This document shows positions 1-64,000 of a stretch of 64,000 nucleotides of DNA, in pieces. The position numbers and the translations under genes were made by a program. The DNA is from Eledone cirrhosa (taxonomy: Eukaryota). The stretch's first letter is position 1. Each line of letters begins with the position of its first letter. The notes beneath the pieces are model-generated. The model saw nothing but the letters and a program-made list of their open reading frames with translations. It had not been told where the DNA came from and made no database searches. The stretch covers positions 30,256,001 through 30,320,000 of the forward strand of contig OZ024752.1 of the NCBI GenBank assembly GCA_964016885.1. Reading direction: 5' to 3'.

Positions 1-1946
1 AGGGCACTTTTATCAGTGTGGTCTTTAACTAATCAATTAGTAACATTAATATTTTTTTTAATGTAAACTTGAATTATAATATTTGTATTTATTCATGCCT
101 CTGGGATTGTGTTGCACAGTATTTTACCAAATATCTCTTTTCCAGAATTTAAACTTTTAAGAAACAAAGATTTTCAAATGTCAAACGTGACTAAATCTCT
201 GTCTAGTCTTAAACTTAACTCACAACATTGACATACTTAATGTAAAACTTTCGAAAATGTTAAATTTAATTAATAATCTATTGGACCATGAACTATGTAT
301 TCTAGTTTTCTAAATATTTCCTCATAAACATAATAAGAGCAGCTGAACCATATGTAAACTGGAGAAAATATTCCAATACTTAAACATTTGAAAATATGTG
401 AGTTTAGTTGTATGAGTGGTTTATACTGAAAAAACTTTAGGAACAGTTTTTTTAATATGTATATATATATATATATACTGATGAAATAACTCAAAACAAA
501 GCTATAATTTTTTTCTTTTTCCTAAGTGGTAAGAAATTCTCAGAAGAGCAGAAGGTCTTCAGAGAAGAACCTCTCCCCAACTCAAGCAAGTGTTTCAGTC
601 CTTGGCCTGTTCCCAGACACTAATGGTCTAGCTATGTGGTAAGAAACTTTCAGAAGAACTGGTCAGCAGAAGGTCTTCAGAGAAGAACCCCTCAAGCAAG
701 TGTTTTCCCTTAATTTCTGCTTCAACAATTTTCTGTCAGCAAAAATAGATAAATAATTTAGGAAATAAAAAAAAAAGATTGAACAAATGTTGTGAATAAA
801 ACTCTAAAAATGAATTTAATGAAATCAGGATAGCTTGAAGATACAAGTTTATTAAATCAACTGTCCACATCATCATCATTGTTTAATGTCTGCTTTCCCT
901 GCTATTAAGGGTTAGATGGGTCGACATAGATCAAGTTAATACTGAAACAGGGCTTCTGATCTCCCAGACAAGTCAGAGATCACCATCTCACTTATGTATA
1001 GTCTCAACAATAGTAGAAAAAAATGACACAAAAGATTTAAAACAAAAACTAAATTGAAATTATTTAATTTTATATAATTTCTGCATAGTAATAGAAAGCA
1101 GGCTTCTATCTGCTACTGGTACTATGCAACTCAATACAACTAAGCCAGCTCCCCCCACCAGACCCTGGTCTGATAAGGAAGGTAAGTGGAACCCCAGCAC
1201 AAAAAACAAGAGCTGTTAAAAGGGCAGGTGAACTCCTCAGAGTCAATGGTCATCCACCCCAACTGGGTTAAATAGCCACACCAATCCACAATTGACCAAG
1301 TGTGGTGAGTACGGCTATGAAGATATGACCAAAACTAAGCAGAAAACAGTGGAGGTCTACCAAGGAGGGATTCCTCAAACAGGAGTGAAAAGTTCCTGGA
1401 TTGGATTGGAATAGAAAACAGTAAATTTTATACATTTATTAAGTATTGATAATATATTACACAAAGATTAATCATGAGCTTAATGTAGAAATGGTTGATG
1501 AAATGAATAAGTTATTGTATTACTAGTACATATGTCTTGAATACAATAAAATTATAGATATTTTATTGAATATCTGGCCATAACATTAATTCTACATGCT
1601 TCAGATCAGGTAACTATCAGAGGAGTAACATAATATCTGTGAATGTTACTAGCATTTCACTGCCATCTGAGCCATGGACAATTTATTTCATATTTAGTTA
1701 ATGTCATCAACTTAATAATCTGCTCATATAAACTTCTCAGATTTCTAGGAAGATACAAGGTTTGGCAATGTTTTGTTTTCCATTTCTTTTTTTTTTTTTT
1801 TTTTACAAAATGTTCTTGGTGAAACTAAATTTTTTATTGATTCCTCTAAAATGGATATCCATGAAGATGGATCTCTTTTAGCTTTGGTGATAAGTATTCA
1901 CAGAAAAAGAAAGTGTTTTGTTTATGGATTTAAGTGTTTTGTTTAT

Positions 1947-2139
1947 GCATTTAAACAGGCCGTATCTGGCCAGAATTCTCTCACCTTTTCTGTTCAAACT
2001 GATGTGAAGGTATTATTCTCAAAATAAATAATATCAAAATCTCATCAATTCAATATTATATGAGATGATTATGTAAGGTAAAACTTTTACCATGATAATA
2101 TAATAGTAAATATAGAGTAATGTAAAGCTAAAGGGTTAA
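1947..2139. mobile_element. piggyBac-like MITE family A, left end decayed
   Basis: Ends GCTAAAGGG-TTAA; body matches the copies at 4095 and 11270. Confidence 0.7.
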
Positions 2140-2294
2140 ACAATGACTATTTCTATACAAACAAAATTGTGTATTAGCAAACAAAATTCGAAGAGCTGTC
2201 AGAAATGAACTTTGACAACATGCAGTTTATTTACAATTCTTAGAAACATAAACTGTATAGTGACAGAAAAAAATATTCTCATGATCAGAATTTT

Positions 2295-2390
2295 ATTCAG
2301 TGTGAGGAGCCATTTGGCTGAATTCACAAGTTCCTCAACATCTGGTTGTAGTATTGTTAGTGACAGATGAATATCTTGCAAAGTTAGGGC
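2295..2390 (-). mobile_element. Possible hAT (Charlie/Buster-like) transposase C-terminal remnant
   Basis: QDIHLSLTILQPDVEELV followed by a shifted ..SH* resembles the DLRLxLTxIxPDIxxL..PSH* terminus; short match judged by eye. Confidence 0.35.
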
Positions 2391-4094
2391 GGTTTCATGA
2401 TTTTTTTGGTAGTTGGATCAAATGTGAGAAAAATAATAACATAAATAATAATTATATTTTCTCCAAGAAGCAATGAAGAATTCCGAGCAACATAAATTAT
2501 GTTTGCCGTGTTTCAACCTAACTTGAGCTGTTTGATCAATCTGTAACTCAATGAGGCTTTCTGTAACTTTAAGTGAATCTCAGCTGTATTTACCCTAAGT
2601 GTGGCCACCACCCAATTTGGAATGCTGAAATAAACTTTCATAGCCCTGTCTGTCTGTATGTATGTATGTATTGTGTATGTATGTATGGATGGATCTGTAA
2701 TTCCCAAGGGAGTTGTAAGAACACTGTACTGACAAACGGCATTTCTAGGGTATTTTATTTTAAAACCTAGCAGAGCCCGTCTCCTCTCCCTGTATAAATG
2801 TTTTAAATGGTCAGCATACACAGAAATTTGAAAGATTATCATTTTGCAGTTCTGTATCTCTATTATTTTGAGATTCTTTACCTTCTTGGTTACATTCCTA
2901 AACTCTTGCTTCTCTATACCAATAATTTACATGGTGGGGTGATTTTAGAATCACCCATGGTATATGCTATATAACTTAATATTTTAAATCACTAATTGAT
3001 AATTTCCTTGATGTCAAACTCTAATCCCTCATGTAACAATCTCACCTCCTAAAATATTATATAAACTCTGGGGAAAAAACTGATTTACATGCTGTTAGTT
3101 TTCACATCAAAGTAAACAGGTTCATTGAGCATTAAACATCTTTTATAAAGGAGACAGTAAATTGACAGTCTTTTCTAGATAAGACAGTAAATTGGCAGAG
3201 TTGCTGAAGCTTTATTAGATGGTATTTGCCCAAAGCTGTTAGTTCTAGCCAAGCATTCTAATATTCAGATTATACCATATTTCTCATAATGATAAACTTT
3301 CACAGAGAGAGACCATTCTCATACAACTCTCACACCCCTTATGTAATCCACACACCACAGAGTATTTCCCAGTGGTGCCATGGCAACTGAGTATCGTTTA
3401 ACAATACAAAAAAAAAACAATACAAAAAAGACACAATCATAACACAATTACAACATTACACTCTTTCCACTTGTGAACAACTTGTATCTAAAACTTTAAC
3501 ATCATTTAAAATCTCTTTTGGTTTCTCATGGAATTCATATATTTGCAAAATAACCAAAGCTGAGTTCAACATTTTCTGGCGGAATGGAAAAAAATAGCTT
3601 TGGAGTAAATTTACAGTCTGTATGCAGCATGCAATCTAGACAGGAAATGTGTGCATAACTTTCTCCATGATAGGAAAGGATGCAACACAATCTTTGTGTG
3701 TCCATCCCACCTTCTAAGATATTCTACCTTAATTTTGGCAGGGTTAAAATATTTCTCGTTTTCCCAGCATCATCTTCTGCAATATATAGTTAGTGAGGCT
3801 AGAGAAAAATTAGCTAGGAAAGAGAAAAATCCTTGGGAGACAATTCTAAAATCCAAATTAAAAATTGAATGCAGACATGCAGTGAGGAGTGAGTTTGACT
3901 TTTGACAAGTACATTGAAAACTCCAAACATGTTACTGGACTTTCTCAGTAAAACATAGACTTACTCAAACTTATCAGATACTTGATTACTTAAGAGAATA
4001 ATAATTTGAGAGAAAACTATTCACTGATTTGACAACAAATATTAATGACATTGGAGAATTTCCCAGGGATGCCTTCTTCATGAAGAACATATAT

Positions 4095-4323
4095 TTAACC
4101 CGTTAGCATTTACATTACTCTATATTTACTATTGTATTTTTGGGGTAAAGGCTTTACCTCACATAATTATCTCACATAATATCAAATCTATGAGATTTTG
4201 ATATTACTTATTTTGAGAACAATACCCTAACATCAGTATGAGTGGCTGGTTACAGCTGGTTTGAACAGAAAGAGGTGAGAGAATTCTGGCCAGATATGGC
4301 CAGTTTAAATGCTAAAGGGTTAA
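4095..4323. mobile_element. piggyBac-like MITE family A
   Basis: TTAA-CCCGTTAGCATTTA ... TAAATGCTAAAGGG-TTAA: TIRs with TTAA target duplication. Confidence 0.85.
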
Positions 4324-4849
4324 GTAGGAACCAACATCTTTATTATTCTCTCAGACTATCTAAGATAAGTATGAGTAAGGCTATGCTGAGAAGGTCTAAT
4401 AAGATTGAAACATGTCTTGAGTTGTCACCATACTTACCAAAGGTCAGACCTACTTTTCACAGCATTTGTCTATTCAATTTTCAATTAATTTTGATTACAA
4501 AATTGTCTCCCTTGCCTTTTTTTGACAATAATTAATGATTAGAGCTAATTATTTTCCTCTTCATTAAGAGTTCAATTTAAAAGAATTAACAATAAAGTGG
4601 AGGTGGGGGGGGGGGGTCACTACATTAAATGTATACCCTCACCTCATTAATTTTATTAATTAATGTTTATCTTATTTTAATATGTGTTAATATATTTTAT
4701 TTTATTTTATTCAAAATTTAATTTTATGAAATTAATATAATTTTATTGAATTAAATAATTTGTAATAAATCATTGATTTATTTCAAAATATTAGATTTGC
4801 CAACAAGAAATAGCTTTAATTATTTATTTTTATTTAACTTTTTTTTCTA

Positions 4850-5045
4850 TTTCTCTGAATTGAGAGATCGCAGCTCTGATATTAAGGACATATGGTTAGA
4901 ATAGGGTTCCTCCGAAGGGACTTTGGAGTAACATTACTCAATAGAGTACATAACTCAGAGATCAGAGTGTTGCTGCAGGTAGAGCTGCTACTTCTCTGAA
5001 TTGAGAGATCACAGCTCCAATACTATGGACCAAGATGGTTGAATA
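4850..5045 (+). mobile_element. Degraded RTE-type LINE 3' fragment
   Basis: Matches the reverse complement of 43570-43700; internal duplication of ttctctgaattgagagatc. Confidence 0.55.
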
Positions 5046-5838
5046 ACATCCATGAGCGTGGCTGGTCTTGTTTGGGGATCAAGCCAGATCATTTGGAGAT
5101 GGTTGATTCTGACAGGCCCCACTGGAAGGAGTTTTGAGGACTGTGCCGAAACTACCCTCCCAGGAATAAATGGGTAAAGAAGAAGAAGAGAATTAGCTTT
5201 ATAGGTGCTATTAGTAATTGTATTTAAACAACTCACATACTGTCAATATTGTTTTATGCTTAATTGATATTAGATATTAGCATAAATCTTACATGTTAAT
5301 AATCTATTTTAACAAGGATATTTTGTTTGGGGAGTTTTTTTTAGTTTTTTGTTTGTTTGGTATATTTCCTTTTTAATAAAATTATAGAGATGGAGAGTGA
5401 GAATATGTTAATGTCAGCATTACGGAAAATGTTAGAAATGACATCCCAGGAGTAAAAAAAAATATATAGGACATTGAAATGAATATCAGAAATGAAATCA
5501 ACTCCAATACTATTGAAAATGTTATTAGTAAAATCCCAAAAGGAAACATAAATTCTTATAGCTTTCGTCATTACTTCCTGTTGTAGTTATTTTGCATTCA
5601 AATAAATTTACTCCTTGTTGTTGTCGTATATTGTGAGGAGGTGTTGGTAGAACGAAAGCTTTAAATAATAAAAATGTCAATGAACTAAATTTTTCATTAA
5701 TTAACACATGCTGCTGCTGCTGTTGTTGTTGTTGTTGTTGTTGCTGCTGTTATAGATATGCTGGAAGTTTCTATGGCTGATGGGTTTGTTTGGTTGGAAA
5801 AGGACAGAATCAAGCAAATTACTCCTAGTGTTTTCTGG

Positions 5839-7350
5839 TACATATATTAGGTGATATATAGGTTACTGACACATACATACATACACATGTACACATACAT
5901 ATATTAGGTGATATATAGGATACTGACACATACATACATACACATGTACACATACATATATTAGGTGATATATAGGTTACTGACACATACATACATACAC
6001 ATGTACACATACATACATAAGGTGGTATATAGGATACTGACACATACATACATACACATGTACACATACATATATTAGGTGTTATATAGGATACTGACAC
6101 ATACATACATACACATGTACACATACATAAGGTGGTATATAGGATACTGACACATACATACATACACATGTACACATACATATATTAGGTGTTATATAGG
6201 ATACTGACACATACATACATACACATGTACACATACATAAGGTGGTATATAGGATACTGACACATACATACATACACATGTACACATACATATATTAGGT
6301 GTTATATAGGATACTGACACATACATACACATGTACACATACATAAGGTGGTATATAGGTTACTGACACATACATACATACACATGTACACATACATATA
6401 TTAGGTGATATATAGGTTACTGACACATACATACACATGTACGCATACATATATTAGGTGATATATAGGATACTGACACATACATACACATGTACACATA
6501 CATATATTAGGTGTTATATAGGATACTGACACATACATACATACACATGTACACATACATATATTAGGTGTTATATAGGATACTGACACATACATACATA
6601 CACATGTACACATACATATATTAGGTGATATATAGGGTACTGACACATACATACATACACATGTACACATACATATATTAGGTGATATATAGGTTACTGA
6701 CACATACATACATATATTAGGTGTTATATAGGATACTGACACATACATACATATGTACACATACATATATTAGGTGATATATAGGTTACTGACACATACA
6801 TACATACACATGTACACATACATAAGGTGGTATATAGGATACTGACACATACATACACATGTACACATACATATATTAGGTGATATATAGGTTACTGACA
6901 CATACATACACATGTACACATACATATATTAGGTGGTATATAGGTTACTTACACATACATACACATGTACACATACATATATTAGGTGATATATAGGTTA
7001 CTGACACATACATACATACACATGTACACATACATATATTAGGTGGTATATAGGATACTGACACATACATACATACACATGTACACATACATATATTAGG
7101 TGGTATATAGGTTACTGACACATACATACATACATACACATGTACACATACATAAGGCGGTATATAGGTTACTGACACATACATACATACACATGTACAC
7201 ATACATATATTAGGTGGTATATAGGTTACTGACACATACATACATACATACACATGTACACATACATATATTAGGTGGTATATAGGTTACTGACACATAC
7301 ATACATACACATGTACACATACATATATTAGGTGATATATAGGATACTCA
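5839..7350. repeat. Minisatellite, ~57-bp unit (53-61)
   Basis: Tandem atattaggtgatatataggatactgacacatacatacatacacatgtacacatacat. Confidence 0.97.
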
Positions 7351-7494
7351 TACATACATACATGCATACCCATGTACACATAGACATGCACACACACATG
7401 TACACACACACACACACACACATACATATACATACAGGCACACCCACCCACCCACCCATAAACTGTTGACATTCTATGTTTAAGTGTGACTCTC

Positions 7495-8445
7495 ATTAGA
7501 GTACAGCTAATATACCTAGATTAGTACTGCTAATATACCTAGATTAGTACTGCTAATATACCTAGATTAGTACTGTTACCATATCTATATTAGTACTGCT
7601 ACCATATGTAGATTAGTACCGCTACCATATCTATCTTAGTACCGCTACCATATGTATGTTAGTATTGTTACCATATCTATATTAGTACTGCTACCATATC
7701 TATATTAGTATTGTTACCATATCTATATTAGTACTGCTACCATATCTATATTAGTATTGTTACCATATCTATATTAGTACTGCTACCATATCTATATTAG
7801 TATTGTTACCTTATCTATATTAGTATTGTTACCTTATCTATATTAGTACTGCTACCATATCTATATTAGTATTGTTACCATATCTATATTAGTACTGCTA
7901 CCATATCTATATTAGTATTGTTACCATATCTATATTAGTACTGCTACCATATCTATATTAGTATTGTTACCATATCTATATTAGTACTGCTACCATATCT
8001 ATATTAGTATTGTTACCATATCTATATTAGTATTGTTACCATATCTATATTAGTACTGCTACCATATCTATATTAGTATTGTTACCATATCTATATTAGT
8101 ACTGCTACCATATCTATATTAGTATTGTTACCATATCTATATTAGTACTGCTACCATATCTATATTAGTACTGCTACCATATCTATATTAGTATTGTTAC
8201 CTTATCTATATTAGTATTGTTACCTTATCTATATTAGTATTGTTACCTTATCTAGATTAGTACCGCTACCATATCTAGATTAGTACCGCTACCATATCTA
8301 GATTAGTACCGCTACCATATCTAGATTAGTACCGCTACCATATCTAGATTAGTACAGCTAATATATCTAGATTAACACTGCTATTACATCTAGATTAGTA
8401 CTGCTATTACATCTAGATTAGTACTGCTAATATATCTAGATTACT
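7495..8445. repeat. Minisatellite, 23-bp unit
   Basis: Tandem attagtactgctaccatatctat alternating with attagtattgttaccatatctat. Confidence 0.97.
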
Positions 8446-9044
8446 ATTGCTGCTCAGGCACCAACATTCAATACTGATTGCTAACGGCTTATTCCCTAAC
8501 ATATGACAACATCTTAGACATGCTGAATTAAAATAACCCCCGCACCCCTCTGGTACTTTGTTCTGCGACCCAAGAGTTAAGAAGGCCACACAGCAGCCAT
8601 TCAACATCCATTTTGAGAAAAATGTTTGCCTGCTTCAGGCCCCAAAGGGGTCTTGTACTGCCTTGGAAAATTTCTCTTGGAGGCCCTGCTTATAACTTAC
8701 TCTTCTTACCTTGTTCTGAAGCGTACTCTCTACATAAACTCTACACATACACCAATGCATAATATCTTATAAGGCAAATTGTCAAGTGGTGTATCAATGA
8801 GGAAATATAAAATTATTAAAATAAGGCAAAAGGATTTTGGCAATCTGCTGTGAGTAATAGATGTGTGTTGGTATTGATACAAACATAAACTTGTAAGGAA
8901 TGAGAAATTCTAGCTGATAATTTGGTTTCTTAGAATTATTAACACAAAAGAGGAGTTGAATTTGAAAACTGACAGCAATAAAAGCCATATAAGCAATTGA
9001 ACATATGTAATCCAATAGTTGAACAAAGCTTTCAATTTGAACGG

Positions 9045-9406
9045 ATGTATATATATGTATGTGTGTATATATATACACATGCATATATATATATATGTAT
9101 ATATATATATATGCATATATATATATTTATATATATATATATGCATATATATATATACATATATATAGATGTGTGTATATATATATATGTATATATACAT
9201 GTGTGTGTATATATATATACATGTGTCTATATATGTATGTATGTGTATATATATATATATATATACATGTGTGTATATATACATATATGTATATATATAC
9301 ATGTGTGTATATGTATATACATATGTGTGTGTGTATATATACATGTGTGTGTATATATATACATGTGTGTGTATATATATACATGTGTGTGAATATATAT
9401 ATATAA

Positions 9407-9471
<65 letters not shown>

Positions 9472-9751
9472 CGTGTATATATATATATATATAAATGTAT
9501 ATATACATGTGTGTATATATATATACATGTGTATATATATATATATATATATACATATATATATACACATACATACATATCTATATGTAAATATATATGT
9601 GTATATATATGTGCGTGTGTGTGTATCTGTGGTGTATATATATATATATATATATATACGTGGGAAAGTAAGAAATCGGAGAATAGACCGTTATATGTAT
9701 CACCTATCCTCCCCCCCCCCTTTTTTTTTTCTCTCTCTCGATATGTAAATA

Positions 9752-9793
<42 letters not shown>
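9045..9793. repeat. Compound (AT)n/(GT)n microsatellite
   Basis: Seen directly; source of the YI/CV-rich spurious ORFs. Confidence 0.97.
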
Positions 9794-9796
<3 letters not shown>

Positions 9797-10345
9797 ACAC
9801 TTGCTAGAAGGGAAAATGGGCGTTAAATGAAAAATGATGATGATGATGACATACATTTCAATATAAAGAAATGAGAATTATTGGGGTAAAATAGAAAGAT
9901 TTACCATGATTTAAGCAGAATTCATCTGAATTCTTAATAAAAAGAAGTCAACGCAGAGAATATTATTTTATGTAGTGCTATATAATACGAAATATGAATT
10001 GCAGAGATATTTCATGCATGCCTCCTGCATATGAAGTACAACAAAATCTTACAGGTTACATTACATATTAATAAGCTTTGGGGTAAATTTCTAAAACTTG
10101 AAATATTGATTTTGAAAAATCTTTTCTTATTTCTTTTTCAGTAATAATAAAGAAATGTGAATAAAGGGAAATATCATCATTGACTTGAGTTTAAACTGTT
10201 CATCTTTTATTTGACTCAACTTAGAAGTCATTGTTGTTCATTATAAATATAGAGTTATGTCAACCTGATTCAGTAGATAGGATTTTACAGAGAAAAAGCA
10301 ACCAACAGGAGACCCAGGAATAGACCCTACCAAGCAAGATAATAA

Positions 10346-10485
10346 TAATAATGAAATTATTGTGTACAGTGCTCAGGTGCACTACAACTCATCAAAGGTG
10401 CATGTATAGTACATATAAAAGGGGGGGGGGGGGGGGGGTAGGTGATACATATAACGGTCTATTCTCCGATTTCTTACTTTCCCAC

Positions 10486-10531
<46 letters not shown>

Positions 10532-10666
10532 CATAATGAAATTATTGTGTACATTGCTCAGGTGCACTACAACTCATCAAAGGTGCATGTATAGTACATA
10601 TAAAAGGGGGGGGGAGGGATAGGTGATACATATAACGGTCTATTCTCCGATTTCTTACTTTCCCAT
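10346..10666 (-). mobile_element. Tandem duplication of a CR1 3'-terminal stub plus a ~60-bp segment
   Basis: 10346-10416 and 10533-10601 are the reverse complement of the CR1 3' end at 23428-23495. Confidence 0.8.
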
Positions 10667-10683
10667 GTATATATATATATATA

Positions 10684-10850
10684 TGGTGGCTGCCAACTTG
10701 TTTTCGAGTACGGCCACTACTTTATATCCATGTAAGAGAACCCCTACCGATGCACTGAACGAATGTGACTTTTTAGTCCAGCCAGCGACTTGAAAACTCT
10801 GGTACAAACACTACACCTGTGACCATTATTGACACATAGTGCAGGGCCCA
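10684..10850 (-). mobile_element. RTE-clade LINE 3' end with C-terminal C2H2 finger
   Basis: Minus strand NNGHRCSVCTRVFKSLAGLKSHIRSVHR*, then a short 3' UTR running into (AT)n. Confidence 0.7.
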
Positions 10851-11269
10851 TGGTACCATGTGACGACAAGTGCAGAGAGATCTCCAGATATAAAGCAATG
10901 CCTGTGCTGTGAAGCTTTTATAGTGAGCAAAGGCACTGCACAAAGCCAGTCCCACTCTCTTAACCAAGATGATATTTACCAAAAAGAAGAACAAATCAAC
11001 ATCATTGGATACCATCAGGGTTGCGGGTGTTATATCAGAGTTTTCCTTCTCCTAGAATATATATATACACACATACACACCACAGATACACATACACGCA
11101 CATATATATACACATATATAGTTGGATAACATCCATGAGCTCGGCTGGTTTCACTTGGGGATCAATTGGAGACTGTTGCTTCTGACAGGACCTATTGGAA
11201 GGCATGTTGAGGATTATGCCCCCACGACCCTCTCAAGAATTACATCAATGATTAAAGGCTGTCCAGCTA

Positions 11270-11494
11270 TTAACTCTTTAGCATTTAAACTGGCCATATC
11301 TGGCCAGAATACTCTCACCTGTTTCTGTTCAAACCGGCTGTAACTGGCCTCTCATACAGATGCTAAGGTATTATATAAATATATATATCAATATCTCATA
11401 GATTCGATATTACGTGAGATAATTATCTGAGGTAAAGCCTTTATGGTGAAAATATAATAGTAAATAGAGAGTAATGTAAATGCTAAAGGGTTAA
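11270..11494. mobile_element. piggyBac-like MITE family A
   Basis: TTAA-CTCTTTAGCATTTA ... TAAATGCTAAAGGG-TTAA. Confidence 0.85.
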
Positions 11495-11747
11495 AATCTC
11501 ATTTTATTCCCCGATACAATATATCTAGGATTTCACTGTCCAATGTGGTTTCTCCTTTTAAAACGTTAGTGCGAGATGAAGAAAGTTTAGCTACTATATC
11601 TAACAGGTTGAGAAACAACATAGCCAAGAAGTAAGATAATTGTCAACTGAATATTACTACCTCTTATTAAAGATAGGAAAAACCCATCAAAATTATACTC
11701 AGAATTATGTGGGTAGCTATTATAAGATCTTTATTATTATTAAAAAA

Positions 11748-12375
11748 ATGGATTGGGAGTATCGGTAGAGGGTCGTCCCTTTATGATCTGAGTTCAAATC
11801 CCGCCGAGGTTGACTTTGCCTTTCATCCTTACGGGGTCGATAAACTAAAGTACCAGTAATGCACTGGGTGATTGCTGGCCTTGTGCCTAAAGTAGAAACA
11901 ATTATTAAATAAAACAACACTCATAACCAACTACTTTAAGACAGTTTTGGTCCCAGGGCAGATACTGTATGTGACAAAAAGAGGTGGAAATCACAAGTTT
12001 TAATTTGTAAGTTTGACCAGAACTTCAATTAGATAGTCAATCCTCTAAGGATGAAAGACAAAACTTAACATCAGTGGAATTTGAACCAAGAACATAGAGG
12101 ACTCTAACTCTATACCACAAAGCATATTATTCGATGCTCTACCGATCACTACCAATCCACCGCCATATTAGCTGCTGATAATAATTGTTTCTACTTTTGG
12201 CACAAGGCCAGCAATTACCCAGTGTATTACTGATACTTTATTTTATCGACCCCGTAAGGATGAAAGGCAAAGTTAACCACGGTGGGATTTGAACTCAGAT
12301 CATAATGGGAGGTAACTCTATGCTTCAAAGCGTGGCTTCCGACCTCCCCTACCGATACTGCCAATCCACCGCCCT
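11748..12375. mobile_element. Three Meta-domain-like tRNA SINEs (11748-11905 +, ~12045-12165 -, ~12180-12375 -)
   Basis: A box TGGCAGTATCGG, B box GAGTTCAAATCC, central GCCTTTCATCCTTACGGGGTCGATAAAATAAAGTACCAG, (ATT) tail. Confidence 0.85.
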
Positions 12376-12769
12376 GGTGATAATAATGACGGAGCAACAT
12401 AAGGATTTAAATAAGAAGCATGATATAATTAGTAAGATAAAATGGACTATTTAATAAGAAAAAAAAAACGCAAAAAAAATAAAACAAACATGAATCCAAT
12501 ATAATTTGTTCTTACATCGTTTTTTTCCTCATAATTAAATAGCTATTGAAATCTACTAATAAAATTGAAATGTATGTATGTAAGTATATTGCAATTACTG
12601 TGAAGAACATCATTAAAGTGGTTTTATAATTAAGTCATAGGATTTCTTTGATAAGAATACAAAGCACTCAAATTTATTTTTTTGTGAATATATATCACTC
12701 TAATCATAAATGACAGAAATAGACTTGTCAAATACTTTAAGTAACAAATTTATTTCATCGGTTTTTATT

Positions 12770-12985
12770 TTATTTTATTTTATTTTACTATTTCATTTTA
12801 TTTATTTTATTTTATTATTCTATTTTATTTTATTTATTTTATTTTACTATTTTATTTTATTTATTTCATTTTATTATTTTATTTTATTTTATTTTATTTA
12901 TTTTATTTTACTATTTTATTTTATATATTTCATTTTTTTATTTTATTTATTTTATTTTATATTTTATTTTATATTTTATTTTAAA
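12770..12985. repeat. (TTTTA)n-type low-complexity tract
   Basis: Seen directly. Confidence 0.9.
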
Positions 12986-13414
12986 CAAAAGATCATATAT
13001 CTATGGAGGAATTCATTTCTTTAATTAGAGAAACTTTTAAAAATGTTACGAGTAAAACTCTTCATTGAATTTTTGTGAATCTGTCGTGTTCACATGTATG
13101 TGTGTGTGAGTGTGCGAGTATGTGTGTGTGTCTGTGAGTGTGTGAATGTGTCATGTTCACATCTATGAGTGTTTTTAAGTGTCTGTGTGTGAGTGTGTGT
13201 ATGTCTGTGAGTGAGTATGTGTGTGTGTGTAAGTTTGTGTGTGAGTGTGTGAATGTGTCATGTTCACATGTATGTGTTTTTATGTGTGTGTGTGTGTGTT
13301 TGGGAGTGTGTGAATGATGTGTTCACTTGTATGTGTTTTTATGTGGGTGCAGGTGTATGAGTGAGTGTGAGTGTGAGTGTGAGTGTGAGTGTGAGTGTGT
13401 GTGTGTGTGTGAAA

Positions 13415-16400
13415 TCATCATCATCATCATCACCGTTTTACGTCCATTCTTCCACGCTAGCATGGGTTAGATGGGTTGTCCTGTTGTGGGCAGTGTCTGG
13501 TCGGCTGACCATGCCTTGGTCATACAGGAACTGATTTGGCTTGATTTCTACAGCTGGATGCCCTTCCTAACACCAACCTCATTTACAGTGAGTGCTGGGT
13601 GCTTTTTCGTGGCGACTACACGTCCACTTTACAGTGTGGGCTGGGTGCTTTTTTGCCGTGGCACCTCTACGACCACCTTGTGGTGGGGGGGTGGGGGCAT
13701 ATTGTCCATATGCTTCAGCTTGTACCCATGGGAGGTCGGGTACTCTGTATTACTGCGTGACGCCAGAGGTCACGGTCGTGTGTCATTGCCTTTGAGAGGT
13801 GTAATTGGGTAAGGTCGGCTTTTATCACCTCATCCCAGGTCATCTTGGGTCTCCCCACTCCGCGGTTTCCATCGACTTCTAGTGCTCTGCACCTTTTTAT
13901 GCAGCTGTCATCCTTGATACGCATCACATGTCCATACCAGCGCAACCGCCTCTCCTGCACACAGCATTTGATTCCTCTTATGCTCAGTCTCTCTCTCAAT
14001 TCATTTATGCTTTGTCGTTCACGTATATTACTGTTACACATCCATCGGAGCATGCAGGCTTCGTTTCTCTCTAATCTACGTAAGTCTTCCACCTTCAGTG
14101 CCCAGGTCTCACTACCATGCAACATCGCTGTTCGGATACACGCATCATACAGTCTGCCTTTCATTCTGAGGGAGAAGCCTTTTGCAGCTAGCAGTGGTAG
14201 TAGTTCCCTAAACTTATTCCATCCCGTTCTTACCCTAGTTATTGTACTTTCTGAACACCCACCTCCACTGCTAATTCGGTCACCTAGGTAGCAGAAGCTG
14301 TCTACTGTTTCTACAGAGCCCTCCCAGAGATTGGTGGTACTTGTTTCCTGTGGCTGTATGCTGCTTGCTGTCCCAGCACAGCTGCTGCATGTGAAGCCTA
14401 CATTCTTAATTAAGCTTCCCGAGATCCTGCTACATCTCTTGTGTACTCATTGTATGCATTTGGGGCAGAGAATGGAGTTCCTATATACTGAGCAAGGCCA
14501 TTTCCCTGAGGGGATCTGGGTTCTGTTTTCTCGTCTACTTACAAGGACCTTAGTCTTTGTCATGTTGACTTTGAGACCCTTTCTTTCTAGTCCCTGCTTC
14601 CAAGTTTGGAATTTATTCTCTAGTTCTACCATAGATTCAGCTATAAGTGCAAGGTCATCAGCATACATGAGTTCCCATGGGCATCCGGTCTTAAACTCCT
14701 CCGTTATTGCCTGCAGGACTATGATGAACAGGAGGGGATAAGAACAGAGCCCTGGTGGACCCCAACCTGTACGCTAAATTCCTCGCTATACTCATTGCTA
14801 ATCCTAACTTTGCTGACTGCTCCCCTATACATGGCTTGTACCGCTTTCACAAGCCATTCATCTACTCCTAGTTTTCTAAGAGCCTACCAGATTACAGCAC
14901 GTGGAACTCTGTCAAAGGCTTTCTCAAGGTCGATAAATGCCAAGTAGAGTGGCTTACTTTTAGCTAGGTACTTTTCCTGTAACTGCCTCACAAGGAAGAG
15001 GGCATCAGTGGAGCCTCTTCCTGGTACAAACCCAAATTGCATCTCGTCTATTTTCACCCGGTCCCTAATCAACTGTGCTATAACTCTTTCTGTTACTTTC
15101 ATGACCTGGTCCATCAGCTTTATACCTCTATAGTTTCCTCTATCTAGTGCATCACCTTTACCTTTGTAGCAGTTGACAATGATGTTACTGCACCAATCTT
15201 TTGGTATGACACCTTCTAGTATTACCTGGTTAACAATACGTGTGGTTATAGTGTGACCTACAGACCCAGATGCCTTCAGCATCTCGGCAGCTATACCCGA
15301 TGGACCGGTTGCCTTCCCCATCTTCATATCTTTGATTGCCTTACTTACTACGTTGCTGCTGACTTGTACTGCTGGCCCCTCTATAGGGTCTACTTGGGGT
15401 AGGGTCTCTTCTTCCCATGCATTCTCCTCATTTAGTAATCTATCATAATGACTCTTCCATGTATCTTTCTTCTCAGCACTTGTGAGGGCATGCTCACCTT
15501 TATCATTCCGGATACACTTCTCTCCAATGACATTACAACTCTCTCTGACACACTGCCTTGCAATCTTGAACACCTCCTGTTTCTGGTCCTCACGTTGCAA
15601 AACATGCTTGAATTTTCTATCCTCTGCTTCCCTCCTAGCTAAGTATACTTGTCGCCTAGCTTCCCTCTTGGTATCTATGTAATGTACCCTGCTCCCCCCG
15701 TTCTTCCATTCTTTCCATGCCTGTCTCTTGGCCTTAACTGCTTCATCTACCTTATTGTTCCACCACCAAGTCACTCTCCTCCTGCTTGAGGTCTTACTCC
15801 AGCCACAGACCTCATCCGTCGTCTCTAGTAAATTATTTTTTAGGAACTCCCAGTTCTCTTCTACATTGAATGTCTCTATCTGTTCTTCTTTACTGTCGTA
15901 GGCGTTGAGTAAAATATCTTTAAATCTGTTACTGGTTGAGGGGTCTTTCAGCTTCCAGTTCTTTCTTCTCCAGGTTGGCCTCTGTTTCCAGGTTCGTCTA
16001 GTTCTGACCGTGAGGTCGCTGACAACTAAGCTATGTTGGGATGTACATTCCTCACTAGGGAAGGCTTTTGTGTTTACGACCGTCCATCTGTCATATCCTC
16101 TGATGAGGATAAAATCTATCTGACTGGAGTGCTCCCCTGATCTATAGGTGATTAGGTGGTTGTCGGGTTTTTTAAAGTTTGTGTTACATATCAACATGTC
16201 ATTGGCGTCGCAGAATTCTAGAAGTCTGAATCCTTCCTCATTTCTTGTGCCAACCCCATGGCCTCCATGTACTCTATTGAAGCCGTTGCAGTGTTTACCT
16301 ACGTGTCCGTTAAAATCTCCTGCGATGATTAGGAAGTCATTGTCGTCTGTTAGAGCAGTAGTGTGCATTAGGGACTCGTAAAACCTATCCTTAAGTTTGT

Positions 16401-16821
16401 CTGGCAGCCCCGATTGGGGTGCGTAAGCTGATATTATTGTGGTAATTGTTTTATTCAGGACTAGTCTGAGTTTAATGATTCTTGCATTTACCCTGTACAC
16501 TGAGATTACTTTATCTACCCACTTGTCAGCTAGTAGTATACCTACACCACCCATCCCATCGTCATTTCCCACACAGAAAAATTTGTAGCACCGACTTTTT
16601 CCTACAAGGACTCTGGCAGACTCTCCTCTCCATCTAGTCTCTTGCACACAGCATACATCAATTTCCTTTCGCTCTAGCATTTCTACGATTTCTCCTGCTC
16701 TTCCTTTCATTGAGCCTACATTGATGGTACCAACTCGGAGTTTGGGGCATTTGTCGACACTCGTAGGGAAGGGTCTCTGGATTGGCGCTTCACATGGGTG
16801 CTTGGTAGCTCGCAGATTCAT
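13415..16821 (-). mobile_element. Near full-length RTE-clade LINE, ORF disabled (APE endonuclease + reverse transcriptase)
   Basis: 645-aa ORF with CVQETRW, SAYAPQ, GDFNGH, QIDFIL, NYRGIKL, QFGF, DLEKAFD. Stop at 14884 and later shifts; YADD at ~14660; C-terminal LRWYGHV..GRPK; (ATG)n tail at 13415-13432. Confidence 0.97.
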
Positions 16822-17097
16822 ATTTCATCTATTGATTCAGAGTTGCTCAAATTTATTCTCAGCTCATCCATCCATAACAGTAGGAAAATATGAATGCTTT
16901 TATGTGTGTGAGTGTGTGTGTGTGTGTTCACATATGTGTTTTCATGTGTGTGTATGAGTGTGTGATTTAAATTATGTAGAGTTTGTAAGAGAGTTGAGTA
17001 AATTGAATTGCTGAGATGAGTGGAAAAATTGAAGTTTCAGAAAAATGGAGAAGCTTCTGTAACATGGGAGCTCATCACTGAGATGTTGAAACATCTG

Positions 17098-17223
17098 GTG
17101 AAGTAGGACTCAAGATGGTCACTCACATGAAGTAGGACTCAAGCTAATCACTCACATGAAGTAGGACTCAAGCTAGTCACTCACATGAAGTAGGACTCAA
17201 GTTAGTCACTCACATGAAGTAGG
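17098..17223. repeat. Short minisatellite, ~29-bp unit
   Basis: tgaagtaggactcaagctagtcactcaca x4. Confidence 0.9.
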
Positions 17224-17269
17224 CCAATCAGTGAGACAACTACAAAACAATTTTCTGGCTAAGTGTGAA

Positions 17270-18370
17270 GTTGCTACATCTAAATTTCGTTGATCTGGAG
17301 AAGATCTTTGATGGAATACCATGATCTGTTATCTAGTGATCCTTAATGAAACTAGGTCTAGCTAGAAGAATGTCTTGTGAGAGCAATGCAAGCCATGTAC
17401 AGAGGAGCTGTCAGTAAAGTGTGAGTAGGTAATAAGCTTAGTAAGTAGAAAAAAATGACATTAGGGAAATGGCTGTGTTCGATGAGTAAAAAACTCTATA
17501 TGATGTACACAATGTTAAATAAGAAACAAGAAGTATAACGAGATTGTTGAGAGACTCACAGAAAAGGTAATATTTGTATGTGGCAGATGTGCAGCAATAA
17601 TTGATAGAGCATCTGTGAAATAATTCTTTTCCAATTCCAGGAAAATACTTTTGAAGTAGTTGATATATTCTGTTACTTAGGGGACTTAATTAGCGATGTA
17701 GGAGGTTTTCTGATAGTATAGTAGTTAGTGTATGACCAGGGTGGAAAATGTTCAAAGAGTTACTAAGTCTGTTGACAAGAAAGGTAGACTGTATAATGCC
17801 TAGATGAGAAAAGCAATGTTATATGGCAGTACAACATGGCAGACTATATGTAAAGACTGGAGAGATTGGAAGTGAGAATCATTTCTTTCCAGTCATTCCA
17901 TATCCTCTGTTGGATATGTAATGTTAATGTGCATGAATAATGGTTTCTGATTTAGGCACAAAGCCAGCAATTTTTGTGGGGAGGGGAAGTTGATTAAATC
18001 GACCCCAGTGCATGACTGGTACTTTATTTTATCGACCCCCTAAAGATGAAAAGCAAAGCTAACCTCAGCAAGATTTGAACTCAGAATGTAAAGAACTGTA
18101 ACTCTATGCCATGAAGCAGGGCATCCGATGCTTTACCGATATTGCCAATCCACTGCCCTAATGTGCATGAAGAATGAAGAATTAGATGATACATCATGCC
18201 AGAGAGAAGACTATGCTGATATGGACATGTGATGTGTATGGATGATGATCATTAAGTGAAGAAGTGCCAGGAGATACAAGTGGAAGAAAACTGCTACAAT
18301 AGACAAAAACAAAGTATGTCCAGGATAGAGTTGGTTAGAGTTAATAATATGCAAGCATGGAAAAGCAGGT
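17270..18370 (+). mobile_element. Old degraded RTE copy interrupted by a SINE (~17938-18158, -) with TSD taatgtgcatgaa
   Basis: Remnants of DLEK.FD, FCYLGD, GWK.F.EL, MLYGS.TW, YGHV motifs; SINE flanked by a 13-bp duplication. Confidence 0.75.
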
Positions 18371-18474
18371 ATACTGTAGATAAATATTTCACAGAGAACA
18401 ACATCTGCAAACGTTCATAACTCATCTCTGTGAGAGAAACAAAAGACTAGAAATAACTACTATTTATATAAAAA

Positions 18475-18578
18475 TAACTGTTTCTACTTTTGGCACAAGG
18501 CCAGCAAATACCCAGTACATTACTGGTACTTTATTTTATCGACCCTGTAGGGATGAAAGGGAAAGTTAACTTCGGCGA
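18475..18578 (-). mobile_element. 5'-truncated Meta-like SINE
   Basis: tgtttctacttttggcacaaggccagc...gttaacttcggcg. Confidence 0.8.
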
Positions 18579-20349
18579 AATAATGATAGTAAATAAGATA
18601 AATAAATATATAATACAATAGTTAACAAATTAGATTGAGATAAAGAAGATAAAAAGAATTAAATCTAAGAGTGACAAATGTAATAAATAAAAGCTTTGTG
18701 TGATCAGAAATGAATGATTAAAATTATTTTTCCATACTGCAATTGTATACACACACACACATATATATATATATATCTTAGTTCTGCTCTGTGTATTGTG
18801 CAGTTAATGTTTAACTGTCTCTATATATGTTTATATATAAAACACCTCCATTAATACTTTTAATAAGTATGGACATTTGTCTTAAAGCAATTGAGCCAAA
18901 AAGATCCTTTAAAAAAGGATATGGAGAAAGACAAAAATTCTAATGGAGTGAGAACGGGAGAGTTGCAAAGGAATAAAATACCTATTCTGAAATAGAACAA
19001 AAACAAATGCTTATTTAATGTTAAAAAAATAGAACTGTGCTCTTTTTTCTTTGATCTCCCTTTAATCTTACTCTCTCTATATATTAAATTTGTTCTCTTT
19101 TTTAAAACAAATATCTAGACACATTCTCCTTCACAGAAGTCACACATATTATATTTATTCTTAGTCATGCATCTAAAGAATAACAAAAAGCAACCCATTC
19201 ACTAGTAAATGTAAACCAGAGAAATTCTATGGAAGCAAAACCTCTAGAAAACTCTTCAGAATAAACCACAATTTTCGAATCATAACCACTTTGATAGATA
19301 GTGTATAGTTTTCCTTTCATTGATATAATAATTAAACTGTTTGTATTTCATCAAAAACTATATAAAGATAGTTTACCAATAAACACCTGTTCAGAAGAAA
19401 ATAATACAAGAAGTAGATACAAACATAATTCAAACAATTTTATGCAAACTTATTGAAATATTTTGTTTAGAAAAATGGACATGAAGGTAATGAAGAGGAT
19501 TACATTTTAACTGATAATATCACTCTTTATCTTCAGTTGTTCTGTGTTTATAAAATAACATTTGTTTTAAAACTTTTGATCTACTTGAAAGTAAATTTAT
19601 TGTTTTTTGAGATATTTGATTTCAAAACTATAAATTATAAAAATAAAAAATATAGTCTTGCTTAGACTTATTTGGTAAACTATGAAAAATAAATGACCAT
19701 GAATGGAAGTCAGCATTGTTTGCTAAGTAAATTATATTACAGTTAGGAAAGATAGAGAGAGAATAGAGGAGATTTTTCAAGTTGATAGAGTCTTTCAAAA
19801 TATGAATAACTAATTCAATTTGAACAATAAATAATGTAGTCAAAGCCTGATTACAAAAGGACCAAATGTGTTGTAGCTTTATTTGACATAAACAAATGGA
19901 CAAAAACCAAAACCAAAATAAATAATAAAACTTAATAATAAAGCTAATTTCTCACCACTCCAAAATATTAGTTAATGAAGCTACAGTAATATTATATTAT
20001 ATCTCTTTCTGGGCAGTCATACAAAGTTAATATCTAAAAATGGAATTACAGAACAGTTTGTAAGTGAGAATTAATTGTAAAGCTAGGATTAGCAAATGTA
20101 AACAACTTAAGTTACAAAGCTAATTTCACATGTTTTGTCAATAGAATGTGTTTGTGATAATATTATGTTTGTAAATTTGTTAACAGTTCCTTTTTTTTTT
20201 TCCTAATTATCGAAAGAAAACAATTTCTGTTCCTCTGAATACATTTAGTATTAATAAAACTGAGCCAACAATACTTCCAGTTAGTTATCTCCTTAATAAA
20301 GCACAAACATTAAAAACTGTTAAGAAACATCTAATTTGGTTAGAATAAC

Positions 20350-20640
20350 TTCTCCTTCTTCTGTCTTCTATTTTCTTCTTAGAAGAGTCGTGGAGACAGA
20401 GTCGTGGAGACAGAGTCCTCAAACACCCTTTCCAGAGGGTCCTGTCAGAAGGAACCATCTCCAATTGATCCAGCTGGATGCCAGCAAGACCAGCCGAACT
20501 CATGGATGTAAACTAACCATTTTACTCAGAGTCTACTCCTGGGTCTCTTGTCCACTGGTTTTACCCATAAAATCTGTTCAGCAATTCTTTCCTGAGTGAG
20601 ACATTCTAACCATATGACCATAATACCAAAATAACTTCAT
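20350..20640 (-). mobile_element. Degraded RTE-type LINE 3' end
   Basis: YGHMVRMSHSGK..G.RP.W remnants and an AAG-like tail; related to 43490-43580. Confidence 0.6.
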
Positions 20641-21509
20641 TTCTAAATAGTCATTTAAAGAGAATTTCATTTCAAATGTGAATCTATGTAGATGTAATGC
20701 AATAATAAAACATTTTCTGGATATGTTACAAGATTCCACACTGCTAAATTTGGTTGGTAAATTTACATTCTTCTTGGCTGTGACTTCATATTCTAACTAT
20801 GAATGATGCAGGTATGACCTGTCTCGCTATGAAATCCATGCCTTTACATACTTTTTTTTCATGTAAAGATTGCATCAGCCTTGCATATGTAGCAGTTTTC
20901 CTTTGCTAAAATGTTTCATACATATGCATCCATTTAATAGCAAAATATTCTTAGTTTGAGTGATAGCCAGTTAAAATATTTTTAAATATTAACATTCTAA
21001 TAATATGAAATTATTTCAATAATTAGAAGCTAAATAAATAACTAGCTTTTTAAAAGATAGTTATGATAGTAACATTCTTAAGACAGAGAAAAACAATAAT
21101 TTAAATTTTAAAGCTGACATAGTAAAAAATTAGTGTCAGATGTAAAAATTACAATAACAGAAGTAAAGTTTAGAAAGTTCTCAAACGTTTTTAATTCTTT
21201 TATTCCTAAATTCTTTTATTCCTAAGTATTTATGCAGTATGCAGTGTAAATGGCTGTATAGTGATCTCTAAAAAAATGTTGGGAGGGAAAAGAAAGATCT
21301 TACTTAATGTATCTTAGGTATTAAAAACAAATATATACATATAGAAATGTTTTAAACACATTGTGTTTGATGGGTTGAAAAAAACAAATCTTTTCATAAT
21401 GGCAGTGAAACAATTAAACAAAAAGAGAAAAAAATGTTACTTACTTTAAGGGGGGGAAAAAACAGAAGCTAATAAAGTAAATGCAAGATGAAAGCTATAG
21501 TAATTAATA

Positions 21510-21790
21510 GCATGTGGCCTAGTGGTAAGGGTGTTGGACCTATAATCATAATGTGATGGGTTCGATTCCTGGATTGGGTTGTGTGTTGTGTCACATTGCT
21601 TCTATACACTCAGCTGAAAATGAGTACCAACAATAACTGGAGGTTTAACCCTGCAATGTACTGGAATGCTGTCTAGAGGGGAGTCATGTACTTTCAATCA
21701 CTTCATCTCGCTTCATGCCATGAAAACCAAGATAAACACCAGCCTAACGAGCCTCCAGCCTCAAGACAGATCTTTGACATTCCTTTTTAG
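21510..21790 (+). mobile_element. tRNA-derived SINE (third family)
   Basis: A box TGGCCTAGTGG, B box GGTTCGATTCC, central cactcagctgaaaatgagtacc. Confidence 0.7.
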
Positions 21791-22209
21791 GCATAGCAGT
21801 AAAAGACATACTGCAGTGATGATTCTTATAACAGTTAAATTAATTTTACTAAACCTCTAGTAAATATTTCTCCAAATATGTTGGATGTAATTCAACAAAC
21901 CTCATATATTCATATATGATATATAGATATACTATAAATGTATAGTATACAGATCTATAGATCTATATACAGTATATATATAGATTTATAGTATATCAAT
22001 ACTATAGATCTATATTATATAGATATACAGTATATATATAGATTTATAGTATATCAATAATATTGATATATAGTATATAAATAATATATATCTATAATAA
22101 ATAGATAATATAAATCTAAAATATATTAATAGTATAGATCTATAGCATAGAGATAATATGAAATATTATCTCTATATGAAATACGAAACAACAACAGCAA
22201 CAACAACAA

Positions 22210-23505
22210 CAGCAGCAGCAGCAACAACAACAATCGACCAGTACAGATTTTGCAAAATTGCAACAAATGATTTCTGCTTTAAGAAGGGAAGGAATAGGAA
22301 TAAAAGCAAGCATTCGGGTAGGATCCCACAATGAGGGGTCTTATCAGAATGCCTTGCTAAAGAATCTCCCTGTACCTCTTGCCGTATCTGGGCACACTGA
22401 GAAGACCACGGAATCTGCGACCCATGAAGTAATTGCCATTGGGGTACCAGAAGACAAGGCTGATCTTTAGACATTTGCTGCTAGCTCAGCCAAAGACCTA
22501 GGCTGTGTTCCCCCAAAGGGTGCTCTCCGCCTTGGTCGACCTGGTCCCAAACCCAGACTCATCAGGCTGTCTTTTTCGGACCCCGCTGAGGCAATTTCAC
22601 ATCATCTTGCCTCTGTTAAAGCTGGGCGTGAAAATCAGATTACCTTCCGAACAAGCCCAGGCCTACCACCTGATGTACATCCAAAGCTACGTGCTGCAGC
22701 TTCCTTGAATCGGAACTCAGCACAACACGAATGTTTTAGTCTGCGTGATGATGGGAAGATCTGGAGGTTTGTTAAGGCTGGTGAAAAGTGGAAGAGAGAT
22801 ACCAGCTGGTCTGAGTGTGTCTTGGCGAGGGTGTCTTGGCATCACTCAGCAAGACCTTTGTTAGCCGCTCTCCAGCCATCTATTTAAAGCTGTATACAGC
22901 TAGGTACGACCACACTTGGAATTCACATCATCAGTCTGGAACCTCTATCTTGCTCAGAACATTGATCTCCTGGAAACTGTTCAGAAACATGCAACCAAGC
23001 GCATACCCTCCATCAGACACCTACCATACTCTGAATGCCTTGCTTCTCTGGGCATGGATTCATTGAAGCTCCGACGTCTGGCAACTGACTTGGTAAACAC
23101 CCATAAAGTTATTAACCATCTCGCCAACAACAACCCTGAGTACCTTTTTGATTTCCATGTGTCTAACACACGTGGGCATGTACACAAAGCCAGATAACAG
23201 CACAGCTCCCATGACTTTTGGAAACATTTTGTCACGCTTAGAGTTGCTGAAGCATAGAATAAACTGCCTGCGTCAGTTGTTAACTGCCGAGACACTGCAT
23301 CCTTTAAAACTCTCATGCTTCCCGAAATTCGCCAAAACTACACCTGATGTCCCCCTTCCATACACATGCACACGTGTATATCATGACTCATGCACTGTTC
23401 ATTTTCCTGACATTTGTACATTACCCTATGTACTATACATACACTTTTGATGAGTTGTAGTGCACCTGAGCACTGTACACAATATTTTCATTATTATCAT
23501 TATTA
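22210..23505 (+). mobile_element. Internally deleted CR1-clade LINE: ORF1-like region joined to ORF2 C-terminus, 3' UTR and (ATT) tail
   Basis: ORF1-like VIAIGVPE..LRLGRPGPKPRLIRLSF; ORF2 end LEFTSSVWN..LETVQKHATKRI..LKLRRL..NTRGH..NKLP. Confidence 0.85.
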
Positions 23506-23680
23506 TTATATATATAGTTGAATAAATGAACAGAGAACAAAAAATAGAGAGGCAGTAGAAATGATATGGTTTATAGTTTCACGCTTGAGAGTAGGAAGGT
23601 GGATATTTATATATATATATATATATATTTGTCTAACCCATGTTAGCATGGAAAATGGACATTAGACGATGATGATGATG

Positions 23681-23711
<31 letters not shown>

Positions 23712-24047
23712 CATATATACATATATATATATGAAATCAATGCTATATAGATAACATATAATCTATAGTATATTGATAATATAAATCTACAGTACAAAAT
23801 CGATATCATAAATTATACCCGTTATGACCTTTTTAGGCAATTGGAACATTTCTCAGAAAACATTCAGGAAATTATTTCACAAATGAAAAGTTCTTAAATC
23901 AGTGTAAATTGGTGTTGGAAAGAAACCTAAGGTAGGAATGGCATTTCATATATAGAAATATACCGTCTAAACCCATGCTAGCGTGGAAGATAGGCATTAA
24001 ACGATGATGATGATGATGATGATATATATTTTAGACATATGCTTCTT

Positions 24048-24260
24048 GGAGGAGAAGGAGAAGGAAAAGAAGAAAAAGGAGGAGAAGAAGGAAAAGAAGA
24101 GAAGAAGGAAAAGAAGAGAAGGAGGAGGAGGAGGAGGAGGAGAAGGAAAAGAAGAAAAAAGGAGGAGAAGGAGGAGGAGAAGAAGGAAAAGAAGAAAAAA
24201 AGGAGGAGAAGGAGGAGGAGGAGGAGAAGAAGGAAAAGAAGAATAAAAAGAGGAGGAACA
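24048..24260. repeat. Purine-rich (GAA/GGA)n tract
   Basis: Seen directly. Confidence 0.95.
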
Positions 24261-24429
24261 GCAGCATCCTCTAGAAATATAAAGGATGTCAATATGTATT
24301 AGCTATATGTCACCTAAGGATACGTAAATGAAATTGTTACATTCTTTCAAAAGATGACACATCAATCAGTAATCCAATATAGAAATCATAACAATACAAA
24401 AACCATAACAACATAATAAACCATAACAT

Positions 24430-24618
24430 CATTGTTTCTACTTTTGGCACAAGGCCAGAAATTATCCCAGTGCATTACTGGTACTTTATTTTATCGACCC
24501 CGTAAGGATGAAAGGCAAAGTTAACCTCGGCGGAATTTGAACTCAGACCGTAAAGGGCCGTAACTCTATGCTGCAAAGCATGGCGTCCGACCCTCTACCG
24601 ATACTGCCAATCCACCGT
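24430..24618 (-). mobile_element. Full-length Meta-like tRNA SINE
   Basis: Complete head to tail and close to the apparent consensus of the other copies. Confidence 0.9.
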
Positions 24619-25790
24619 CATAATATATATACAATAACAGTATAATATATAAACCATGATATAATATATACGCCATAACAATATATGAACCATAACAACA
24701 TAATTTATATACCATAACATAATATATAAACCATAACATAATATATATATATATAATATAACAGTATAATATATAAACCATGATATAATATATACACCAT
24801 AACAATATATGAACCATAACAACATAATTTATATACCATAACATAATATATAAACCATAACATAATATATATATATAATATAACAGTATAATATATAAAC
24901 CATGATATAATATATACACCATAACAATATATGAACCATAACAACATAATTTATATACCATAACATAATATATAAACCATAACATAATATATATAATATA
25001 ACAGTATAATATATAAACCATGATATAATATATACACCATAACAATATATGAACCATAACAACATAATTTATATACCATAACATAATATATAAACCATAA
25101 CATAATATATATATATATATAATATAACAGTATAATATATAAACCATGATATAATATATACACCATAACAATATATGAACCATAACAACATAATTTATAT
25201 ACCATAACATAATATATAAACCATAACATAATATATATATATAATATAACAATATAATATATAAACCATGATATAATATATACACCATAACGACAATATA
25301 TGAACCATAACAACATAATTTATATACCATAACATAATATATAAACCATAACATAATATATATATATAATATAACAGTATAATATATAAACCATGATATA
25401 ATATATACACCCTAACGACAATATATGAACCATAACAACATAATTTATATACCATAACATAATATATAAACCATAACATAATATATATATATATAATATA
25501 ACAGTATAATATATAAACCATGATATAATATATACACCATAACGACAATATATGAACCATAACAACATAATTTATATACCATAACATAATATATAAACCA
25601 TAACATAATATATATATATATAATATAACAGTATAATATATAAACCATGATATAATATATACACCATAACGACAATATATGAACCATAACAACATAATAT
25701 ATATACATACTATAATATAATATATACACCATAACGACAATATATGAACCATAACAACATAATATATGAACCATAATAACATAATATCTA
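24619..25790. repeat. Satellite, ~120-125-bp unit built from ccataaca subrepeats
   Basis: About 9 tandem units. Confidence 0.95.
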
Positions 25791-26484
25791 TTCTATATAG
25801 TTCTAATTTACACTCACATCCTGAAAGATAAGATTATTTCTGTTCAAGTGAAATTCATTCCTGTTACAGAAGGAGTAGATAGTAATATAAAGAAGAAAAT
25901 TTATTTTAACAGAAGAAAATATCATAAACTGCTGACAGAAAATAATGGCTTAATCTTTTTTAAAATGTTTCTGTTAAAGTGAAATATTATTAATATAGTT
26001 ATTTAGATTTTTTTTTTCTTTTACATTGCTTTTTTTTATTACTAAGAAGTGAATCATGAAAATTTCTGTTCATACATACAAATTCAATTTTTCCAATTTT
26101 TTTTTAATTTTATTTTTTTTAATTTATTTTTTATTTTTTATTTTTTATGTACATGCATTCCACTAAGAAGATACAAGTGAAAATATATTATAAATAATAT
26201 AAATAATATTCTGGTGAAATATTCCAAGTTATAAGACAGCTTCATATCTCATTGGATATATATATATATATTTACATATTTAAAAAGTATTGAAATCGTC
26301 AGAGAAATGAAGTAAACAGATATGAAAAGAAAAACGAAGAAAATAAAAATTATATATATTGCAAAGTCAAGATAGAAATATAGAGAACCTGAAAACAAAA
26401 AACTGGACAAAGGTATAAGAGGGGAAAAGCTGTGTGTGTGTGTGAATGTATGCAAAATGGATGTTAAATGATGATATGATTATG

Positions 26485-26534
<50 letters not shown>

Positions 26535-26659
26535 ATATATATATGTGTGTGTGTGTGTGTTTATATATATACATATATTTCAAATATATGCAAATAGAAA
26601 ATCACATGCGTGGGAGGATAAGGTATTCATCTGTACAAGAAAATGCATCGCTGGTTGAG

Positions 26660-27125
26660 TAAATATGTGTGTGTGGATGTGTGTTGGATGTGAGAAGGTG
26701 TGGAGGTGTGTGTGTGTGAGTAAAGGTGTGTGTGTGGAGGTGTGGGTGTGTGTTGAGGTGTGTGGAGGTGTTGTGTGGTGGTTGGAGGTCTGTGTGTGTG
26801 GATGTGTGTTGGATGTGAGAAGGTGTGGAGGTGTGTGTGTGTGAGTAAAGGTGTGTGTGTGGAGGTGTGGGTGTGTGTTGAGGTGTGTGGAGGTGTTGTG
26901 TGGTGGTTGGAGGTCTGTGTGTGTGGATGTGTGTTGGATGTGAGAAGGTGTGGAGGTGTGTGTGTGTGAGTAAAGGTGTGTGTGTGGAGGTGTGGGTGTG
27001 TGTTGAGGTGTGTGGAGGTGTATGTGGGTGTGTGGAGGTGTTGTGTGGTGGTTGGAGGTCTGTGTGTGTGGATGTGTGATGGATGTGAGTGTGGGTATGG
27101 GAAGGTGTGGATGTGTGTGTGGAGA
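26660..27125. repeat. GT-rich satellite, ~125-bp unit
   Basis: gtgtggatgtgtgttggatgtgagaaggtgtggagg... x3-4. Confidence 0.9.
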
Positions 27126-27299
27126 TGAGAATGTGCATGTGTCTGTATGTGTAACTGTTTAGGTTAAATCATGTGCATATACTAGCAGTTAAATAAGTAT
27201 ACAAGTGTTTGTATGTGTGTGTATGTGAAGGGGTGGGGTGTAGTGATAATGAGGATAAGCCCCTCTTCTTCCCCGAGGGGTTATAGTGAGGTAGGGCAA

Positions 27300-27545
27300 G
27301 GCTATAGGTGGATCAGTCTGTTCAGGTCAACTTTTAGGCCAGTAGCCAGATCTTCACTAGTACCATATATTACCAGTCATCTTGTCCTTTGTCCACATGT
27401 GAGTTTCAGCTTCTTAAGACCAACACCTCTACTAACTCATCCCATGTCTTCTCCTGAGTTCCATCCACTGAAATTTCTCTACACATCTTTCTACAGCTGT
27501 CATCTTCCATATGCATCACATGATTATACCAATGCAGTCTTTTCT
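27300..27545 (-). mobile_element. Degraded RTE 3' fragment
   Basis: KRLHWYNHVMHMEDDSCRKMCR..KTWDELV. Confidence 0.75.
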
Positions 27546-28394
27546 CTCTCTCTCTCTCTCTTTCATACATACATACATACACATATATATATATACACAT
27601 ATATACATAAGTGTGTATGTGTATATATGTGTGCATGTGCATATATCTAAATATATATATATGTGTGTATATATATATGACCAAAATTAACTTAAGGATG
27701 TCATTTCTGAGAATATCAGAAACATGCACCATACCACCTGTAGAATAAGTTCAAAGATTCTAAGGAATAAATCCGAGTATTTATTAGCATTAAATTAAAA
27801 ATTGATTGACACATATATATATATATATATAAAATAAACACATCAAACAATTACAGGAGATAATTTGTAAAGAGTGTAAACACACACAATTACATAGGTA
27901 ACATATTAAAAATTAACAAGAACCTTGAATGTAGATACCTTGCAATAATGATTAAACTCCTTTGTATATATTTAATTAAAGAAATATATTTCACCATTAA
28001 TTGGCAAATCACAGATGTTAAATATGTATGTATATATAAATATGTATATATATATATATATACTTGTGTATAATGGTAGCTATGGTGCTTCCATAGGCGG
28101 TATGCCAAAATTAGCACTCAATATTCAGCAGAGTAGAGTGTAGATAGTATAGAGAAACGAAAAATCAGTGATGCATCTGGACTCAATTTATTGCGTGTTA
28201 CAACTGGCTGATTCTACGGCTGCAGGTTCCTTCAGACACGGGTAGTTCGTTCGGAGCAAATTTTATCACTGGGTACGCATTCTCTCCATCCTTCTCATAT
28301 CCAATCTCCCTCATGCTATCCTCTACTGTTTCCCTACTGTTCTGGTGACTAAGCTTGGTAGAGTTTATATTCAGCACTATATTTTTATTGATTA

Positions 28395-28441
28395 CGCTCT
28401 GAGGATTCCTGCCCCACGGTATGGATGAAACATTGTAAGCG
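28395..28441 (+). ncRNA. Minimal type-I hammerhead ribozyme (Penelope pLTR-like context)
   Basis: CGCT-CTGAGGA-(stem II TTCCTGCC ccac GGTATGGAT)-GAAAC-att-GTA-AGCG, followed by AATAAA. Confidence 0.8.
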
Positions 28442-29574
28442 AATAAAAATTGTTTAAGTATGTAGGTGTTCTTTGATTTATTTTATCTATAATGGCTCTG
28501 TTTCGTACATTGAGCTAATACGATACTGTCACAAATATGACACTGTGCAGATGTGCTTATGTACATCCATTGTCTACGTAAATATATAGAAACATATCTT
28601 TGCAAGAAAACAGAGCAAGAGAAAGAGAGATTTGTTAAATCTAAAACTAAAGACATTATTTGCCAGAAAGAGAGGACAAAAGATAGTTACAAAATGGTGT
28701 CAAGAAGACATTGAAACATTTATGGTAAAATAGATTTTATGTCAGATGGTATTACACAACATAAACACATACACACAGACATTCACAAACACACATATGC
28801 ACATACACACACATACCTATACACACGCACACACAGACACTCACGCACACACACACCAACACTCATGCACACACACACACACACATAAAAATTCACAATT
28901 TAATATTAGAGGAGTGTTAGCTACTTAGAAGATAGTAGAATTAATTTTTGCAATTCAAACTGCTTCAAATTCATTCTTCACAAGAATGAATTTGAGCTTC
29001 TCATTCAATATATAATTACCTTGATATTATTTGAAAGCCCCCCCCCCCTCCCCATCCCTCCCAACATCATAGAGATAATATTAAATTCAATTTGTAATTA
29101 CATCAAGACAAAAATGTTAGAAAAGAGATTTCTGTGTATTCAACAACAATTGTCTAGTTTGCTGGTGGCTGCCTTCTAATAGGTAAATCTACCATCTAAA
29201 ATCCAAATTCCAGGGCCTTCTCACTCCTGTTGGACGAACCTCTCCCTGATTGACCTCTACCTCTTCCTTTCTCTGACCATATTGGGTCATGTGAGAGGGG
29301 GTGAGGTATCGAATCAGATCATTGTGCCATTTTGCCTTTGGTTGCCCTCTGATTCTTCTCCACTATCTTGGTGTCAGTTCTGTCACTCTAATAGTTTACC
29401 TGCTGTCTCTGAAACAAGAAACATGGCCAAGCTATCTGTGCCATGTCTTTCATGTCAGTCTGTTGTCAAATCCAGGTGCTGCTCTTCCTGTCAAGTAAGG
29501 TGATGCCGAGCATGATTCACTCCATTTTATGTTAGGAGACTGCAAGAGTGTCTGCATCATTATAATCAATTGAA

Positions 29575-30310
29575 AATGGTGGATTAGGAGATTCATTTGA
29601 GTGTCGGTTGGTATTTGTTCTAGCTTTTTACATTCTGAGTTTAAATCCTGCCAATGCCAGCTTTGCCTTTCATCCTTCTGGGGGTCAATAAAATAAAGTA
29701 CCAGTCATGTACTAAGGTTTATTTAAAACTGCTGGCCTTATATCTAGATTAGAAACCGTTATTATAATCAGACAGTGGCAGTGAATTAATAATAATAAGT
29801 AGAGTGTCAGACAACATGCTTTGCAGTATAAAGTTATGACCCTTTATATTCTGAGTTCAAAACCCATCATGGTTATCTTTACCTTTCACCCTTACAGGAT
29901 CGATAAAATAAAGTATGAGTAACAACTTTCCCTTCTCCTCAAACTCTTGGCCTTGTGCCTAAATCAGAAACCATTATTATAATTAGAAAAATGCATTCTT
30001 CAAGACTTCAAGTCTCCAAATATGAAATTTCTTAGAGAAGAATGTACTGAGGTCGAGTTAATCAACCTTTCCTTCCCCCAAAATTGTTGGCCTTGTGTCT
30101 AAATCAGAAACCATTTTTTAACACAGAATGTAAAGGGCATAGAGTTATGGCCGTTTACATTCTGAGTTCAAATCCTGCTGAGGTTAACTTTGCCTTTCAT
30201 CCTTACAGGGTAGATAAAATAAAGTTCCAGTAATCTACTGGGGTTGATTTAATCGACTTTCCCCTTACCTAAAATTGTTGACCTTGTGTCTAAATCAGAA
30301 ACTATTATTA
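29575..30310 (+). mobile_element. Head-to-tail cluster of four Meta-like SINE copies or fragments
   Basis: Repeated B box, central domain and ggccttgtgcctaaatcagaaaccattatt ends. Confidence 0.8.
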
Positions 30311-30340
30311 GAGAAAGACAAAAATCCATTCTTCAAGTCT

Positions 30341-30704
30341 TTAACCCTTAAGCATTCGTCGGTAGAGGCTCGGACGCCATGCTTTCCACCATAGTTACGT
30401 CCCTTTACGATCTGAGTTCAAATTACGAGGGTCAATAAAATAAAGTACCAGTAATGCACTGGGTAATTGCTGGCCTTGTGCCTAAAGTAGAAACAATTAT
30501 TTTATATATACTATTATATTTTCATAGTAAAGGCTTAATCTCGCATAATTATCTCACTTGATATCGAATCTATGAGATTTTGAAAGTATTTATTTTGAGA
30601 ACAATACCTTAACATTAGTTTGAGCGACCAGTTACAGCCAGTTTCAACGGAAAGAGGTAGAGAATTCTGGCCAGTTTTGGCTGGTTTGAACACTAAAGGG
30701 TTAA
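30341..30704. mobile_element. piggyBac-like MITE A with nested SINE (~30357-30502)
   Basis: TTAA-CCCTTAAGCATT ... CTAAAGGG-TTAA. Confidence 0.85.
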
Positions 30705-31404
30705 GTATGTAATTTTGTAGAGAAGATACAGAATCTAGTTAACACAGACTTAAAACTAAAGAGAGGCTAATCCTATTCAGCCTCAGCATATATTCAGTAA
30801 GACAATTATCATGTTTAACTTTATTAAACAAACATTAATTATATATATTACAACATTTCAGTTCAGTGGCTATTATCCCTTTCATTACTATATTGCTAAT
30901 TAAATACACTCTCCAGGATTTTCAACTAATTCCATTATTAAGCTGCTGTTGGAGACAACTTCAAAAGAATTCTTACATGAAATAACGATGGAAGGTTTTT
31001 AGATAAACACTTTAAAACAAACATTTTGGTATCATAGAACCAGGGATGGTTTCAAGCAGTTTGGAACATAATTTAACAAAGGTTCTTACATAAAATTATG
31101 ATGGAAGGTTTTTGGATAAGTATAAACACTTTAAAACTAACAGTTTGGTATCATAGAACCAGGTATGTTTGAAATATAACTTAAAGGTTTTTATGCTGTT
31201 TTGGGCCATATGGTCAAAACAGTTAACTCTCACTAGCTCAGGCCATATGACATAAATAACTACTATGAGTAGACATAAATCATAGTAGCAAAAACACTGC
31301 AGAAACAAAAACACTGCAAAATGATTGTTTTTAACGTAGGAACAAGGCCAGCAATTTGGAGGAAAGGGAAAGCTGATTATATTGACAAAAGTACATAACT
31401 GGTA

Positions 31405-31885
31405 CAATATTTCTAAAGAAATACACTGCCTATGTGTGTCAATTAATTTAGAAAATTTGAATAATCTTATAAAATAACTAACCGTTTCATTAGTAAGCTG
31501 ATATTTGAAATATTACTTAACAAAAAAAAAATGTCTTAACCCTTTAATATTCAAACCAGCCAAAACGGCCAGAATGTTCTACCTTTTTCTTTTGAAACTG
31601 GCTGTAACTGGTCACTCAAACTGTTGTTAAGGTATTGTTCTCAAAATAGATACTTTCAAAATCTCATAGATTCAATATTATGTGAGATAATTATGTGAGG
31701 TTAAGCCTTTACTATGAAAATATAATAGTATATATATAGAGTAATATGATTGCTAAAGTGTTAAATAAAATTATGTTAGAAAGTTTTAATATAAGTGTAA
31801 AATATTTTAATAACAAGCAGCTGCGTATCATAAAACTGCATATCATAAAACCAGGTTTCAAGCAGGCTGGTATGAAAAGGGTGAA
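31405..31885. mobile_element. Older TTAA-type MITE family B remnant with MITE A nested at 31536-31764
   Basis: atttct..gaaatacactgcct start and ggtatgaaaagggt end; related pieces at 30930-31170 and 49442. Confidence 0.6.
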
Positions 31886-32357
31886 AGATATTGTTTTCAA
31901 TTTTCCTATGTATTCACATTACCTACATTATATTTATTCTAAGAGGTTTTTATCTCCAGTCTTTCAATTCTTTCCCTTTTTATGGTAGAAACATGTTGTA
32001 TAACTTTCACAAGATAATCTAACCCAACTAAGCCAAAGGTTTGAACAAAACTGTTATTTTGTAACAGATCTTTCTGTTTAGACCACCAGTAAGATGAAAC
32101 TAAAACGTAAAAACAAATAATAAATAGGACAAATAAAAATGAAATAAATTTTAGAAGTGTTAAAAATAGCTGAGTCATATTTAAGTAGAGTATTATTATA
32201 AGTATCAACATATAGGTATGTTCTATTTTATATAAAAAACTACATACCTAGAATTCATACATACATATATATAGAGAGAGAATACATACATATATAGAAT
32301 ACATACACATAGAATACACACATACATACATAGAATACATACATAGAATACACACAT

Positions 32358-33213
32358 ACCGAATTAGCAACGGAGGTGGGTGCTCAGAAAGTACAATAAC
32401 TAGGGTAAGAACGGGATGGAAGAAGTTTAGGGAACTACTACCACTGCTAGCTGCAAAAGGCTTCTCCCTCAGAATGAAAGGCAGACTGTATGATGCGTGT
32501 ATCCGAACAGCGATGTTGCATGGTAGTGAGACCTGGGCGCTGAAGGTGGAAGACTTACGTAGATTAGAGAGAAACGAAGCCTGCATGCTCCGATGGATGT
32601 GTAACAGTAATATACGTGAACGACAAAGCATAAAGGAATTGAGAGAGAGACTGAGCATAAGAGGAATCAAATGCTGCGTGCAGGAGAGGCGGTTACGCTG
32701 GTATGAACATGTGATGCGTATGAAGGATGACAGCTGCATAAAAAGGTGCAGAGCACTAGAAGTTGATGGAAACCGCGGAGTGGGGAGACCCAAGATGACT
32801 TGGGATGAGGTGATAAAAGCCGACCTTACCCAACTACACCTCTCAAAGTCAATGACACACGACCGTGACTTCTGGCGTCACGCAGTAATACAGGGTACCC
32901 GACCTCCCATGGGTACATGCTGAAGCATATAAACAATATGCCCCCCCCCCCCCACCGCAAGGTGGCCGTGGAGGTGCCACGGCAAAAAAGCACCCAGCCC
33001 ACACTGTAAAGTGGACGTGTAGGCGCCACGAAAAAGCACCCAGCACTCACTGTAAATGAGGTTGGTGTTAGGAAGGGCATCCAGCTGTAGAAATCAAGCC
33101 AGATCAGTTCCTGTATGAGCAAGGCATGGTCAGCCGACCAGACACTGCCCACAACAGGACAACCCGTCTAACCCATGCTAGCGTGGAAGAACGGACGTAA
33201 AACGGTGATGATG
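32358..33213 (+). mobile_element. 5'-truncated RTE copy, near identical to 13415-14280
   Basis: 149-aa ORF almost identical to 13715-14164; same 3' UTR; inserted in a tagaatacatac repeat. Confidence 0.97.
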
Positions 33214-35493
33214 ACATACATACATAGAATACACACAGACATACATTCATAGAATACACACCTATATACCTAGAATACATGCATACATGTATACATGCAT
33301 ATATACATACACACACAACTGTCTTTTTTGTTCATATATATAAATATCAAGTGTATATATTTGTGTATATGACTAAGATTAATTCTATACATAAACATTT
33401 CTTCATGAAATACAAACTAAAAATATAAGAGAAGAACAATATATCAAAAGAATTATATCTCTACTTGATAAAACATAGAAGCCTTTATTTATGTGACAGT
33501 TAGATCAAACTGTTTACAATATCTTTAATCAGCTACAAAACACTGTAAAAGAGTGTCACAAAAAAACTAAAAACAAGGTCCTTGTTTTTATATCATATAT
33601 GGACTTAAATGTCAAAACTATTTCATTCCATTGTTTTAGTTGTCCTTGGAAAAGTTCTTTGACATATACGAATGTTTTTGTTTTCCCTGTTGGGAGATTT
33701 ATCAATTCTCTTTAATACAAATTGAAAAGTAATCTTCTGTACATGCTACAACTGTAAGCTGCCACATTAAACAAAAATATTGTCGGCTGATCTGTGTTGG
33801 CCACCCACCTGCTATGGTGCAGATTTCCTCACTTTATGAATATGAAATGTTTTTCAATGTTATGCAGAATTTATACCACACATATATATAGTTTACTGAA
33901 ATATTTCTGAGATATGCTATAGTAATTTCACAGAAAGTATAATGTTCTGAAATTCAAGCACTCCTCCCATCGCGCTGCCCTCTGGCTCCCTCTCATGTTC
34001 TGTCAAACACTCAAATACACACCAACATATATATATATTCATACACACACATACGTATGTATGAATATATATATCAACCATGGCTAGTAAGGAAAACAGA
34101 CATCAGATGATGATGATGATGTGTGTGTACGTATGTGTATGTGTGTATGTTCTCTAGATCTTTCTAAGGTTTCAACCATTACAATTCTCCTTATACTGAA
34201 ATACCCCCCATTGCTTTGTGTTTTTCACTGTTTGTTTTCAATTTACTGGGTTTTTTTTTATTGTTGTTTTGTTTGTGTTTTTTTTTTTTTGTCTAAATTA
34301 TTCAGCACAACTACTGGAAGGGAGGTCTTTAAAAATTGGGGTAATTTGGTAATTTGGTATTAGATGGTAATTAGATGAAAGATTTAGAATAAATATAATA
34401 ATCAATGTAAAGTTGAAGTTGACATTCATAGAATGGTTTTATTCAAAACTACAGTTGATGGAAACTAGAATATGCCAAGGAGCTGTATTGAATCCTGTGT
34501 TCTTTCTACAGTGTTAGAACCTAGAATATTCTAAGGAGCTGTTTTAGGTCCTTTATAAAAAAAAATACATAAAAATGAAATAAAATAAAAATTAAGAAAA
34601 AATATAAAAAAGAAAGAAAAACAAAAGGAAAAACTATAGAATCTTGCAACCACAACTTTATAAAAATATTTCTCACACTTAGAAGAAGAACTATCAAATA
34701 TCATGGCAAATTAAAAATATCTTTGGAAGCTCTAGTGATACAAAACTCAGACAAAATAAGTTAAATGATGATGATTGTAATGATGGTGATAATGATGGTT
34801 ATGATGAGAACGACAATGGTGATGATGGTAATGATGATAATTAATTTGAACCTCAGATAAATCAAACTGTAAAATACTAAGGCATCAACTTTTTTCTAAG
34901 AGCCATTGTGTTATGTGAAATATAAGACCCGTCTATAGCAGAATGTAACTGCAGTATTTAAAGGTTAAGAATATCAATATATATAGTTTTTTAATACATA
35001 ATGTTTAAACTGTTGGAAAACTATGGAACTATGATGTTTATTATGTTATTGGAGATGTTAAATCAAGTAATAGTGGATTTAATATCTTGGTTATTAAAAC
35101 AAATTAAGCCCCAGTTTGTATTACATAGTTTGTATAGTCAAATATAAGCCAATCCCTCTATTTTATGTCTGAGAAATAGGTAAAAATCCGAACCATATTT
35201 ACGTAAAATTTGAAGTTGGTGAAAATTGTAAAAATATTGACTCTGAATCTAAGCCAACCTCCTTCTACAATTGATATTTTGGTCACATATTCCCTGGTTT
35301 ATATTCAATTATATACAGTGCATAACTTGTAAACTTTCATCTTTTAATATAGCTGATCTGTTCACAATTTTTTCAGAATGAAAATATAAGCACTAATTTC
35401 TAAATTTTTCTCTTCCTCACTCTCATACTCTTTCTATTGCTATTGAAAAATGACAACAATAAGTTTCATCTTATAATTTAAAAGTTGAACTCA

Positions 35494-36285
35494 TTCACTG
35501 TAATAGACCAAACTTCACTGTAATAGACCAGACTTTATTATAATAGAGCAGACTACATTATAATAGACCAGACTACTTTATAATAGACCAAACTTCATTA
35601 TAATAGACCGGACATCACTATAATAGACTGGATGTCACTATAATAGACCAGACTACTTTATAATAGACCAGACTACATTATAATAGACCGGACATCACTA
35701 TAATAGACTGGATGTCACTATAATAGACCAGACTACTTTATAATAGACCAGACTACATTATAATAGACCGGACATCACTATAATAGACTGGATGTCACTA
35801 TAATAGACCAGACTACTTTATAATAGACCAGACTACATTATAATAGACCGGACATCACTATAATAGACCGGCCATCACTATAATAGACTGGATGTCACTA
35901 TAATAGACCAGACTACTTTATAATAGACCAGACTACTTTATAATAGACCGGACATCACTATAATAGACTGGATGTCACTATAATAGACCAGACTACTTTA
36001 AAATAGACCAGACTACATTATAATAGACCGGACATCACTATAATAGACTGGATGTCACTATAATAGACTGGATGTCACTATAATAGACTGGATGTCACTA
36101 TAATAGACCAGACTACTTTATAATAGACCAGACTACATTATAATAGACCGGACATCACTATAATAGACTGGATGTCACTATAATAGACCAGACTACTTTA
36201 TAATAGACCAGACTACATTATAATAGACCAAACTTCACTTTAGTAGACTGGATGTCGCTATAATAGACCAGACATCACTATAATA
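35494..36285. repeat. 20-bp minisatellite with 80-bp higher-order repeat
   Basis: taatagacc/t core; four variants cycling ABCD. Confidence 0.97.
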
Positions 36286-36319
36286 ATATACCAGGCTATT
36301 ATAAAAACTACATTATTAT

Positions 36320-36548
36320 TAGGCGGTGGATTGACAGTATCAGTAGAGCATTGGACACAATGCTTTGCAGCGCAGAGTTATGGCCCTTTACGTTCTGAGT
36401 TCAATCCTGCCAAGGTTAGCTTTGCCTTTCATCCTCACGGGGTTGATAAAATGAGGCCCCGGTAATGCACTAGGGTCGATTTAATCGACTTTCCCTCCCT
36501 ACAAAAAAGAAAAATTGTTGGCCTTGTGCCGAAATCAGAAACCATTAC
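36320..36548 (+). mobile_element. Meta-like tRNA SINE
   Basis: Full head, central domain and tail. Confidence 0.85.
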
Positions 36549-36778
36549 AATAGACCAAGCTTTATTATATTTGAGACTGTTTTCATTGAAATCCCTATAA
36601 AATTAGTCAAAGAAGGTTTTTATTGATGCTATAACTTTAGTATCAACTGAAACAAACCTGTCCTACAATGGATACTTTATAAATATACATTTTAAATGGA
36701 TGTACACATATTGCTGGTAAATATATTTGTTGTTTATATTTTATTGTTTTGCAATAAATGGCTCTCTCTGTCTTACAG

Positions 36779-37522
36779 GATTTCTTTAGTTACTGATGAT
36801 CCCGGTGGGGTTTTTTGATTCATTTATAATTGGACCCAATGCCAGTCAAAAGGAATAAAACAGTAAAATGTCAGATTGTTAACCATTTGAGATAGACATT
36901 GTTTTGTAGATAATATCTGATTTCCCTTGAGTTAAATAGTGTTTCCATGAGAAAATAGTTGATTTCCCTTTCCTTCTTGCAAATTTTAATGTTATATCAT
37001 TTATATTTTTTCTTTTTCTTTTGCAAAGCTATGCTCCAGACCACAACAGAAATGAGAGACATTTACTAAGAATGTATCATACCTCAAGATGAAATGTGGA
37101 AATAGAAATATCAGTGAAATCATTGCAATGGAGTCAGAATCAGTTTTATAAGACAGGGTGCTATTTGTATTCCTCACCAATATAGATTAAATGTCAAGAT
37201 ATTATTGAATGTAGAAAAGATGAATTTAAACAGAAACTAATTCCTGTTAGGTCATGGAGTGTTCTTAAACTGTAGTACTAAATACTGGTATTTCAGTTAG
37301 GCATTTATAGAAAATAATTCTGATATTAATAAAATGTATCCTTTTGATCATGTTCATGCTGATTTTTTTTTTTTTTTTTTTTTTTTTGATTTTTTTTGTT
37401 AAATGTATGGATGTATTGATGACACTGAACATAACCTCGCTATGAGGATATGCCAATGCTCTAAAGTGGCTATCTAACTGTGGCTATCAAAGAAGCTGGC
37501 TTTAACTTTGATGAGATGGATG
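36779..37522 (+). pseudogene. Best-supported exon cluster of the candidate pseudogene (3 exons)
   Basis: tcttacag|36779-36862|gt, ttgcaaag|37029-37250|gt, 37405-37522|gtaag. Reads ISLVTDDPGGVF*FIYNWTQCQSKGIKHYAPDHNRNERHLLRMYHTSR*NVEIEISVKSLQWSQNQFYKTGCYLYSSPI*IKCQDIIECRKDEFKQKLIPVRYGCIDDTEHN(fs)RYEDMPML*SGYLTVAIKEAGFNFDEMD. Confidence 0.6.
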
Positions 37523-37539
37523 GTAAGGTACTTGGAGGA

Positions 37540-37675
37540 TTGTCACACATATACACCCATACTTCAGTTGTCACACATATACACCCATACTTCAGTTGTC
37601 ACACATATACACCCATACTTCAGTTGTCACACATATACACCCATACTTCAGTTGTCACACATATACACGCATACT
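37540..37675. repeat. 26-bp minisatellite
   Basis: ttgtcacacatatacacccatacttcag-like unit x5. Confidence 0.9.
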
Positions 37676-39432
37676 CAACTACTTACTCTAATCTTCTATT
37701 CATTATGTGTTCATTTTCTTTTTGTCACTTTCTTAATTACAGATTTATTTGTAATACCTTTTTTTTCCATAAGTAAAGTGGTTGAATGAGTAGTTTTCAT
37801 TCTGTAAAATAAGATTCCTCTGTAAAACTAATCTAAATCATTAAAAAAAATCATGTAATACTCCATTAATGACTTCTGTTTGGAATGTCAGCAGCCCATC
37901 TGAGGAAGGGGGGCCTCCCCCATGAGGTGGGGTGGTTGTTGCAGCAGGTGTCACTGGCTCGGTCTTGTCTGTAGGGTGCAGCCCCAACCCCACTGCACCC
38001 TAGGCCCATAGCCCATCACTCTCCCCCTCCTATTCTTCTGTACCCCATAGACCTTACCTTTCTTTTCCTTTTCTATTTAAAAATATTTGTAGTGATTTAT
38101 GTAAATAAAAATCTGTTAAAATTTCTAACTGTATGTATATCAAGATGTCTCCTTTTACTTGTGCAAGATATTGCATGAGTCTCTCCTTGGTCATTCGCCT
38201 TGCTAGAAATGACAGTCAAATTTTCTCAAATCACATCCTCAAAAGATGGGATGGTCAAGTCTAGAATAACTTTCATCATAGGTCTGTTCAATCAGGGCTG
38301 ACATAAGACTAAACAACAAGAAGGTATTAGTATGTCTTTTCAAATGATATGCAGCTGTCTATATTGTTATAATAAAATATCAGAGCAAGCCCCTATTATT
38401 CTGTAATTGCTACACCTTGAGAGTAAATTCCTTATTGTTATTGTTCATCAATACATATTGAACTTTAATCCATTGTCTTCATATATTGCTTTTGCCTAGT
38501 CTTTTAAAATGTACATATTTGTAAAGATTTATTATTGTTATTTGTTCAATAATTCTTGAATTTCTTTATGTAGTGAATCTATAGTTATAAACGAGAAATA
38601 TGATTTGTCAATAATTTTCACATTTAAACTATTTTTTAAAATCAATTTTGTTTGTTTCAATTTTTAACTGGAAATTGTAATTAAAGCCCTACTTGCATAT
38701 AAAAGCGAATTGAATTTCTCAATTGTAAAAAATATTTAAAATAGAATTATAAAATTAAAATTTATGAATATTATAATAAAACTGGAAACTCATCTTTTCT
38801 AAACTAAAATATAATGATACAAAAACAATGTAAATAATACAAGTATGAAATAAAAAGAAAATAATTTAAAAACATTACAAAAATATCTTTAAAATAATAT
38901 AACTAAACTGAATTTTAACAGCAGGAAAATAAAGGATTGAGAAAATAGAAAATAAAAAAAGGAAAAGAAAAAGGAGTTATATGAGAAAATGAAATTTTGA
39001 AAAACAGAAAAAAAAAACATGAAAGAAAATTGTTTAAAATAAGATGAATTTTACAAATATTTTTTATGATTTGTGGAGGTCTGCATATTTTAATGGCTTT
39101 CTCAAGAAAATGCACAATACTTTGGGTATTCTTTTTATTTGCATGAGAAAATATAGTTATGTCAACATGTCATAGTCTGCAACTAGAAGAAATAGATAGT
39201 ATTTCACTGACAGTAACAAAATTCTATTTTGTTCACTTGTTGACAAGTAAAAGAATATCTGATTAACTTTTTTGTTACCATATTTTTAATACAGAACACA
39301 GTCTCTGAATTAATTAATTAATAATTTAGATGGATTCGTCATTGTCATCATCATCTCTGTTTAATGTCCATTTTCCCATGCTAGCATGAGTTAGATAAGT
39401 TGTCCCATTTGAAGCATATACAAATTATTCCA

Positions 39433-39780
39433 TTAACCCTTTAGTATACACATTACTCTATATATACTTGAGTTCAAATCCCGCCGAGGTTAACTTTGCC
39501 TTTCATTCTTACGGGGTCGATAAAATAAAGTACCAGTAATGCACTGGGTAATTGCTGGCCTTGTGCCAAAAAGTAGAAACAATTACTCTATATATACTAT
39601 TATATTTTCATGGGAAATGCTTTACCTTGCATAATTATCTCACATAATATCGAATGTATGAGATTTTGAAAGTATTATTTTTGAAAACAATACCTTAACA
39701 TCAGTTTGAGCGACCGGTTACTGCCAGTTTCAACAGAAAGAGGTAGAGAATTCTGGCCGGTTTGAACATTAAATGGTTAA
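39433..39780. mobile_element. piggyBac-like MITE A with nested 5'-truncated SINE (39469-39581) and 17-bp TSD
   Basis: TSD attactctatatatact at 39452-39468 and 39582-39598. Confidence 0.9.
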
Positions 39781-39827
39781 GATGGTATTTATAACAACTT
39801 AACAAAAGGTAAAAATATATATTGGAA

Positions 39828-40189
39828 GAATATAGACATAGAATATTCGAAAATATTCTGTATGTTTATAATAAACATTTTGAAGACCTAATCGCTATAG
39901 AATAGAATACGTCACGTATTACAATTAGATTCTCGATAAAAGCAAGGGAAGTAATCTACGCGTTTCATTCTTATTAGAAATCTTCAGGACTACATATCCA
40001 GTGCTTTTATCGAGAATGACACAGCTAGAGACTTATAGAATACTTAGCTGTGGACAGGAACTGGTTTGAAAGAGCGGTTGCCGGTCCGGCAGAAATTAGA
40101 AATTGGAATAAATGCTCTGAAATAGCGATATATATGTGAATATAGACATAGAATATTCGAAAATATTCTGTATGTTTATAATAAACATT
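39828..40189 (-). mobile_element. 310-bp structured unit with 52-bp terminal redundancy carrying a hammerhead (retrozyme or Penelope-pLTR-like)
   Basis: 39828-39879 = 40138-40189; multiple perfect hairpins. Confidence 0.75.
39929..40017 (-). ncRNA. Type-I hammerhead ribozyme with intact core and extended stem I
   Basis: Minus strand GTAGTC-CTGAAGA-tTTCT aata AGAAt-GAAACGCGTA-GATTAC; distal 16-bp perfect stem 39929-39944/40002-40017. Confidence 0.88.
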
Positions 40190-41359
40190 AAATAGGAATC
40201 CTTTAAAAGAGGTGGTTTAGTTTCATAGGTTTTGGGCAGGTTGGTGTCTAATTGGTTAAATATATGATCAGAACATCAAATCTTAAATTTTTCCCCAACT
40301 CTAAGAATGGAAATGAGAAACCTAGAAGGAGAATCGGTCTCGGTACTTTACTGGTGCTTTTTTTTATCAACCTTGAATGGATGAAAGGCAAAGTTGACAC
40401 TATCAGGATTTAAACTCATAGAGAAGAGAGCTGTAAAAAGTACCACAAAGCATTCTATCTGGCATTTTAATGACTGCCAATTTGCTACGTAAACTAACCA
40501 ATAGCAACATTGAAAAACATTGGAAAAACATGTAAACTGAATGGATATGTGAATACATATTGCTCTATAGGTTTTGATATCAAGAGAAGCTCAAACAGAA
40601 ATTAAAGTTTCTTAGAGGGCAATTATCCTCCTCCTTATTGATCACTGACTTTCACTCTTTCACTATAGGTTTTGCCTAAGGAAAAGGAGCTATATCCATG
40701 GTATTTGCAGCATACCACCCCACCAAGACCAGTGCAATAGATTCAGTTAACATTTCAGCTTGACAGCTGCAGGAAAACCATTTGCAAAAAGGGACCCCAG
40801 AAGATCAATGATTGGGTAACTTTTTTAAGGATGTGGTTTAAGATATCTGTGTAACAGATGTGAGAGCAGTATATTAGGGATGTGGTTTAAGATGTCTCTC
40901 TGTGTAACAGATGTGAGAGCAGTATTTCAGGGACGTGGTTTAATATGTCTCTCTGTGTAACAGATGTGAGAGCAGTATTTTAAGATGTCAGTGTGTGTAA
41001 CAGATCTAGGAGCAGTATTCTATTTTTGTATAGTTATTGTTGTATAGTTATTGTATTAGTTATTGTTGGGGACTGATATATTTTCTAGCCTTGGAGATTA
41101 AAGCCTGTTTCTGTGATTTAGTATTTGTGCATTCACCAGGAATAATCCTCAGTGATAATAACGTAGATCCTTTGTAGTGAACTTAAGGTTTATAATTTCA
41201 TGTTTTTCATGTTTTGAAGAAAGGCACAATACTGATTTCTTGATATATTTAGTGATAATGTCTGAGCTGTAGAATGAGACAAGATATGACATTGAAAAAT
41301 ATACAGTAACTTAATTCAGTTACGGATTAGGACAATGAGATTGATGAGTTAATATATGT

Positions 41360-41945
41360 ATACAACAACTACAACAGTACGCGATGGGGCCCACCCACAG
41401 CGGACAGAATAGAGAAGGCGTTTCCCTGGCGGACGGCAAGGGAGACGCGCTGGAAAAGCCACTCCAACTCGTGGGGCTCACACCTGCGGCTGGCCAGCTC
41501 AGCGCCTAATGGTGGTGAGTAAGGAGGTAGTCCTGGGGCCGAGGACACCAGAAGTCTCCACTGCCAGGGGTACGACCACAAGCCTATCGGAGAGCGACTG
41601 GTATTTGAGGAGTTTGGCCCCCTCAGCCCGATGTGCAGCAGAACCTGGGTCAGTCGCAGACTGCACCAGATTGCGGCTGCAGAAAGTGTCGGTGCAAGTG
41701 GCATCCCAGACGAGGGGTTTGCCACCGTGGAACGGGAAGATGGTCATGCCATCTGGCCTTTTGCCATCCTCTCAGTCCAGCCCCACCGGCTCGAGCTGGG
41801 AAGGGAAGCCTGCAGCATCCAAGCCATGCTTAATGACCTCGTTGAGAGCAGCATGGCATGGAATGCAGCCGGCACTGTGGTGACAGGAAAGTGGGTGGAG
41901 GCCGAAAGAGTCCATGGTGGAACTGCAGGAGGTTACAGTTCATGG
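41360..41945 (-). mobile_element. 3' fragment of a restriction-like-endonuclease LINE (CRE-like)
   Basis: Zn knuckle DSFGLHPLSC, HAALN, KRPDG, WDATC, AEGAKLLKY, PLAVETSGVLG, FQRVSLAVRQGNA; frameshifts and stops. Confidence 0.85.
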
Positions 41946-42061
41946 AGGTAGTCTAAGTTTGCAGTAATAAATCAAAGTGGTTTGTGGAGGACAGTTTGGG
42001 TACAGAAGGTTATGGAAAAATGAAGCACAGCATAATTTGCATAAGAGTACACATTATTTGA

Positions 42062-42243
42062 GGGCAGTGGATTGGCAGTATTAGTAGAGCGTTAAACACC
42101 ATGCTTTGCAGTATAGAGTTATGGCCCTTTACGTTCTGAGTTCAAATCCTGCCGAGGTTAGCTTTGCCTTTCATCCTTACACGGTTGATAAAATAAAGCA
42201 CTGAGGTAAATGCTGGCCTTGTGCCAAAAGCAGAAACAATTAT
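42062..42243 (+). mobile_element. Meta-like tRNA SINE (further copies ~40340-40480 -, 51660-51757 -, 55058-55260 +)
   Basis: Same head, central and tail motifs. Confidence 0.85.
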
Positions 42244-43489
42244 TTGAGATGGCAACAAGTAGTTGTAGATGTATTAATATAATGAAAAAAGAATGTGGGT
42301 GATAAACTTTAACCTTATGGCACACCAGAATTAATAACATGTGGAATAAAGAGAAAGCTCCATCACTGTAAGCCTCTATCTAATCCATAAGACACAAGAT
42401 AGAGATCATAGGTGAGCAGTTTTTCCAGGTGACCCTGTCATAACGAGACTATGTTGACAAATCAGAATTATTTTGTGAGGTAAATAAACAAACTAGCAAT
42501 ATCATTTTCAATAAAATTAATTTCTGTTTATTTCACCAGCCAGAAATTATTTTAAATTGTGGCTAAATATTTGAGATAAAATGTGAGTTTGAGCTCAGAT
42601 TCTCTAATTGTTGTTTATGTTGAATCAAAGTCCATTACTTAGTTTGATAGTTAAAGGCAAAGAAAGTGGATAAGATTAGGTATGACATCAACTTGTAATA
42701 TTACATGATCTACAGAATATAAATATTACATGCTCCAACAGAATATATGTATATTACATATTACAATATTACAACGGTATATATTACATGCTCCAACAGA
42801 ATATATATATATATATTTCATATTACACAGGTATATATATATTTCATGTTACAACAGTATATATAAGAAAATATCCTAACTTTATAAAATAATCTCATTG
42901 AAAAAATACAGACTATTAGATGTAATTCAGAAAAAAAATGAGAGAGAGAGAAATTTGAATATAATAAAAAGAAAAATAGAAAAAACATTAGTTATTTTTC
43001 AATAAGTTCATGATTTATTATAATTTTGAATACAATGACAGTTCTTGTAAAAGGAAACTACATATGGAAAATATCTGATTTTATCATTCGTTTATTTTCT
43101 TCTTATTATTATTATTAATGTCTATTACTTTCCTGGAGCCTCACCTGAGAAAAGAAAGCATCTGCAGCTGCAGTGAAAAAAACTAATGTCTAAGAACTTT
43201 ATAACTCCAAAATAAAATTATTTCCTGGACTTAAACAAAGGAGTTTAAGTCCAGGATGATAACTCATTTAGTAAAGGACAGATGTGGCCCCTAGCTAAAG
43301 ATTTCATTAGGACTTTTGCAAATTGTTTATAGTAACCAAAACATTAATTTGTGGGCCTTTAAATATTGTGAGGCTCTTACCTACAATCCAGCCAGCCCTC
43401 TTCCTTAACTCACCACTACCATTTAGTGTTAAGGTAATAATAAATATATCATAACCTCAAATGCATGAATGTTATCCAACCATCTTGCT

Positions 43490-44120
43490 CAGGGTCTACC
43501 CCTATGTCTCCTGCCAGCTGGTTTTTGCCATAAAAATCTGTCCAGCAATTCTTTCCTGAGACATTCTAAGCACATGCCCATAATATCGGAGCTGTGATCT
43601 CTCAATTCGGGGAAGTAGTGAATCTACCTGGAGTGACTCTCCAAGCTACATACTCTATTGAGTTACGTTACTACAAAGACCCTTCAGAGGAACCCCATTT
43701 CGACAACTTGCATTCAAGATTGTAGCCTTACGGTCATTACCCAAATTCATGACTTTAGGCACAAACACTGAATGAAGATAGTGAGTTTGGCTTTTACTCC
43801 TACCTCCCTTCTTCTAATGACCAAATATTGAAACTGGCACATTACTGCACTAGCTCCTGCAATTCTTGCACTTATTTTAGCCTCCTGCCTTCCATCATTC
43901 ATCAACACAGCCCCGAGATATTTGAACTTTCCTGCTGCTTCAATGGAACTCCACTGACATGTAGAGTGCATTTTGCAGGCTTCTTTGAGAAGATGAAGTA
44001 TCTCAGTCTTTGCAGCACTGCATTCCAGCCGCGTAACACTTGGCATCAAACCTATCAAGTACATGTCAGAGATCAGCTTTTGACAAGCTGAATAATACCA
44101 TGTTGTATGCAAATTCCAGT
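43490..44120 (-). mobile_element. Degraded RTE-type LINE fragment
   Basis: KFKYLGAVLMNDGRQEAKISARIAGAS..KAKLTIF. Confidence 0.75.
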
Positions 44121-46643
44121 GTTTATCCTACACCCACCAGTCATGATACCATTTCCAACATGGCGGCACATGTCAATCTTGTTCATAATCTTCATCTATT
44201 CTTTAAGTGTTAATATTTCTCTATTTCAGATTTAAAATAATCTTAGAGTAGGGAGTAATTGTAATTTGTAAATATTTGAGAAGAACAAAAGCTGTTCTTT
44301 ACTTGAAAAACAATTTGCACTAAGAATTATAGAAGATAGTAAAATAAGTGAGCACGGTGAAAATGAGCAAGTGGAAAGAATATATAAATTAGTTTTAAGT
44401 GTGATAACATGCTATGAAATATGTTGGTCCTCTCTCTCCTTGTTTCCAGCTAAATCTGATAACATATTTTTAACAGTGCCCCTAATAATAAGTGTGATGA
44501 CATGCAAATATATCTGACAATGTGATAGTGAGTGTAATGATATGCAAACAGGTCTGTCAAGTATGATAGTGAAATTAGAAATGGCATATGTAATAGAAAT
44601 GACATTCCAGAGTTAAATGTGAAAGCACAGGCAAAAAGAACAAAAACAAAACAAAACAACAACTAACATTATGGATATATTAGCATGATGGCATCTTAAC
44701 AGAAGTAATATTGTAAAAGTGTGTATGTTTGTGTGTGGTTAGGATGGAAAGGGTGGGTGTTATCACAACTGATAATAGTTCAGTAAGTATGCTGGCATAG
44801 TGACATTGCTAACATTACAGAGTTAAGTGTATATGGGGAGGGGGAGGGGTGGCATGTTAACAGGTTTGGAATATAGAGGCAGTAAATGGTATGACATGCT
44901 AATAGATTTTGTAATATACAGGCAGTAAATGTGATGATGTTCAAAACATAATAGACAAGAGTGGGCTGTATTATATAGCTATATAGTACAGTGGTATGGT
45001 GGTGTTATGGTGATCATGAGTACGATGACATGCCAATAGAACTGATATTATGTAGCAATTAAATAAGAGAGAAGCTATTAGGAAATTGATGATGTAATTG
45101 ATACCATTCATTTTTCCCTTTTTAAGGTTGCTTTCAGTACAATGCTAATGAAACTGTCAACAGAATTCAGAAGTCCTTCAATAGATAAACATAAAAGATT
45201 CTATAAATTACAACACAAAAGAAATTCAAAACTCCTTTAAGAAATAAATATTAATTTATCAATGACAATAATATATTCTTTAATTTATTATTCTACAGAT
45301 CATTAAACTACTAATAAATGAGAGTTCATACAATTTAATAGAGTAATTAATAGATTAACAATATTTCTTTATAAAAAAGATATTTATAATCCAGTTTAAC
45401 AATTTTCTTAAAGGATTAACTGCTATGATTAGAATATAAATGATATTAAACATTATAAACAATGATGGGCTATGTTGGGTATTAATAGAGTCACCTTTTC
45501 TATTGGGAGTATATGATTAATTATTTTGTGGGTATAAAATAGAAGTTAAAATAGCAGAAACAATTTATATTTCTTAATTTGACAAGGAATGGAAATTGAT
45601 AACAAGGTTTCTCTATAAGCAGTAACTACAAAGGATAAGTGTGTTTATTGATCTATTGTTCTTTTGTTTGGTACGAATCTAAGATGTTTCTTCTCTTAAA
45701 TGTATGTTTGAAAATGGGTTCATCTCCAATATACTCTATCATTGATCAAATCGATTGACAATATCCCTGATCACACTTGCTCACCATGTGGGATGGAACT
45801 TGTTAAATCGGACCAAAGAAACAATTCTGAAACAATACTGATGCTATCTACTAGAATACATGACTGGAGATGCACACTTGGTCTATCAAAGTAAAAAAAA
45901 TAAAATCCACTCAGAAATCACCAGAAAAAATGGCATGAGACCAGATATAGTACTTCACTGCCATTCATCAAAACAAGAGATTCTGATTGAAATTACTGTG
46001 ACATCTGAAAACGAAATGGAGTAACCATACATACTAAGTATGTCAGTAGCTTGAGGTAAACCATCTTCCAAGCTAAGGCCTTTGCCAGAGAAGTTGGATC
46101 CAGGTTTTCTTTTTAAATCAAATCTGCCAAATTTGTTCTCATGAAACAAATATGGATTTCTGATAAGTAGAGGACCAGAGCCCTAGGGTAGAAGAAGTTG
46201 AATCAGAGTTCCAGGTAAATCTGGTCGACGATGAACGAAAGTAAATTCCATAAGGTTTAAATGTCCCTATTTACAAGAGGTGTCCAGTAATTAAATAGTT
46301 AAGATATCCATCATGAAAGTAAGTTGTCTGATAACCCTGGAGAGAAAATGGTGAAACCAAAACAGAAGGGAAATCAGGAACTTGCTGTTTTAGAGGGTGA
46401 GGAGTTAATGACTGAAACATTTGCATGAAGGAGGCGCTTCTTTTCTGAAAACCTTCTTCTGCTCTCCAGCTCTCCCAAGAGTTTTTTACCACTATCTATA
46501 GAGTTCAATCGACAAGATCCAAACCTCATTCACTTACCGAATGGGGTGGAACTCATCAAATTCGACCAAGGAAACAATGTTTCCATTGCTGATGCTATCT
46601 ACCAGTCACAACTTCTCTCTCTCTCTCTCTATATATATATATC

Positions 46644-46978
46644 ATCATTTCATTTTACGTCCGCTTTTTCCCTGCTTGCAAGGGTGGGACGGGAACTGAT
46701 TCTGGCTTGATTTCTACAGCTGGATGCCCTTCCTAACACCAACCTCATTTACAGTGAGTACTGGGTGCTTTTTTGCCATGGCACCTCCACGACCACTTTG
46801 CAGTGGAATGATAGGGACCCCAGTCCCTATCATCTCATTTCTACAGCTGAGTAAACTGGAGCAATGTGAAATAAAGTGTCTTGCTCAAGGAAACAACACA
46901 TCGCCCGGTCTGAGAATTGAACTCACAACCTTTCGATTGCAAGGCCAATGCTCTAACCACTAAGCCATGTGCCTCCAT
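46644..46978 (-). mobile_element. tRNA-derived CORE-like SINE with RTE-derived 3' half
   Basis: Near-identical reverse complement of 60531-60870. Confidence 0.9.
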
Positions 46979-49441
46979 GTATATATATGTAGCATAGGTA
47001 TAGATTTTGATTGACAAGATCCCAGACCTCATTCGCTGGAGTGGAACTCAAAAAATTAGACCAAGGAAACAATGTTTCCATTGGTCTTTCCATTGGTGAT
47101 ATTATCTACAACTCCTAACCAAGATTGTTTATTTAAACTTAGGAAATTTATCAACTACATTAAATTTAAAAAAAACAACATTTTTTGCAACAAAATTTGA
47201 CATAGAAGATATAAAATATATTTAAAAGCGAAAATCATATAATGACTTCGTTGAAATTAAAAGCAGATATTAAACTCATAATTGCCAGTAAAGAAAACAC
47301 ATTAAGTCTGTGATGGTGGAGGAGGCTGGTGGAGGGTGTTGAGTGTGGTGAAGGGTAATTGATGGTGATAATGTTTATAATGTTTATATAAACATTATAT
47401 GGCAGTAAAATCACACAAAATACTATTAAGGAAAAAACTTTGAAAAATGTATGAAGGAAATTTACTGCATAAAATAAAATAAAATAAATGAATTAAATAT
47501 ATAATATGATAATGACATTTCTTTAGAATTATGGTGAGAACATAACTCATGGATTTAATCTGCTACAAGACAGTTTTTTCCTACCTCGTTTTATCTAATT
47601 AGGAAAGTAATAGACCAGACTTGTTGATAAAACTTGTAAATATATGTAGACAGTTTCATCATAGTTGAAGACTCTCTATTTTAAAGATAGATATGATGAT
47701 GATGATGATGATGACAGTGATGGTGATGTTGACGATGGTGATAATAATAATAGTGATGGTGATGATGATAAAATTATGATAATGATGATGATAAAGATGA
47801 TATTTTCATCTCCTGGTTGGTTCTGATCAAGTATCAAGTATTAAGCATAGGTTTGATGAAATGGCATTCCAGCCTTCATCATCTCATCACTTTTGTTTTT
47901 TAAGATAGTCTACTGAGGACTACATTACCCAATGTGCATTGCTGTATTTTTTCAGATGGTAGGGTGTGGTTTATGGAGAATTTAGCTGCTAATTCTAGCA
48001 GGTCACACAACCTCGTAGAGATTACATTGTTGACTCTCAACATTGATGATGATGAGGTAGAGGAGAAGAAAGTAGGAGGTGAATGAAGAAGAGAAGGGAG
48101 AAGGAAGAGTGAGCAGGGAAAAGAAGAGAAGGAAGAGAAGGATGGTGATGATGATGAAGAGGAGCAGAAGAATAAAGAGGAAGTAGGAGGAAGATGAGGA
48201 TGAGCAAGAGGAGGAGGAGAAAGGGGCGAAGAGATGGATGGGAGTGTGGAAAAAGACGAAGAAGGAAAAAAGAAAGGAGGAGGATAGTGAGATACCAATG
48301 GAGCATCATTTTCAACATGGAACCCTATTTTAAGTGGAATTACCCAAGTTTTAAACCTCCTGGCTCAGGTCTCATCCTCAGAGCTTCTCTTTATAACTCC
48401 AGCTCAAAATTGATATTCTAGAACCACCACCACTAACAACACCACAACAACACCAGGATGGAGAGGTTGACGATGGTTTTTACAGATAACAATGCATTAT
48501 TCATGAATATATTTAGTTTCAGAAAATATGTTAAAATCACAATGAAAAGAATGAGAAACACTTAATACTGCAAACAACATATAATTGAAATAATTCATTA
48601 AACAAAATCCCTTTTTTTATCATTTAAAGAAAAATGTATTCTTTTATTTATTTATAAACTGAAACTCTTGATATAAATATATCCAATTGTATATATAATA
48701 TATATATATAAAATGTATATAATATATAAATATATATATAAAATGTATATAATATATAAGTATATACATAATATATATGATATATATAATATATGTATAT
48801 ATATACAAAATATACAGATATGTACATAATATATTAAAAAAATATATATGTATATTATATATTATATGTATTTATTATATATAAATTTGTATATAATATA
48901 TATATATAGTAGCATTCCCATATATGTATACATAACTATATTACATTTCAAGCTTATTTTCCTCATCTATATTCATGTATGTCTATTTCCTGAAAGAAAA
49001 ATAATCATCATCATCATTTTTACATCTGTTTTCTCCATGTTTCCATGGATTAGAGGAGTTCTCTCCAGTACAATGTCCCTCTGTTTCTCTCTTTCCTTTG
49101 TCATCTCCTTTTTGAAGTTCACCACTCTCTGACACCCATTATCACCACTCCTGCACAAGTATTCCTTTGCTTACCTCTACCATAGCTTCCTTCTACCTGA
49201 ACCTCCTGAAATTTATTTAACCACTGATTATCTTATCGTACACATACTTCAACTTTCTCCAGTTTACCTCACTAGCAAAAGTGGATTCAATCTTGTTTTC
49301 TGATTAAGTAATTAGCAGTTGGAAGATAATCTAACTAAGGAATACCTGTTCTAATAAAGCCTATGCAAACAGAAAAATGGATGCAAAAATACCACAAAAA
49401 TTATAAATTCTGAAAATCTCTATTCAATTAAATTTCTATTT

Positions 49442-49805
49442 TTAACCCTTTGTTAACATATTTCTAAGAAAATAAACTGTATGTTTAAATCATTTACCAT
49501 ATTTCTCGTGAAATACACTGCCTATGTTTAAACCTATTCATTATCATATTTCTCATGAAATACACTGCCTATGTTTAAACCATTTCATTACCATATTTCT
49601 CATGAAATACACTGCCTATATTTAAACCTATTCATTACCATATTTCTAATGAAATATGCTGCCTATGTTTAAACCATTTCATTACCATATTCTAATAAAA
49701 TAAACTGTCTATGTTTAAATCCTTTGTTACTATATTTCTAATGAAATATACTGCCTATGTTTAAATCATTTGTTACCTTATTTCTAATGAAATATAATGC
49801 CTTTC
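49442..49805. repeat. ~46-bp minisatellite derived from the MITE-B terminus
   Basis: Starts TTAACCCTTTGTTA; unit ttaccatatttctcatgaaatacactgcctatgtttaaac. Confidence 0.8.
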
Positions 49806-50282
49806 AAATAATAAAAAATTTGGGATGGGGATTTATTCATAGTTTTATGTAACATAAAACAAATTGCTCTACACCAACTCATGCATAAATTTACTGAAAT
49901 AAAAACACAAGATTAGAGCATGTGAAAATCTGACTTTAGAGCAAAAATATTCAGTTTAGATAATATACAGAATATATATTGTTACATTGCTATTGAAGTT
50001 ATATGGAATAGTTTATTGCCCTTGAAGCTAGAATATGAAAAAGCATGTGTTACTTACTTCATATGAATATTTCCGAAACTTAAATAGGTGTTTTACTTTA
50101 TCCATGATTATCTGAGTAATTTACTACAGATGAATTAATGGTTGAACTGATAAAAAAACCCTTGGCACTGCAAAAGAAAAGAAATATATATATAAGGATG
50201 AGTAAAAAAAGGAAAATATTTATGTAAAATAGGAGAAAGGTTGTGACAATACATAAATAAAAACATAACAATGTTTATGAAT

Positions 50283-50700
50283 ATCATCATCATCATCATT
50301 GTGACCACAGTCAAACATTCGTGCTGAAGTCTCTTTACAATTCATGATTTTCCATTGCTCCTGGCAACTGTTCCTTACTGAGGTTTGTATTGTTTGTTTG
50401 GGCAAGTCTTCCTCTACTGTGTCTCATGTGAGTTGGTTCCCACAAGAGTAACTTGTGTATAACTTTCTGATTACTTCTTCAGCAATGTCCTGCACATTGA
50501 AACCGTCTTTGAGCAATTTTAGTTCTTTACTTGGGCAAATTTCCATATAAATTTTAATTTGTAATATGTTGATGCCAGTTTATGTTTTGTACAACCCTAA
50601 GCACTTTAGTATAGGCACCATCTAGTTTCTTCTCAAGTGCTTGTGCTAGGGTCCAAGTATCTGATCCATACAACAACATTCACTCAACAGATGTTTTGTC
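50283..50700 (-). mobile_element. Degraded RTE/RTEX-like LINE 3' end
   Basis: LLYGSDTWTLAQALEKKLDGAYTKVLR..LYGNLP..LLLWEP; (GAT) tail. Confidence 0.75.
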
Positions 50701-53086
50701 TATGTTAGTTAATCTAGTTTAAATTTCAGTTTTACCTCATTTATCCAGCAAATTTTACTGTATCTAGTTTCTTCATAGAAGTTAATAATTTAAACTTAAA
50801 AATAGTGTTCAAAATGAATTAATCTCATGAAAGAAGATGATGTCTGCATTATAAATAAATATTTCATTTAGTTGTATTATTAATTCAGATTAGAATGAAA
50901 TGACTGGTGTTGATAAAAGCTGTAGAACCAAGTCAGTAGAAGTTACGATATCAATAGGAGATATACACCAATGCTAATAGAGTTATGATTATGGGACCAT
51001 CACCAAGGATGGATAACACTGCCAACTGACCCCTCAATGATTACGGGGCCAACATGAAGGATGGATGCACTGCCAACTGATTCTTTCAATGATGTAGGAG
51101 TGTCAGCTGAAAAGTTGATAGACTGGGTATGATGGATTGATGTTAGAGCTGTGAAGTCTTGCATGCATTAAATTCAACTCTTCTTATTAATAACTGCATT
51201 GTTTCTTTCCAGGGATTTTGTTGAAAAATAAACCTTATTTGGTCGTTCTATGAGAGTAATTTGGTCAGCCTATGAACTTTTCAGCCAGCCCTCATACACT
51301 CACATTTAGAAAATAGAATCTATATAAAAATATCCTGAAATAGTTCCTTGAAGTTTTGACTTAACTTTCTTCTCAAAACACAAAGAATAAAGATAAATTT
51401 AAAAAACAAAACAAAAATGTTAATCAACAAAACTGGTCAAAATGATTTTACAGCTCTAGCATCCCTCCTGCATAGTCAGCCAATAATCTGAGGGAGATTT
51501 GGCTGATATTTCTAGCATTTCTGATATTACTACCATGTCTACTATATAAAGGCTTCTTTGGAATAATTTTGACAACTAAGTAGAAGAATTAAATGTAAAA
51601 TTCTATGGAAAAAGAAATCTCTGAATAGGTGTTTTAATATCAAAACCTAATTAATTGATAATTGTTTCTACTTTTGGCACAAGGCCAGTAATTATCCCAG
51701 TGTATTACTGGTACTTTATTTTATTGACCCTGTAAGGCAAAGTTAACCTCGGCAGGATATAAAGCAATTTGTCATTTAAACAATTTTGTAAACATTTCAC
51801 TGTCTTATTTCTTAATAAATTCTTCTTAATTCCTTTAAAACACCTGATATGCTATTAAGATTTGATCTATTCTTATAACATGTTTCACTTTTAATGGCAT
51901 TTCCTTGACATTCTGTAAGTGTATGTGACAGTTATGGAAAGTTGGTTCCTATTTACTCCTCTTGGTTTATTTACACCTAGGGGAATCAAGTAGTGTAGTA
52001 ATATAGAACATGGACATGTTTTAATATGGTGAAATTTTATCTGAAAACATGTACACCCTAAAATAAATAGTACTGAATCAGGTTTGACAGTGACAATTGA
52101 CAGTAATTTTTTGCACACATGCATTTTGTGATCAGGGAGGTTAGATGTTAGGAGTTTTTTGTATGAGTGCAGTGAAGCTGTTGATGTATTTGTGAATAAG
52201 TTGCAAATATAAACTTACTTTGCTTGGCAAGCAGTTCATATCACTTGCTGTGTTCCATTATGAACTATTTTAAGACACAAATGTCCCACATGTTGTTGAG
52301 CTTTCTAATATAGACATCAGTCATTTTTTTAAGACACACAGTTGCTATTTTTATATCGTAAACCAATAAAGAACCAATTACATGCTTACAATATGTAAAC
52401 CAACTGACACAATAAACTACCTCATAGAAATTATTAATTCCATTGCCATTGTGCAAGTATAATATATATATATTTTTTCTTTTACTAGATCTACCTACTC
52501 AATTCTTACATTCTGAGTATGGATGTACTTTGGAACACTGTTGACTTTAGAACTTACTAAAATGAAAAAGAAGTTTTTCATTAATCACATTTATCTTTAG
52601 ACCTTTTCAAATTAAGCTTACTCTTCCATAGCAATTTATTTCTGGGGTTCTGGGAGTGAAAACTAAATCAACAGGTAACAGAAGCCTTTAATTATCAACT
52701 ACTATGTGGTAGAGAAGTTGTTGTGAAAAAATACCTCATTATTCATTAGTTAAATAAATTTCAGATTCCTATCTACAAGACACACACGTGAAAACAGTTT
52801 CAACATATGAAAAGACAATATAAAATGTTCAACTGTCTTTACAGTTCTGGTTGGACTACACCTTGATGATGAAGTGTTATAAGACTAGTACCTATCACCA
52901 TACTGCTAACGACTTTACAGTTCTGGTTGGATTGTGCCTTGTTGTTGAAGTGTCATAAGACTAACACATATCAGCATTGTGCTAAAGACTTTACAGTTGG
53001 TTTGACTATATCTTGTTGAAGTGTTATAAGACTAATATATATATATAAATAAATTAGACAATTATCAAAGTTGTGTTCAAATCATT

Positions 53087-53140
53087 TAATAGCTGACAAT
53101 CGTTTCTTCCAAACTCTCGTTTGGAGTCATCGGAGCATTA
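53087..53140 (-). ncRNA. Hammerhead-like motif with core variant (CCGATGA), Penelope pLTR-like
   Basis: Minus strand TAATGCT-CCGATGA-cTCCAAAC gaga GTTTGGAa-GAAAC gatt GTC-AGCTATTA, overlapping ATTAAA. Confidence 0.65.
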
Positions 53141-53475
53141 TCAATGTTTGTACATATAATTAACCTCCTATTCAACTGAACAATAATATAGATACATATA
53201 TATTGATGTTGTGAGCAACAGTTTCGTATTTACAGGGTGGAATGGATGTGACATATATTTTATGAGAATTGTACAATAATTGTACAAAAACTCAAATTCA
53301 AATTGAAAGCACAGAGTGGAATACATGCAACAGATATAACAAGAGAATAGTCCAATAATTCTCTTACTGGTAATAAGGTAGTAGGAAATTACTGACCTTT
53401 CCTGTTTATAGTTGTTTATAGTATATACATAACTATAAATAGTATTATTATTATTATATATATATATATATATAT

Positions 53476-54363
53476 ATGTTCAGAGCCATCCTCAGCATTC
53501 TTGTGTAGCACCCATCCATCATCTGAGTGAGTTTCTTGGTCAGTGTCCAAGTTTCAGACCTGTACAGCAGCACAGACTCCACTACAGCAATGAAGAGGCG
53601 GATTTTCAGGTCTTTACGAAGGTTCAACTTCCACACCGATCTCAAGCTGTGGCACGCCGCCCAGGCTTTGCTCTTCCTCTCAACCACCTCATCTTCCATA
53701 TTTCCAATCTTTGCTCCCAAATACAGGAAGTCCTCAACCAATTCTAGTGGCTTCCCGCCTACATTAGTGATCCCCTCTGGCTTCTCAACATTCTCTACCA
53801 GATATTTTGTTTTAGTCTCATTCATTCTCGGCCCCACACTCATCAACACAGTCTCAATCTCCTGCATCAAATCCTCTGCCTCCTTCACTGTATTTCTCAC
53901 CAAAACTATGTCGTCGGCAAATTCAGCATCTGATATCTTTTTCGCCTTAACTCTCCTGCTCTGAGCCGGTGCTACAGTAAAGCCAGACTCCTGTAAAGCT
54001 ATTGTATGCAATGATAAAAAGGTAGGACGCTGAACATTAATCAGTATACACTGAGGATGAAAAACTCAGAGCTGTATGGGAGCCTCCCAAAAGTCAGCTC
54101 AAAAGTGACACAGAGGAGACTGAGGTTATCTGGACATGCTCACTGACATCCAGAGTTGACATTTCACTCAGTGCTCCTGTGGGAGCCCCTACATGGACAC
54201 ACTGGAAGAGGAAGACCAAGATTAACGTATGTTGATTCCCTAAGGACAGACACTTGTCTGTTGGAGATGCAGGACATGGCAGCGATAATGAGGGACAGAG
54301 ACCGCTGGAGAGAACTCGTCCATGGATCTCGGGAATTTTACCCGCCCTAGAATAGAATAGAAT
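53476..54363. mobile_element. RTE/RTEX-like LINE with 5' inversion
   Basis: 53476-~54026 (-) encodes EFADD...RMLRMALNI; ~54028-54363 (+) continues ALNIN..ELYGSLP..LLWEP..RGRP and ends in an (AATAG) tail. Confidence 0.9.
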
Positions 54364-54723
54364 ATATATATATATATATATTACCATACTATTAAAGACT
54401 TTACAGTTGGTTGGACTATATCTTGTTGAAGTGTTATAAGACTAATATATATATATATATATTACCATACTATTAAAGACTTTACAGTTGGTTGGACTAT
54501 AATTTGTTGATGTGTAATAACACTAACACACATCACCATACTGTTAAAGACTTTACAGTTCTGTTTGGATTATAATTTGTTGAAGTGTCATAAGACTAAC
54601 ACATATATCACCATATTGCTTAAGATCACACAATTCCTACCACATTTCATATTCAACTTTAAATAATATAAATGTTCTTACTTCTGTTTTTGATGTATAA
54701 ATGTATATATAGTTTTTTACAAT

Positions 54724-55041
54724 CAGGATGAGATTTAGACTTTGTGGATGCCCAGGGCACTTCAAGTTTGGGGGCAGGGGGTCTCATACACAAAAAATTC
54801 GAATGCACAACCAACCCCACAATTTTACATATTTACATATCAAAATTAGCTTGGCACAAGTAATTGGAATTGAAAAGTTATACATACAGGTATTAAATTA
54901 AAAAATTCTAACCACCCTAAACCTAAAATGTTCAGCTGAGGGCACAAATGAATTGCTATAGCTGTTATTGGTTGGGTCCCCACTGCAGGGAGCCCAGGGC
55001 AATTACCCCAACTTCCCCCCCCCCCCATTAAATCAGGCCCC
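54724..55041. mobile_element. Degraded MITE with CAGG..GATTTA / TAAATC..CC termini (hAT-like)
   Basis: Imperfect TIRs and GC-rich subterminal motifs. Confidence 0.4.
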
Positions 55042-56439
55042 GTTCACATTATTTCAATGGCGGATTGGCAGTATCGGTAGATACAGCATAGAGTTGGGGC
55101 CCTTTAAGTTCTAAGTTCAAATCCCACCAAGGTTAGCTTTGCCTTTCATCCTTACGGGGTCGATAAAATAAAGCACCAGTAATACACTGGGGTCAATTTA
55201 ATCAACTTTCTCCTACCCCTTCAAATTGCTGGCCTTGTGCCTAAACTAGAAACAATTATTTCAATATGTTAAATATTTTGAATATGTCTTTAATTTCATT
55301 TCGTAGTTAAGCTTGATAAAAATATAACATTTACACTTGTTTCATTATGTTACAGATCTTGATTATGTCATTTATTTCGTTCCATAGTTAAACTCATTAT
55401 AACATTGAAACACCCTTAGTGATAAACAGGATGATATTATAGATTCCAGGATTGTCTTCCCTGTATCTATTGAATATTCATTTATGTAATGATTTATTCT
55501 CATCACTAAGTCTGTAATTTTAAACAATGGAAATCTGTTGGCTTACTACAAGTATGTTAGTGCCTACTTTATACTTTACTATCTACAAGATAAGTTAATC
55601 TCTACCAAATCACCACCCTCGATTCTGCACCAACTTATCATGACTACCCACCAAACATTCACATACTACACTATGTCCCCACTCCACCACCACCATTTTG
55701 CATCCTATGCCAAGTCAGAGCTTAGCTTTGATAGTTTTCTATGCTAACTATCTCTGGTAGCAGCTCATGTGCTTCACCTCTGATCCTTAACTAAAGGGTG
55801 ACTGAAGCCATTCCTTTTAGGCATGTCATTTTGCATCCCACACACAACCAAAGTTCACAGCACCAAGTTCCCGGAAGTGGTTTCACTCTACAGCAGTTCA
55901 GGCACAAAATATGACTTACACTGCTTGGATAGAAAAATGTCTCTTCTATTACTCTCAAACAATGTATCTAAATGTTAGTCCCTATCCTCTCCAAACTTAT
56001 CAATCTTTCTCTCTCTCATTCTAGACTACATCTAAAGAAAGGCCACTCCACTGGCATGAAGTCAGTTGCAAACATACTCCAGCCTCTGGTCTACTGTCAT
56101 GCTGTCTCTTTTATCTTCCTTTTCTATGGCCACCAATACTACTACTACTACTACTACTATCTCCACTACCATCACCACCAATACTACCACTACCATCCCC
56201 ACCACAGGTAAATATACTACATGACTTCCATGTAGGTAAATATACTACACCACCACATGTTGACATCTATACAGGTAAATATACTATATCACCTTCCATA
56301 CAAGTAAATATACATTACACACCACATGTCAATTGAATATTACCAAGATCATTGGTAAAAGCAACACAGAAAATTATTATTGTTGAAATTAATTAAACAA
56401 TTAGTATTAACAAAAACAGAGATAGAACAGATTTGTTTT

Positions 56440-56635
56440 AAATTGTGGAAAGTGGGTTGTTATTGTAGCAGATTTGTGTGAAATTGTGGAAAGTGGGTTG
56501 TTATTGTAGCAGATTTGTGTGAAATTGTGAAAAGTGGGTTGTTATTGTAGCAGATTTGTGTGAAATTGTGGAAAGTAAGTTGTAATTAGAATAGATTTAT
56601 AGGAAATCGTGGGAAGTGGGTTGTAATTGTGGGAA
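56440..56635. repeat. ~39-bp minisatellite
   Basis: aaattgtggaaagtgggttgttattgtagcagatttgtgtg x4-5. Confidence 0.9.
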
Positions 56636-57237
56636 ATACACAGCAGTATATGTTTTGTAGGGAATACACCACAGTGTATACAGCAATCTCATGCAGGTGC
56701 TATCTCTCTAACCCTACCAAATATTAATCTAGTACTCTCATTTCCAACACCTCAAAGATGACAGAATCACTTAACAGTCCTCCTCCACAATGACCAATAA
56801 ATGGCTCCACAGGCTTTCATAAAGCCAGCTTGACTAAATAACAAAGGAAACTTTATGTGGTCACTCAATCTGCTAGAAAGAACAACCTAATTCTCTTTCA
56901 TAACACATCCAATTATCATAAATAAAAATATAGACACTTTAGATAATATAGTATTTTATACTCTTAAGAAGGATCATGGCTAGATTCGCTTTGATAAAAG
57001 ATCTTCTGGGTCAGAACTGCAAAAAGCTGTCATATGAAACTCACTATTAGTCTGTTATTTGGGAATCTCAATGATATCCAATGTTGTTGCCATGGTTATC
57101 AGTAAAACATTTGGCTAAGTCTAGAATTAGAAATTCTGATAAAGTTGCTTTGCACCTGAGCCCCACGCATTTCTTGTCTTTTGAATCAAAGGTTTTCTCC
57201 CATTGGACCCACTCTACATAAACCCGGATGCCAGTGT

Positions 57238-57740
57238 GCATCATCATCATCACCATTTAATGTCCATTTTTTCCATGCTAGCATGGGTTAGACGAGTTGT
57301 CCCTTTGTGAGACAAGACAGATCAGATGACCATATCTTGCTCATACAGAGCTTTTTCTGGTTTGGTTTCTACAGTTGGATGCCCTTCTTAACACCAAACA
57401 CATTTATAGCATGGACTGAGTGTTTTTTTTAATATGGCACCAACACAACCACTTTATAGCATGGAGTGGGTGCTTCTTATCATGGTACCAACATGACCAC
57501 TTTACGGTGTGGACTGGGTACCTTTTTTCATGTCACCAACACAACCACTTTATAGCATGGACTGGGTGTTTTTTATCATGGCACCAACACAACCACTTTA
57601 TAGCATGGAGTGGGTGCTTCTTATCATGGTACCAACATGACCACTTTACGGTGTGGACTGGGTACCTTTTTTCATGTCACCAACACAACCACTTTATAGC
57701 ATGGACTGGGTGTTTTTTATCATGGCACCAACACGACCAA
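57238..57740 (-). mobile_element. RTE 3' UTR fragment with expanded internal tandem repeat
   Basis: (CAT) tail, ccatgctagcatgg palindrome, then ~8 units of ~40 bp. Confidence 0.8.
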
Positions 57741-58488
57741 CTTTCTGGTTATTAAATAAAAGAAAACGAAATCAATGAACCAGGAGGTCAAAAACAATTC
57801 CAGTTTGTCATAGATTATTACACTGGCATTTATAAACTTTAAATCATTGAAAAGAAAATGAATGGGAAAAGAATAAATTGCCATTTTGGCAAGAGAGAGA
57901 ATATTTACTGCAGAATATATAAAGATAAGGTGTAATAAATAACTGTCAATGAAAAATGTTGTGAAATGGGGGGAATGTTGTATGTGGGGTGCAGGGGATC
58001 AGTGGAGGAGAGGAATCACTTCAAAGAAATGCCAAAAAACATAAATACGAAGCAGAAAGGAAATTTATAAGTGATCATCATGATAATTAAAACAAAATAA
58101 ATAGCTTGAGAAACTATTTCACTTCCCTAAATGTCAGAAATTAAAGATTTGAAAAAAAAAAATGTAATTAGTTCTGAAGACAACATCAAGAAGAAAGCTG
58201 TGCAAGACTTATTCTGCCAAATTTTCATCTGAAACTCTTAAAGGTTTTTTTTATTGATGCAATTCATTGAAGGATGTGTATGATTGATCACAGTGATTAG
58301 ATATCATCATCATCATCCCTGTTTAATGTCCATTTTTCCACGTTAGCATCATCATCATCATCGTTTAACGTCTATCTTCCACGCTAGCATGGGTTGGATG
58401 GGTTTGTCCCATTTGAGGCAAGATTGGTCGGGTGACCGTGTCTCGCTTGTACAGAACTGTTTCTGGCAGGATGCTCTTCCTAAATGCT

Positions 58489-58524
58489 AGTTCTGAAGAG
58501 GTAACTAACCGAAACTGCTAAGCT
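58489..58524 (+). ncRNA. Degenerate minimal hammerhead-like motif
   Basis: AGTT-CTGAAGA-GGT aacta ACC-GAAAC tg CTA-AGCT; stem III mismatch. Confidence 0.55.
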
Positions 58525-58709
58525 TGTGGCATGTCCTCTACTTTTACTAATATAACTACTCTACATCATATCATGTATCAAGTACTTCTTTGATTGAGGT
58601 TTTCCTGATCCCAATACCGCAGACTATCAATATATATATATATATAGTGAACCATGGTATAGCGGGGGATTACTCTATCTATCTATCTATCTATCTATAT
58701 CCTCATCTT

Positions 58710-59643
58710 CATCATCATCATCATCATTTAACGTCCATCTTCCATGCTTGCATGGGTTTGGACGGGAGTTTTCCCACTTGAGGCAAGAGTGGTTGTCTTG
58801 CTCGCATAGGACTGTCTGGCGGGTTTTCTACGGCTGGATGCCCTTCCTAACACCAACCACGTTTACAGTGTGGACTGGGAGGTTTTTACCGTGTTGCCTA
58901 CATGGCCACATTACAGCGTGGACTGTGTGTTTTTTTGTCATGACACCTACACGACCTCATTTGTTTCAGACTGGATGTTGTGGTACCAACATAACTTTAC
59001 ATTGAAAGGGGTGGTGTGGATGGGGTGGGGGTAGTGGGATGGGGTGTATTTTTGTTAGAGGTGCCTACTGACTGTAGTAGGTTTCACTTTGTACTTAGGT
59101 AAGGCGGGTCTTCTCTATTACTGTGTAGCGCCAAAGGTCTCGGTCCAGTGACATTGTTTTGGAGAGGTGTAAGTGTGAGAGGTCGGAATTTATCAAGTCG
59201 TCCCAGGTTTTTCTGGGTCTGCCTACTCCGTGGCTACCGTCTATTTTTATTGCCCTGCACTTTTTTATACAGCTGTCGTCTTTCATGCGCATCACGTGAC
59301 CATACCAACGTAGTCTTCTCTCGAGCAAACAACATCTGATCCCTCTTATTTCTAATTTTTTCCTTAGTTCGTTTATGCTTTGCCGTTCACGTATATTACT
59401 GTTACACATCCAGCGGAGCATGCAAGCTTCGTTCCTCTCCAGTCTGCGTATATCCTCTGCACACAATGCCCAGGTCTCACTGCCATGTTACATTGCTGTT
59501 CGTATGCAGGCATCATACAGCCTACCTTTCATTTTTAGAGAGAACCCTTTAGCGGCTAATAGTGGTATAAGCTCTCTGAACTTTTTCCATCCAGTTCTGA
59601 CTCTAGCTACTGTACTTTCAGAGCACCTTCCACCACTGTTGAT
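58710..59643 (-). mobile_element. 5'-truncated RTE copy, diverged subfamily
   Basis: SGGRCSESTVARVRTGWKKFREL..LRWYGHV..GRPRKTW; 3' UTR and (ATG) tail. Confidence 0.93.
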
Positions 59644-59654
59644 ATATATATATA

Positions 59655-60279
59655 TAGTAATCCCCCGCTTTATCACGGTTCACTTTTCGCAGCACTGCTA
59701 CATCGCAGATTTTTCTTTGCAATGTATTTAATTTTCTATTGCGGTAACCCTTGGTACATTGCGGATTTTTTGTTGGAACATATCTATATTCTTATCGCGG
59801 TACGTACGTCTGAAAAAAAGTTTTTAAATTTTAAACTTATTAAATAAGTTTTGATGTAATTGAAGTGTATAACGTAAGGAAGGGCATCTTAAGGCTTTAA
59901 CTATACAAAAATGTTTTTATTTTTCATTCCATTACTGTTTTACTGATTGTGTTTTTCTCTAATCTACTACAAACCCTTCATGACGGGAGATGTGCAGTGT
60001 ATTACCAAGTGGCTAACATGGTTGGTAATGGTCGTCATTGGTAACTAGTGGTATGTTCGCTGGTAATAGTTTCAATACGATATTTACTGGGTGTTTTTAG
60101 TGTTTAAATACAAAAGTGTGTTTTAATGAGTTTATATGTACTTAAAGCACGTAGGAGAGGTATTTTAAGTCTTAAACTAAGAAAACAATGGTTGTCTTTA
60201 GAGTCTCTCTATATCGCGGATTTTCATTTATCGCAGTTGGTTATGGAATGTATCCCCCATGATAAACGGAAGATTACTG
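59655..60279. mobile_element. pogo/Tigger-like MITE
   Basis: TIRs AGTAATCCCCCGCTTTATCACGG / CCATGATAAACGGAAGATTACTG with TA flanks. Confidence 0.75.
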
Positions 60280-60484
60280 TATATATATAATGAAGGAAGT
60301 GTGGTAAGGAACCAGGTGGACCATAACACACCAGAGTACTCAATACTTAGGGTAGTAGAGTGGGTAATAGGAAAATGTTCAAGACCCCGACGGCAGAGCT
60401 ATGACGTCGGGGTCTTGAACATTTTTATTTTTATATATATAAGGCCAAGGCTCTAACCACTAAGCCATGTGCCTCCATCGTATG

Positions 60485-60527
<43 letters not shown>

Positions 60528-60530
60528 TCA

Positions 60531-60870
60531 ATGGAGGCACATGGCTTAGTGGTTAGAGCCTTGGCCTTGCAATCAAAAGGTTGTGAGTTCAATTCTCAGA
60601 CCGGGTGATGTGTTGTTTCCTTGAGCAAGACACTTTATTTCACATTGCTCCAGTTTACTCAGCTGTAGAAATGAGATGATAGGACTGGGGTCCCTATCAT
60701 TCCACTGCAAAGTGGTCGTGGAGGCGCCACGGCAAAAAAGCACCCAGCACTCACTGTAAATGAGGTTGGTGTTAGGAAGGGCATCCAGCTGTAGAAATCA
60801 AGCCAGAATCAGTTCCCGTCCCACCCTTGCAAGCAGGGAAAAGTGAACGTAAAATGATGATGATGATGAT
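60531..60870 (+). mobile_element. tRNA-derived CORE-like SINE with RTE-derived 3' half
   Basis: A box TGGCTTAGTGG, B box GAGTTCAATTC, CCTTGAGCAAGACACTT core; 60720-60805 matches the RTE 3' UTR (~32970-33105); (ATG) tail. Confidence 0.9.
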
Positions 60871-60959
60871 ATATATATATAGTGAGAGAGAGAGAAAGAG
60901 CAGGGGGACTGGAAAAAAGGTGAGAGCAGAGTGTGATACCATAATACTATACAACTAGG

Positions 60960-61380
60960 AAATAGACAAGAAGAGTACATAGCTAAGAGTAAGCCTCTGG
61001 ACATAATGTTTGCGGATCTTGAGAAGACCTTTGACCAGAGTTCTCTCCTCCATAACTTGGGGGTTGCTTAGGAAGTTAAGTGTAAATAAATGGCTTGTGA
61101 GGGCCATACAAATCATGTATAGTTGTGCAACCAGAAAAAATGTCAGATGGCAATAAATAGAGTGATGAACTTTGGGCGAAAATGGGCTCAATTCTAAATC
61201 CCTTTCAATTTATAATTGTTCTTCAAGCCATAATACAAAAGTTTAAGACTGGATGTTCTCTGGAACTCATATAATAAAAGCCTACTTCATATAACTGATT
61301 ATGTAGAAGAGTTAATTCCAGACATGGAAGAAAATTCAAGAATCAAAAAGCTTAAAAGTAAATTTAGCAAAGACATAGTT
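60960..61380 (+). mobile_element. Degraded RTE RT fragment
   Basis: QEEYIAKSKPL..FADLEKTFD..LRKLSVNKWLVRAIQIMY..EFKTGC remnants. Confidence 0.75.
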
Positions 61381-61536
61381 ATCATGTTACCCTTTATCAT
61401 TCTGGGGCCTTACACCAACCACAGAGCTTGTCTATAGCCTTCAGTAGGTTATCTGGTAGGAATCTCCACAGTACTGTTATGTTATAAGTCTTTAACTTTT
61501 CTTGCTTGCTGTTATAAGTAACAAGCAGGGAACCCC

Positions 61537-61771
61537 TTAACCCCTTAACTTTAGCATTCACATTACTCTATATTTACTATTGTATTTTCAGAGTAAAGGC
61601 TGAATCTTACATAATTATCTCAGATAATATTGAATCTATGAGATTTTGATGTTATTTATCTTGAGAACAATACCTTAATGTATGTATGAGTGGCCAGTTA
61701 TGGCCAGTTTGAACAGAAAAAGGTGAGAGAATTCTGGCCAGATATGACTGGTTTAAATGCTAAAGGGTTAA
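61537..61771. mobile_element. piggyBac-like MITE family A
   Basis: TTAA..CTTTAGCATT ... AATGCTAAAGGG-TTAA. Confidence 0.85.
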
Positions 61772-61988
61772 GTTCTGACATAAGGGGCAAGCAGGGCATC
61801 CCTGAATTTGTTATCAGCTGAGGTCTCACTGCTTCCATGTCTTCTTTCCTTCAAATAGCTTTCTCTCCCTGAGGTTGCCTAGCTTTGACTCTGAAACTGC
61901 TAATCATTAAATTAAGTTGGCTCATACATACTAGGGAGAAACTTTGTGTTTAAAACCATCAGACTATATTCATTTCTAGTGAAGATAA

Positions 61989-62191
61989 AATCTATCTGGC
62001 TTGTGTGCTTGCCTGACTTGTAGATGATCAGGTGACAGGCCAGTTTCCCAAAGTTAGTGTTGCAGATAGAAAGATCATTTGCGTTATATATATATATATA
62101 TATAATCTTTCTATCTGCAACACTAACTTTGGGAAACTGGCCTGTCACCTGATCATCTACAAGTCAGGCAAGCACACAAGCCAGATAGATT
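61989..62191. repeat. Perfect 87-bp inverted repeat of an RTE endonuclease fragment
   Basis: Arms 61989-62075 and 62105-62191; encodes ICNTNFGKLACHLIIYKSGKHTSQID on both strands. Confidence 0.95.
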
Positions 62192-63542
62192 ATATATATA
62201 TAATCATTATCATATGTATATAATATATATACAAATAATTGCTTTTTTTCTGAAGCTGGACTTCTTCAGAATCATGTCAACATAACCCTATGGAAAAACT
62301 GAAGCTAATAAAACAAAACAAAACAAAACTAAAAAACATATCATAATGCAGCTTTCATGTGAGATTTATATTCACTTTTCTGTTTGGCAATTACTTGGGA
62401 GATGGTGGTAAAGTGCTGTAAAAATACATACTAAATCAATACCATCAAATCTTATATTTCTTCATGTTAGAAACCATTACTCGAAATTCTTCAGGGTAGT
62501 AAGTTTGTTTGTGCAAAAATTTTCATGTAAAAAATAAATAAATAAAATAAAATAAAATAAAATAAAAACAAGTTTAAAAGCAACTCAGCATAAAAAATTG
62601 TATATAATTTACATTCACATTACTTGTCTAATAAAAGTCTATTAGAAATATCACTGCAAATTCTAACACCATCAACATCATCATCATGTTATGGCCATTT
62701 TTTCCATGTTTGCATACTGTATATATTTCAGACCTTGACCTTTAACTTGAATAAGACGGGTATGAATACAATAAGACTTTTCAAGTACTTCTGATTCTGA
62801 ATGAAAAATCTATCCATAAACCAACCAAGATAATTAGTGAAACTTAAGAGTTAAAAGAAATGGCAGACTATTGATTCAGTCTCAATGGCTTAATGTAAAC
62901 TATCCCTGATTCATTTTTTAAAATTCAGAATACATTTTAGTATAGATCTCATAGTTCTTTGCAAAGTCATCTAAAATTTGATGTTAGCAACTCAGACATA
63001 CAAAAAAATATGTATTTTTATTTAGGTTATCTGATATATCAATCCTATCGACTCGTTTCATTATACACTTTGTTACTTTCTATTTCAATTAAAATTTTTG
63101 ATTTTGGTTAATTTCAAGTGAAAAAAATCCATGGTTTAAATGAATGTCTGAATAAGAACACTAAGTCAGGAGCTTAAAAAAAGAGGTAGTGATGCAAAAA
63201 ACAAAGCTTGAAATATGGAAAGGTTTAAGTTAAAAATGAACTCAGTCAGTATTAAACTATAAGACACTAGCAAAAGTAAATAGTTTCAGAAAATATCTCA
63301 AACCTGATTGGTTACTTCAAATATTTGGTAGCACCTTTACTACTGAACAGATTGTTGTTAAAATTAGTTGTAAACTAAAGTAAAGACCTTAATGTTTAAT
63401 GTGATGCTGTTTCGTATTTTTCACATATGTCTTACAAATGCTGTTTCATGTTGTACAGACAGTGCTGGACTTAACTATAAGCTAAATAGGCTATAGCTTA
63501 GGGTCACACACTTTAACACTAAATCATAAAAAATTCTCTCTC

Positions 63543-63642
63543 TATATATATATATATATCATCATCATCATCATCATCATCGTTTAACGTCCATCTTCCA
63601 CGCTAGCATGTACATATATATATATATATCTGTGTGTATATA

Positions 63643-63684
<42 letters not shown>

Positions 63685-63689
63685 TATAT

Positions 63690-63733
<44 letters not shown>

Positions 63734-63917
63734 ATATATATATATGTGTGTGTATATATATATATATGTGTGTATATATATATATATGTGTGTATATATA
63801 TATATATGTGTGTATATATGTATATATATGTGTGTATATATATATATATATATGTGTATATATATATATATATGTGTGTATATATATATATGTATGTATA
63901 TATATATATATATATAC
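63543..63917. repeat. (AT)n/(GT)n microsatellite containing a ~50-bp RTE 3' stub
   Basis: (CAT)n-cgtttaacgtccatcttccacgctagcatg at 63558-63610. Confidence 0.93.
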
Positions 63918-64000
63918 AGGGTGCGGACGATATTTGTTTGCAAGATTACTGTCTAGGAAAAAATAACACAGTAGTTTTATTATTTTAAGATATATTTATC

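Follow-up and report, generated by a model that had tools for sequence, protein, structure and literature searches.

A candidate old multi-exon pseudogene across 51 kb whose TGA-rich stops are not a footprint of CpG decay

The closest described systems are spliced non-coding transcripts, edited messages and unprocessed pseudogenes. Thousands of putative long non-coding RNAs (lncRNAs) are described for octopus in PMC9115989, which finds fragments of repeats in over 35% of transcripts. A passage on coleoid transcript analysis allows for stop-loss editing of UAG to UGG (PMC8382921), and octopus methylation is placed in gene bodies in PMC9476566. A survey of octopus unitary pseudogenes was absent from the matches listed, as judged by title or by the start of the abstract. 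The locus described here lies in a window of 64,000 nucleotides (the whole stretch of DNA analysed), for which a sequence-only reading had proposed a decayed gene of about 17 exons with TGA-biased stops. A decayed multi-exon gene is still the best single reading, whereas the CpG and stop-bias argument that had been made for it fails. We give about an even chance to the segments being exon remnants of an old unprocessed pseudogene, derived from an unnamed spliced protein gene.

The exon chain was rebuilt using generic splice matrices and amino-acid frequencies that were not trained on this genome. Only six joined segments, exon 3768-3888, the site at 37404 and the two end coordinates were carried over from the earlier reading. 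Instead of about 17 exons, the rebuild gave 14 candidates in 146-51309, all on the plus strand, and one extra donor at 36717. Two frames are referred to below: the proposed frame, which is the second frame of the six-segment join, and frame X, an alternative that contains no stops in 3768-3888 plus 5756-5837, in agreement with the ambiguity already noticed at the 5' end.

The first candidate (146..397) is weak, with 5, 10 and 9 stops in its three frames and a GC content not above that of its flanks. It is followed by 3768..3888 (acceptor 11.2 bits), 5756..5837 (2 stops in the proposed frame), 8774..8849 (weak acceptor of 1.0 bit; 2 TAA in frame X and 2 stops in the proposed frame), 9976..10054 (stop-free in frame X) and 10142..10333, which has an acceptor of 12.0 bits, an AT-rich intron of 87 nt in front of it and no open frame (7, 4 and 5 stops). 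A 26-kb gap follows, containing a minus-strand LINE retrotransposon with endonuclease and reverse transcriptase (13424..16830) that lies outside the gene. Beyond the gap are 36779..36862, which has the best acceptor of the plus strand (13.5 bits) and a single stop in the proposed frame; 37029..37250, separated from it by a 166-nt intron and holding 2 stops in the proposed frame and 4 in frame X; and 37404..37522, with a donor of 9.0 bits and 5 stops in the proposed frame against 1 in frame X. The last of these shows a long T tract without AG, and its start is preceded by AAA, so the reported loss of the acceptor holds. The frameshift reported near 37435 stays putative, since a homologue would be needed to place it. 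The 3' part comprises 40669..40815 (acceptor 9.2 bits, donor 6.0 bits; 1, 1 and 3 stops), 47527..47606 (splice sites of moderate strength; a single stop in frame X), 47905..48001 (either one candidate exon or two, given acceptors at 47905 and 47956), 50889..51093 (5-6 stops in each frame, none open) and a candidate last exon, 51213..51309, with an acceptor of 11.9 bits and no donor. Four short introns separate neighbouring candidates (62, 87, 153 and 166 nt), and short introns cluster at 36.7-37.4 kb. A further exon-like piece on the plus strand, 36607..36716, is missing from the earlier reading; it ends at the strong donor 36717 and is without a good acceptor. Splice and GC criteria were the only ones used to pick this donor, and the 36 stop-free codons of the piece, in the proposed frame, are in phase with the next exon.

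The join of 5756-5837, 8774-8849, 9976-10054, 10142-10333, 36779-36862 and 37029-37250 measures 735 nt (244 codons) and carries 12 stops in its second frame (8 TGA, 3 TAG, 1 TAA), as had been counted. Its edges were also confirmed, with AG at all six acceptors and GT at five of the six donors; the exception is a GC at 10334, next to an inserted repeat (10339-10415) whose tail is 5 nt away and which matches, in reverse, a copy near 23.4 kb. The supposition that this frame is more open than chance was not borne out, since shuffles gave 19.3 stops per frame and a probability of 0.12 that the best of three frames holds 12 stops or fewer; for random chains from the window, the value was 0.54. Over ten exons, the proposed frame accumulates 27 stops versus 16 in another frame, and the most open frame is not the proposed one. 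When all 14 candidates are joined, the three chain frames contain 30, 49 and 45 stops, and none of them can yield a protein.

The stop spectrum likewise gave no sign of CpG decay. TAA should not have been expected to be clearly commonest, as shuffles yielded 7.66 TAA, 7.59 TGA and 4.04 TAG. TGA is at chance level in the join (8 vs. 7.6), and TAA is short (1 vs. 7.7-9.7 expected), a deficit that neither decay nor chance predicts. Frames in which TGA makes up at least two-thirds of the stops arise with P = 0.018 in shuffles and 0.032 in random chains, and those in which TAA accounts for at most 1/12 with P = 0.006. Decay was simulated in six settings, which combined a CpG rate of x10 or x30 with three CGA levels, at 250 runs per setting. 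Rather than the bias that CGA>TGA changes had been thought to leave, it produced TAA-dominated stops (means of 5.4-5.9 TAA, 2.7-3.0 TAG and 3.1-3.7 TGA), with at least 8 TGA among 12 at P ≤ 0.016. In four flanking exons that had not been counted before, the proposed frame meets 15 stops in 154 codons, 8 of them TGA (P = 0.20). CpG decay was rejected as the origin of the TGA bias because the simulated spectrum differs and the flanking exons show no significant TGA excess. The excess comes mostly from out-of-frame reading and the choice of the proposed frame and is not a CpG footprint. To reach 12 stops, the simulation needed a median divergence of 0.43-0.48 substitutions per site, at which one would not expect 735 nt free of indels and canonical dinucleotides at 11 of 12 splice sites. 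The TGA excess does not rise above chance, and the candidate is probably an ordinary pseudogene.

The ratio of observed to expected CpG in unique sequence was 0.09-0.32 in 15 of 16 bins. CpG density was 4.7-7.0 per kb, compared with about 15-20 per kb when a genome count given in PMC9476566 is divided by an assumed genome size for an assumed species. With octopus methylation placed in gene bodies, this depletion counts in favour of a former gene. Low CpG spans the whole window, including the region past 51309 (0.25), and is therefore not specific to the candidate chain. It is in line with a reading without any gene, according to which cryptic splice-like sites in AT-rich, CpG-poor DNA, stemming from old repeats or from an intron of a larger host gene, were joined post hoc. 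We consider this reading doubtful but a serious contender. The ordinary stop count of the six-segment join (P 0.12-0.54) speaks for it, and so do the strand controls. A stop-tolerant exon-chaining script scored the plus strand at 39.7 and the minus strand at 39.2, whereas reversed and complemented sequences scored higher (74.9 and 107.3); as these two controls probably overstate CpG codon scores, only the minus strand served for comparison in the chaining test. Exon-like site pairs numbered 58/17/6 on the plus and 63/26/9 on the minus strand, so the plus strand is not richer, and short-intron patterns were equally frequent (four on each). Chains bounded by AG and GT can thus be assembled equally well on the opposite strand. 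In favour of the pseudogene, five of the ten plus-strand acceptors of at least 10 bits begin candidate exons.

Repeats bear on the same question. The segments had been described as unique, but 3825-4004 repeats 4340-4521 in inverted orientation and overlaps exon 3768-3888, whose 3' half and donor lie in the repeat arm. The two arms, which share 71% identity over a 160-nt core, delimit an old, putatively MITE-like inverted-repeat element (3825..4521, unstranded); their match continues across the donor at 3889, and a younger TTAA-flanked repeat is inserted in the element at about 4095-4325. An exon within a repeat arm agrees with the absence of a gene. It is also compatible with a spliced lncRNA made partly from old repeats and lacking a coding ancestor, in which use would keep the splice sites while the frames are meaningless. 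This would account for good splice sites without a consistent frame and for the donor that lies in a repeat arm. The absence of AG at 37404, the lack of Rfam matches in the window (a weak test) and the frame bias in three blocks detailed below argue against it, and we rate it as unlikely. The repeat-containing lncRNAs of Octopus described in PMC9115989 resemble the locus in that exon-like pieces lack a long frame and one overlaps a repeat; they differ in that some blocks here keep a frame bias and that the pieces are known from sequence alone.

Residual coding signal was sought in four blocks. With the best frame chosen for each, they contain 14 stops (5 TAA, 4 TAG, 5 TGA), a mix close to that of simulated neutral decay. 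So few stops arise with P = 0.029 in GC-matched window segments and 0.002 in Markov resamples, values obtained with exons and block edges picked after looking. Block 36548-37250 has 5 stops in 158 codons in the proposed frame, while 3768-10054 (2 stops in 119 codons) and 37404-47606 (3 in 115) are most open in another frame; these three near-open blocks span two or three junctions each. Compared singly with GC-matched segments, the blocks gave P values of 0.04, 0.10, 0.28 and 0.94. The codon-likeness of frame X in the ten-exon chain reached P = 0.0005; a GC floor raised this to 0.033, and to 0.21 when all 14 exons were included. In 3768-10054, the best frame stood apart from the second with P = 0.006-0.008. 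Fewer block-wise stops than expected by chance fit an old, frameshifted multi-exon pseudogene. Together with the in-phase, stop-free piece 36607-36716 and the short-intron cluster at 36.7-37.4 kb, the block-wise open frames and codon-likeness weigh against the absence of a gene.

Switching of the open frame between blocks is also what indel errors in the assembly would cause, with the gene intact in the animal. However, every block keeps in-frame stops, and an intact conserved protein should have matched in at least one search, making such errors very improbable. A live gene whose stops are removed by A-to-I editing (UAG and UGA to Trp) or read as selenocysteine is extremely unlikely. TGA and TAG without TAA would be the spectrum of single G-to-A changes from TGG, but 12 rescued stops in 244 codons would be required, raising Trp to 15 residues or about 6% (3 TGG codons exist). 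ADAR disfavours adenosines with a G on their 5' side, as in UGA. The earlier judgement that editing is an improbable rescue is supported by the 15 additional stops of the flanking exons and by the absent acceptor at 37404, and a live gene depending on a dozen A-to-I stop edits comes close to negligible. As for selenocysteine, TAG and TAA do not encode it, yet the frame contains 3 and 1 of them, respectively, and no SECIS element was found in the window (0 Rfam matches). Coleoid stop-loss editing is similar in that edited UAG stops can be read as Trp; yet the passage in PMC8382921 concerns UAG, whereas 8 of the 12 stops here are TGA and the frame fails beyond the six exons.

Homologues of the segments were not found by word-index searches with single short exons, by phmmer against 1.84 billion proteins (the 222-nt exon being queried in its closed third frame), by Atlas searches or by Pfam on the exon frames, and PDB searches with window queries gave no significant match (best E 0.043). 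Colinear protein homology across the segments was likewise not found; because these searches, with single short exons only, were weak, their outcome counts for the absence of a gene and does not by itself dispose of the candidate. No live gene was detected on either strand by Pfam on 127 + 101 open frames (at least 42 aa long and lying in mostly unique sequence, plus six chosen frames). Besides LINE domains, these 228 frames returned nothing but one C2H2 finger and one match to Sid-5 below threshold, as would be anticipated without a gene, and no tRNA was found in the window.

Several family leads were discarded. An alpha/beta-hydrolase match at 40671-40814 (E 0.043) prompted a comparison with DPP4 (dipeptidyl peptidase IV, S9B), for which an HMM of 77 bacterial proteins stayed below 0 bits on the joined and six window frames. 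Protein kinase, suggested by motif likeness, reached at best -0.4 bits when the three chain frames were scored with an HMM built from 53 kinase domains. For the NEDD4/SMURF/RSP5 family, the resemblance of 9976-10054 to the WW region of SMURF2 was not significant (E 0.21), and 36779-40815 aligned in order, in the proposed frame, with L300, a fragment limited to WW-WW-HECT start whose domains were confirmed by Pfam. This alignment, made in a comparison set without animal NEDD4-family sequences, needed many gaps and reached p 0.044 in one of four scoring schemes; with frameshifts and decoys allowed, p was 0.06-0.58, and the lead was dropped as non-significant. A five-sequence WW profile and a 17-sequence HECT profile (divergent, viral) did not score on the candidate frames, and no further relatives of L300 were found. 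Across the leads, L001, L002 and L316 proved not to be family members. Three families could each be fitted by eye, and such fits are therefore weak. PDB matches to nitric-oxide synthase, Vif and spike (E 0.5-3.4) and a Pfam match to BsobI (E 0.066) were taken as chance. Two metagenome matches to 3744-3890 (47% over 30 aa) had been chosen on an exact 8-mer, and L123, which was the one inspected, belongs to an unrelated short frame.

If the segments derive from an old unprocessed pseudogene, the exons would have gathered point mutations and indels once function was gone, and the ancestral frame would have switched among blocks through frameshifts or lost exons. Splice sites may have been lost at the 37404 acceptor, the donor near 10334 and an acceptor upstream of 36607, and introns may have been inflated by LINEs, SINE-like repeats and satellites, the 26-kb gap more than any other. 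That an octopus-type lineage lost a conserved regulator as a unitary pseudogene, with a NEDD4/SMURF-family WW-HECT ubiquitin ligase as the best lead, is improbable; if true, the loss could be dated from decayed exons and inserted repeats. A real and named gene would add one gene-loss record in a cephalopod-type genome, whereas a candidate pseudogene without a name tells little. Above all, the result serves as a caution: TGA richness of a frame in AT-rich DNA does not attest CpG decay, nor do AG/GT-bounded chains single out a strand. Unlike described unprocessed animal pseudogenes, the locus has no parent gene or orthologue found and thus no defining colinear homology. It resembles them in its ordered exon-like pieces on one strand, its intron-like gaps and premature stops, and also in its lost splice sites and repeat insertions.

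The six plus-strand segments 5756-5837, 8774-8849, 9976-10054, 10142-10333, 36779-36862 and 37029-37250 join as described in the sequence-only reading, giving 735 nt whose three frames carry 20, 12 and 13 stops; the second holds 8 TGA, 3 TAG and 1 TAA. The AG/GT boundaries held for all six acceptors and for five of the six donors, the exception being a GC donor at 10334. An inserted repeat follows this donor, its tail 5 nt away; two tandem copies of the repeat's 3' end (10339-10684, period 181, inverted relative to a copy near 23.4 kb) start at that distance. Instead of the ~17 exons proposed for 146-51309, 14 candidate exons were rebuilt between these ends, plus one further donor at 36717, which was picked without regard to frame, ends 36 stop-free codons and is in phase with the next exon. 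Neighbouring candidates are joined by short introns of 62, 87, 153 and 166 nt. The segments had also been called unique, which fails for 3768-3888: positions 3825-4004 repeat 4340-4521 in inverted orientation, the similarity extending across the proposed donor. Both arms (~180 nt) belong to an old inverted-repeat element (3825-4521) that contains a younger TTAA-flanked repeat (~4095-4325), present in four copies in the window.

The stop spectrum had been taken as the signature of CGA>TGA decay, on the premise that TAA should be commonest. For this composition the premise is wrong: 5,000 dinucleotide shuffles gave 19.3 stops per frame (TAA 7.66, TAG 4.04, TGA 7.59), so that eight TGA are at chance level. 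A best-of-three frame with 12 or fewer stops was obtained with P 0.12 in shuffles and P 0.54 in random chains from the window. The actual oddity is the scarcity of TAA in the second frame (P 0.006, shuffles), with 1 found between 5756 and 37250 against 7.7-9.7 expected (9.7 when derived from frame X, the frame one base further on); neither shuffles nor neutral decay predicted it. Carried into four flanking exons, the second frame meets 15 further stops over 154 codons, eight of them TGA (P 0.20), and over ten exons (3768-47606) it accumulates 27 stops vs 16 in frame X. Seen from frame X, each of these eight TGA triplets of the joined segments spans the boundary between a codon ending in T and one for Asp or Glu, a setting in which 7.5 such triplets would be expected.

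Decay was simulated with synthetic 244-codon frames evolved to 12 stops, at three CGA levels, with the CpG rate raised 10- or 30-fold and 250 runs per setting. TAA came foremost in all settings (5.4-5.9 vs 3.1-3.7 TGA), with P(TGA>=8) <=0.016 and P(TAA<=1) <=0.008, and the TGA bias was thus not reproduced. Median divergence at 12 stops was 0.43-0.48 substitutions per site. At 0.25-0.35, the probability of retaining 11 of 12 splice dinucleotides was 0.02-0.003 and 7-19 frameshifting indels were expected under the assumed indel rates, which conflicts with a single ancestral frame that gained 12 stops and no indel.

What remains are three blocks that each keep one nearly open frame through two or three junctions: 3768-10054 (frame X, 2 stops in 119 codons), 36548-37250 (second frame, 5 in 158) and 37404-47606 (frame X, 3 in 115). 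Exon 10142-10333 has no such frame (at best 4 stops in 64 codons). The block-wise best frames total 14 stops (5 TAA, 4 TAG, 5 TGA), a count with P 0.029 when compared with GC-matched segments of the window and P 0.002 when compared with Markov resamples. A generic codon model preferred frame X across ten exons (P 0.0005, or 0.033 once a GC floor was set). All these P values apply to exons and block edges selected after looking at the data. Taken singly, the blocks were weak (P 0.04-0.94), and all 14 candidate exons together gave P 0.21 with the GC floor. On the minus strand, used as a control, stop-tolerant exon chaining scored 39.2 (13 exons) vs 39.7 (12 exons) on the plus strand, which was no richer in exon-like site pairs or short-intron patterns. 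A chance chain of exon-like pieces with no gene behind it would fit this parity and has perhaps one chance in a few, set against the block-wise open frames; exons of a spliced lncRNA (cf. PMC9115989), which would keep such splice sites, are rather improbable. A decayed multi-exon gene is still the best reading on account of the open blocks, although the TGA argument for it fails and searches with short single exons found no homologue: an old, frameshifted, unprocessed pseudogene of a spliced protein gene is given about even odds. Assembly error as the source of the breaks is very improbable. Within candidate exon 37404-37522, 9 nt are directly repeated at a period of 14 nt (37466-37488); a small duplication at this site would shift the frame.

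Colinear homology was sought with short single exons (word-index, phmmer, Atlas, Pfam and PDB searches; the phmmer query for the largest exon was in its closed frame) and none was found, these being weak tests. Pfam on 228 open frames revealed no live gene in the window: apart from LINE domains, its matches were a C2H2 finger and a single sub-threshold hit. A live gene rescued by editing or selenocysteine (cf. PMC8382921) would accommodate in-frame stops but is scarcely credible; the window has no Rfam match. An alpha/beta-hydrolase match (PDB search, E 0.043) prompted a test for DPP IV, whose profile gave no score; neither did a protein kinase profile. Exon 9976-10054 resembled SMURF2 in its WW region (E 0.21). 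The viral collection includes a 1.1-kb record (L300:2-1114, minus strand) that encodes three WW domains and the start of a HECT domain, and looks like a eukaryotic RSP5-type transcript misfiled as viral. It aligns colinearly with 36779-40815 in the second frame with p 0.044 under BLOSUM45; the other three scoring schemes returned p 0.44-0.55, and once frameshifts and decoys were allowed for, p was 0.06-0.58. Neither WW nor viral HECT profiles scored, and the putative WW-HECT (SMURF-type) identity is so far unsupported. Of 23 viral loci (L243-L265), 19 have a long frame ending in a HECT-like catalytic motif; one was confirmed by Pfam, and an eight-sequence alignment matches solved HECT domains.

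The window (34% G+C) was masked into 12,578 nt of tandem repeats, 11,802 nt of repeats with another in-window copy, 5,726 nt of hand-marked transposon pieces and 33,894 nt of unique sequence. A LINE at 13424-16830 (minus strand) has endonuclease and reverse transcriptase domains in a 646-aa frame; a copy of the LINE's 3'-terminal 857 nt lies inverted at 32358-33214 (plus strand, 97% identity), 18 kb away, and a further match near 59098-59643 (76%). The single C2H2 zinc finger (10747-10917, minus strand; Pfam, E 2e-5) lies amid repeat fragments and is presumably a LINE C-terminus. CpG observed/expected was 0.09-0.32 in 15 of 16 bins of unique sequence across 1-64000, whereas five inserted elements reached 0.45-0.67, a difference that fits long-standing methylation of the region. 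Since the depletion continues beyond 51309, a larger host gene would account for it equally well. In octopus, methylation is located in gene bodies, according to PMC9476566; given this parallel and the CpG depletion, the window has likely lain within a methylated gene body.
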